A DNA stretch of 64,000 bases from positions 8,804,001-8,868,000 of the forward strand of contig CM022665.1 in assembly GCA_012295275.1 (NCBI GenBank). The letters are read 5' to 3'. The notes under the pieces are model-generated. The model was not told the DNA's origin, did not search any database, and was given only the letters and a program-made list of their open reading frames with translations. The position numbers and the translations under genes were made by a program. The stretch comes from Chrysomallon squamiferum. Lineage: Eukaryota > Animalia > Mollusca. Every line of letters begins with the position of its first letter. The stretch's first letter is position 1. Shown here piece after piece: positions 1 through 64,000 of the stretch.

Positions 1-649
1 AGGAATCTCTTGCATCATATGATCAAACTTTCAGTTACCTACCTCTGAAATGTACCTCGACCTTGACCTCAACCTCACGAAAAAATACCTCAAATGAAAA
101 CTCATTTCCTGCACCTGAAGTATCAGGTGCTCTGCAGCTACCTCCGTATTTACAAGACAGCTTATTCTTACCTAATGCAAGATACGCACTCAGGAATTCA
201 AACACTGAACCATATGACCTCTCAGTTAAGGGAAGCAACCTGACAGACAAGGGCAGCAGTTCGGACTACAGTTCTGACAAGCTGAACCTTAGTGTGGCCA
301 TGATGGTGGCCATGACCTCAATACAGCATACCTCAACGTCTGAAAACCATGACAAACCTCACACCATGGGCAGCGGCATGTACCTCAGTGAAATGCATGT
401 ATCGCCTTCAACATCCGTCTCTCAGGCAGGGTTTATTGGTGACAGAGGAAAGCAGCAACAACTTCAACAGCAGGGACCATCTGCCATAACTCAGGCCTCC
501 TCCAGTCCACACATCATGAGCATCCTAACAAGCAAGCAGACAGTGCCAGCAGGTGAACATCATGCTCATCCAGTGACTCTAGCACGATCCTCAGTGTCCA
601 CAGACAGTGGCATTTCGGTGAAGGAGAGTCTCCCAGACAGTCCCACTGG
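1..649 (+). CDS. Long Ser/Thr/Gln-rich coding exon, 5'-truncated by the window edge; probable alternative N-terminal (A/B) exon of the ER gene
   Basis: Frame is open from position 3 (ESLASYDQTFSYLPLK...) to 649, about 215 codons, with clearly higher GC than the flanks. It ends ACT GG|GTAAGT (donor 650) in phase 2, which joins in frame to the exon at 42536 (GG+G=Gly). Linkage to ER is inferred from strand and phase only. Confidence 0.7.
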
Positions 650-684
650 GTAAGTACTGATGCACATACACACATACTACTTTT

Positions 685-950
685 TTTTTCACATCTTATT
701 TGACAGACATCATTGATGTTTATACTTTACTAATAATTCTTAACATACTCTTTCTTTTCACATGCTATCTGAATAAAAATGCAATTTCACAAAGACTTCA
801 TTGACACTTACATACCTTTATTAATATTTCATAGAGGATAAAGGTATATAAACATTTCATTTTCAATGATAAATGTACATGATTTTCTTTTCATATTGTA
901 TCCAAATAAAGATAAATTTCACAAAGACCTCATAGACACTTATATACAAC
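685..950. repeat. Degenerate local duplication (~133 bp period)
   Basis: TTCTTTTCA...ATTTCACAAAGAC.TCAT.GACACTTA.ATAC at ~752 and ~885. Confidence 0.7.
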
Positions 951-1588
951 ATGCACATTATTCATTTTCATTTTTATTTTAGAAGATTTTGGTGCACTAA
1001 AAACTAGAAACCATTGCTGTAATAAAAAAAGGACAAACATAAATAATTACGTAGAGTTAAATATGTTTCAAAAATGATATCTTTGGAATTGGTTATTGAA
1101 TTCAATATGAATAACACAAAATGTTTCTGATTGAAATTTTAAAATTATTTAAGCATTAAAATACTATTATTGTTGTCACAAGATATTCATTTCTGTTTAA
1201 TGGTCATTATAATATGGCTAGCATGATAAACCTTACCTCTGCTAGAAAACCACACAAATATCCCAAGGAGAGTCTTTCATACTGCATGCAGAGGTTTAGA
1301 AATCTTCAGTTCCAGTGAATTTAATTTTTCTTTTTTAAATAGTAAAGAGTTAAAGCATGCATTATAATAATCTTCATTCATACTTCTATGTTTTGTCATT
1401 CATCCAAAATGACCTTTCTTTTTTTTTTTTTAATTACTGAAGAGAATTGTCAACAATAATTTTTTATTTTCTTTCACAACAACATAAAATTTATTTTTGT
1501 ATCTTTTATGTTATACTCAAAATTATATTGTATTTCTACCAAAATAATTGTATTTCATAAAAAAAAAATACACAAGATTTTTTACTTA

Positions 1589-1589
<1 letters not shown>

Positions 1590-1630
<41 letters not shown>
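1590..1630. repeat. Poly(A) tract
   Basis: About 40 consecutive A. Confidence 0.95.
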
Positions 1631-1632
<2 letters not shown>

Positions 1633-1932
1633 AGAAATAAAAAGATGTAGACAAGATGAATTGAAGCAAAAACAGAACAGGAATTTTGTTATGAATTCAT
1701 ATTTGCATTATGCATATAATGTAAATGATACATTGGATGTCATATCATATTAAACTTGTTTATTTCACTCTTGCTTACATATAATGTTTTACAACACATT
1801 TCATATGTAAAGTTATTTTTCCTGTGAAAACATTCAACAAAATAGTCTGTTCTTCACATGTTTAGTTACAATATTTTTGCTTTCAGAAATATTTATTTTT
1901 TTAAATTTATCTTGAAGTAATAAAATGTTAAT

Positions 1933-2015
1933 ATGAAAAATATATCTGATAAAAAATCTACAACAGAAAAAGAAGGTGACTTCAAAACATCTGTTATAGT
2001 TTACCATTTCAGCAG
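1933..2015 (+). CDS. Candidate alternative first coding exon (MKNISDKKSTTEKEGDFKTSVIVYHFS-R)
   Basis: ATG at 1933, 27 codons plus AG, then a perfect CAG|GTAAGT donor at 2016; phase 2 fits 42536. AT-rich, so chance is possible. Confidence 0.3.
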
Positions 2016-2339
2016 GTAAGTTTTGATTTGTTCTTGTTATGCTTTTATTTCAGATATTTCATTGTTTGTTCTATCAATGAAGAAACTGAGAAAATGATCT
2101 GAATGTGTTTCTGTTGATGCTATTTTTGTATAATCTTTTTATGTACTGGTTTCTCTAAATTGATAATTTCCTAATGAATGAAATATTATATAATTATTTA
2201 TTTTACAATACATTTATACAGCTTTAATTTTTGGTATAGACAAATAATTAGCAGGTGAATGTTTGTTAATATCTGAACAAATTGTTACCATGTAAGACAT
2301 CACTTTAAGTGAAGGTACAATTTGAGAAGATGCAGTCAC

Positions 2340-2750
2340 TAACTCTGCTATTTGGGTTACTCTTGCTGATTCACAACAAGGAATCTTTTATCTACATCCA
2401 GTGACAAACATGGAAGCACTTACCACAATATTTGATACACCAGTCATATAGAATACTGGTTAGAATTTGTGAATATTGGCTTAATGGAATATCACACCTT
2501 TTTGATGAAAAATGCTCTTGCAACACTTTAAGATTGAAAGTGTTGATACCACTCCATAAGCAAATGTTAGGAATAAAACTGACATTAGAGTATTTTTTTA
2601 CAATACAGGGAAGCATATACCATAGCCTTTGATATCATCCATAGAACAATGGTTATAATGGGGAAATAAGCTAGTGAGATCATTCAGAAAAATTAAACAT
2701 ATGACCATTGCTTTTCTGGCAAGCACTAAAATGCCAGGATGACATAAAAA
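2340..2750 (-). mobile_element. Two adjacent decayed SINE-like copies
   Basis: Shared core GGAAGCACTTACCACAATATTTGATACACCAGTC (~2412) and GGGAAGCATATACCATAGCCTTTGATATC (~2608); its reverse complement recurs at ~37720, ~43240 and ~43530. Confidence 0.6.
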
Positions 2751-5700
2751 TGTGTAAAGAAAAAGAAAAAAAGAATGTTTTTAATAAATGTAATTTTAAA
2801 TAATGTTTTAACAACAGTTTATTTCAGTATGCTTCATATTATTATTATTTGTATTTTTAATTTTATTTTTGATTTAATCAAAATGCTTGATGTTTTCAAT
2901 CCAAATAGGATTCTGCATTGTCTTTATTTTCATCATTCCCATTAGCCATTTGGCACAAGACATACACAGATATAAGAGGCTGAGTACAGCCTTAATCAGA
3001 GAAAGAAAGAAAAAAAATACTGCAGAAGATCTTTTTAAAGACATGATCTGGTGTGCACACAGTGTTAGCTAGATAACGTACAGAATAGCTAGTCTTGTTT
3101 TTGCTGTGCTTATTTATAAGCTGCTTTTAGAATATTAATTTAGGTGATATTTACGACTTCTAAATTTTTAAATATAAGAAAATCAATGTATAATTGATAC
3201 CTTAGTCATAAAGTCCAGAACTGTTTAATACAAACTAGAAAATATTTATCTGTTGCCAAGCAATGTTTTGTTCTTTTAAGCACCAAAAGTTTCCATTTTT
3301 GTTTATTTAGCAAAATGAATGTAATTATGCAGCATGGACAAATTTCAAATATTGCTGGTCTTTTAAAAAGTTAATTTCATTATAAAAAGCAAACAACATC
3401 TGATTAATAATTGTTTGTTCAATCAATAACTTATGCTTGTGTGAAATCATTTTCTTGCCTGCTTCTGTTCAATAAATATAAAAAACACTGTGATTATTAG
3501 ACCACAGAGCTCTGGTTAGAATGGGTTACATGCCAATAATTGTGTAGATTCAGAATAGATCTATAATGCACATTATTTCAGAAAAATGTTTTGAAACAGT
3601 AAATTTTAATCACTGTTGTTGTTGGTAGCAGGTTTGGTCTAAAGGACATCACTATTTGGCTATTTTCTGGTCCTTCAAGCTTTGAACTAATCTGCTAAGT
3701 GGTCACAAGCACACTGGGTGAGTTGGTGGTCAAAGGAATTACAGATAATTTCCCTCCGGTCAGCTATGGTTTGTCACTTTGGTCTGAACCTGAGTGACCT
3801 GAATCAAATTACTGCATAAAGCAGAACATCATTCTCAATTGCTTCAATTGCCTGTAGCCATGGCAACAGATGCAAAAGCTAATTACATATTTAAAAACAA
3901 AAATAAATATAATTTTAATGACACTTCAACAGTTTATTATCAGGGGTTAGGCAGAATATATTTAGACAGTTTCTTTGCAACACATTTTTCAGTTTAAAAT
4001 ATAACTGCTGTATATTTTTATGCCAATCAAATATTTTAAGTTCTTTTTTTCTTCTTCTTTTTTTTTTTCTTCTTTTCTGCTGCAGAATAAAATCAATTAA
4101 ATAGCATTAGATATCATGAAAGTTATTTGAAATTTTAGAAAATAGTTGCTATATATTTTGATATCAGTCTTGTGTTTTAAGCTTGAAATAGTTTTTCTGT
4201 ATGAGAATAAAATCACAAGAAAGTGTGAAAGGAAAATGACAAATATAAAATGTTTGACAACAAACATTCATGTGCTGAATTAAACAAACATTTTACAGGT
4301 TGAAACATGCAAGTATAAAACACAAACAAAATTTGCCCTGGTTTTTTAGTTAAATGGGATAGATTTCAGTAAACAAATAAATCAAACACTATTCTTTTCA
4401 TGGCATGGAGTAAGAACACCAAGATCATAATGATATTTTTAATTACAGCAGTACCAGTGATTTAATGAGGGTTGTATCCTTGGCAGTATTAGCATTTGTT
4501 TAAAAATTAAAGGTACTGTTGTTAATGTTACAGTCAATTTTATGAGGCTGGTGCCTCAGTTGTTATATTATTAATGTGTGTGTATAGTGACAAAAACAAA
4601 TAGATTAAATACATTTGGTATGCTCTAAATCTTTTTATTATTATCTTTTTTTTTATTTGTTGTGACACCAGTTCAATAATGAAAGACACAAATAATGGCA
4701 AAATTATGATTAAAATGAATCTATGATTCTTTTTCTTTACATTCAGAGGATTTTTTTGTTTTGCTAATTCACTTTGATAAACACAGTCAAAGCTGCCTTT
4801 GTCATATCTGTCATGCAGCAGCTTTTTCTATACAGTTCTTTGTTATATTCAAATCTTTGTTATTATACATAGCAGCTCTCTGTGAATATTCAGATGCATA
4901 TTACTGAAACATATCTGAAAATGATAATTGGGTTTTTTCTGTTTATTTTATAGATTTTCTCTATTGTTTTATAGCATAAAAAGTTCATACAGAAAAAAGG
5001 CCATAAAGTAGAAAGAAAGGAAAATTTGTAGGTTTATTTACTTATTCATTTTATTTTATTTTGTAAATACACTTTCTGATTTTAAAATTATTTTTTGCTA
5101 ATAAAATAGAGATGTTTTTTTGTTTTTGTTCTGCACTAAATAATCAAAATCTATGTTCAGACAGTTGCATTATTAGTAAAATAATTTTTTTAAAAATACC
5201 AAAGATACCATATTTTTTGTTTGTTCAAAACAGCCATTAATATGTTTTTTCAAATTTATCATTGCTTATACAGATGAATAAATGTCATAGAAGTACAGAA
5301 AAGTGTCATAAACACATGTTAGCCTTGACTTTTTAGGTTAATGAAAGTGTAACATAATCCCTGGAATATGTTATGTCAGAGGTTTCAGGGATATTATGTA
5401 CCATTTCTAAGAGGATGAAAATGAAGTGTCAAGCAAGCATTAATTTATGATAGAAGATTTTATAAAGTTTCTGGTGTATAAAAATTAATATATTACTGTT
5501 GTCTCTATGGTGTAGTGTACCCCATGATTTATTTAATATAAGTGAATTCAGAAAAATGTCAAAATGTTTTATCACCGTTTCTTTTTTCAGATGAAAGCAA
5601 AATAAAAGTTTTTTTCAAGATAAATTAATCTTCATTTAGTAGGAAACAAATATTAATAAAAATCCAAAAGAGTGAGATGGTTTAAAGGATTAGATTTAAT

Positions 5701-6384
5701 ATGTTTCTTTTTATTTATTTTTTTTGAATTTTTTATGTATTTTTTATAATTTTGTGCCAATGGTGATCGTTTACTTACAGCAACTCAGTTTGCCAAGGAT
5801 ATTTGTCAGCATTAAAAATGTTCTGAATAGGTTATTTGTATTAACAAAAATCTTGTATGTTAGAATTGATTTTGTTTTGGTTAAAGTAATATACCTTAGG
5901 TTTGTAAAAATTACATTTATAAGATCATTTTAAATATTTTGTTAATACTGGTTTATTTTAATATGCTACATATAACAATAAAATTATTTATCTATTATTA
6001 TTATTAACAACACCAGTGATTATTTTTTTCATCAACTTTTAAATTAAAACATTTGGTGTTTCTGATGTAAATAATTTTCAGTGAAACATGCAACATTATT
6101 TGCTTCTTACCAAAAGATCTATGAATATATATGCCTTTATGTATAATAATAAGTCAACCTATGAAATCAAACTATATTTTTTTTATACAAAGACACAGTA
6201 ATATATTCAGATGTTTTTCTCATTATTTTTCAGTTATTCTTCTGTTTTTTCATTGTTATTGTTTTTTCTTCTTTGAATACTAATGCAATGAACAGTTGGA
6301 ATATTTCTAATAAATATAAAAAATTGTTACATTAAAATTGCTTGGAATGGCACATCAAGAACTCACATTATCTGACAAATAAAT

Positions 6385-6650
6385 CAATATCATTTACCAT
6401 GCATAGGATTAGAATAATAATAACATATTGTGAGTAGGATAATAATAATACATAATGCAGAGGATTATTATAATAATAACACATAATTATATACACAGCG
6501 TTATGATAACCTATAACATGCATAGAAAGTATAATAATAGCATAACAAGAATAGGATTGTAACAATAACATATAACAGGCATTACAGTAATAACATATTA
6601 TATAGACATTGTAATAATATAACATGCATAGAAAGTATAATAATAGCATC
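6385..6650. repeat. Degenerate ~25-30 bp minisatellite
   Basis: Recurrent ATAATAATAACATA and TAACATGCATAGAAAGTATAATAATAGCAT (exact repeat at ~6514 and ~6620). Confidence 0.75.
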
Positions 6651-8061
6651 TATATATTTTTGTTTTGGAAAACAAAGTCTTTTAAGTTATAAATCAGTAT
6701 AAGATTGTCATACTGTTTAGCCAGTGCTGCAAATAATGAATACTTGTTAAAAAGAATGTCAATAATGATTATGATGATGCTGATGATAAGTTAAAGAATT
6801 TAAAAAAAAATAAAAAACAATAAAAAAATGAATGATATCAATAAATTCAATGATTTTGATACTTTTTTTTCTTAATACAAAACATATTTAATATAGGTGC
6901 TCAAATGTTTTATGTTTTAATTCTAATTCCATAGTATAGTGTAAATAACACAGTACCATGCTTACATACATACGTGCCTACATACATTATATTTATTGTC
7001 TTAAAACTTTATTTTATTTTGAATGGCTGTGTTAAATTTGCTCATATTGTATCTCATTAATATTTTTCAGTTTACAGTATTATTAAATCCTGTTCTTTAT
7101 TTTCCACCTTTTTGCTCCCTTACATTAATTAGTCTATTTCTTGCTCTGGCCACTGTTCCACTTTAATTTATTGAGGAACATTGTATGTCCTTTCATGGGT
7201 CTTGTTTTAAAAAGTTACTTGAAAAATATCTTGCTGGTTTTTAAGAGTAGTGCATGGAATGGTTGTAGAAATTTTTTTTCTTCATATATCATTGTTTTTT
7301 TACAATAAATATTTAATTTCTTAATATAGATTCACTGTCCCTCATTTGAAATCTAGAGGTACAGACCAAAAATGGACTATAGGATTTATTTGTTAAAAAA
7401 AATAATTGTATTCTAAATGGGTTATTCCACATTTCACAGAGACATACACATACACACAAAATTGTAGGCAGTATGATACGAAATCAAGTCTATGCAATAC
7501 TGCTGAATGTTAATGCTAAGCCATTAAATAAATATTTATTTGTTGGAGTGAATAAATATAATAATGAAAACAAATTATATAATTGTTTTTAATTTAGAGA
7601 AAAATACATCCATATTAATTTTGAAAAGATATGGGAGGTAACTCTTAAATACTTAAAAAAATATGCACAACTGAAGAAAATAATTTATTTTCAAAGGAGG
7701 AAATGTCATCAAGCACACAAAATATTAATAATAACAAAAGGCTGAATTACACTGGAAAAAAAAACAAAACAGTCTTCTTTATCCAGATACCTGCAATCTT
7801 ATTGTCAAATATATTTATATCACAGTGTAAATATGTTTAAATTTACAATAACAATTTTGTTTATATAACATGCATATCTGTGAAGTGAAGGTCAATAATT
7901 TATATTACACATGAAATAATAATAAAGAGAATAATAATAAAACATTTTTATATCTATTTATAATTTATGTTATGTAGTATTTATACATGAAACAATAATG
8001 ATAGTAATGAAGACAATTGTAAACATATTTATATCTCTCTGTCTATAATTTACATTTCATA

Positions 8062-8081
8062 GTGTGTGTGTGTGTGCGTGC

Positions 8082-8122
<41 letters not shown>
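8062..8122. repeat. (GT)n microsatellite
   Basis: Direct reading. Confidence 0.95.
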
Positions 8123-8125
<3 letters not shown>

Positions 8126-9682
8126 GTACCCATTTACATATACATGAAATAATAATAAAAACAAAATATATTCATATGTCTGTCTGTCAGACTGTATATC
8201 TAACTGTCTATGTGTCTGTAATTTATACTGCATACTTTGCACAAACAAAATAATAATAAAATATAATGTTTGTATCTTTTCTTTTTTTTTTTCTGTCTGT
8301 CTGTCTGTCTGTCTGTATGTATGTATGTCTGTCTATATCTTTAATCCTCAGTCACAAACTTTACTTTAGTTAAGATCTGTGTTTAACGAATTTCAGAACT
8401 GGTATATGTTTTAGTTTTGCCTTCAGTCTGTAAGTTATTAACCTACTTCTTTACACCTGCCATTTCTTCCTGTTTATTGGTGATATTAAATACATGTTGT
8501 TTTTTTTCTTTTCGTTTTTCTTCCATCTCTAATATCCCAGAATTCATTTCAGACTTATTGTTAGAAAAACTGTGTATTTATTGCATCATATTGTTTGTTT
8601 AAAGCTACACACTATGCATTTAATATGAATATTTTCATCGTCTGTTAATTTGAAATAGGTTGATGTGATACTTGGAATCTCTCTCTTGATTACAAATATA
8701 CTTTGTAAAATAAAATATCATAGTATACTTTTTTTAATTCCTTGTTTAAAATTTTATACTGCATTTTTTTTTCACATTTAAAAAACATAATAAATGTCTG
8801 TGTTTGATACTGAATTTATTTTCTTTCCATTTATTTTATTGGATATTTTAAATTTCTGTTTAAATTAAATGTGGATTATTTAAATTAAAGTAAATAATGA
8901 TATGGCATGATTGAATAATGATTATATGACTGTGGTTGGTCTTAGGAGAAAACTTTGTTGTGTAACTGTAAATGTTGAGCTTCGTATTTTAGCTTTGTTT
9001 TTTGTTTTTTAAAAACTGGCTTGTTTTTCTGAATGTGAATCGTTTTTTGTCAGACTTCTTTTATTCTAATTACTGTCCTAAATAATTTGTAGACATATCT
9101 GGTTAGAATAAAGCAGAGATTTATATGGAAATAAATGTTTGAAATATACACATATAATTGTAGATAAAAAACACACACAAAAGCACCCACCATCAAACAT
9201 AATGTATTTCTTAATTAAATATTCCTATAATAGCATTACATTTACACAACAATGACAACACAGATCTGCACAGCAATAATGATAAATAAATAATTTTCTT
9301 TTCCCCAAGAATGAATTAAAATATTTAATGCTAAGACTAAAGTTTACTTTATGAATGAAATACTTAGAAACAAATGAATGACATTTCATAGTAATACATG
9401 ATAGATTCTAGCATGCCTGCTGTGGATTTAATTTGTGATTTAAAAAACAGAAAGAAAAAGAAAAAGAGATGAAGAACTAATTAAGGGAAAGAGCTGACAT
9501 TTTAATACCCAAAAAGCAGAACAATGTTGAAATTCATCTAAGAGTTTTTGGAACAAACTGTTTTCTTTTTTGATATAGTTATATACATATAAAACATAAT
9601 CAAATTCAATTTCCTCCAAAAAACAACAAACAAACACAAAGAAAACCGATCAAAAACACATTTTCTAAATGCATTAATATCT

Positions 9683-9725
<43 letters not shown>

Positions 9726-10639
9726 TATTATTACTATTACTATTTTTATTTTATTTAATTTTATCACATTTTAAAAAAGGAATAAAAATAATAATAATAA
9801 TAATTTTGAAAATATTGTTTTATAAAATAATACAATCTGTGAAGAATATTCTGCATGTATGAAAATATATTTCACATTAGGATGCTAGATTTTCATGACA
9901 TTTCATTTTAAACACAAGTAACTTAATGCACTATTCATCTCATTTTAACAACGTCTGAAAAATTTGTCAACAAAAATTATATAACTGAATGTAAGCATGA
10001 AATTTTGAATCTGCACAGTACACACCAATGAACACATTTCTTAGCAGTAGATTTTAGAAATATTTATTTAATTTTTCATTTTGATAAAATATTCTGTCAC
10101 TGACTGATTCCCTTATCAAATAGTTTGAATTCTTCCACATTCTAAGTATTAGAAATAGAAAATAACTACCAATATAGTTTTCAAAACAGTTAAATTATGT
10201 AAAACTGTTAAATTCATCAATTTTAAATAAAGTTCACTTTTAGAATCACTCAAATGATATATATATGTGTGTGTGTGTATTTTTAAAAATTTTTTTTTTT
10301 TTTTTTGCAAAAGGTAGTAATTAAAGCAAAAGAGTCTCATCAGATTTTTTAAATATTTGGAAGCATGTAATTTTTATATATGTATGTGTCATTATTTAAA
10401 ACTGTTAGCAAAACCATTAAAACCATCTCTGCATTTTTAACTCACCGTGGCATTTATGATTTTAAAAAATTTTGAAATTCTATTTTTGTGTGTGTGTGTG
10501 TGTGTGTTTGTGCATTTTTCAGTATTAATTCAAAGAAACTCATTTATTGTAAAATTGATATGGAAAATGCTCTTGTTGGTATTTTTTCTTGTCATAGTTT
10601 TACTTGTGTGCAGGTGTTTCTATTTTCTAAATTTATAAT

Positions 10640-10830
10640 GACATAGTTTTTGAAATCTCAGTAATAGAAGACAAGAATTCTTTCTCACTGTAAGTATATT
10701 TCTAAAATTCAGTATTTCAAATCTTGAAAATAGAAAATCCAAAATATTGCTCACTGTTACTGGATTTCTAATCATCACTGTTTAAAATATTGAAAACTGG
10801 AAATCTTAATTTGTGTTTACTGTAAATTAT
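10640..10830. repeat. ~63 bp degenerate tandem repeat, 3 copies
   Basis: AAATCT..AATAGAA...CTCACTGT...ATTTCTAA pattern recurs. Confidence 0.55.
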
Positions 10831-11145
10831 CATTAAATTTGACTGAATATTCATTTGTTATTGACAACTAGTACATTCCAATTTCCACAGGCAAAAATTA
10901 AAATCAGAAAATGGCAGCAAAATTGGAGATCCTGTGGCTTGTCACATTACAAAGGTTGCACTGAATGAATGAAAAAATATATATATAAACTTTGCTACTT
11001 GGGCTGCAGCTTTTTATGAAAGTACACATCTTATCAAGCTATCTAATTGTTTTTTTATATAATGTTTAATTTAAAAGTACTATGATACAAATCTCATAAT
11101 CTGTCAGGTTAACGAGTGAAATGAAATAATTAATTTTGCTGTCTA

Positions 11146-11834
11146 CAGAGGGACCTTGCTATATGTTTCCTCTGTGTACAGAAGCTACTAATAAAAGATA
11201 TTTCAGTCAGTGTCCTTTGTTTCACGGTTACTTGTTTTGGACAGATGAAAAACACTGTGAGCAGTATGTGAATGCCATGGTGTCATGTGAGCAGTGCAAT
11301 GTCATCTACCCACAATACATTGCAACCATCTCATGTACATTTGTCTCACTTTAGATGTTATCAAAGTTCGTGATTTTTTCTTAACTTTATCTCGATTTAT
11401 TTGCATCATCTTTTAACAGTGTCAGGACTATATCTAGTGAAAGTGAAAAGTTGGGTAATGACAGAAAGAGAAGCCATGGTTGCATTGGTTTAGATGTTAA
11501 GCTAGATGTAATAAAACACAGTAAAAGTGGTGATTGAACAGTGGATATTGCAAGACATCTTGGCTTACTCCCAACCACTGTATGTTCTGTTATTAAGAAT
11601 TCTGAATTGCTCTTTGAAATTTCAAACAAAACTCTATTTTACACCTCTGTCATTTATTACACTTTTATCATTATTTGTAGGTACATTACAGTATATTTAT
11701 GCAAGTTAAGTGGTGACAGTATGGTGTGTCTGAAAGTATCTGTGTTATTAACATTAATTCCTCTTTATACTGTTCCATTATTCCTAGTATTTTCATCGTA
11801 TGCAATGATGACTGTGTATACTGAGGACATCCTG
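11146..11834 (+). mobile_element. Tigger/pogo-like non-autonomous DNA transposon relic with a dead CENP-B-type HTH fragment
   Basis: 11436-11606 translates SESEKLGNDRKRSHGCIGLDVKLDVIKHSKSGD*TVDIARHLGLLPTTVCSVIKNSE, resembling the N-terminal HTH of Tigger transposases (stop at 11535). Flanked by TA at 11144-45 and 11835-36, with imperfect TIRs (CAGAGGGACCTTGCTATA versus rc CAGGATGTCCTCAGTATA). Confidence 0.75.
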
Positions 11835-12344
11835 TATTTAAGTCTTGGCAGACTATGTGCTGAGTTGTGCTTCATTGGATGTAGACACATTAAACATTAT
11901 GGAATAGGGGTCTAAGATGGATATTTTAAATGAATTTGCTTACATTATCACCTAATTTTTTTTCCCATTCCTACTGCTACACAGAAGAGCCAGGAGCTTT
12001 TTCTCTGCCATCAGATCATGTCAACTCTGGTATCTCTCAGCTTGCCATCTGTTCATGTTAAGGCTGACAAGGGGATCCTCCCATAAACAGTTTTAAACAT
12101 TAATATTTTCTTAAACTACAATACTGTCGCCACCCAGCAAAAAAAATTTTTTTTATAAATAAATGTAGAAAATGCCATTTCTTTGGCAGGTTGTTTATAA
12201 TACATATTTCAGGTATTAGTATATATGTTTTTCTATTTTCTATTGAAATAAATACCAGGAACTCAAATGTATATTAATCCTGAGTAATAGAAAACAAAAA
12301 AAGTATTTTATACTTACTTCAGTAATCATCTTTTATAGTTATGG

Positions 12345-12595
12345 TTTATTTTGTTTCATGACATAGTAAAAGCTATTGACTGTTGGATGTCAAACCATAA
12401 GTAATTATTGATATATTTTTTTAAAAGGAAAATCAAAATATTTTTCCATTATAAGCAGCTTTCTACATACCAAAAAAAAAGATTTATTGTGATATATTGT
12501 TATCAGTGCACTGGCTTGAACTGGAAGTGGTTAACTGAGCACCTTAAGGAGATTTGATCCAATAACCCATCATACTTCAGGATGTGTCATGGTAC
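12345..12595 (-). mobile_element. Decayed SINE-like copy
   Basis: TTTATTTTGTTT...GGATGTCAAAC...TTTTTCC blocks collinear with the copy at 17845-18050. Confidence 0.5.
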
Positions 12596-13164
12596 ATTTT
12601 AATAAATAACAAAACAATTCAAGTGAGAAAACAAGATTTAAATATTGAATTGTAAGAACTTAATATGTTTTTGTTCAATACTTCAAAAAAAAAAAAAAAA
12701 AGACAGGTTGTTTCAAATGATTTTTATAATTTTATTTTTCATTATTGAAAACAATAAATAACAATACTAATAATAACAATAACAACAAAAATAATAGTAC
12801 TAAAAGAAAAAAATATATATATAGTACCATAGAATAAAAAGTATTTTTTAAAATAACAAGCAACTATAGTAATAAGTATGTTTGGAATGTTTATGGAATA
12901 AATCTTTATCCATTTAGTTTTCCTTGAAATTTTCTGTATGATCAATATATATAATAAAAGTTCATTATTACTGAAGTAGCATTACATGTGGATGTTTTAC
13001 AAAATTTAAAAAAACAAACAACAAGAAAAACACCAACAAATAAATAAATAAAAGTCAGTATGTTATAGTCAGACCTGAATTTTTTAATTATTATTCTTTT
13101 TTTATTTATTTCTTTTTTAACTGTAGTAAAATAAATAAATCAACTATAAAGTAAAAAAAACCTA

Positions 13165-13197
<33 letters not shown>

Positions 13198-13468
13198 CAT
13201 ACATACATAATATATTTAAAAAAAATTAAAAATAAAATGGACATAAATTTATGTGTATGAGTGTTCATGTGTGTATGTATGTATACACATACTTGTTATA
13301 TCTTATAAAATTCTTCTGCTTGTAGTTTCTAAGCAATAATTATAGTCATCAATACAAATGAAAAACAAAACTAGAGCATGAATGTTGAAGCACAGTATAT
13401 TATGTTTTGTATTTATTTTTCATTTACTTTTTAAAAAAACATTATCTAAAAAAATAAAATAATAAAAA

Positions 13469-13518
<50 letters not shown>

Positions 13519-14659
13519 ATCTTGTGAGACAGACATAAGTGAAATTGCCAGTTTGTAATTGCCAGTTTCTATTCATTTGTCGGTAATCATTTGTATTCTT
13601 CGGTGCAAAAATATTACACATTGGACTACTAAAATTTGCATTCCACACAGCACAAATAACATACACCAGACTATATACTGGCATGTCATTAACATGAAGT
13701 TATCCAAAAAAATAAAGTATAATAAAAATAATTTTTTCTTGATTTCTGTCATGTAGTAGTTATAACCAAACAGTCAGTATACACAAAACATTTTGAAAGA
13801 CAAAGTAGAAAATATTATTATTATTATTATTATTTGCTGTTTTCAGTAGTAAAAAAGAGTGCTAAATGTCTGTTTTGTTTTTGTTTGTTTTGTTTTCTCA
13901 AAAAGAAAGAAAATGAAATTTTAAAGTTGATGTTAAAGTTGTTTGTGCCAATAACAGCTGTTGTCCTTTCATCATCATCGTCGTCATCATCATTGTTTTC
14001 ATCATCATAAACAACTTTGTTGCCTGCATCACATTTCACTGATGATCAATTTATCAGTGTTATTAATTTTTTTTTTTTTTTTTTTTAAATTCAAGAAAAT
14101 TGTGCTGACAGATGTGTTATTTTTTTTTTTTGGTATAAAAATGTCAAATATATTTTTTTGATTATCATTATATTAGACACCATTAGAACTTATTATTAAT
14201 CTATAGCTAATCCCTTACAAACAAAATTATTTATTTATAAATGTTATGGAATTCTGTATTATTTATTTCATTTTTTTCTATTTTTAATTTTTTTTTTTAA
14301 GTCATACCTTTTAATGTGTATTTTAGTTCAAAATAGTTTTTATAAAGTGTAGTTTGCTAAATAACACATAAATATCTATCTGATTTTATAAGAACTACTA
14401 GACAGGTGTTTACAGGTTGTATCCACTTTAACAAGATACATAACTATACACCCACCTAATCCATTTTGGTGAATTTTAATAAGTTTCAAATGAAGATCAG
14501 ACATTGTCATCTAAGTTTATTGTCCAAGTTACGTAACCAGCAGCATGAATAATATTTCATTTGATGTAGACAGATTTCAGCCAATGCAGATTTATTTCAA
14601 TAATTTCTACTTTGTCTAGACAGAAAATAGTTTTTCTCTTTTGAAACCTAATCTTTGTA

Positions 14660-15277
14660 ATATGCACACAGTGTTGTAAACATACAGCTGCATATAGTGT
14701 GCAGCAAGGTGCAGTGCGCAGTCGCTGCATATCCACACTGCAGTGTGTTGAACACTTAAGTGTGTCTGTTGAATTGGTAGTCTAGACTTGACTCATTCAA
14801 ACTTGGAATCATGCAGACTCGTCCTTACACCAGTTATAACCATTGATCCAAAGTACTGCGGTCAGTTAGTCCAGTATCTGACCGCTGGTCATTAAGCCAG
14901 TGGGCCACCTGCTGGCAGACAGAGAGTATTTTTATCTGTGATCACACCACTGGTAATATCCAACATTTGCTATCCATGGTTAATAGAAGACAAAATGTGA
15001 AACAGCACAGAGGTTTTATTCATGTGTTTCTGATATGGTGGTGTGGCCCCAGTTTCCTTTTTTTTTTTTTTTTAGTTTGGGAAAAACTGATCAGACTGAG
15101 TCCTTGAAATAATAATCCCTGGCCTAACTGGTCTTTAAGCACCCATGGCCTCCCTCTTTATCACTGGCCATAGCTGACCAGTGGGCACTGGCTGGCCAGC
15201 CCTGCACTGTATTGTTCTGGCTGACCGTTGGGCAACTGGGTGATTAAGTGACGACTTGCCTATTGTTGGCACATGGA
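14660..15277 (+). promoter_or_regulatory. Candidate alternative promoter/5' UTR island
   Basis: Locally higher GC and retained CpGs, clustered TGACC/GGTCA half-sites, directly upstream of the candidate exon at 15278. Confidence 0.45.
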
Positions 15278-15354
15278 ATGGCCTCAGAGAGGATGCAAGA
15301 TGAAGACTTTGAGCATGCACTGTCCATTCTCAAAGTGTTGACTGGAACACACAG
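15278..15354 (+). CDS. Candidate alternative first coding exon (MASERMQDEDFEHALSILKVLTGTH-R)
   Basis: ATG at 15278 (GGAATGG context), 25 codons plus AG, CAG|GTAAGA donor at 15355, phase 2. It ends a GC/CpG-richer island (14660-15450) and the peptide looks protein-like. Confidence 0.6.
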
Positions 15355-16501
15355 GTAAGAAATGTTTTATAGTTTATTTACAGCTCAGTCAGCATATGGC
15401 TTCATTCTGCACTGACCCACATAAGTAACGGCCTGATCCAATAACCTGTGGCCCATAGTGATAGCTGTTATGTAATATTTTACACTAGAGACATTTCTCC
15501 TTTAATCTGGTAAATATAAAAAACACAGAAAGCACACATGACAGTAGCTAATTATGTAAAATCTTATTAGAAATTTTAATTATTGATACAAATACAGAAC
15601 ATTGTTAACATTTTTATTGTCCAGGCTATAGTTCTATTCTTAGTTCAAAAATTGCATAATAGAATTTGAAATGGGTGAATGCTTCTATCCATTTCAAGGC
15701 TAATATTCCTACTTGAGTTACACAAATTGAAATATTTCATAACTATAACCGTTTCACAGTTTATAAACACTTTTAACTTCAAGGTTTTCGTGAGTTTTTA
15801 AAACCTGTATTTTGTAACAAGGTTTTTTTTTTGGTGTTTTTTTTAAATTTAAATTTAAATATTTAAATAGAAATTTAAATCAGTTGTATTTTGTTTCATG
15901 TGAATTTAATAGTGCAGCTTTTTTTTTTGAGGTGATGTTTTCAAGTAACAACACTCAGATAAAAACAGGTGAAATCTGGAATAATTTGACATTGTTTAAA
16001 ATAAAATAGATAATTTCTAAGTGCATGTACTTTGTATCAAAGCTGTGATAATGAGCATGCAATTTTGTGTACTTGCTGGTACAAAGAGGTAAATAAATAT
16101 ACAGACAGACAGATAGACCTTGTAATTTATATTAAAATGTACTTAAGTTAAACCTCACCATCCTACCTCTGATTGTTTGACTTGAAGCCTGTTTAAATCA
16201 CACACACACACACACACACTGATACCTGATGATTGTACATGCAGGTGCATAAAAAAAAAAAAAAAAAAAAATTGATATAAAGACAAATTTACTTAAGTGC
16301 ACTTTATTCTATGCAGGTTTTGTGATAGATTTATGTTTAACATAGGTAATAATGTTAGTGTGTGCCAAATTTTCACATTTTGTTTTAAACAGTTGTAAAA
16401 ACAGGGGCAGGTCTGCAGTTTGAGAAAGGGAGTACAAATCATTGAGTTGAATTTGACTCTCAGTTGAAATGATTTCCATTACAACATAAAGGCTGTTGGT
16501 A

Positions 16502-16528
16502 AAACAAACAAACAAACAAACAAACAAA

Positions 16529-16583
<55 letters not shown>

Positions 16584-16584
16584 A
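16502..16584. repeat. Compound (AAAC)n(AAAT)n microsatellite
   Basis: Direct reading. Confidence 0.95.
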
Positions 16585-17259
16585 ACCTATGACTTATCTC
16601 TTCTGAATCTGAAATAAATATATTTTAATCTGTATACATAAAACTGAAAGAAAAAAGATACATTTTTTAATGTTAACATTTCATATCATTTCTGTTACAT
16701 GATTTTTATTATGTACATTGGTGGCTATTATTCATAATCAGAATTAAGTAATACTGAGTATGGTGATTTATTTTTTCAATGGAAAAAAGATAAAATAAAT
16801 GTAACTTAAAGTTCCAGGTCTGTACTATCATAGTTTAACCAGCCTGATGCTCTTGTCCATTTGAATTAAGCTGGCATTGTTTTGTTTGTTTTGTTTCTGG
16901 ATTTTGTTCCTTATACTAAGCTGAATCTAGCTTTAGAAAAAACTACTTTTGCTGTTTAACTGTAAAGTGAAATCACAGATTTATTGTTAAGAAAAATGAT
17001 ATCATGAAGTCATTAAGAGAAATGTTTTAAGATTGTTGTTATTTTTTAATGACTGATAATTATACTCTTGTTGTTTGTCTTTTTTTTTTTTTTTTTCTTC
17101 AATAATGTAATGATAAGAAATAGAATTTTACCTTATAACAAAAATAATTTGCTAAATATTCACTGGAGCTTCAAAAACAGTGTAGCAGACTTTTTCTCAG
17201 ATATCATAGTTTTGGTGAAGTGTACTAGGTCTTATGATCTATTCTTCAGTGAACAATAA

Positions 17260-17440
17260 CTTGGCACTTTCCAGTTCTAAACAGTGCTTCACGAGTGTTT
17301 TATAAAACATGTCTGTGGGAAATGTAGTGAAAGATCCTTTGTTAGAAATTAATGCAACTACTTGTCTCACTTTGATATGAGAAACAAACATTTGATTTTT
17401 ATATTTGTAAATTAGCAGTAAAAATTATTAATACTACATA
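17260..17440 (+). mobile_element. Decayed SINE-like copy
   Basis: TGTCTGTGGGAAATG...AAAGATCCTTTG matches the + orientation body at 37750-37790. Confidence 0.4.
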
Positions 17441-17844
17441 ACTGTTAATGAAACTTAATATATAAATGTATTAAGGTATTGTTAAATTAATACTGATTAA
17501 TTTTAAATTTAGTTTTTGAGTACAAAAATAATTAATTATTAGCTTCGATGTAATTTGTATATTATTGTTTTTTTAATAATTCCTATTTCTAAAAGCTTCA
17601 GAAAAGTTCAGTCTTTTGCTAGGCAGATACTCTTAACATTAACCTCATTGACACTGTCTTATTATAATTGATTTGTTCATTAAGAAGGTAACATAATAAT
17701 GATTGTTTCAGATAATATCTCCAGAGTTCAGCACTTACCAAATACAACTTATCTTCCTAGCTATGTAGAAAGAACATTATTTTCGAAGCCATTTGTAACC
17801 AGCTCAAATTCTGTCAAACCAGGATCATTTACTGCTTTGGAAAA

Positions 17845-18420
17845 GTTAAAGTTTATTTTGTTTAATGATGCAATTTGAGCATTTGTATTATGGGTTAACT
17901 TTCTGTTATTAGATGTTTGATGTCAAACATGTATTTTTAGTTTTTAGAAAAAACCTACATTTTTTCCCACAATAGCAGTAAGACATCTTTTACATGCACC
18001 TTTCCATAAACAGTAAAGTACATAATATGACAGTTAATAGCCAGTTTCAGAATATAAACTGTTTATACTGCTGCTGTAGAACCTTACTTTATTACTGAAT
18101 GAATAAATGGATATTTAATAATGGCACAGTGTATTTTAATGATTATGATTATTCTGTAATTTTATCAATGATTTGTTGTGTACTTGTAAAGTTAAGATAC
18201 ACAGTGAGTTTTGTACTTGTGTTAGAGGTGAAAGCAGTTAGTTTACTGTTCTTATTGTTAGAACTGTTTTAAATACAATAGGAGGGAAGCACTTACCATA
18301 ACCTTTGATTCACAAATTATTAAGAATGGGGTTGGAAAGGCAAGTAACTCAGTTGTTTTATTACTGGAGATAGAGATGAGATAGTCACATGGTTTATTTT
18401 ATGTGAGATGTAATGTAGCA
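17845..18420 (-). mobile_element. Two decayed SINE-like copies (17845-18050, ~18280-18420)
   Basis: GATGTCAAACAT...AATAGCAGTAAGACATCTTTTACATGCACC and GGGAAGCACTTACCATAACCTTTGAT cores shared with the copies at 2340-2750 and 12345. Confidence 0.6.
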
Positions 18421-20939
18421 ATAAATAAATAAATTTCCAATTAACTAGCTGTTTTTAATTACTTTCTAGTTGTGGATCCTTTTTAAAAATCTTTTAAAGT
18501 CTTAAGAATCCTTTTTGTCATTAAATAAAACATTAAAAGTAAAGTATCCCATTTGTAAGATATATGTGAGATGGTCATAAGTGAAGATATATAAAATAAA
18601 ATAAAAATTTGCATAGAGTAAATTTTATTTCACAGGATAATGATATCCTTTTCCTAAGTTATAAAATTTAAAAATATAGTTATTATAATGGGGGAAAGAA
18701 GTACAGACACCATAAATTACTGATTATTTTTGTGTATCTGGTTCTGGTTCTCCCCAAAACCAATATATTAAGAACCCCTGCACTAGTGTACATTTACTTG
18801 TTGTTGACAATAAACACAATATATTTTTTGTTTATTTATTGATCTATGTTTGTCTGAACTAACAAATAAAACATGCTGACATAACATTAAAATCCCCACA
18901 ACAGCCAGTGCAATATGCTTTAAATGTATTCCACAAGACCGTCTCTACATATACCTTCTGAGTTACCAACACCAAAAGATTAATGTACTTTTGAAGTCAC
19001 ATTTTCTTCTAAAAGGCAGATGTGTTAGTTGAAAATCTCCCATTGACTGAACGCAAGTCTGTGTGAAGACTTGTGAGATCACACCGACCCAGCAGTTATG
19101 TCATTATAACCTGCCCTTAACCTTCTTTTGTCATGCCATGCACATGGTACTTCATCACAAAAGTGTATTTTCATTCTCACAGGGAAGATGATGTGTAATT
19201 CGAGTATTATGAAATATTTAGAACTGCCATGATGCTGTATTGCTATCTTCAGGCACAATGATCAGGTATTGTGTTTTGGTTATCGCTGCCTTTTTGTCAA
19301 CCAGATATTTATAGACAATATTATCCAAACCCCTTGTCTTTTCAGTGACCCTTGTTTTGTATGCAGCTATAGTTGTTTGTTTTGGTTTTCTAATGCTCAG
19401 TAATAATATAATGATATTGCACTATTTAAAAAATTAGTTCTTATTTGATAACATATTCTATATTATACAATATTTATAAAGTTAAAAATAAATTGTACTT
19501 AATGAAGGTTATTATTTTTATACAGAAGTTTATGTTATTGTCTTAATATTAAACTGTATATAAAGAAAAAAAATTCTTTGTATTCAGAAAGATATATTGT
19601 AAATATATTATAACTATTTCTTTTGTATCAGCTGTTTTTTTTTTTTTTCTCTTTACTCTCATAATAAAAACTAATATATAGCAAATTAAAACTATAGGTT
19701 ACATACATAGAAATACATATGATACATAGCTGAATATCTCTATATTCTTATCAGTCTGTATTTTATGCATATTGGGATTATCCTTTTCATACATTAGACT
19801 TTGTACTTATATGATGCAAGGGCAGTAAAATGTGTTGAAATGTTTATGGTGATTTTTTTATATATATATATATATTTTTTTTAAATCTGCATTTTCAGTA
19901 TCTTCATATAATTAATTTTGTCAGTTTGTCTGTCTCTCTCTTTATGTGTGTGTGTGAGTGTGAAATAATTATTATTTCAGACTTTTTAACAACTGTAGTA
20001 TGTTTTAAATGCTTTTAAAAATTTTAATTCAGCATTAAAATAATTAAAACACTTCCATTTGAATTAAAAAATGTATGTTTTTTGTTTAACAATGAAGGCT
20101 GAAATGTCATTAAAATTCTGCACATAGACTGGTGCTGATATATCATATTGTAGACATTTAGTTTTGTCAGACTAACTTTGTCTGGAACAAGCAAATAATG
20201 CATTTAAATTAAAACATAATGTTCAAAAAACCCAAACAACCCCCCCCAAACCACCCCCCAAAAAACCCATCAACAACAATAAAACCCCCAAACAACTAAA
20301 TATTAAATATTTGCAGTTGTTATTTTAAAAATATTTAATTATTTATAATTTACAATTTTTTTTTAATTATAAAGATTAATTGGTTTGTATAATTATTAGT
20401 TTTTAAAATTTTAATTTGATTATTTGCATTTTTTTTTTTCACTGTCAAAATATTACTGTTACAAGATTATTGCAGATTATGAAATTATTGAAGCTTATGT
20501 CCTGAAATTAAGTCAATGTGTGCTAAAAGTACTTCAGTTTATGCTTAAAGCAAACATTCGTGTTAAAAAAAAAAAATAAAAAAAAAACTAAGAAACTATT
20601 AATTTTTATTTTATTTTATTTCTTAAAATCTTTTTAGAGTTTTGTTGATAAAATTGTCACATTTCTGACTAAGAAAAAAAAAAAAAAACTGCTGCAGACC
20701 CAGCTGTCCTATTCAATATTTTTTTTTCATTTAAATTTTTTTTTTTTTTAATTTTTTTTATCATGCTTTTTGAAATAACTTTTATCACTGAGTATTTGTA
20801 TTGTATGTTTAATAACTAAAATGAAATCATTCTTTCATCAACAGTAATATCTTCTGCATGAGTAATTTCCTATTACAAAATCTTTTGGACATCACAATTG
20901 CCTGTTTCCCCCATATTTTTAGTTTTTTTGTTGTTGAAT

Positions 20940-21095
20940 TGAATGAATAAAGAAATAAGATATTTACTGTCAAGATATTTTATGTTAATGGCTATAGATA
21001 TATATTATATTGTAATTATCAAAACAGAGAGAGGAAGCTAGATGCAACAGCTTGGGTTACTCCTATTAATCATTAAAGGATATTCCTGTTATGAG
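20940..21095 (-). mobile_element. Decayed SINE-like copy
   Basis: TTGGGTTACTCCTATTAATCATTAAAGGATATT parallels TTGGGTTACTCTTGCTGATTCACAACAAGGAATCT at ~2352. Confidence 0.45.
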
Positions 21096-23014
21096 ATAAG
21101 TGCATAAAATGTTTTTTATATAAAAATTGATAATAAGAAGCTACAACTCCCACTGAAAATCTGAAAATTTCTACTACTATGACATAAAAAAAAATAAAAA
21201 AATAAAAAAATAATAATAATAAATTTTTTTTTTTAAAAAATGCATATGCTTTTTGATATAAAAATTGAAAATAAGTACAAATGCTTGGGCTACTCCTACT
21301 GAAAATAAATATACACATACAATAATATTTACAAACACATACATGTGTAGAAGAAAATATATAACATAGCTTTTTATACAAAAATTAAGGAAAACTGGTT
21401 GGAATAAAATATGTATTAATAAGTATATTGAAAAGGATTGATTTTATTATCCATTACAACTTTAGTGAACTTTTTAAACAGTTCTTTTTTAAATATATAT
21501 CTTATAATCAGTATTTATACTGTGTGCTAAAATACTTCTTTCCCTAAACATACCATTACAACATTGTGCCAGGCTAAATTTGTCAGTGTTCTGAATAATG
21601 AATAGTTTTGTAGTTTGGGCTGTCGATTTCTTTGATGTTTTATATTGATTGTTGTGTGCATTAATATTTAACATTAATAGTGAACCAATGCCCTAAAGAC
21701 TGAGTTCTTACATCTTAAATAACATGTACTGTTTTATTTTACCATCTTATGATAAACTAAGTAATTCCTAACAGGAATTTGTTTTTGTGTTTTTGATATG
21801 CATTATAACATAAGGGTAAAATGAATAAGCCATTAATTTATTTTAAAAATAAAGAGAAAAAAAAAAAAAAAAAAAAAGTACACCCCCACTCTTTCAAAAA
21901 TATCTCCAAGTACTTTTGTGTTGAAAAAGATATATTATTTTTAATAATTTGTTATTTTATAATATTTGCAATATAAGTTCCACTGGAACAAAACATTTTT
22001 CTAACTCTTTCAAAAATAGTTGAAAATAAATGCTGGAATGAGATAATTCTTTGTTGAAAAGAGTAATCATATAACATTTTTTGATAATAACATTAAAAAA
22101 ACAAAAAAAACACTTCACTTAAAAATCACCTTTTGCTGGTAGAGCAAAATAATGTTTAAAGTGTCCAAAACTGTGTTTTATTTTAGTGTGAATAATACTT
22201 TTTGTCTGTTGTACTGTTTTGATCTCAAACAATTAAAACCTGTAATGCAAGAAGTTAATTTAAAGATACAATTCTGCTATTTTGTGAAGTTTCAGCATTT
22301 GCAAAATATTTATTAAAAGTTACCAAACAGTATGAAAATCCAGCACTGAAAATGATTGACCAATTATGAAATGAATTTGTGAATTTGTGTTTTATTATCT
22401 ATCCTATTTGCTTTTTTGAATTGTTTTTGTCAGCTGATTTTGCTTCCTGTGATTTAAACATAAATATTCTTATACTTTTCTGAAATAAGGATTTAATCAT
22501 GTCTTTAACAATTTGTTTAGTTCCACAGGAATCTTCCATTCAAGTTGTTGAAAATTAATGACCCTAATTCAAGTTTTAACTAATAGAAATACTTGCAGAA
22601 CTGAATAATACATTCAAATAAACAGGTTTCATTATTTAAAAAATTCAAGACTTTATTCTGTTAAAACTCTTCCTTATCAAAGCTAGGGATGGGGTAGTTT
22701 ACGATATCTCATTGACAGTAGCTTTACAATCTTACATTTAAGATTCCTTATCCATTTTAAAATCAGTTTTATTATTCACAATGAATTATAATGCAAGCTT
22801 TGTAATACAAAATCTATTGAAAACAGGTTTCACTTTGTTCTGGTTTACGAAATATACTGAGATGTAGAACTAAAATATTATGGTGGTAATTACAGTCAAA
22901 CTTAGAAATTCAAATGCTGAATAGTTTATGATAACCTTCAGATTGTACTAAATTTATTTTATTTATATATTTTTTTTTATTGTCTGAGATACTGTGAATG
23001 TAAATCTTAACTGT

Positions 23015-23325
23015 TCTTCATGGTATGTTTATGTATAGTTTTCTCCCTACTTACTTATTCAGGGACTGTTTATAACTTATCCTTCATTATATCTTTATGT
23101 GTTGTTTTCAGTAACCCACTTGGGTCACTGAATCTGTATATTACTTATATTTATCAATCCTTCACAGTTATATACCTTTATATGTAGACTGTAGTCAACA
23201 CACTTGGTCACTAATGTATTATTTACATTTTCTAATCCTTCACAGTTGTATTTCTCTAGTGTTATTTTTAGTCAGTCTACTTGTTCATGATTATGTAACT
23301 TGAACATATCAATTCTTCATATGCA
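23015..23325. repeat. ~78 bp degenerate tandem repeat, about 4 copies
   Basis: AATCCTTCACAGTT and CACTTGG(G)TCACT recur at regular spacing. Confidence 0.7.
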
Positions 23326-26014
23326 TTCATATTTTTTCTTTAGTGAATTTACTTTATCATGGATACTGTTTCTAATACATTTCTATTTGCTATTTCTATT
23401 TCATTGTTTTATACTAATTGCAATAACCTTCTTGTTTGAGTGAAGAAGTTCATATAAACATTATCAAATACATGATGTTTGGACAGTTTGATTACTTTAG
23501 ATGACAGAGATTAATTGGAACAATGAATTTTCTACCATCTTGTAAACTTTAATTACTGATTAATTCATTAACCATAGCCTCAGACTGATTTAAAAAGGGC
23601 AGTTCAAATAAAAGATTAATTGCTGCTAAAAAGAATAAACCATTGAACAATGACAGCAGATTTTCTCTCTCTCTTTAATCATTATGCAACAGTTACAAAT
23701 AACACTGGCAAACCATTTTTATTAGTGTATTTTTTATGCTCAACCATCTACATAAAAACTTACAAAGACACAAGCATATATACACAATTACATACATATA
23801 TGCATATTCATAATATTATGTTTATTCATATTCAGATATCTAATTGTATCACTACCTATGTCATTAAGGAAAGATATAAGCACTTTATTAGGTAATAAAG
23901 TAAATTCTACATGTAAATAAAACTTAATATTTCAAAATGTATCACTGGATTCTTGTTTTATCAATAATTGACATGACTATAAGATAGAAATAAACCAGAC
24001 AAGAGTATTGAGTCTAGCCAGTTTGGTTTTCTTTATCCTAAAGGAACCCATTCTAAACCACTGAAGACAGAGTGGAGAGCTTTTCAAGCATTCCTTGAAG
24101 CAATAACATACAGACAACTGTTTGATGGTATATAGATCAGTTTTGTGTGCTGGGATATGCTGAGGGAGTTAATAAAATTAACATCTGGTTGCACTTATCA
24201 AAATAAATTATTTAAAAATATAAGATTGGTTATAATGATGAATATTTAATTTGAAGATCTTTTTATCATTATTACATTATCATCACTGATATTAGGATCT
24301 TCTTAGTATTATTACATCATTATCACTGACATTTTTCTTCTCTTTTTTTTTCATTTATGATAAAACTGCAGGATAATTTCTTGGTTGTTTGGATATTTTA
24401 CTTAATAGAAAAACTCAAGAAGAGATAAATTTTCCATTAAAAAGTCCTGAGTATTAAAAAAATGAAAGAGAGAAATTTGAAATAACAAATTTTCCAGACA
24501 ATGTGATGAAATATTAGACAGGGTGTCACCATATGTTTATATAAAGTGTTAGTTTTCTAACAGCATAAACACCAGGGGGAAAAAACACATTCATCTATCT
24601 TTTAAAGTAGGCTTCAGTATAGTGGTTAAATTGGTGGTGGGAGGCATGACAGGTCCCAGGAACGAGTCTTCTTATTGCCCTATTATTTTTTTTACAAATA
24701 AACAGTCTTTTAGTGCTAATTAATAAGAGTAGCTTATAAAATGGTCCAAATGGATTACTTTTCTTAAATCAAAATACTATATTTGATGCCTAATAGCTGT
24801 TAATGTAATATTTGACATCAGATGCCCACTAGTTATAATTTAATGAAGTCCCATCAATCTTTTTAGTCTCATTAAACAGATTTTTATATATGCCAAAATA
24901 AAATTTAATTCTGAATTTTTTATTTATTACTTCACCAGACACAGTTTTGTCTGGTTTTAATTTTTCATTCTTTTTTCTTTCTTTTAAGCAGCTGTTACAT
25001 CAGTTTTCAAATAGAGTGCTGGAAATAGCTGTACTGTTTACAGAAAACTGTTGACTCAAATTTCATTCTGTAATTAAACATACACCATGCACATATATAT
25101 TAGTGTTACACACATGCTGACAGTTTAGCTGTGGGTCATAATACAGATAGATTTGTCTGTTTGAGATTTCAGAATAAACAAAAACACTTTTTGCACCATA
25201 CCTCTTGAATAATATTAAATCTGACATTGTTAAAGACAGGCTGTTTAGTCTGAAAGCGCTCTAAGGTGTGCGACATTTGTGAACACTCCAGCTTTAAGTG
25301 TGTCTGGCAATTTGCTCACTAGGTAGTTCTCATTCTCATTACTGAAAGGTTTCATTAATTTGTCTGTTGGAATATCACCTTGTACTGTCTGCAAAACACA
25401 CCAAAGGCTACAATGTGTTAACCCTTTAAGCTGATGGCTTTTTGTTTTTCATCTGATTTACCTACTACAGACAGGATGAATGTGCTTACACTTTAATTAG
25501 ATATACACACTTAAATAAGAGTATATAATAATAATAATTACTGATACAACAACCACTGCCACCATTATTACTATTATGATTACTATTGTTATTATTATTA
25601 TTATTCAGCCATGCAGTGAACAATATTTTATTATTTAATAAAAAAAAAAAAAAAAATAACAACACACCAAGAAAATATACAAAAAATCCCACTCCAAAAC
25701 ATCATAGTCTTCTTAACCAGTTTTATTAGTAATATGGTTAAGTATTTTAAGGCTCTGAAATCACTTTCTAATAATACAAATTGACAATATGTTATCCAAG
25801 ATCCAAAAGCTTTAAACATCTAAAGGTTTTGGGGTTTTTGTTGGTGTTTTTTTGTTTTTTTGTGGGGGGGTTTGGTTACATAAAGCTTCACTTGTGACTA
25901 TATATACAGTCCATGAAGATTTCAACCTGTAATTCCAGCAGACAGTAAATGGGAAAGAAAATCACTAAACTGAATTTTCCTTCTAACTAATCTGTCATTA
26001 TTTTCAGGTGATTT

Positions 26015-27510
26015 TCCAGACTCACAGATGTTCTCTGACTATACAGACAGTGCAAACTTACAAATATTCTCTGACTGTGTAGACTGGTCAGACCCATAGG
26101 TTTTCTCTGACTATACAAACTGCTCAGACTGTTAGATGTTCTCTGACTATACAAACTGCTCAGACTGTTAGATGTTCTCTGACTATACATACTGCTCAGA
26201 CTGTTAGATGTTCTCTGACTATACAGACTGCTCAGACTCATAGATGTTCTCTGACTATATAGATTAGCCAGACTCATAGGTTTTCTCTGACTATACAAAC
26301 TGTTCAGACTGTTAGATGTTCTCTGACTATATAGATTGGCCAGACTCATAGGTTTTCTCTGACTATACAAACTGCTCAGACTCATAGATGTTCTCTGACT
26401 AGACTCCTCAGACTCATAGATGTTCTCTGATTATATAGACTGTTCAGACTCACAAATGTTCTCTGACTATACAGACTGCTCAGACTTATAGATGTTCTCT
26501 GACTAGACTCCTCAGACTCATAGATGTTCTCTGATTATATAGACTGTTCAGACTCACAAATGTTCTCTGACTATACAGACTGCTCAGACTTATAGGTTTT
26601 CTCTGACTATACAAACTGCTCAGACTCATAGATGTTCTCTGATTATATAGACTGTTCAGACTCACAAATGTTCTCTGACTATACAGACTGCTCAGACTTA
26701 TAGATGCTCTCTGACTATATAGATTGTCCAGACTGTTAGATGTTCTCTGACTAGACTACTCATACTCAAATACATTCAGTGACTGTGTTGACTACACAGA
26801 TTCATTGATGTTCTCTGTGAAAACTGCTTAGACCCAGATATGGTTTTTCTATAAACTGTCTAGACTCACAGATGTTCTCTATGTTTATTGCTCATACTAA
26901 CAGATATTTTCTAACCATGTACTCAGTCTAATAGATGTTCTCTGTGCAGACTATCCAGACTAATAGACATTTTCCAACTGATCACTCACATATGTACACT
27001 GCTCAGATTCATAGACATATCTGTGTAAACAGATGGTTTCTATATAGATGTCCATACCTACAGCTCATGTGCCCAAGATAGATTTCTGTTCAGAATCCAG
27101 ACATATAGATTATGTGCTCTAGACCCACATTATCTGATTAAATAGACAGACTAGACCCATAGATTATGTACTAAAGACATACATGATCTGATTGAACAGC
27201 TAGTCCAGATTTGCAGATGGTCTGAATAAATAGACAGTCATGACTCATAGATTATGTGCCTGAGATAGAAGCAATCTCACTTGGCAGATAGTCAAGACTT
27301 ACAGACTGTGTGTCCAGAACAGACTTTGAACAGTCCTTACTCATAGATTATGTGCTTGAGATATATATGATCCCACTCTTTAGATAATCAAGACTTATAG
27401 ATTATGTGTCCAGTACAGATTCAATCTGACTATGGAGAGTTCCCAGGCTCACTCATTATGTGCACTATGATAAGAATCCAAACTCATAGATTATATAGCT
27501 AGATAGATGT
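26015..27510. repeat. 36 bp minisatellite grading into diverged longer units
   Basis: Unit CTCAGACTCATAGATGTTCTCTGACTATACAGACTG, about 20 well-conserved copies to ~26760 (some 32 bp), then decayed GACTCATAGATTATGTG units. Confidence 0.95.
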
Positions 27511-29199
27511 TCTCAGAATATATTTAGACATTAAAAAATGTTTCTATTATAAACTAAAATGGTTCCTTGGTGCTAGAAGAAGGATTTATTTTAATAGATA
27601 ATCACAATAATGAAATTCATGTTGACATCACTGAATTCTTGTTTTGTGAAGTTAAAAGAATTAAACAATTCATAGGCACATTCACCTTAGTGGTATTTGT
27701 TATCGAAATAGTTTTTAAATCTCATAGATCTTACAAGTGGTTCCATGACTTGAGTTTATCATACTACACACAAATTAAAAATAAATATAAAATTATGATC
27801 ACAGTGATTAACACAGTTAATACTTTAATGCAAAAGTTTTTATATATGTATATTCAAACTTTATATTTTATAGGTATAATTTTTTTAATTTATCTTAATG
27901 AAATACCGAATAAAATATAAAATTAGAAAGAAAAGATAATTAATATTATGTTGTTGTTGTTAGTTTATTAATTTATTATTAATATTAATTTTTTTTTACA
28001 TTTATTATTCCTTTTAATTTAAAAATAGGAAGGTTTACAGCATCTGTTATGTAACATAAAATACAGGTCATTCACCTTAACTGGAGCAATTGATTCTAGC
28101 CCAGTAGTTCACACACAGATCTCTAGTTTCTGGGTTAATGATTGGAACAGTTTGTTTCACTTAATAGAAAGTGTAAGTTTGTTATATCCACAGGTAAATG
28201 TTATTATGTGTCTTATCAGAAGGAGGTTAACTTGTGTAATTCAGAGATGACATTTATGACTTTTTCACTTTGTAATAACTAACATGAGCTAATTTTCTTT
28301 TGTGTACAAGCAGAGTTAAATATAGATTATTGTATTCTATAATGATAATGCTCTTAGTGCGCCCTTATCTTTTCATTAGCCAAAATGTATAGAGGGATAT
28401 TTCATAACATATCTCTACATAATAATAAGTTGTCTTGTATGTGAAAACCATTAGTTTTATAATTGGGGTTTTTCCAAACAAATCTAAATTAAATAGGAGG
28501 CCCTTAACAGATAGAACTTTAATTCTGAATATGTAATTATGGTTATTAAACTTCATATTATAATGATTGCTTCAGAGAAAAACCAGAAAAGAATCTTTAT
28601 AATGGTGACCCAAAGATATTGCAGTGAGATTTCTCAAGTGAAAATACAAGAACTTTTTAAAAATGTTCTTATCTTATCATAAATGTGATAAATCTAACCC
28701 TGTTTCAAAAGCTGAGTAATGCATTTTTAATATACTTGTAATTTACAAATTTTTCATGGATACCAAAAGCTTAAACCACAGCAGCTTGGGCTAGATCAAT
28801 ACTGATGCTATAAAAAAAATTCAGTATGTCAGTATGCAAAGTAGACTGACCATACCAGTAAATGTTTATAAAATTTATCTTTCTAGATTAACTTTTCTGT
28901 AGATAATTCAGGTGGCACATGTTTTGGTCTGGGTCATTTTGAGTAAGCTTTGGGACATGTTTCGTTAGGTTGTTTCAGCTTGTATTTGTTTTGATCTTTA
29001 CACTCCTGTCAGTGAGAACATACATAAATATCCAGGGTGATCTTGTAGCATAAGACATATTATTTTTTATTAGTTGTACTAACACCTACTGTAAATATTG
29101 GTCAGTATCTTTATGCAAGTGAGTAAGAAATAGTTCAAACTTAATGGTATTTTAAATATTCATGGATGATTGTGAAAACTTCTTAACTTGAATATTCAC

Positions 29200-31668
29200 T
29201 GACATACTTGATAAAGTATAAGCCAACTATTTATTTGTTAACATTATAAACAGAGTTGCCATTACAAAATACCTGATAATCAGTTTCCAGTTTCAAATTT
29301 CAAATATGTTAAAACTCTTCTTATTTAATTTTTACACTTAAATGTTTATATTCCTCTTCTTCTAGTTTTAACATTTAAATGTTAAATTAACTCAAATATA
29401 AATTTTTTTTTGCTAAATAAATTTTACTTTCTAATTCATTTATTTAATTTCACAAAGATATCAAAATGTTCCCTGATGTCAAAAGACTGAATTTATTTTT
29501 CCTCTTCCGAAATTATTCAAGATAACTTATTTTTCATTTGAAAATTTATAGCTTCTATTCTGAGTAAATACTTCTCTCCTTTAACTGATTTTTTTTATTG
29601 CTTATTTCTGAAATCTTGCATTATGCGGTTATCGAAGTCTCTTGAAATTTAAACACTGTAAAGTATAAACTACTGGTTTAAATTTAGCTTTATTGAAAAT
29701 TCCCTAATGATAAAATATCTTTTAATATCCTTTACTCTCATACTGAGATTTTCAGTATACTTCATAGATTCTCTTCAGGTATTTTTGTATTTGTAAACTG
29801 ATATTTATTAATAACATAATTAAAGTTTTCTTTATCTTTAAGTCATTGGTAAGTTATTTTGACCAAATCATTTTTTAAAGTAGTTATTATAAATTTATAT
29901 TAGAATCAATAACTAAAAGGTTTAACTGACCCTCTTAAGAAAATTTTGTTTTTCTATTGGTACTTATTTCTGAAATCTGGTAAATTCATTTTTGAAAATC
30001 CTGGTTCAAATTCTCTTGTATTTTGAAAAGTAATCAAATTGTCTAAACACAAGATTTATTTTGTTATATAATCATCAGATAGCTGGCTGCAATTGGGATG
30101 TCTTATTTCATCAGTCTGAAGAATGAAATTATCAACTTTGAAACACACCTGTTTACCTTTATATCTAGATATTATTTTCTTTTGAATATGGGTTTGGCAT
30201 CCACAGTTTTGACCAGCTGTGGTTCAAGAATATTTCTTTAGATATTACAGTCCAACACACTGTTTACTAGAATACTGTAGTCAGGATAATTTGCATGGAT
30301 TTCAGTGATTCTTAGCAGTACCTGTTGGTAGGATTTCAACTGATTATAAGTTAAAATAGTGTCTTTTTATATGTGAGTCCTGAGCGGACCTGGAACCATA
30401 AATATCGATGGATAAAGTATATTAACTGAACTGTAGTTACAAAATACTTTCTCTATCCTTGTGAATTCTTTCCAACTGTACCTATGGTTATGTTCTCTTT
30501 TTATTTGGTAATCCATGAAACAGCAAAAATCAGCTATCTTGTTTCAAATTGCTAATGGCCATGTTTAAATTTTTCTGTATCCTTCATGATAAGATATATA
30601 TCTCTTAAGTTGAAATACTGCCGATCTGGTTTACATTTTCTTAAATTATTATGACAGATTATCTTGAACAGAATCCATCACTACATTTTGTTTCTGTAAC
30701 CCAGTATGCTACAGATAAATATAAAAATCTTATTTTGAAATATAGAGCCCATATTTTATTTTTCATCTACTCATAAGATGTTTTATCAGACTCCTGTGCT
30801 GTTTAAAATTTATTGTACCTAATTTATTTTATTTTATTTTATTTTATTTTTTTTTTTATTATTTTATTTTAATTGTTTGTATTTGGGGTGTTTTGGGGGT
30901 ATTTTTTTAAGAACTGGAACAGTTACTACTTTATATTAATGCAATCTATTTCACTGTAGGAAAAAAAAAATATATATATATATAACTGAAAAAGTAATAT
31001 TTGAAAATTATTTGATGTGCAGAATGTAAAAACAAATCAATTACCTTATTGTTAGCAAGTTATCATTAACTTAAAATTTGTTGTTTTGTCTCATACATAC
31101 TTAAATCTAGGTTTATCGTGTATTTTTGGGTGGGGTTTTGTATTAGTTTAGCTACCATACTTATTATTTCATGACCTTGTACATTGCAGTAAAAGTCAGT
31201 CTTATTACCAAAATAAAACATAAAATTCAGTTTCGATGTTACATCTTAATATATCCTAACTTACTATGATCAGTTATTTTTACATTAAAATATTAAATGT
31301 TCTTCTTTTATGAGCTAATTTTTCTGAATCTTTCTCTACTTATTGTTTTAATAACATGATTTATTGCATATACTATCACATTTTATCCTCAGAATATAAT
31401 TATGATGTTTCAGACTGCCTAAACTCCAGTTTAAAAGTTACTGTGTCCTAACTTATCATGATAAAAATGATCTTATAAATTTAAATATTGTTTGATCTCA
31501 GATATAAATTTTCCTGAATCTATCAAATAAATATTACTTTCTCTTTCTGTATCCTGGTAACACTGCATGAATACAAAGTCCAGACTTTTTTTTTTTTTTT
31601 TACACTGTGTAACTCACAGATTGATTTTCTTTAAATGATTATTTTTATTTTCACAGAATGGTTTTTTT

Positions 31669-31705
<37 letters not shown>

Positions 31706-32040
31706 TAACAGAAGATTAAACAAGTTTAACAGTATAAATTCCAAGCATGAAAGTTTCCTGTGTCTTATGTTATTGAGGATAGGTTCTTTTTAACTGATCC
31801 TTTAGTAGTTTCCTACTGTAACCTGGTACACTGCATTTACATTTGACATGTCTTGACATTGCCTCTGGGTTTCTTATCTAATCAGTGTCAAGAAAGACTG
31901 CCTTATTTTTTAAGTAATGATCACTCACAATAATGAGTTTTTTCCTGGTTTTTGAAATATTCATTTTATTAATGTCATCTTTTTTGTAAAAAATAGTTTC
32001 TTATAGAAACTTTTTTTGTATTTTTTCTTACTGAATCTAG
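29200..32040. repeat. Old, highly degenerate tandem array
   Basis: Recurring CTTATTTCTGAAATCT, TTTAACTGA and TTTCTGTATCCT motifs; period cannot be resolved by eye. Confidence 0.4.
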
Positions 32041-32369
32041 ATAATATTTATAGACAATAAACAAAATATTTTTTTAAAATAATTTTTGTTAACAAGACAT
32101 GACATAACACAAATAAAAACTAATAAAATAAATGAATAAATTATGTTAGTGGATAAAAGACTACCAATTACTTAATCCTTTAACTTTTTTTTCAACCTTT
32201 GTAATGATGTTGTAAATAAGTAAATTGAGAAATACAACTAAACTGAACGATCGATAAACTTATGTAAAGAATGTATTAACCAAAAAATGTCTGTGTACTT
32301 TCAAAGAAGTCTTAGCTGTAAATTATTCAAATTATTAAATGTTTAATAATATTTTAAAAAGTTATGCAT

Positions 32370-32883
32370 GCTATACGCATATTTCTGCGCAGACACGTGA
32401 TATGTTAGGTTCATCTTCTCTCTGCTGTCGGTTATTTGATAAAACACGTCACTTCATTCTGTGTCACTTTTCTTCTACTCTCTTTCAACTTGTGCAAGTG
32501 CTGCATATCACTCACAGATTCACAGGATAATCACTTAAAAAAAGAGACTGCACCCGACTAGGAAGTATCGTGCACCCATGTGTAAAAAGCAACAGAAAGT
32601 GACTTTTTCAAATACTTAACAAAATCTACTCAGTTCTACAGCCATTCTGTTTGCATTGACCTTTTTTTATTTTTTATTTTTTTTTATTTCCAAACGAAAG
32701 CACAAAAAGCTCACGTGACTGGGGTCAACCCTGCCTGCACTATCTGGTGCAGTGTACACATGTATATGTGCAGTTGGAGTAATGGCTGCACAGTTGTGTC
32801 TGGGACTGGGCTCTGATGCTGGGGACTAAGACAGACAGGTCCCACATCTGTCAGCACCCATACCTGCACATCATAGGAACTGA
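32370..32883 (+). promoter_or_regulatory. Candidate alternative promoter/5' UTR island
   Basis: Retained CpGs; CACGTG at 32394 and 32712, CACGTC at 32445; short uORFs; ends at a strong donor. Confidence 0.5.
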
Positions 32884-32903
32884 ATGACAGATTGTCCATC
32901 AAG
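32884..32903 (+). CDS. Candidate alternative first coding exon end (MTDCPS-R)
   Basis: ATG ACA GAT TGT CCA TCA AG|GTATGT, phase 2, at the 3' end of a CpG-retaining island with E-boxes. A second donor GTAAGT lies 4 nt downstream (32908). Confidence 0.5.
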
Positions 32904-34854
32904 GTATGTAAGTTAAGCTAGCAGACAGAGCCAGCTAGCCAGACAGTTCTGTTTGTGTCTCTGCTGCCCTCAATTTCAACATGCTGGCAGACAGCCAGTT
33001 TATTTTAGGTTATGAAGCAACTAGATTAAACAGTCTATTTATATTGCTCTGATAGTGGTAATGTTGTACTGTTAGCTGCATTGCTTTTTATTTCTTGTCA
33101 TTTTACAGACATGTCTGGGTTTTAAAAAAAAAAAAATTGTTTAGGTTTTTTTACATGTACTGACTGTAAAACATACAAGTTGTGCATTGAAATATCAGCC
33201 ATATTTTTTTTACCACTATTATGTAATATGGCGTGGTTTCATTGTCCTCGACCTTGTGGTAACTGCATATTTTGCACTTGGCAGATGAGAAACTGTACTC
33301 AAGAGTGTTTGCAGACATAAGGCAAAAGGCATGCATTTCTTTAACCCACAGAAATATTAAAATTTAAAAAGAAAGAAAAAAAAAAAAAAAGAATTAAAAA
33401 AATGAACAGATTAATATAGATAATTAAGAAAATTAATTATTTCTCAAAGATCCTATGATAACTGTTTATGTGATGAAATCTCAAACTCCTGGGTTGCTGT
33501 TTTGTTTTCACACAACAAAAATATACATACAGTTGTCCTCATCCTAAGCCGCTCATTTGCAAAGTATTTTTTATAAACATTGAGTGATAACACTGCAAAG
33601 TAGGAAATCAATTTTTTAACAGTATAATTCATGCACATTCCTAACTGTTGTACCAAAATTCAGAATTTAATGATTTTTGGTTCAGTAATATCGCTGAACG
33701 GAGATTTAAATAATCAACAATATATATATTGTAAGTTTATTAGCTATCATGTGTGGAATATTACCAGATACTGTTAATGCTATAAAATTTAAACAAATTA
33801 CACATAAATTTTACTTGCTCCAGTTTTTCAACATTTAATTTCTTAATTAAAATTAAATTCTAAATATAATTTGAATTAAGATATGCTATCTGTTATAACC
33901 GTTTCTTCTGACAAAAATATTTACATTTAACTAGAAATACAACAAATATAAAACAGAGTAACTGTATCAATGTCTGACAGTTTCTTTTGCTAGAAAATAC
34001 TTTTGATTAAACAATTTATTTTAAAAATGTAAGCTGCACCATTTTCTAAAATTTAAATTTGGTACAGAATGATGGAAATTTATGAAACACAGTTTGAAAT
34101 GATAGAAACTGACTTAAAAACAATTAATAATATTCCATAAAGTCATTATAAGTTAGGCTTTTAAAATAATGGAGAATAAGTTATCTCTCTTTGACTGAAC
34201 TCTCAGATTGTTTACTAGACTTGCTTGAAGAAATTCTTGATGTAAGCTAGGTTAAAATTGCACACTCCTACACCCACGCAGTAATTACAGAATCTGTTAC
34301 TATTATTATATACATCACCAGATCACACTGGTTGTAATTGTAATAGAATTTACTTGTCTTGAATGTAAAACAATGATAGTTATTTTATTACAAATTATAT
34401 CTCTTTATAGTTGTTAACTGAAATTAACAGATTATGTGTCGAAGATTCTGTTGTCATAAGTTCAGTCTCTGAAATAATTTGTTTCCCCATATATGTATAT
34501 AATATATATTTTTTTAACTTCAGTTTTTTCAAAATTCAAGATTATGTTTATCCTGTTTTCATTCATTAACACTTATGTAAACCGTATTTGTTGCTAAATA
34601 CTATTTTTTTATTATTATAATTGTTATTTATTTATTTGTGTATTGTTGTTATATATTTTTTAAGTATCTAAATGGAAAAGTATAATTGTGTCTCTGTCAG
34701 AATTGGCTAAATAGCTGTGCATTTTAAAAAGGTTCAGATTGTTAATTTTTTTAAACTTTTCAGTGAATACATATGAAATTAATGTGACCTACAGTTTCTA
34801 GCTGATATTTGTATTTCCTAAAATATTTTCAGGTTTGTTAGCATTTATATATTA

Positions 34855-35680
34855 CACTAAGTAATGTGTTTTATGGTTATTAAATCGTTATTTTAGCATG
34901 TTAGCTCTTGTTAAGTAACTGTTTTACTGTGATGACTTGTGAAGTAATTTAGTTTGCTCTATTAACTGTTATGAAGTTATTTATTTTGTCATGTTAGTTA
35001 TTGTTAAGTAACTATTTTATCAAGTTAATTATTGTAACTATTTTATCAAGTTAATTATTGTAACTATTTTACCAAGTCAGCTTGTGAAGTAAACTTTTTT
35101 GCCATGTTAACTTTCATGAAGCAATAGATTTTGCTATGCTAACTTGTGAAATAATCTATTTTGCCACCTTAACTGCTATGAAGAAACTTATTTTATTCTG
35201 TTAAAATTATGAAGTTATTTATCATGTTAACAGTACAAAAGATCTTTTACTCTGTTGTGAAGATTCTTATGTTAATAGCAGTAAAATTATTTATTTTATA
35301 TTAAATGTGGTGAAGAACATAGTTTATGTTAACTGCGTGAAATCACTTATTAAGTTAAGAATAGCAAAATATTTTATTTTATCATGTTAACTTATTATGA
35401 AATTACTTATGTTATCAATATTAACAAGTTACATATTTTATGAGGTTAATAAATATTGTGAAGTAACATTTTTATCATGTTAACAGTTGTGAAGTAACTA
35501 CTTTTATCATGAGAAATTATTCATCAGGTTAACTGTTGTGTAGTTATCTCCATTTTAACCACCGTGAAGTTATGTGTTATTTTAACAGTAGGAAAGCTGT
35601 TGTTTTTTTCTGTTGTGAAGTTACTTACTTTGTCATGTTAATTGTTAAATAAGCTGTTTTATAATGTTAACTGATGCAGA
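34855..35680. repeat. ~30 bp minisatellite
   Basis: Unit approx. CATGTTAACTGTTGTGAAGTAACTATTTTAT, with an exact 26 bp duplication at ~35008-35060. Confidence 0.88.
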
Positions 35681-36266
35681 AAGGAACACTAAAATGCCAT
35701 TTTGATGTTCAGATGAGATTATAAATAACTCTTTTCTACTGGTGTGCATGCATTTGTTATCTAATACATTATTTCTGAAATCATTATAATACAGGTTTGA
35801 AATGTAAACCACACAAAAGTTTTGTACACAAACATATATTGTGCACATGTGTGCATGTATATATCAGTGTTCATGTACTCATTTCATAAAAGAAACAGGA
35901 TGAAGGTACACAACAAGGCAGTTTCTGCCTCAGCTTTTGTTGGCTGCTGTTTGTTTTTTGTTTGTTTTTTCAAATTACATAAGAAGTAGTTTGATTTATA
36001 CTCTACTATATTTATCATCTGTGAGAATGTGTGACCTACTGTGCATAAGAATGTGAAAACGATGTGGTAGTATTGATGTTGGTGTCCTCACTCTATGGGT
36101 CACTGACTGGAAAACTCTGTCACTGGTGCAGTCAGTCGATAGCGTGTATGCAGTCTAGGGCCACTAATGCACTACACTGTATTGTATTGATGTCTGTCTG
36201 TGTACAAGATGCATTAGCTTCCTAATGCTCTGTTTGCCACACTGAATCATGACAAGTTGCACATGA

Positions 36267-36307
36267 ATGGAGCATGGAACAAAAACGTATGTGGCAAGAC
36301 TAGGTGG
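36267..36307 (+). CDS. Candidate alternative first coding exon end (MEHGTKTYVARLG-G)
   Basis: ATG at 36267, 13 codons plus GG, then GTAAGT at 36308, phase 2; ends a GC-richer block 36020-36310. Confidence 0.4.
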
Positions 36308-37617
36308 GTAAGTGAAATTTATGAAAACATGGTACTTTGTTATGTAGTATAAAGAATGCTCACCTGATGGGATGGAAGGTTCATACTTAAATTGAAAAAT
36401 TTCATATTTCAGCAAATGTCTGATGAAAAAAAAAAATTTGTTTAGAAAAAGTATTATTCTGTGTCTGGTGAGATTTTGTATTAGACTGGCTTTTTTTGCA
36501 CAATCTGTAACACGTATTATTGCTGTTGTTCCTTTGACTATTATTGTTGTTGTTATTATTATTACTGGAGATACAGATATGTCTATAATCATATATTTAT
36601 CATTAATAACATCTTTACAATTATCACAATTATTATTATTATCATTAATTTTGTTGTTATTACTTTTACTATTCTTGTTGCCATTTTTGTATCATTTCTT
36701 CATTTTAAGTAACTCATGACTCAGTCATTTTTAATAATGTTTTAAATTGATTTTTCATCTGAGACTTTATTGCATTTTGTACCCAACTCTGTTAGAGGTA
36801 ATTCTTGTACTTGCTGGAACCATTAGTCTTACTGGCACAGTTGTATTTCCGTTGCAAAATAACTCCAGGTGTTCTAACTGATTTCACAATGAATGACCTG
36901 AATAGTGTACAAATTGTCTTACAAGAAAAGATAGATCTGACCTAATGACTCTATTTGCAGTAAAGATAACATCTTAACTATGGTAATAATGGTTGTGATG
37001 TTCATATAATGATACTGCAGCTATTAGATGTCAAATCATATTATGTGGCAGACACGATGAGATCACATTAATATCAGAAAGATATCCCATTTGTTACAAA
37101 TAAAATAAATACTGGATTTCCATGGCCTCTGGAATATTGTGGAAAATGCTGTTTATTCTTGAATCATGTTAAAAAGTCCTGGATTTTCTTCAGTTAATTA
37201 TATATATCCCTAAAGATTTTCATATTTTCTACAGCCATTAGTATGGTTTTTATTTCATTTCTAATTTATGCCATTGTCTAGTCAGTGGTAACAAATATTT
37301 TACTGTTTAAATTATCCACCAGACTTTTATACATGTGTTGTTATTTATAAATTTCTGTTTTAGTAAAGTTTTTTTTTAAATTTTATTATTATTATTATTA
37401 TTTTAATTTTATTTATTTTAAAAAAAAAAAAAAAGAAGAAAAATCATTATATTTTCTTAAATTGTGAATAACCTGGAAAATGATAATCAAAACATGGATG
37501 AAATATGAAATTATTTTTAAACAATTTTAAAAACATCAGTTATCATTGTCCTTGTCAATATTTTAAATGAAGGTAATCCTGTGGCTCCAACCATAATGAC
37601 TGGCTTAACAATGGTTT

Positions 37618-37815
37618 TCTCTAGCTTAGTGGGTAGATCGTTGGTCTGGGTTATGGGATCAGTCTTTTATTGATCACATTTTGGACTATTTCTCATTCCA
37701 GCCATTATCTCCACAAAAGGTATATAAAACAATCTGGTAAGTACTGCCCTGTCTATGACAAGGTGAATTTCAAAGATATCATATTACTGAGCAGTAAGAA
37801 TTGTTCATGAATGAT
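37618..37815 (+). mobile_element. Decayed SINE-like copy with a tRNA-like head
   Basis: Begins TAGCTTAGTGGGTAGATCG (pol III A-box-like), followed by GGACTATTTCTCATTCCAGCCA and the family core. Confidence 0.6.
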
Positions 37816-39183
37816 GAAATGATGATTAAAAGAAAATAATAATAATAAAATAATTTAATAAATTAAATTGAAAAAACAACAACAAGCCCAGTGGATTTCA
37901 AATTCATATTGAAGTATTGCAGTGTTGTTTAAGCTGACATACATTTGTGATTCTTCTGACAATGCTAGAATAAATCAGAGCAAATTAATGCATCCTGTAT
38001 GCTGTTCCCTCATTACCCCAAAAATTACAACATTTAACTGTACTTTTTTGTTGTTATACTTTGTTATTAATAAAGATTGGATGGCAAAAAGAAGAACTAA
38101 TACATTAACTTGAAGTATTTAGACTATTTCTTTGAATCACCCAAGGTACATTTTAACCCTAACTGAATTGGACATAGCCTTGCAAGATTTGCTGAAACAG
38201 GATAAATTTGCCTTAAGCAAGCAAAGAATTGGGTAAATTCATCAAATTATACTTAACATCATGACATGTGCCAATTTAGCTTCTTTTTTTTTTTTTTCCA
38301 TTTTTTTTTCATTAGGAAGTCATAAATAATGTCAAAAAAAAAAAAAAAAAAAAAAAAATGAAAATAATAATAATAATAATAATTTTTTTGTTTTCTGTTT
38401 CCATCCCAGATTATTCAGAAGAGTGTTTCTGTTTTAGTTATTTGTTTTGACTTGGAATTATTTATTATAGGCCTTCATAGTAGAAAGTGGGTAAAAAAAT
38501 TAATATTTCACTAAAATATTTTTGTTATTTACCATAACATTAAATTATGTATTATACTTTTATAACAGAAAATAGGTTTAAAAATATATTTTATGCCTAA
38601 ATATTACATTTTTTTAAATTATTTTTTTGAAAATCAAATTAAAGATACTTTTATGGTAGAAAGCAGGTAAAAGAATAAATATTATGCTCAGATAATTTAT
38701 TTCTTTTAACATCAGATTATAGATAATTTTACTATAGAAAGCTTGTGGGGTGGGGGAATCAATAAAAAAAATATATATGTGTACTTTCTGTAATTTTTAT
38801 TTTTATTTTTATTTTTTTTATTATTTTTTTTTAAATCTTAAAAAAAGAAAAGAAGGAAGTCACTAGAAAGGTTACTATAGCAACCCAGTCAACAAACAAA
38901 AACAACTAAATCACTTGAGTTTTAGTGTACATAATTAAGATTAATAATTAAATTGTACCAAATAATTTAATTTTTTGTTGATTACCCTACTTTTTCTATA
39001 ATATTTGGAAAAAATGAATCAAAACATAAAAATATTTTTCTTTTTTAGTTTTTTTTTAATCATAGCTATAGTCTTTTACTTAGAAACTGTGAATTTACTT
39101 GTTTGGTATTTGGTGGAATTGAATGTTTGTAAAAATTGTTACATGTATGAAAATATATTTGATATTTAATAGCTGATCAACAG

Positions 39184-39226
<43 letters not shown>

Positions 39227-39614
39227 TTATTATTTGTTTTTATTTTTTATTTTAATTGATTTAAAAAATATATATTTGTGTATTTGTTTATTTATTTATT
39301 TATTTTGTTGTTTAATTCTTGTTTAATTGTTGTTTAGTAACCTATGTTAGGTCACTTATTTCAGTAAATGCTTCATCAATACACAAAAAAACATTAACAG
39401 ATTGATCTATATTTTGAACAATATACTTTTGTAAGATTACAAGTAACCCATTATTTTTCTTTGTTTTGTTCTCAGAAGTATGATTTCAGTAATGAAATAT
39501 TTTTTCTCTGTTGAATTCTTTATCTAAAAAAACATTTTAAAGTATTTATTTATAGTGAAAATAAAAAAATATTAACCTTTTTGGACTTAAAATCTACATA
39601 ATGTGATAATAGGT

Positions 39615-39760
39615 TATGGTTCAGTGGTTATATGGCTTGCCTGGAACATCTCATCTGTAGGATGAGTTCCATTTTCTTTACAGTTTAAAAAAAAAAAAAA
39701 TTATTTCCCATTCTGACCAAAAACCATTGGATTCCAGTATACTGACATGATTAAAATTCT
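39615..39760 (+). mobile_element. SINE-like head fragment
   Basis: GGTTCAGTGGTTATATGGCTTGCCTG head, then TATTTCCCATTCTGACCA matching ~37686. Confidence 0.35.
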
Positions 39761-42535
39761 GACAATCCTGAATTGAATGTGAATATGAAAGTGTTTATAC
39801 TTACTAAGTCACCTAGTACACATTTAATGGTTCACCTATGGCTCTGAATAATTTTATGATGGTGATTAAGTAATTACCTTTATGATGTTGGTTTTAGATG
39901 GCCTACAGATTTATCAAAGTTGACATATATATTTTATATATATATATTTTTTATTTTTTTGTATATGTTTTGATATGTCATGTACATATGTGTGTGTTGT
40001 GTGCTTTCTTTTCTAACATGTGTTGTAAATAAAATCTCCTTTGGTGCTAATTTAAAAGAGTAGATTATGGAATGGCAGAAGTATGTTCTCTTTCTTATAT
40101 CATCACTAATCACAGACTGTGTATTTTAACATAAATTTATTACTCATTATTTGAAAATGTTCTGAGTTGTCATTAAACGTGTTCACTCAGTAAATTATAT
40201 CAACTTCGAGGTAATATTTTAACTGAATTGGGACAGTGCCCTTAACAGTAAGTTTGTCAGATATGAAGGAATTTAAATTTGTAATTGTAATACATCTGAA
40301 CATGGCATATTTATGCAACTGTTGCACTATAACTTGGTGTATATAACATACCAGATATATAGTTCATTGTAGCCATGGTTGCTTCAGATTATATGTGATG
40401 TCGCTATTAATTTAATAAGGTAGATAATTTGAATGTCAAGGCTTTATGTTGTGTGTTATGTTTGACATTCAGTAGACAGTGATAGACAATTAATAAATTT
40501 ATTTTAATAATGTCTGTAACAAAAAAAAAAACCCTAACCAATAAACATTTTTTATTGTACAGTAATGATGTTTAGTGACATTTATATAAGTTTATTTAAT
40601 AATTTGTTAGCTGTCTTAAGTAACTGTGATTATAAAAAATTCATCTGTTTTGAGATATGGCAATTAAGAAGTGTAATTACATTTGGCTTTAACAATAGTA
40701 ATCTGCCAGTTACATTCAACTTAACTGATAATAATGTTCCAGTTATCTTTAAAGATAAACATGATTAGTTATAAACAGAACTATGGTTAAATTGTAAACA
40801 GTCAGTCCCCAAGGATACCAACATCTGGAGTTAACTAAACATTTTGAATCCTCTTGCACTTTTCTCATTATTAAAGATCATACAGACACTTTTAATAAAG
40901 ATTTTGTTTAAGCTAAAATTTATTAATTTCTATTAACAGTATGTTCCAAGTTGTGTTAATCTGTTGTTAACAGAAGCTTTAGAAATTAACAGCTTTTAGC
41001 TCTTCCATTAATGAATATTGACTGGAGAATTTAATGTGATTTACTTGGTGGTTCTAAGGAAGAAGATGGTGGACATTATTAAAGTAATGTCTACTAAGTC
41101 AGACCTCAGCAGACTAGCTTGAATTGTTTTAGTCTGGTTCTATTCATATTAGAAGCAAACATACTCATAATATTGCCATACAAAAACACAAATAATAATG
41201 TGCTGATGTTACAAAGCAAAATAAGTTCATGCATTCTCATTTTTCATACAAAAATAAATGAATGGGATTTGTATAACAAAACATGTCCATAGTCTCTCTC
41301 TCACACACACATAATTACTTCTACATGAAGGTAACAGAATGTGCTTTTGTAACCACAACTGTATAAAATTTTAAAGTAAATGCAAATTTAACACAGCATT
41401 ATTACAGTACAAATGACTGCAAGACAGATGGTAAAATTAAAAAGATAAGTAATTTTTCAATATGTTAAATTGATCTTCTGCCAACTACCAAAAATTAATC
41501 TTTAACAATATATATTAGCTGTGGAATTGCTTTAGCTAGTGATTATAAAAAAGCTTGAAATAAACTGACAATTTATTAATTATTTCATAAAAATGAGCAG
41601 TGAAATTTTACTGATCATTAAAATAATCAGAAGTTTATGTTTTAAGACAACCCTATGAATGTAAAAAGAAATATTTTTACAAGTTAACAAATAAATCAAA
41701 ATAAAAAGAAACAACTACAATCCCAAAAGACTTCCAGTCATCTGAGTTTAATAACAAATGCTTTCTTGTAACACAGAAATGATGTTTTAACTGGTTTTAA
41801 AGGTTAATGTTATCACAGGTGTTTCTGGCTAAGATTATTAGGCCATGTAACAATGTTTTTCAGACTATAGAGGTGTTATTTACATAACACATTTGAAATG
41901 TAATACTTTTTATCTGTAACAACTTTTCTTCATTATTAAACACATACACTTTGAGTTTCTGTAAATCTTGTACATTTGACTTATCAAGCTACTGATTAAA
42001 CCAATTAACTAGATATGCTGTGGTTATCTCCACTTATGTTACAGTGACATCTATTTCCTTTTCTGTTCTCATTATCATATTCTGTACTAATATATATATA
42101 TATATAAAAAAGGCGAATTTATCCCAAAAATTATATCATAAATATCTTCTTTACTTTTAAAAAAAATAATTTCAGAATGTGATATTAAACTAAACAACAA
42201 CTAAACTCCAGCATCTACAAAAAAAAATGATTTACCATCAAATTACAATTTAATGTTTTGAATGGTAGTTTAACAGTACAGATGTATACAGTTAATACAT
42301 TTTGTTACAGGAACTTTTGTTTTATGGATATACTGTGAAATTGAAAATAAGTCCAGCTCATTAATCAACATCATACATTCGTAAGTCAGTTGACTGTCAA
42401 AAGTATTTTTTATTTTACTTTCTAATTACATCAATGTTTTTGCTTTCTCAGGTTTTTGTGTGTCGTTTTTTCCCCCCAAATATTTTGATATTTTAAAAAT
42501 TACGAATACTTATAAATTGACTGTGTATTTTACAG

Positions 42536-42870
42536 GGATACGGCTGGTGCCAAGTCTCCAAAGGAAGACGGTTGCCTGCTTGGTCCAGGTGAATGTATGC
42601 AGGTGGCCGGGTTGCTGCCAGTCAACACACATGCTCAGGCTCCAACATCTACGACACCAGTGGGACTCCGTTCCAACAAGGAAGATGGCCGAATTGTAAT
42701 GCCTGGCCTTGGTGAGTGCTTGCAGCTGCCAGGGCTGGGGATAGCCAATTCACACAACCAAGCACCAACTTCAACAACACCCGAAGGCCTGGAGTCCAAG
42801 TTCAGACCACCACTAAGCATAGAGCCTCATGGGTTGATAGACGAAAACAAACCTAAACAAGAGATATCAG
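42536..42870 (+). CDS. ER: Estrogen receptor, common A/B-domain exon
   Basis: TTTTACAG| acceptor, open frame DTAGAKSPKEDG...KPKQEIS-G, donor G|GTTAGT (phase 1) in frame with the zinc-finger exon. Internal ATG at 42597. Confidence 0.85.
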
Positions 42871-43229
42871 GTTAGTTTGGTATCTGTATTTATACATACA
42901 GGGTGTAAAAATATGAATGGTGCCAGAAAGAATGCATTACATTTGTTTTTCTCTCACTGTTCTTACATATTGATATGTGCTTTAGTAATGATTTTTTTTT
43001 TTTTTTTAAATTATATTGCTTTACAGAGTTCTTTGTGTAATTACATTTTTTTTTTCATAACAAATATGAAGATTTCACAAAATTGGTCTGTATATCTATG
43101 TAATGTGGTTAAATAAAACAAGAAAAAAAGACTTCTACAAACTGGTGAAGTAAAATGAATAGATATATAACTGATCATAAAGGTTTCTAGTATTTCTAGA
43201 CATACTTTTCCATTCTTGTCTAATTTATT

Positions 43230-43645
43230 CCATTTCATGACTGGTTTATCAAAGGCTGTAGTGTGTGCTTTGTTCATATCAAATATTTGCTACTGCTAAT
43301 CCATAAGAATATCCCATGATATAGTGAAAATAGATTTCCTCTTTCAAATCATCATTATTATGCAAAAAACTTATTTACTTAATACATTTAACATTAATAT
43401 TAAAATTGTTTAATTGACATTAAATGAATATTAATTCAAGAAAGGATATGCAGCATATTGCTCATACCTGATAGGTACTGGAGAGAATAAGATCCATTAG
43501 GCTGCTTGCCAATATTCCAGTACTAATTTATCAAAAACTGGGGTATGTATTATCCTGTTTATGAGGTGGTACATAGTAAATATCCATTTATGCTAATTGA
43601 TAGGAGTAATCCCTGGAGTGGCAATACTGGGTTTCTTCTTTTATT
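43230..43645 (+). mobile_element. Two decayed SINE-like copies in the intron after the A/B exon
   Basis: GACTGGTTTATCAAAGGCTGTAGTGTGTGCT (~43239) and TTTATCAAAAACTGGGTATGTATTATCCTGT (~43527) cores. Confidence 0.55.
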
Positions 43646-44052
43646 TCATGATTTAAATAATGTTGTATATCATATGTAATGATCATTCATTTGTTTTTGA
43701 GTTCTTAACTCATACAGTTAACTCTGGATATTGATAGTAACGAAATGTTTATCTATAAATAAACAACCAAGTCAGGCATATTTTCAAAACAATAAATTCC
43801 CCAGTTAAATAAAATTTCAGTTAAAAAAATGTTTAGTTTAAAAACCACAGATAAATGTATTTATTCAAAACAAATGTTAAGTTTCAAGTTACTTGAAAGA
43901 ATTAATTAGGATTAAATTTAAGTAAAATGACATTATTTAATAAAAATTAAAAAGTTTAAAAGTAAAAAAAACATACTAATATTTCATGAATGAAAGTTTG
44001 TCTTACAAAAATAGACAGGAAGAAAAAAAGCAAGACATCTTTTATCTCTCTA

Positions 44053-44059
<7 letters not shown>

Positions 44060-44137
<78 letters not shown>

Positions 44138-44158
44138 CATTATCATTATTATTATTAT
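44060..44158. repeat. (ATT)n/(ATTATC)n microsatellite
   Basis: Direct reading; source of the poly-Ile ORF. Confidence 0.95.
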
Positions 44159-44364
44159 TTTAAATTAAAAGTGTTTGATGATCCATTTAATTGTGCTTTT
44201 AGTTGTTCTTTTTTTTTCATTTTTTTTTAAATGGATTCCTGTGGAATCAGTTATGGATTTTTCAGATCAGAAAAATTATATCAAACCCTATTTATTTTAA
44301 TAATTTTATTTTACAGAAAAGATAACTATTTTCTTTTTTTTAATTTTTATTAGTTATTTTTTTA

Positions 44365-45110
44365 ATTTTTCAGAAAATATCAAAAATGTACTGAAGGTGT
44401 ATGTAACTTAATGAATTTGTTTTTTATTTTTCATTAAATACTGACTGTATGCCAAAAAGTATGCATGTACTTGTAATCTTACTGATATTGATCAGGAAAT
44501 ACTAACAGTATACTGAAGATTTACGTAATATTATTGATTTTGTTTTGGATGTTTTTTTTTTAAATTACTTTTCTGGAGAAATAATAGAGTGTACATTTTT
44601 CTGTTGTCAGGAAGTATTAACAGTGTACTGAAGAACATAAACTTATTGATACATATTTTTTTATATTAACAAATACTAACAGTACTGAAGATGTACATAA
44701 TCTTACTGATGAAATTACTAGTAAGTACTAAAAGTGTACTGATGGAGTATATAATACTGAAACATACACACACAAAGAAGTACTAACAGTGTATTAAAGG
44801 TGTGTATTTGTATGTGTACACACATGTGCTTATGTGCGTGATTGTGTGTGTTCATAAAATCTTACTGATATACATTTTTCTTTAACCAAGAAATATTAAC
44901 GGTGTACTGAAGGTGTACATAAAATCTTATTGATGTATATTCCATTACCAGGAAATACTAACAGTGTACTGAAGCTTTACATAATCTTACTGATATATAT
45001 ATATATTTTTTGTTACCAGGACATACTAACAAAGTACTGAAAGTGTACATAAAATGTACTGATGTAAATTTTTCTATTAATAGGAAGTACTAACAGTGTA
45101 CTGAAGGTGT
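44365..45110 (+). repeat. ~60-70 bp tandem repeat whose last copy is the acceptor and 5' end of the zinc-finger-1 exon
   Basis: About 12 copies of (C/T)AGGAA(G/A)TACTAACAGTGTACTGAAG...ATCTTACTGAT. Confidence 0.9.
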
Positions 45111-45200
45111 GTCAGGTTTGTAATGACAATGCTTCTGGCTTCCATTATGGCGTCTGGTCATGTGAAGGATGCAAAGCCTTCTTTAAAAGAAGCATACAAG
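45084..45200 (+). CDS. ER: Estrogen receptor DBD, zinc finger 1 (absent from the ORF track)
   Basis: TAG|GA AGT... translates as [40 protein letters not shown]; the ER-specific P-box CEGCKA; donor AAG|GTAGGT. Confidence 0.97.
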
Positions 45201-45520
45201 GTAGGTACTTTTACACATTACAAGAAGTATATGTATTTTGAAAAAGAAGTATAAAGGATGTGTATTTTTGAGACAAGTAGACAACACGTATAATAAAAGT
45301 ATACAAGATACATGTTTTAAAAAGGAGTATAAAAGATGTATTTTTAAGACAAGTATGTAACATATAAAAAGTTTTCGTACTAGGGATATATTTTAAAAAG
45401 AGTATCCAATGATACATATTTTAAAAGAAGTAGACAAAATATATTATTAAGTGTACAAGATATCTATTTACTTAAAAGATGTATACAAATGATATTTTAA
45501 AAATTAACATACAAGATGTG
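45180..45520 (+). repeat. ~27 bp degenerate repeat whose first copy is the 3' end of the zinc-finger-1 exon
   Basis: TTTAAAAGAAGCATACAAG is echoed as TTGAAAAAGAAGTATAAAG, TTTAAAAAGGAGTATAAAAG, TTTAAAAGAAGTAGACAAA and TTAAAAGATGTATACAAA. Confidence 0.7.
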
Positions 45521-46139
45521 TATGTGTGTGTGTGCAATCTTTCTTTCAGGACTATATTTCAGTATATATTTTCTGTTAATATTTATTCACATTTTTCAGT
45601 TATGATTACTGTTAATTAGTTTTTTTTTTAAATTGTTTTTGATAACAAAAAAACCAAAATTCCTCAAAACCCCTACAAGTCATTAAAATACAGACAGTGA
45701 CAAAGTCAATTTAGAAATCACGAATCTCTTGAGAATGTTTTCAATTCCTTTTCAACTGACATGTTTTATGTGTCCTGTGTTTATTAATCATGTTGGCATT
45801 ATTAAAAAGACTGTATGATTTACTAAATACTGGCTGGCCGTGATTTTACCAAGGTAAGGTTGTTATCTATTTCTGTCGTGTCTAGACGATTTTGTGTGTG
45901 CATTGTATATTGATTCTGTTGCCATTGTTTGGCCACTGGCAAGCGAATATTACACTAAGTGTTAATACCATCTCAACAGGTTGGCCTGTCTCGACTTGAT
46001 ATAGAATTCATACGACTTTATTAAAAGTATTTTCACCTTTTTATTCCTGATGTAAAAGCAAATCTTGGTCATATTCACAGAAGAATATTTGAAAAATAAT
46101 AATAAAAAATTCAGATGGGATACGTTAAAAAGATTTTAC

Positions 46140-47010
46140 ATTTAAAATGTACAAAGTTGGAAGTAACTGATGAAAATGCAAATATTTGTAGTAAAGACAT
46201 TACTTCTAAAATTTAAGTGTATTTAATGGTGTGTGAGTTAATACATAAAAAAAAAAAAAAAATGTGGAATTGAAGTATACTAATAAAATTAGGAATATTT
46301 CTAATAATTTTTTTGTTTTTTCTAGAATTGAAGTATATTACATGCTCACAAAATTTAAATGCTGCAATTAAATTATGAATATGTCTTTAAAAAAACAAAA
46401 ACATTTCTAGAACTGAAGTATATAAATTTATATAAGAAATTTAAATATTGTAATTATTTACGTATTAAAACATGAACTAAAATTTATTTCTGAGACGAAG
46501 TATATTAATAAAATTATGGTTGTGTCTAACAAAAAATACTTCTAGAACTGAAGTTTATGATATGCCTATATTCTAAAATTTAAACATAATAATTAAAAGA
46601 AAATACATAAGTTGAAAAATATAATTTCTGCATGGTTTTTAAACTAAATGTAAAATAATAAAATAGAAGCATTTGGAAGTTTTGTATATGTCAACATATA
46701 AATTGCAAATATTTCTGAGAATTGAAATACATTAATGTCATAAAAGTTTAAATGCATTAAATTAAAATTTTATTTCAAAGAATTCAGTATATGAACAAAA
46801 GTATAAATGTATAAATTTTAAAATAATATATCTGGGATTGAAATATCCTGTTACAAAAATATAAATACTTCAGAATAAAATATTATTTCCAACAACAAAA
46901 AAACAACAACAATCAAATAAAAGCATGAATACATTAAATTTAAAACATTATTTCATATAATGAAATGTAGATGTAAAATAAAACTATTATGTTTCAGGTT
47001 AAACTACACT
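46140..47010. repeat. Degenerate AT-rich tandem repeat
   Basis: TTCTAGAA(T/C)TGAAGTATA recurs at ~46320, ~46405, ~46540 and in decayed form elsewhere. Confidence 0.7.
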
Positions 47011-47068
47011 AATATAAAAATTCATCAATAAAAAACCAAAACCAAACAAATTATATTTTGTGAAAGTG

Positions 47069-47111
<43 letters not shown>

Positions 47112-49381
47112 TATATTCACAAACACACACAAACACACACATACAAATATGTATATACAATTAGTACATTGTACTTAATAATGCAATTATTAATAATATA
47201 TTGCATCAGATTACCTTTTATTACTTTTTGTATTTTTTTAAAAACATGTTTTTGTTTTGTCTAGACATAGAGTTGTCCTGGATGTGCATAAATGAAATAA
47301 TGGCTAAATTAAAACAGTTCAGCCTGCTATAGTAAAGTTCAAGTAATTTTCAAGTTCCTTTTTAAAATTATAAATAAAAACAATACTTTATATAATTTGA
47401 AATAGCATTCTGAAGAAAGTAAATTTTATTTATATATTATTTTCTTTACCATGAATTATTATTATTATTATTATATTACCTTTAAATATTGTTTTGTCAG
47501 TTATTTCTTATTTATAAAGAAACGATCAGTGGTAGATAGCTGCTAATTCCAGTGATATTTAAAACTGTTTTAAAATGACAAAACTTGTTTTGTGTTAGAA
47601 GATTTAATCTGGACTTGAGTTATGGCACAGATGTACAAATGACAATATATCTTACATTTCTACTTTATTTTTTTTTTTCAAATCAAATAGGTGACTATTT
47701 TTTTTTTAATAAATGTAGTCAAAGCCACTGAGAGCAGTTATTACTATTTATTTTATAAAGAATGCTGAATATTTTTAATGGTGATTTCAGCTTCTATATT
47801 ACTTTTTTCTTCTTTCTTCAAACCTGTTTGAGCTTTAAGCACATAAGGAAGATAAAAGTATGAATTTGAATCAGTGGAATATTTGAAAAGAAATACATGT
47901 ATCTTTATACCCACACATGCATACTAACACAAACACACTTTAAAATACTGATTATTTATAAATCTGTTTATCCATATTACAATTCCATAAAATAAATTTG
48001 AATAAGTACACATCAATAAGACATATTAATGATAAAGCTTAAATAAACCAAATGTTAAAATAGCACTCTCTATGCATTGTATATGTTAGATATGTAGTGC
48101 ATTTTTAAAAAACAAAAATAAAACCAGTTAAGATATATTTTGCCCTTTGTGTCCAGAATTATCATTTAAAGATCTCTTACTGATATTGGATTACTTGTTA
48201 GGATTAAAGATAGTAAAATAGCATTTGAATATCAATGTGTGTGTTCATGTGATGCATGGGTTTATCTTAGCTGATTTGTGTGTATTTCAGTACACATGTG
48301 CTTTTCAAGAACAGCAGATAACCCTGGAATATCAAGCCTTTATTTCTCACCCTGAAATCATCAGTACAGTCAAAGTGATTATTGCTCATACAATAGAAAA
48401 CTTTGTACTTTTTAAAACATATGAACTGGATGTCAGGCACACTTAAACTATACCCAATCATTTTTCTTTATGGCTTGTGCACAAAAATAATAAAATGTCC
48501 TTTCATGATAATTATAAATAGTTATTTGTTTTGTAGAAAATATCTGCCCTAAATAGAACAGTTATTTTCCATTTTAATTTAAGTAACTTGCCTGAAATAG
48601 AAGCAGTTATTTACTAATATTGACATGCACATTACAAAATATCCTTTCATGTTAACTGTGTTGAAATGCAGTTATTTTTTAATCAGCTAGATTCTAAAAT
48701 ATCATGAATTTAAAACTGTTATAAGTAAGCAAAAACGCAAGTTAATAATTATTGTGCAGTTAATAACTTGTAAGCTATAGTTCCAAACTGCATAAATGTA
48801 TGTAAAGCCTGGGCAGTTGTTCAATACTCTGAGTCCAGGATTCACCAGAAAATCAGCTTTAGAAGTTTATTAATTTTTACCTGTTAAATATAGTTTCATT
48901 CTTTACTTTTCATTGTTTATTTTATCTTTTAAGTATTTGTTAAGATTTGGTCCAGAAATCCAGAAAATCCACAAATTCAGGTCACCTCTGATCCCTAACT
49001 TACCTGAATAAATGGTCTGATACATGTATACACAGAAGTATACAAGTGGTCATCTCCTGTTTATTACAAACCTATATATTCCCTCTGGCTATTAAGGAAC
49101 TAATCTTGTTAGTCTTAACGGAACTGTTGCCAGACAGAAGTACAGGAAGCAACAGTTATCAACAAAATATTAATATCTTTGCTACATTAAAAATAGACGT
49201 GAATAACATAATAATGTTTCTGCTCTTCTGGCTTGATGGAAGATCATTCTGTTATTGTAAATTAAATAGAAAAAGTAGGATTCTTGGTGTAATTGTGTTG
49301 TTGGTATTGTGTGCGTAACAAATGGGAGAATGTCCTCTGAATGTAGTAATTTTATGTCAGTAATTGTGTTTTGTGTTCCAG

Positions 49382-49495
49382 GCCCAGTCGACTATGTATG
49401 TCCAGCCACAGATTCATGCACAATTGACAAACATCGGCGCAAGAGCTGCCAAGCTTGCAGATTACGCAAATGTTATGAAGTTGGCATGAACAAAG
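49382..49495 (+). CDS. ER: Estrogen receptor DBD, zinc finger 2
   Basis: CAG|GC CCA... gives [39 protein letters not shown]; donor AAG|GTATAC. Confidence 0.97.
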
Positions 49496-50602
49496 GTATA
49501 CACTTTAGTTTTAATCCATTTAATGTAGTTAAGTGTGTATAAAATGTATTCTGATATTTTACTTTCATTATTTCAACTTTTAACATAAAAATAATAATAA
49601 TACTATAAAAACCTTCAAAATTTCATGTTTGATATCAAATGAGTTCCATAACTTCTTTGACAAAATTTTGAAAGAAAAATGTTTCAAAAATACAAGAAGG
49701 AAGAACCATAATTTATTTCTTAGAGAATATTTTTAATATTTTTGTTTATGTTTGCTAGAAATAACTGACGATCTTAGAGCCAGCAAAGTCTAACCTACAG
49801 ACCATTGTTTTTGAAAATAAATTTGAAATAATAATTAAAATTTTGAAAGATACAGTTAAATATAACTGACATGGGTTACGCCATTCAGGCACTGATGGAT
49901 CTTAAAAACATCCAAGGCCTACGATCTAAGCTGGTTTCTTTGGTTTTAGACCACTTCAGTCCTGAGCCCTTTATTTGTAAATACTGCAGAGAAAGTTTAT
50001 ATTATAAAGAACAGACATAATCTCTCTTTCTTGTGTGTGTGTTTTATCCTGTTTTGAATTTAAAAGATAAAAAAAAAATAAAAAAAATAAAAAAATAAGA
50101 AAATCAGAAAAACATTTATTTATGCATCAAAGAAAAAGACAGTTCTTGATATTTGTGAACATTTTTTGGTATTTTACTGTATGTTTACTAGAAAGCCAGA
50201 AAAAGGATAAAAAAAAAATAAAATAAAAAAAAACCCCAGAAGAACAAGAAACAGCAAAGATCCTTATCTTTGAAGTTACAACATTTTGATAAAAATTAAA
50301 AATAGAAGATTAATATGTACTTACACTAGAGAGAAGAACTAAATTAATTTTGCTGTGAATATTTTAATATATGTATTAAGTGAGAAGTTTATATTACAAG
50401 CAACAACAAAAAGCTAATTTTTTAAAATGTTAACCTATTTTTAAGAAGTTTTAAAACTAAAAGAAGAAAGAAAAAGATAATCCAAAACTTTCTAGTGAGA
50501 AATGTTTTTTAACCTTTAATTAGGTTTGTTATCAATCTTACTTAAGAAGAAAAAGAAACACTTTTTAATTTGTTATTACTGTATTTTGATAAAATGTTGT
50601 AG

Positions 50603-50721
50603 GAAGCCAGCGTAAAGAACGCAAAAGTAGTGGGAGCAATGTTGGAAAGGGAAAACGCTGTCGACAGGCCGACTCAACAGATGGTACTGTTAATTCGACA
50701 AGTTGGATTCCTACAACAAAA
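50603..50721 (+). CDS. ER: Estrogen receptor hinge exon (basic, NLS-like)
   Basis: TAG|GA AGC... gives GSQRKERKSSGSNVGKGKRCRQADSTDGTVNSTSWIPTTK; donor AAA|GTTTGT in phase 0 matches the next exon. The ORF track shows a different frame here. Confidence 0.9.
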
Positions 50722-51939
50722 GTTTGTATTGAAAAATTTCTTCACAGTAGTCATAAATACAATATTTAAATTATTCAGATCAAAATTTATTCATTATTAT
50801 TATTATTTTTTTTTATTTCTGATAAGCAAAACATTTTATTTTTTGATAAAATATGTGAATATATTTTTGTTTTGTGAAAATTTATCTTTTATCAAATAAT
50901 GATGTTACAAACATTTAAAGAAGAATTTTTTGGATGAATATTTTAAAAAGATTTTTATTTTCACTTACCACAAAATATGCAAAATGACAGGAATATCCAA
51001 TTGACTTACCTTCTACTTGAATGTTTGGAATTTTCCAAGATATTCTTGGCTTATACTTTTTAAATTATCTTGTCATTATAATTTACATACTTGAGTCCAT
51101 GCCAGAATATTCCAAACCAAATATTTTGAAAATACATTATTAAAGGATATATGACAGTTGAGTTTTATCAGATTGTATGTTTTTGATATTATTACTATTA
51201 TTATTATTGTTGTTATTATTATTACAAACACACTCTTCAGTTTGCGTCCTAAAATATTCCAAACTGAAGACAAATCATTTCTGAAGTTTCTAAACATTTG
51301 TTTTAATAACAGTAGTAATTATTATCTTGGTTGTATAATATTCATATCTTACTATAATCATCTTTCATAATATATATTATATATTGTATGTATTGTATAG
51401 TATATGTCCTATAATGTATATTATATATTTCATCATTTTACAGTTTTTGTCATAATATTATCTCCTTTTACCAGAGTATATGACAAGTATCTCAAACCAA
51501 AAGACTCTGAAATTACATTATAAATTCCTGAAGGCCATCTTTTAAAATTACAATTTTAATGTCTGGACTTTTATAAAGTGTGTATTTTGACATCAGCCGT
51601 GTTTGTTCAGTGAAAGACATTACATTTGTCAAAATAATCAGGTAATGGAATTCTATACATTTACTGATGTATATTGATTAAATCTTCAGTACCCGACTGT
51701 CTAGTCTGCTACGAGATAACATTTACATAAGGAAAAAAAAAAGGTCACAAATAAATGAATGATGTGAGGGTCTATCTCGTTATCTGAGTAATTAAGACTT
51801 AGTGATGCATATCATTTTAGTCAAGCGAAGGACAGACTGTGACTGCCTGGTAATTAAGCAACAAACTAACATGTCTTATTAGCTGTCATACTCAGTGATT
51901 AAGAGACACACTACAATGTCCTAAGATGTATCTTGTCTG

Positions 51940-52720
51940 ATGAATGATTTTAAAGTACAAATATCATGTGATGTCTGTACAGTTGTAACAAACTGGTAAA
52001 TGTTTCTTATTACCAGATATTTCAGATTTGCTCAGCAGTTAAACATAGACAGACATTTGGAAATATTATGGTCTCTGAATTTAAAAGCTTTAATTTTTTC
52101 AAATTATTATTATTATTATTAATGGTACTTCCTCTGATTAAATGGCATTGAAAAGCTCTAAAATACATTTAGAACCAGCTGAATCATTTAAAGTTAAAAG
52201 GAATTGGTAAATGTTTCATAGTAACAGAGATTTGCAGTATGAATAAGCACAAACTGACGTTTTCTGTAACTGGAAGATATCATAATAAATTTCAAAATGT
52301 TTTGGTTTTAGTCTAACAAGATAGATAAAGTTTGCAGAATGATTTTTATAAATATCATGTGATGTCTATAAAGTTATAATAAATTAGACAGTGTTTCCTG
52401 TTAAAAGAGATTTCAGATTTGCTGAGAAGTGAGCTCAAACTGACATTTGGAAATATTCTAGTTTCTGGAGTCATAACAAATTTAAAAACTTCAGTCCTTT
52501 CAAAGTACTTTTCTTGAATTTTTTTGAAATGAAGCTAAATAAATCTATGATAATGATCTTAAAGTGCAGCAAATATCAGGTTCTGTCTACAAAGTAACAA
52601 GATACTGATAAATGTTTCATATTAACAGCAGCTTTACATTCACTGAATAGTTGAACACAAACTGACATTTTGAATAATTGGAAATGTTTGGTGTCTGGAA
52701 AGAAAATAAAAACTTCAGTC
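51940..52720. repeat. ~200 bp degenerate tandem repeat, 4 copies
   Basis: AAATATCATGTGATGTCT...TTTCAGATTTGCT...GACATTTGGAAATATT at ~51959 and ~52351; TAAATGTTTCATA...CACAAACTGAC at ~52208 and ~52609. Confidence 0.8.
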
Positions 52721-53091
52721 ATTAAATGTGTTACATCATAACATTTTTCATAAAGAAAAATCTATATATATATATTTATGGAAGGTAATTTTTTGTTTGT
52801 CCATTTGATATGGATTAAAAACATAAATAAAAAAGCACATTTGTATGTTTACAGAGTTACTGCATGAGATTTTTGAAATACTACTGATTTCAAATTACCA
52901 TTTTTATACATTATTGTATCTTTATGATCAGTGATTATGTAAGCTGTCACAGTCATACTGTTATTAGAAATAACAATTAACTTTTTTTTCTTCTGATTTT
53001 GGAACATACTATGATCAATATAATTTGTAAATTCACTGTGCTATTAATGATCCTTCCATGTGTCAATACTGGATATAACTTGTGATTTCAG

Positions 53092-53272
53092 TGTGCTAAA
53101 CGATCCCGCTACATGTCAATCCTTGAGGCTTTAAAGAAAGCTGATTTGCCTGTCCTACAGAGCTACCACAACCAGAATCTTCCCCCAACACGAATACATC
53201 TACTGAACACACTGGTCAAACTGGCAGACAGAGAACTAGTCTATCTTATTAATTGGGCCAAACATGTTCCAG
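53092..53272 (+). CDS. ER: Estrogen receptor LBD exon (helices 1-3)
   Basis: TTTCAG|TGT... gives CAKRSRYMSILEALKKAD...LVKLADRELVYLINWAKHVP-G, matching the ER helix-3 LADRELV..INWAK.VPG signature; donor CAG|GTAAAA. Confidence 0.96.
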
Positions 53273-53744
53273 GTAAAAATGACACTCACTGGTGAAGGAA
53301 AAGGGAAATAATTTGCTCACTGAAACAATAACAAATTATTTCTTTATAACCCAATTCCAGCTCTGATGCATTAAAATCTTCAGATATGTGTATAGATCAC
53401 TATAAGTTTGTCAGTGGTCAAAATACTTAATAAATTTGTGTGTGTTTGTGTGTGTGTGTGTGTGTGCGCACATGTGTGTACTTGTGTGTATGTGTTGTAG
53501 TAAATGTACGTATTTTAATTTAAAGACTAAAAGTCATATTACATTTTGTTTTACAGCATACATACATGTAAACATGTACAGAGAAGACATTCTGATATTT
53601 AGACATTTATGGACATAAAAGTAGATCAAGATATATGTTTTAGTTTTTGTATGAATATGGTGTTTTCTGTGTGTTGAGACTGTAAATTTCCTCTGATATG
53701 TGAATATTAGTACCTTTATTTATGTGTTTTTATATGGATGTCCA

Positions 53745-53783
53745 TGTGTGTGTGTAGTGTGTATGTGTAGTGTAGTGTGTGTG

Positions 53784-53837
<54 letters not shown>

Positions 53838-53945
53838 TTGTATTTGTATATTGTATGTATTGTTTATGTGTGTGTGTATTTGTGTATCTGTATGCTTTTG
53901 TATATCTGTCTTTGTGTGGTATTTGTTAATGTATGTGTGTTTGTA
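53745..53945. repeat. (GT)n and GT-rich tract just upstream of the 53977 exon
   Basis: Direct reading. Confidence 0.9.
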
Positions 53946-53976
53946 CATAGGTTTAATTATATAAAAAATATTGCAG

Positions 53977-54118
53977 GTTACACTGATCTGTCTCTGACTG
54001 ATCAGGTTCACCTGATAGAGTGTTGCTGGATGGAACTTCTTCTCCTTAACTGCGCATTCCGCTCCATGGAACACGACGGAAACCATTTAGTGTTTGCTCC
54101 AGACTTCCTGCTTGACAG
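53977..54118 (+). CDS. ER: Estrogen receptor LBD exon (helices 4-5, beta sheet)
   Basis: GYTDLSLTDQVHLIECCWMELLLLNCAFRSMEHDGNHLVFAPDFLLD-R; acceptor TTGCAG, donor CAG|GTAATT. Confidence 0.96.
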
Positions 54119-54773
54119 GTAATTTACTTTATGATTTGATAGATGAGAAACATTATATTTTAATTTATTATTATAATTTTTTGTAATAATATTATGTTTT
54201 TAATGCATTATGTTTTTAATACTACTGTTTTATCCTGTGTAATTTTTCATCTTTTGATGAAAAATTATTCTGATAATCTTCTTGGTTTTCTTTTTCTTTT
54301 ATTTGTTTATTTCTTATTCTTTTTTTCTTTTTTTTTTATCTCTCTTTTATTTTGTATGTGTTTTTACTGCAAGAAAAAAAACAATTATTAAAAATATTGT
54401 ATACTAGTAAATGTTAGAAACTGAAAAATAATGGTTGATGAATCATTCTCGCAAAGAGACAGTTCTGTTAAACTGTGGACTCATAGTGATAAAAAGGTGA
54501 TTTACTGTCCACAGTTTTCTGAAATATCATTTGACCAAAAACAACAGAAATAAAAAGAGTTATTGTGACTCATTTGTTTAATCAAAGAGTTGGAAATACT
54601 CGATTTCTCTTTAATCTGATACTTAGACTTAGGTAACTGACACATTCAGGTTTATTATCTCCAATTTTTTTTTTTTTAATGTGGTTTTGAAAATGTTACA
54701 TGTAAAATTTTATTTGAAGTATTGTGTGTTTAATATTAGAAGTAGTTAAATGTACTGTCAGAAAACATTCCTA

Positions 54774-54816
<43 letters not shown>

Positions 54817-55417
54817 TATTTCTTTTGCTTATTATGAAAGCTTATTGCTTTGATAAAAATTGATGGGGTAGATAATATTTTTTTTTTCAAAGCATTAGGG
54901 TTCTATTTTTGTTGTTGTTGTTTTCGGGTTTTGGGGTTTTTTTTGTCATGTTATTTCAAACTTAAAAATATATTTTTTTTACAGATGTTATAATTAAGTA
55001 TTGCAAAAATACAATATCATCAATATCTTTGAGATTTTTTATTTTTCTATTTACAGTATGATATACTCAATATGATATAAACATAGCAGCCTTGATTCAT
55101 GCTTAACATCATGTTATGTTATGTTATATTGTCATCAAAGCATGTTTTCCACAAGGAAAAATAAACAAATCACTTGCAAATGTACAAAATATAATAAGTT
55201 CAGACACATGGGTGTCCTTTAAATTTAGATATAATCATTTGCCTTATTTGGAAGTAAAATTATACTATACTGCCATTTTAAATTAAAAAAAAAAAAAAAT
55301 GAAGAAGAAAAATCAGTTTGAAAAATATTTAAAATTAAATAATCTACCGTTGGCTTAATTTTGTTGTTGTTGTTGTTACTATTATTGTTCTTAATAATAT
55401 TACTAATATTAATTTAA

Positions 55418-55469
55418 TATTATTATTATTATCAACATCATCATCATCATCATTGTCATCATCATTATT

Positions 55470-55534
<65 letters not shown>

Positions 55535-55556
55535 TATTATTATTATTATTATTATT
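55418..55556. repeat. Compound (TCA)n(TTA)n microsatellite
   Basis: Direct reading; source of the poly-Asp ORF on the minus strand. Confidence 0.95.
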
Positions 55557-55588
55557 ACTGTTTACAAAAATTGTAACTTCTTTTTCAG

Positions 55589-55719
55589 AACTCACTGGAA
55601 TGTGACTGGAATGTCGGACATTTTGGAACGTGTTGGAGCAGTGTCCGAACAAATGGTTCAGTATCGCATTAACAAAGATGAACTTCTTTTACTGCAGGCT
55701 ACAGTATTAGTTAATGCTG
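55589..55719 (+). CDS. ER: Estrogen receptor LBD exon (helices 6-8; absent from the ORF track)
   Basis: TTTTTCAG|A ACT... gives THWNVTGMSDILERVGAVSEQMVQYRINKDELLLLQATVLVNA-E; donor G|GTTAGT; phases 2 and 1 fit both neighbours. Confidence 0.94.
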
Positions 55720-55770
55720 GTTAGTATAATAATAATATAGTATTCATACTTTTACTACTAATAAGTATAC

Positions 55771-55772
<2 letters not shown>

Positions 55773-55820
<48 letters not shown>

Positions 55821-55826
55821 TAATAA
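55773..55826. repeat. (AAT)n microsatellite
   Basis: Direct reading. Confidence 0.95.
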
Positions 55827-56455
55827 CAGTTAAATTCTTAATAATAAATATGTTAATAATAAAAGTACAGTTGTTGTTCTTGTTGATTATTATTATTATT
55901 ATTATTATTAGCTGTTTACTGGTCGTGGATCTGAAGATTTGTTTGTTAACTGTTGTTTGTCAAAAGAAATTGTGGTTACAATATAATTACTAAATGTTCA
56001 TTACAGTATTGCTTGTACAGGTAATATTGTTTCCTTCTTTTATCAAGTTAATATAGTTTTAATATTAACTGACTTACCTTAATTAAAGAAAGCATAATTT
56101 TTATAATTTTCTAGGTAGGTTTATGTTTAAAACGTAAGTTTATGATTATAAAGTTAAAACACATTACTAAAGTGGTAAAAGTTAATTTAATCATTGCTTG
56201 ATTTTGTGTCACATATATGTCAGTGATTTTGTTATTTTCAATGGTTTTGTTTTTATAAGTGATTTTGTTGTAGTAATTCAAACTCACCAGATTAGCCATG
56301 AATACAAATTTAAGTTTAATTAATAAGAAATACTGCTTTTTTTTTTCTTTCTTTTTTTTTTTTTTTTTTTTTTCAAATTTTTGTTTAATTTAAAAAAAAA
56401 AAAAAATTATATGTATTTTAAAGTGCTGCCCATGTATAAATTTATTATTTTTCAG

Positions 56456-56739
56456 AAATAAGACGTCTTGCAAGTTCTGGCAAAATTCAAGAGATGCGTG
56501 AGATGATCTTGAATGCTTTAATGGAGGTCTCCCACAAATATCACCCTGATAACCACCAGCATTTTGCTTCTATGCTACTTCTGCTTACACACATCCGACA
56601 AGCAGGCGAACGTGGAATTGCCTATTTCCAGCAACTAAAGCGTGACGGCTGTGTTACTTTCTGTGATTTGTTAACAGAGATGCTGGATGCACATAATTCG
56701 ACCATTGAAAGAAAACACGAAGCAGAACAGCTTAACTGA
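56456..56739 (+). CDS. ER: Estrogen receptor terminal exon (helices 9-12, AF-2, short F domain)
   Basis: EIRRLASSGKIQEMREMIL...LLLLTHIRQAGERGIAYFQQLKRDGCVTFCDLLTEMLDAH...QLN-stop; AF-2 core DLLTEML. Confidence 0.96.
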
Positions 56740-58026
56740 CATAAATGAGCTATCAAAGGAATCAAAAATAAACTGCAAAAAATGACACAAACCGAGTTGA
56801 AAAATTTACATTAACAAGAAGGCAGTGGCCATTTATGTGAATAACTAGAATATTTGTGATATTTTTTCTTCTGCTAAGCCGTTTTTTAATTTTATTATTC
56901 TGCAAGAGGATGAGCAATGAGATGAAAAAATACTGAAATTAACTACAAAGGTGTTAAAATGTGAGTAAATAAATGTAGACATGATGAAGGATGAAAACTC
57001 TTAATGACATTGACAAGTGCTGTTTGACACAAGTGGGTTATTTCTAATTTTTATTTTTATTATTATTATTTTTTTTTAATACAAGTGACTTGTTCTAACT
57101 ATAGCTAAAATTGTGATTCTTCTCTGGCACCCAGTGCACTCGTTTTTATGTATAATCTTGAAGATTACAGTATAAAGTGCTTTTGAAAAAAGTTCACCCA
57201 AACATGAGATCTTGTTAACTTCCTCAGAAAGAGAATTATTTTAAAAAAGCAAAAAAAAACAACAACAAAAAACGCCAACAAACAAACAAAAAACAACAAC
57301 AACAACAACAACATTTTAAATCTTTCACTTTAATTTTTGTATTTTTATAATGAGTTTTGCAGAGTGAAATGACGTGGTCTTCCAATTTTAAAACTATTGA
57401 CTTACTTGACTTCATTTTAGAGTTGAACTATTTGAAATAACTTCAGTTGTTTTATTATATTGTTCATTTGAATTTAAATACAAGATTTAAAATTTCTTCA
57501 ACTAATTCCTTCGTTTTTTTTTTTTTTTTCCTTTTCTCATTTTCATCTTTACAGCACTATCTGAAAAAGCAAAAATTAATTTAATGGAATCATAGTTAAG
57601 AATTTTAAAATGAGATATAACAAAACAAATTATAAAATTATTAGGAATAAAATGAACAGGAATTGCAAAATAACTATAATTTAAAAAAATGTATCTTAAT
57701 AAAATATTTACTATATAATTTGTTCACAAAGACACTATTTTAATAACTATAAAAATTGTTATCCGAACAAATAATTGTAATATCTTTATCTAAACTGACA
57801 TAATAGTCACACTGTAAACTAATAATTGTGAAGATGTAACTGAAAAGTAAAATTTAATTTCTCTGATATTTATATAAAGAAGAAAACAAATAACAAGATC
57901 TCATGTTTTCTCTAAATAACATTATGTAATGTGTTGTTTTTAGTGTATTATCATCAAGCTTTAAGCTTGCCTGTATGTGGTTTTGTTAATTATATTGTAA
58001 TATACTGTCTGCTTGTCTTTACTTTT

Positions 58027-58079
58027 ATATATATATATATACACACACATATATATATATATACATACATACATATATC

Positions 58080-58111
<32 letters not shown>

Positions 58112-58138
58112 TACATATATACATACATACATATATAC

Positions 58139-58200
<62 letters not shown>
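58027..58200. repeat. (AT)n/(ATAC)n microsatellite downstream of the stop codon
   Basis: Direct reading. Confidence 0.95.
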
Positions 58201-58203
<3 letters not shown>

Positions 58204-59000
58204 TTAATATCTTAAGAGATGGACAAAACCACCTAAACCCATGGATGTGTAAAACAATAACAAAAAAAAATGGTATGTTTATCTGCTAACAATATTTGTT
58301 AAAGAGTTTTCTGCTTCTTTCCAACAAGCAGGGGAGATAATTCAGTAGAATATATTATTGGAACTACCATGAAAAGATAATGGGTAGTCATTTGGAGTGA
58401 CCAATGTAATTGGTGGTGTTTTTAATATTTAATGGTTTGATGCTGAATAAATGTTTCTTTCTTTTTTTACATTATTTTAAATATACATTTATATTCTGAG
58501 TTTATGCAAATGTTTATGGAACTGGAGTCAAGATTGTTAATAATTTTATCCTAATGTAAAAATGTTGTTAGATTTTTGTTTTTCACTTGTTTGTTTGGGT
58601 TTTTTAAAATCATAATTGCTAAATATTATTTTAAAAAATTTCTTTTATTTTAAAATTCCCCAAAACGACATGCATTGGGATGTCAAATGTGAAGTTAATT
58701 GTTTTTTTCCACATTTGAAATGTTTTATGCAAGAGTGCTTTTTAATAACTTCTTAATAATTACTGTATTACTATACCCATTTGTTTTTATTGTTATAATG
58801 TTATTTACTTACACAAAAGTAAAAAAGATAATTTCTTAATAATAACAATATTATTGTAGTTATTTGTTTTTACTGTTATGATATTACTTATACAAATTTT
58901 TTAAGGAAAGGATTTTTAATGTTGTAGAATTATGTTTATTTATTTTATTATTATTACTATTATCAATATAATTTTTATTTATTTTTTATATTTATTTATC

Positions 59001-59050
<50 letters not shown>

Positions 59051-62000
59051 TTGAAGTTAATCAGATACACTGTTATACAACTGTCTTAAAATACCAACAA
59101 TTTTTTTTGTATTAACAAAATTTTAAACAAAATAATATACAATATGATAGTTATTTTATTTTAATTCTTTATACTAGTTTTAAAGAAACTGTGTTAGGTT
59201 CTTTTGGATATTTCTTTCTTTTGATTTACTTACTGGACTGTCAAAAAGGACAACAGATCAGATAATTAATAAAACAAAATGTGTAAAATATTTATCATTC
59301 TCATTTAAATGAAGAGTTTGTGTTAGATTATCTTCTCTTTTTATGATGAATAGTTCTAAATATCAAAACTTCCATTTGTCTCATTTAATTTTACTTGATA
59401 TATTCTCTTTAGGACTGATTTTCTTTTTATCTTTTTTTTTTATTGTGAAATTTGTTTGTTTTTTTAAATCAGATTTCATAAAATAAAATAAATATTTTCC
59501 AATAAAAGTCATTTCGTTCAGTTGCCAGTTGTATGTTTTATCACAAAGTTTTTATGTTCTTTTTTATTATTTAAATTTAATTGTATTTAGCTTAACACTT
59601 ATGTCTCATTTGATTTTTTTTTTAATTTTCCCACTCTGTACAAAAGACAAACTTGGATAAATTGTTTGAATTGTATTCAGTTAACATTAGTATCAATTTG
59701 ACATAGTTAACAAATATATTTCTGAATGTTTGATATATTTTTAGCTATTCTGTGGAGAACTTTTTTTTTCTTTTTTTTTCAGGAAACTGGGCATTACATA
59801 TTTAAATTCTTATCCTTTTTATCTAAAGAAAAATATATCTTTAAATGTTTTTAAAGTTTTTTTTGTTTTTTTTATGGTAATTATATCAGATTAAAATTCA
59901 AACTCTACTGACTTTATGACTTTTATTATTGATGAATCAACATTGTTACAGTTCATCAAATATTCTTTTAATTAAGACACATAACAATAAATTTAATTAA
60001 ATACATATTTATATATATATATATATATGTATTTTTTTTATGGTAATTATTTTCTAATAGCAACTTAGAATATATATTGTGATTATCAATTTGTGATTGT
60101 TATTCATCATTCAACAACTATACCATTAAATAAATGCACTTTTAAAATGACATATAACAATACATTTAAATAAATGTATTTTAAAATAGCAGCTTAGAAT
60201 ATTTAATTGAATTATCACTTTGCAACTCATTTTTTTTTGATGAATCATCAATTATTTTATTAAATATTTAAAAAAAAAAATTAAAATCTTAATTAGTATT
60301 TTATAAAAAAAAAACTAATTATTGAAAACATATTTGAAAAAAAAAAAGTGGGGGGCATTTTGTTTTGTTTGTGTTTCTTTCTAATATATTAATTTTTATA
60401 TTTATTTGTTTTTTTTTATTTATTTATTTATTTATTTATTATTAATATAATTTTTTATTTTTTTTGTGAGTGTGTGTTGTGTCAAGGTATTTTTTCAGTC
60501 ACTAAGTGGCATCATGTGTACATACTATTTGTATCTTAATAATTTGATATTTCATCATTCGTCGTATAACGATCATTGGTAGCAAATTATTGTATATTTC
60601 TGTTGCTTACACCATTTTATTTTAGTTTTATGTATTTGTTTCTTTAACACTTACAAAAACAATTTATAGGTTTTAGTAATAAGACTATATTATGTCACAA
60701 CAGTTAAACATTTTTTTTTTTTTTTTTTTTTTTTCAAAAGAACTATTGTGAATATTAAAGTTGTAAAGATTTTTCAGCCTATCAGTTTTAATGGATACTT
60801 TGTAGTGAAATCCAATAACTGTTTATTACTAGTGAATTAAATCTCCTATTTGATTATGTGTGATTTATGTATATAAACATATCTAAATATCACAATTTAA
60901 AACAATTCTTTTAATGGGGTTTTTTCACTGTTTTTTGATGCTGAAATGAAATTAATATTGTTATGATGTAGCAGTTTGAAGCATTAAAAGAAAATGGTTA
61001 TTGAAAAATCAAACTTTTTAATAAATTCTTTGATTATTCTTTGTAGCATAAAATCAGTGTTAATTTTATTGACTTTTATGAAGGTGTTTCATTATGGTTG
61101 TACATTTTCACGTACTGTTTGAATTTACTGCATTTCAGTATTTACTGTACTACATCATTTCAGTAAATATTTTGCATTGCTTATTATATAAAATAATGGC
61201 ATCATTTTAATAACAAATATTTGTTGAATGTTTTGTGATTTTGATAAGATATAATACTGCTTATTAAATATATGGTATTATTTCAGTCACATGAACAGTA
61301 CAAATTGTTAAATAAACTGAATTATTTTAAAAACATTGACTGAATAATACTGTTTATGAAGTATATCACTGAGTCATTAATACTGAATGTTAATATATAC
61401 TATTAATAATATGGCAACAAGTATATATTATGAATTTTGATTACATTTTTTCCCTAATAAATAAAAAATGCTGTTTATCAAATACACAGTATTATTTTAG
61501 TAACAAGTAAACATATTGTTTTAATATTTTTTATCATTTCAGTAAGTAATACTGAGTGTTATATAAAAGTTTATAAAAAATTAAAATATATATATTAATT
61601 AATTTAGTAAAAAGTTAATGATATAAACTGTTAAATATATAGCGTTAGTTAAAAATACTAATTCTTAAAAACATTTTTTCAGTAGAAAATAAATAAAACA
61701 AATTATTTATAATGAGATACATATACTGAAAGCCATGTAGTTCAGTGTACTGTATCATTTCAGTAGCAGTTAATAGAATTGCTTGTTAAACACATATTAT
61801 TATTTCTGTGAGAAAACATAACACCAGCACTTGCTTTTTGAATACACTAAGGTAATTATTACTTACTGGTTGCTATATTTTGGTAGTGATGTGCAGATGG
61901 TCTTTAAAAGCCCAGATTTATTTTGTACATTTTTAAAAATATTTTTAAAATCATCTGGTGTCATGGTCTAAGGCTAAAATCACGGAAAGGAAAACTTACA

Positions 62001-63579
62001 TTTTGTTTTTCTCATAATGTTATCTGATCATGTAATGATGTTGAAAATTCATGCATTCACAAATGAATGTTTATTGAAAGAATTTGAAATGGGGGTTTTT
62101 GAAACAAACAGTGATAAAGAAATGTGAAAATGAATATCAAATATGGCTGATGGAAGTGCTACAGTGATTATTAAATAATCAGAATTTATGTGTTAAAATA
62201 CTTAATATGCAGTAGTGGAACAAATGATAGATGTGTTTTTGTTACTGTTTAAAATTCATGTAAAAATCTGTTTAAATTAGAATAGACTTCTTTTTAAACA
62301 AGTGGTATATGTGAAACAGTCACCAGTTCCTTTCACCAATTAGTTTCAGAATGTTCTGAAATATAAGATTATTTGTTTCTAAAATAATAACAGTTTGAAT
62401 ATTTGATAATTAAACTGAGTTCTGAAAAAAAGAAGTATATTATTTGTATTTTTGTGCATAACAACTATAATTTAAATAACAATAAAAGGTGTGTTTTTTT
62501 TTTTATGAACTTTGAAAAAAAAATTAAGACTACAATAACCTTTTTTTTTAAATTTTTTAAATAAAACATTGTTTGTTTTGATCATAAATATTCAAATGTT
62601 ATTTTATTAATTTGTATCAAGCTGATTTCATTAGGATTGTATATTTTCACCTTTTTGTTTGAAATTCCAAATGCTTACTGCTTGTTTTAAGGGTAATTTA
62701 AATAATGTCACCTGCTTTTAGGTGACAACTAACCACATTTGTCTTTTGCATTTATTTTAAAAATTAAAAATTAAAATGTTTCTTTTTACTAAAATAAATT
62801 TAACAAACTTGAATTTTTCTGCTATTTGCTCATTGATTTTTAAAAAAATTCTTTAAATTTAATTTTATTTAAATATTTTTAAAATAAAAATTTTAAATTA
62901 CACTTTTGTTGCTAATAATAAAGAAATCATCTTTTTGGGGGGATTTGTGGTTATAACAGAATTCATTTACTAAAATATAACAATAATTAAAAAATTGCAG
63001 ATATGTGTTCACATTTCAGGCCAGTTTTAATGTAATTTTAGAATTCTTAACCACAGCTATTTTTATAATTTATTGATTTCAAATAATGACTTTTTTTTTT
63101 TTTTTTTTTTTTTTTTGAGACCACATTTATTTCATTGATTGAAATCAACTTTTTAATTTTTTAATTTTATTTGTATTATTATAATTATTATAATTTGTTT
63201 TTTTTTTTTAATGGTAATGCATTTAGGTGTTGTTTCTGCCAGCCCTATAAGGGTTAATCAATGTAGCATTATGGTGCTTATGTAAAACATTACACTTGTG
63301 AGTGGCAAGGCTGTTTATTCTATTTGTAAATAGTTTAAAAAAATAAAATTAAACTGTATTTTTGGTCATATTGTCCAGGCTGTAACATATTTCGTCACTC
63401 TCAAAGCTTAAAAAAAAATAATAAATCAGATTTTCTGAGAATAGTGTTGTTATTACTTTTAAAATACCATTAATTTTTTAAAACAGAAAATATTGGGTTA
63501 CAGACATTTGTAAAGAACCAAATAGATACCAGAATTGTCAATATTTGAAGTAGAAATAAAATGTGGATGGATACTTGAG

Positions 63580-63900
63580 AGGACAGGAAGGCTTGTTAAC
63601 TCTGAGGGAATTGGAAGATTGCCTGGTATATGTGCATGGTTTGAAGAAGGCCTGATGTATATAAAGGGTTTAAGAATTTTCTTGATGGCTAAAAGAAGGC
63701 CTGATATATATGTAAAAGGCTGAAAAAAGTTCTGATATATTCCATGTGCTGAATAAGGCTTGATGCATGGGCATGACATGAAGATGTGATAAATGTGATA
63801 TAAATAATATTTGATGTGTGTGAAAGGTTGGAAGAATGGTTGTTCAAAAATTAGCACGATACAAAGGGAATATCTAAGAAAGTCTGATATACATTGGTAC
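63580..63900. repeat. ~30 bp degenerate tandem repeat
   Basis: AAGAAGGCCTGAT.TATAT motif and variants recur. Confidence 0.65.
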
Positions 63901-64000
63901 TTCAGCATCATGGTTTTTATCACAAAATTTCAACTGCCCAAATTTTGTTGTTTTTGTTAATTTGCACTTCATTCACCAGATTAAGAATCCTTATATATAT

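Follow-up and report, generated by a model that had tools for sequence, protein, structure and literature searches.

Several 5' exons join one shared exon of a Chrysomallon squamiferum ER gene, and their choice may set the activation strength of the receptor

The 64,000-nt stretch of Chrysomallon squamiferum DNA analysed here (the window) carries a mollusc ER (NR3A) gene, whose features are collected in Table 1. Two exons encode a C4 zinc-finger DNA-binding domain (DBD; Pfam zf-C4 above the cut-off in both), and a nuclear receptor ligand-binding domain (LBD) is indicated by Pfam Hormone_recep matches in two exons, one of them above the cut-off. The top match of the last coding exon in a PDB search was the oyster ER 4N1Y (E = 8.9e-29). 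The best 60 of 108 PDB matches were all ERs, which places the gene with ER and not ERR, and every match with a family-bearing name was called ER; the assignment is by matches and names. The P-box of the gene, EGCKA, is of ER type. The shared A/B exon was covered in all four RNA runs and joined on to the exon at 45084. A micro-exon suspected to be missing from the hinge became superfluous after the donor at 50722 was located, and an Rfam search gave no hits. Other mollusc ERs (oyster CgER 4N1Y, Aplysia, Reishia, Haliotis and Patella) have the same domains and exon order, the last exon being 80% identical to that of Haliotis, and RefSeq models of mollusc ERs already include long and short isoforms. 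The internally duplicated shared exon distinguishes the window gene from these relatives.

Table 1 Exons and candidate 5' segments of the ER gene (window coordinates)
Feature	Position	Strand	Evidence and remarks
Long N-terminus, 3' part of large coding exon	1..649	+	Open frame 3-647 that begins before the window; donor GTAAGT at 650
Candidate 27-codon leader of the first-pass annotation	1933..2015	+	AT-rich; no CpG in 600 nt upstream; donor GTAAGT at 2016
GC-rich island and exon with 25-aa leader	14633..15354	+	ATG 15278; Sin3-like pattern 15317-15340; donor GTAAGA at 15355
Read-through extension of the 15354 exon	15355..15789	+	Donor GTGAGT at 15790; 7 open codons, no in-frame ATG
Exon end missed earlier	19183..19265	+	Donor GTATTG at 19266; ATG 19258, 2-codon leader
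CpG-richest stretch and candidate exon	32200..32903	+	6-codon leader, ATG 32884; donor GTATGT at 32904
GC island, candidate exon	35997..36307	+	ATGs 36263 and 36267 in frame with donors 36304 and 36308, respectively
Shared A/B exon	42536..42870	+	Phase-2 acceptor; internal duplication; in-frame ATGs 42597, 42699
DNA-binding domain exon 1	45084..45200	+	Pfam zf-C4, E 4e-16
DNA-binding domain exon 2	49382..49495	+	Pfam zf-C4, E 2.5e-13
Hinge exon	50603..50721	+	tblastn with Haliotis ER; reading frame
Ligand-binding domain exon 1	53092..53272	+	tblastn with Haliotis ER
Ligand-binding domain exon 2	53977..54118	+	Pfam Hormone_recep; tblastn with Haliotis ER
Ligand-binding domain exon 3	55589..55719	+	tblastn with Haliotis ER
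Last coding exon	56456..56739	+	PDB match oyster ER 4N1Y; alignment to human ER-alpha chains

A Tyr and a Phe in the last coding exon align with a His and a Leu of human ER-alpha, corresponding to His524 and Leu536. The window LBD thus has pocket substitutions of the constitutive type (Tyr + Phe), as do other mollusc ERs. An excerpt of PMC3886901, which deals with the LBD, states that l536F with h524Y or a415W is sufficient for constitutive activity and characterises mollusc ERs as activators; the words "N-terminal" and "isoform" were not found in that paper. Judging from the alignment, the LBD is very likely constitutive, like that of the oyster ER, and the receptor is probably hormone-independent.

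A first-pass annotation had proposed that five upstream segments, each ending in phase 2 at a strong donor (650, 2016, 15355, 32904 and 36308), feed the acceptor at 42536 as alternative N-terminal exons. The sequence agrees with its donors, hexamers, acceptor and phase-2 open frames (at least 215, 27, 25, 6 and 13 codons), and with its placing of four of the five segments in GC-richer DNA, the exception being 2016 (GC 0.23). Phase match alone is a weak argument for leaders: at sites with the three hexamers concerned (650 excluded), a phase-2 ATG frame was present in 12 of 44, the background rate being 0.195 (P = 0.13), and in 4 of 7 when sites were restricted post hoc to those with G at -1 (P = 0.03). 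The island association is stronger, as GC in the upstream 200 nt was >=0.44 (a post hoc threshold) at three of the seven G(-1) sites compared with 1.7% of positions (P ~1.5e-4). The reverse-strand control for this link gave one of nine, located in a coding exon.

RNA contigs from four runs of a single study (X1-X4) show that several 5' exons join the shared exon. Loose ends before 42536 matched donor 650 in two runs (X2, X3) and donor 15355 in three (X1, X2, X4), together with two donors absent from the earlier list, 19266 in three runs (X1, X3, X4) and 15790 in one (X1). Every loose end fell exactly at a GT donor, at the offset expected from shared bases, and each joint held 26-30 letters on the shared-exon side, below the 31-letter bridging threshold. 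At least four RNA-supported donors therefore come from three upstream exons, just two of these donors having been listed before, and the same junction is found in Haliotis and Patella proteins. Such contigs report the presence of a joint and are uninformative on absence, starts, strand, levels and tissues. A loose end from 2015, 32903 or 36307 was seen in none of the four runs; since contigs inform on presence and the filter applied removes records, we do not hold this against them. The central proposal, alternative N-termini on one ER acceptor, is supported, with contig ends and limpet and oyster homologues in agreement and more than one donor in use. The five matched leaders do not stand as a set of real and equivalent exons, because the RNA-supported donors differ (among the five, RNA ends occur at 650 and 15355 only) and two leaders alone are conserved.

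A contig break at 42534, present in all four runs, requires either a different branch or an unlisted partner whose last bases are [AGT]AG. The depths listed increase across this break; as depth cannot rank forms, its partner is not named the main form. When 72 sites with [AGT]AG before GT were scored as donors, 32904 ranked first and 36304 third, and both are compatible with the break; the partner may also lie beyond the window. The stretch at 32200 holds 11 CpG in 600 nt (median 1), the most in the 42-kb region, as well as both CACGTG sites of the window, and is likely a promoter with its first exon, for which the support is indirect. CpG/GC islands lie at 14701-15300 and 32201-32800, and we think it fairly probable that the upstream exons start from separate promoters, a point on which the contigs are uninformative. 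Acceptor-like sites at 15076 and 19183 precede the exons ending at 15354 and 19265, which may therefore be internal and not first exons; from 649, both reach a stop. The left edge at 19183 is given by its acceptor-like site only, and contigs hold 444-1240 letters upstream of it. The 15789 form has no in-frame ATG and is therefore likely either non-coding or translated from within the shared exon, and the 27-codon frame at 1933..2015, for which no homologue was found among the mollusc leaders compared, is probably chance. None of 12 other mollusc leaders ranks a named donor first; the best ranks, 2 of 713 (Reishia, 36308) and 4 (Patella isoform X6, 19266), are within chance for about 70 comparisons.

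Conservation in mollusc relatives singles out two N-termini, those of exons 1-649 and 15354. The former, initially taken for a leader-sized first exon, forms the 3' end of a much larger coding exon, and it is part of this ER and not spliced to a different gene, as indicated by its homology to Haliotis ER (35% identity over 207 aligned columns, pairwise E = 2e-13) and by the 854-859 aa Haliotis forms, which have the same junction as 649/42536. A PxDLS motif lies at 210-224 of the window, residue 70 of the part present here, and homologues have 210-490 residues before it. A long start that opens with MPPPKKPK recurs in abalone, limpet, Babylonia, Littorina, land snail, oysters, pearl oyster and mussel, and on this comparison the long N-terminus is ancient and common to snails and oysters. 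PxDLS is present in 19 of 23 long regions, which are related and not independent sequences, against 0.6 expected from composition; the remaining four have looser variants, and none of the listed short pre-DBD regions has the motif. Along with PxDLS, the long region of homologues has an LLxxLF-like helix (20 of 23), as in the corepressors LCoR and RIP140. The PXDLS motifs of LCoR recruit CtBP, according to an excerpt of PMC9139824, and we lean towards the view that the long form would recruit CtBP through PxDLS as well.

Exon 15354 encodes a 25-aa leader that is identical to Patella (limpet) isoform X3 at 16 of 22 positions (73%), and donor 15355 ranks first of 713 window frames for five leaders (limpet, three oyster and one land-snail). 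Leader counterparts with their own ATG occur in limpet, oysters, land snail and mussel, a Mytilus model has the long exon, then the leader, then the shared exon in the same order, and a cloned oyster ER (P0059) begins with a leader homologue; BLASTP of the window leader against an oyster ER gave no match. By these alignments, the leader is ancient and conserved from snails to oysters. We have very high confidence in the conservation of the long N-terminus and the leader, the gene identity, and the ends at 650, 15355, 15790 and 19266. The HBP1 PAH2 motif is given as A(A/V)x-phi-phi-xx-phi in an excerpt of PMC7948954. It is exact in one of six leaders and present in all six with Leu permitted at place 2 (widened post hoc); 11 of the 13 occurrences of the widened pattern in 15,266 pre-DBD residues are in leader copies, and the invariant leader residue is Ala. 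Amphipathicity exceeded that of shuffles at P < 0.05 in one of six leaders, and AlphaFold gave a leader helix at 8-23 with pLDDT under 50. Searching PDB and Pfam with the aligned leaders brought up no Sin3 ligand, and the leader itself had no match in Pfam, PDB or the Atlas. That the leader is a Sin3-binding helix is a tentative reading, which we hold less likely than not. A reading of the leader as a UIM was rejected, as the Ser that belongs to this motif is missing.

In PR-A/B, EcR-A/B1/B2, HNF4A P1/P2 and RORgamma/RORgamma-t, the use of different promoters exchanges the A/B region while DBD and LBD stay the same, and the trout ER-alpha forms are also of promoter origin; the variable part of the PR, EcR, HNF4A and RORgamma isoforms is not homologous to that of the window gene. 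Among closer relatives, limpet (Patella) RefSeq entries have six N-termini at the same junction, and oysters have long and short ER forms. As here, vertebrate ESR1 joins many 5' exons to one acceptor, whereas the upstream exons of human ESR1 are non-coding (both from an excerpt of PMC5472281) and the alternatives here are coding. The ESR1 receptor is hormone-gated, which the window ER probably is not, and the long form adds about 400 or more residues in homologues, again unlike ESR1. In trout ER-alpha, which has long and short forms, an N-terminal piece restrains activity, as an excerpt of PMC7029290 describes. The PxDLS corepressors LCoR and RIP140 are separate proteins to which the window ER has a short-motif likeness only. 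Likewise, the Sin3-interaction domains of HBP1, TET1 and SAP25 belong to separate proteins; their Ala/Leu helix pattern appears to resemble the leader, although one residue that is small in the TET1 motif is bulky in the leader. We know of no ER isoform with a built-in CtBP motif, nor did a literature search find one. No paper was found on the two conserved mollusc-ER N-termini or their motifs, and subscription papers on cloned ERs may describe 5' variants. Multi-promoter nuclear receptors are common; conserved repressor-like starts are the part that we did not find described.

Since the two conserved N-termini likely dock corepressors, we propose that 5' exon choice sets the activation strength of this probably hormone-independent ER, a reading whose chances we consider evenly balanced. 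Upstream donor choice would join different 5' exons to the one shared exon at 42536. The long form would bring CtBP via PxDLS, the leader form would bring Sin3 via its helix, and tiny-leader or internal-ATG forms (19265, 15789 and probably 32903) would be plain activators; the balance of isoforms, rather than hormone, would adjust ERE-driven output. Among the points against this reading are that the cloned oyster ER (P0059) has the leader at its start and that mollusc ERs are characterised as activators. A bolder version, which we regard as doubtful, holds that after hormone control was lost the ER came to be switched by isoform, with docking of CtBP (long form) or Sin3/HDAC (leader form) turning an activator into a repressor or damper. 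The two N-termini would then predate the snail-bivalve split, and the switch might be fed back through ERE-like sites adjoining the 5' exons.

The locus may instead be an ordinary multi-promoter gene, in which 5' exons mainly govern tissue or level, all forms are activators, and the motifs serve AF-1 coactivators, localisation or turnover. Human ESR1, with its many promoters and upstream exons (excerpt of PMC5472281), sets a precedent; two of the four RNA-supported donors contribute no real leader, and five of the six Patella N-termini are short, four of these being unmatched among the 713 window frames. However, PxDLS persists in 19 of 23 long regions that have diverged elsewhere, and the leader pattern persists in limpet, land snail, oysters and mussel, which argues for specific partners. 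We consider this explanation rather unlikely. Quite improbable, in our judgement, is self-inhibition by the 25-aa leader, whose helix would occupy the groove of its own LBD and compete with coactivators, a role like that of the A domain in the ER-alpha of trout and human. The limpet leader has I-x-x-L-L and the land snail leader I-M-x-L-L, close to NR-box spacing. Trout ER-alpha offers a parallel, its A domain inhibiting through the C-terminal region (excerpt of PMC7029290). Yet at the places where LxxLL needs Leu, the leaders of oyster and mussel carry a polar residue and Gly or Asp, and the invariant residue, Ala, is nearer to Sin3 ligands. A complex prediction of the Patella leader with its own LBD (P0011), made without alignments, scored 0.02, which speaks neither for nor against. 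Finally, the long form alone could matter, with the others being splicing noise or poison exons in one long intron. The stops reached from exon 649 through the acceptor-like sites 15076 and 19183 would fit, as would an unspliced intron contig in run X1. Against this account, which we hold very unlikely, limpet, oysters, land snail and mussel all retain the 15354 leader as a protein sequence with an ATG of its own, and cloned oyster ERs start with it.

Under the proposed reading, 5' exon choice would allow the activity of a probably always-on and hormone-blind receptor to be lowered. The control of such a mollusc ER is relevant to steroid receptor evolution and to the use of mollusc ER as an endocrine-disruption marker, and qPCR on the shared exons would merge forms that may act oppositely. 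The conserved N-termini, with their candidate repressor motifs, provide a cheap and direct test. If the isoform switch is true, most cloned mollusc ERs would represent one side only.

A nuclear receptor gene lies on the + strand of the window; its shared coding exons, eight in all, run from 42536 to 56739. Because the last of them shares 80% identity with abalone and 70% with limpet estrogen receptor (ER), and finds its best PDB match in the oyster ER ligand-binding domain (LBD), sequence comparison identifies the gene as a mollusc ER, probably a gastropod one. In the alignment, Tyr and Phe occupy the LBD positions of human ER-alpha His and Leu; since this pair is sufficient for constitutive activity according to PMC3886901, the receptor is likely to be constitutively active.

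Five runs contain the shared exon, four of them recorded as RNA (X1-X4), from a single study; contigs from these four were aligned over 42380-42960. Ahead of acceptor 42536, contigs carry loose ends matching four upstream exon ends, each at the offset expected from bases common to the intron end, after which the genome reads GT. None reaches our 31-letter bridging rule because the shared side spans just 26-30 letters, an overlap that branching of a 31-mer graph would give. We regard the loose ends as strong evidence for the joints, short of read level. The joint from the shared exon to 45084 was present in all four runs and bridged under the same rule in three. The first-pass annotation had proposed five alternative donors feeding the shared exon; given where the loose ends map, two (650 and 15355) gain RNA support, and two unlisted donors, 15790 and 19266, also appear. 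Each of the four runs also has a contig break at 42534, which points to one more partner, absent from the list, with an [AGT]AG end. Donor 32904 fits this break first among 72 sites of that type, and upstream of it lie the region's CpG-richest 600 nt and both CACGTG sites, making it, indirectly, the best-fitting candidate.

Features of the ER locus (window coordinates)
Position	Feature	Observation
649	exon end	loose end in X2, X3
2015	candidate exon end	donor 2016 outside any GC island
3608-3875; 11929-12139	GC islands	no assigned exon
3718	donor G/GTGAGT	no upstream ATG frame
14860; 15214	ERE-like sites, two mismatches	by exon 15354
15354	exon end	loose end in X1, X2, X4
15789	exon end	loose end in X1; read-through extension of exon 15354, no in-frame ATG
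19077; 19099	ERE-like sites, two mismatches	by exon 19265
19265	exon end	loose end in X1, X3, X4; two-codon leader
26017-26753	36-bp tandem array, ~21 copies	147-aa repeat frame, minus strand; no Pfam hit above cut-off
32903	candidate exon end	
36263-36308	ATG pair and donor pair, each 4 nt apart	each ATG/donor pair in frame with shared exon
36307	candidate exon end	
42415-42535	intron end	weakly aligned by 43-aa insert before shared exon in Haliotis isoforms X1-X3; one unspliced contig in run X1, one G>C difference at 42523
42536-42870	shared exon (+)	phase-2 acceptor
42544-42790	internal duplication, ~123-130 nt	two copies of unit ending in conserved QAPTSTT; one in Haliotis ER
44496; 44611; 44952	tandem copies (within 44390-45110) of acceptor and first ~22 nt of first DNA-binding domain (DBD) exon	precede real acceptor
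45084	real DBD acceptor	agrees with RNA loose ends in 4/4 runs
56739	end of shared coding exons	

All claimed donors, phases and frame lengths were confirmed in the sequence. Phase matching is weak evidence against background: a phase-2 ATG frame occurs at 12 of 44 sites with the annotated hexamers (background 0.195), and at 4/7 of those having G at -1. The association of donors with GC islands is the stronger argument, with three of seven strong donors in islands covering 1.7% of positions (reverse strand, 1/9; thresholds set after the fact). Donor 2016 lies outside any island. Because donor 3718 lacks an ATG frame, its exon may be non-coding. Estrogen response element (ERE)-like sites number two by exon 15354 (0.37 expected, P 0.04 uncorrected) and two by exon 19265 (0.15 expected, P 0.01 uncorrected), with none at the other two islands; feedback is possible.

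Conservation of the leader peptides holds for the 25-aa leader of donor 15355. Read from ATG 15278, this leader is identical to Patella isoform X3 at 16/22 residues. When 713 phase-2 frames preceding a GT were ranked against mollusc leaders, its frame came first for the limpet leader, three from oysters and one from a land snail; for twelve other leaders no named donor came first. An oyster ER gave no match in plain BLASTP, so what ties the leader to bivalves is that ranking, together with the alignment and the same gene position in a Mytilus model. The leader fits the HBP1-type Sin3 motif (reference pattern from PMC7948954) once Leu is permitted at the second place; predicted helix and amphipathicity lend weak support.

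Exon 1-649 does join the ER shared exon, as loose ends in X2 and X3 and the identical junction in Haliotis forms of 854-859 aa indicate; a Haliotis ER was its single relative among 2152 candidates. The X2 contig extends 1008 letters ahead of the joint, exceeding what the window contains. A search with a profile built on this exon returned 13 representatives, all starting PPPKKPK (named, among ten looked up: land snail, periwinkle, pearl oyster, mussel). PxDLS occurs in 19 of 23 long regions (0.6 expected) and an LLxxLF-like helix in 20; because the sequences are related, this recurrence is conservation, not 23 independent events. The PXDLS motifs of LCoR recruit CtBP, as described in PMC9139824.

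Most likely, long, leader and near-leaderless N-termini are carried by one constitutive DBD-LBD, and the ratio of forms acts as the control in place of hormone. The long form would recruit CtBP, the leader form perhaps Sin3/HDAC, and the near-leaderless form would be a plain activator; we infer separate promoters, corepressor binding, repression and control by tissue. An ordinary multi-promoter gene whose forms all activate is a possible, if rather unlikely, explanation. Self-inhibition by the N-terminus, by analogy with trout ER-alpha, would be improbable. That the alternative 5' exons are noise we consider very improbable; both the splicing and the conservation of starts are observed.

Nuclear receptors commonly have alternative A/B domains, and these isoforms of mollusc ER are already present in automatic annotations. 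No paper on either conserved start, or on its motif, turned up in the open literature, subscription papers being mostly beyond reach. In Haliotis and Patella isoforms (P0002, P0008, P0011), four inserted residues separate the two zinc-finger exons, which hints at an alternative splice site within the DBD. Bradybaena (P0020/P0031) and Nucella (P0022/P0042) each have two ER clusters; as these sit on contigs unequal in size, the genes are possibly duplicated. RefSeq has seven Patella vulgata isoforms, whose six N-termini all join at one point, and oysters have both long and leader forms; the alternative-start layout is therefore an old mollusc feature, in which two starts are conserved and several short ones are specific to single lineages.
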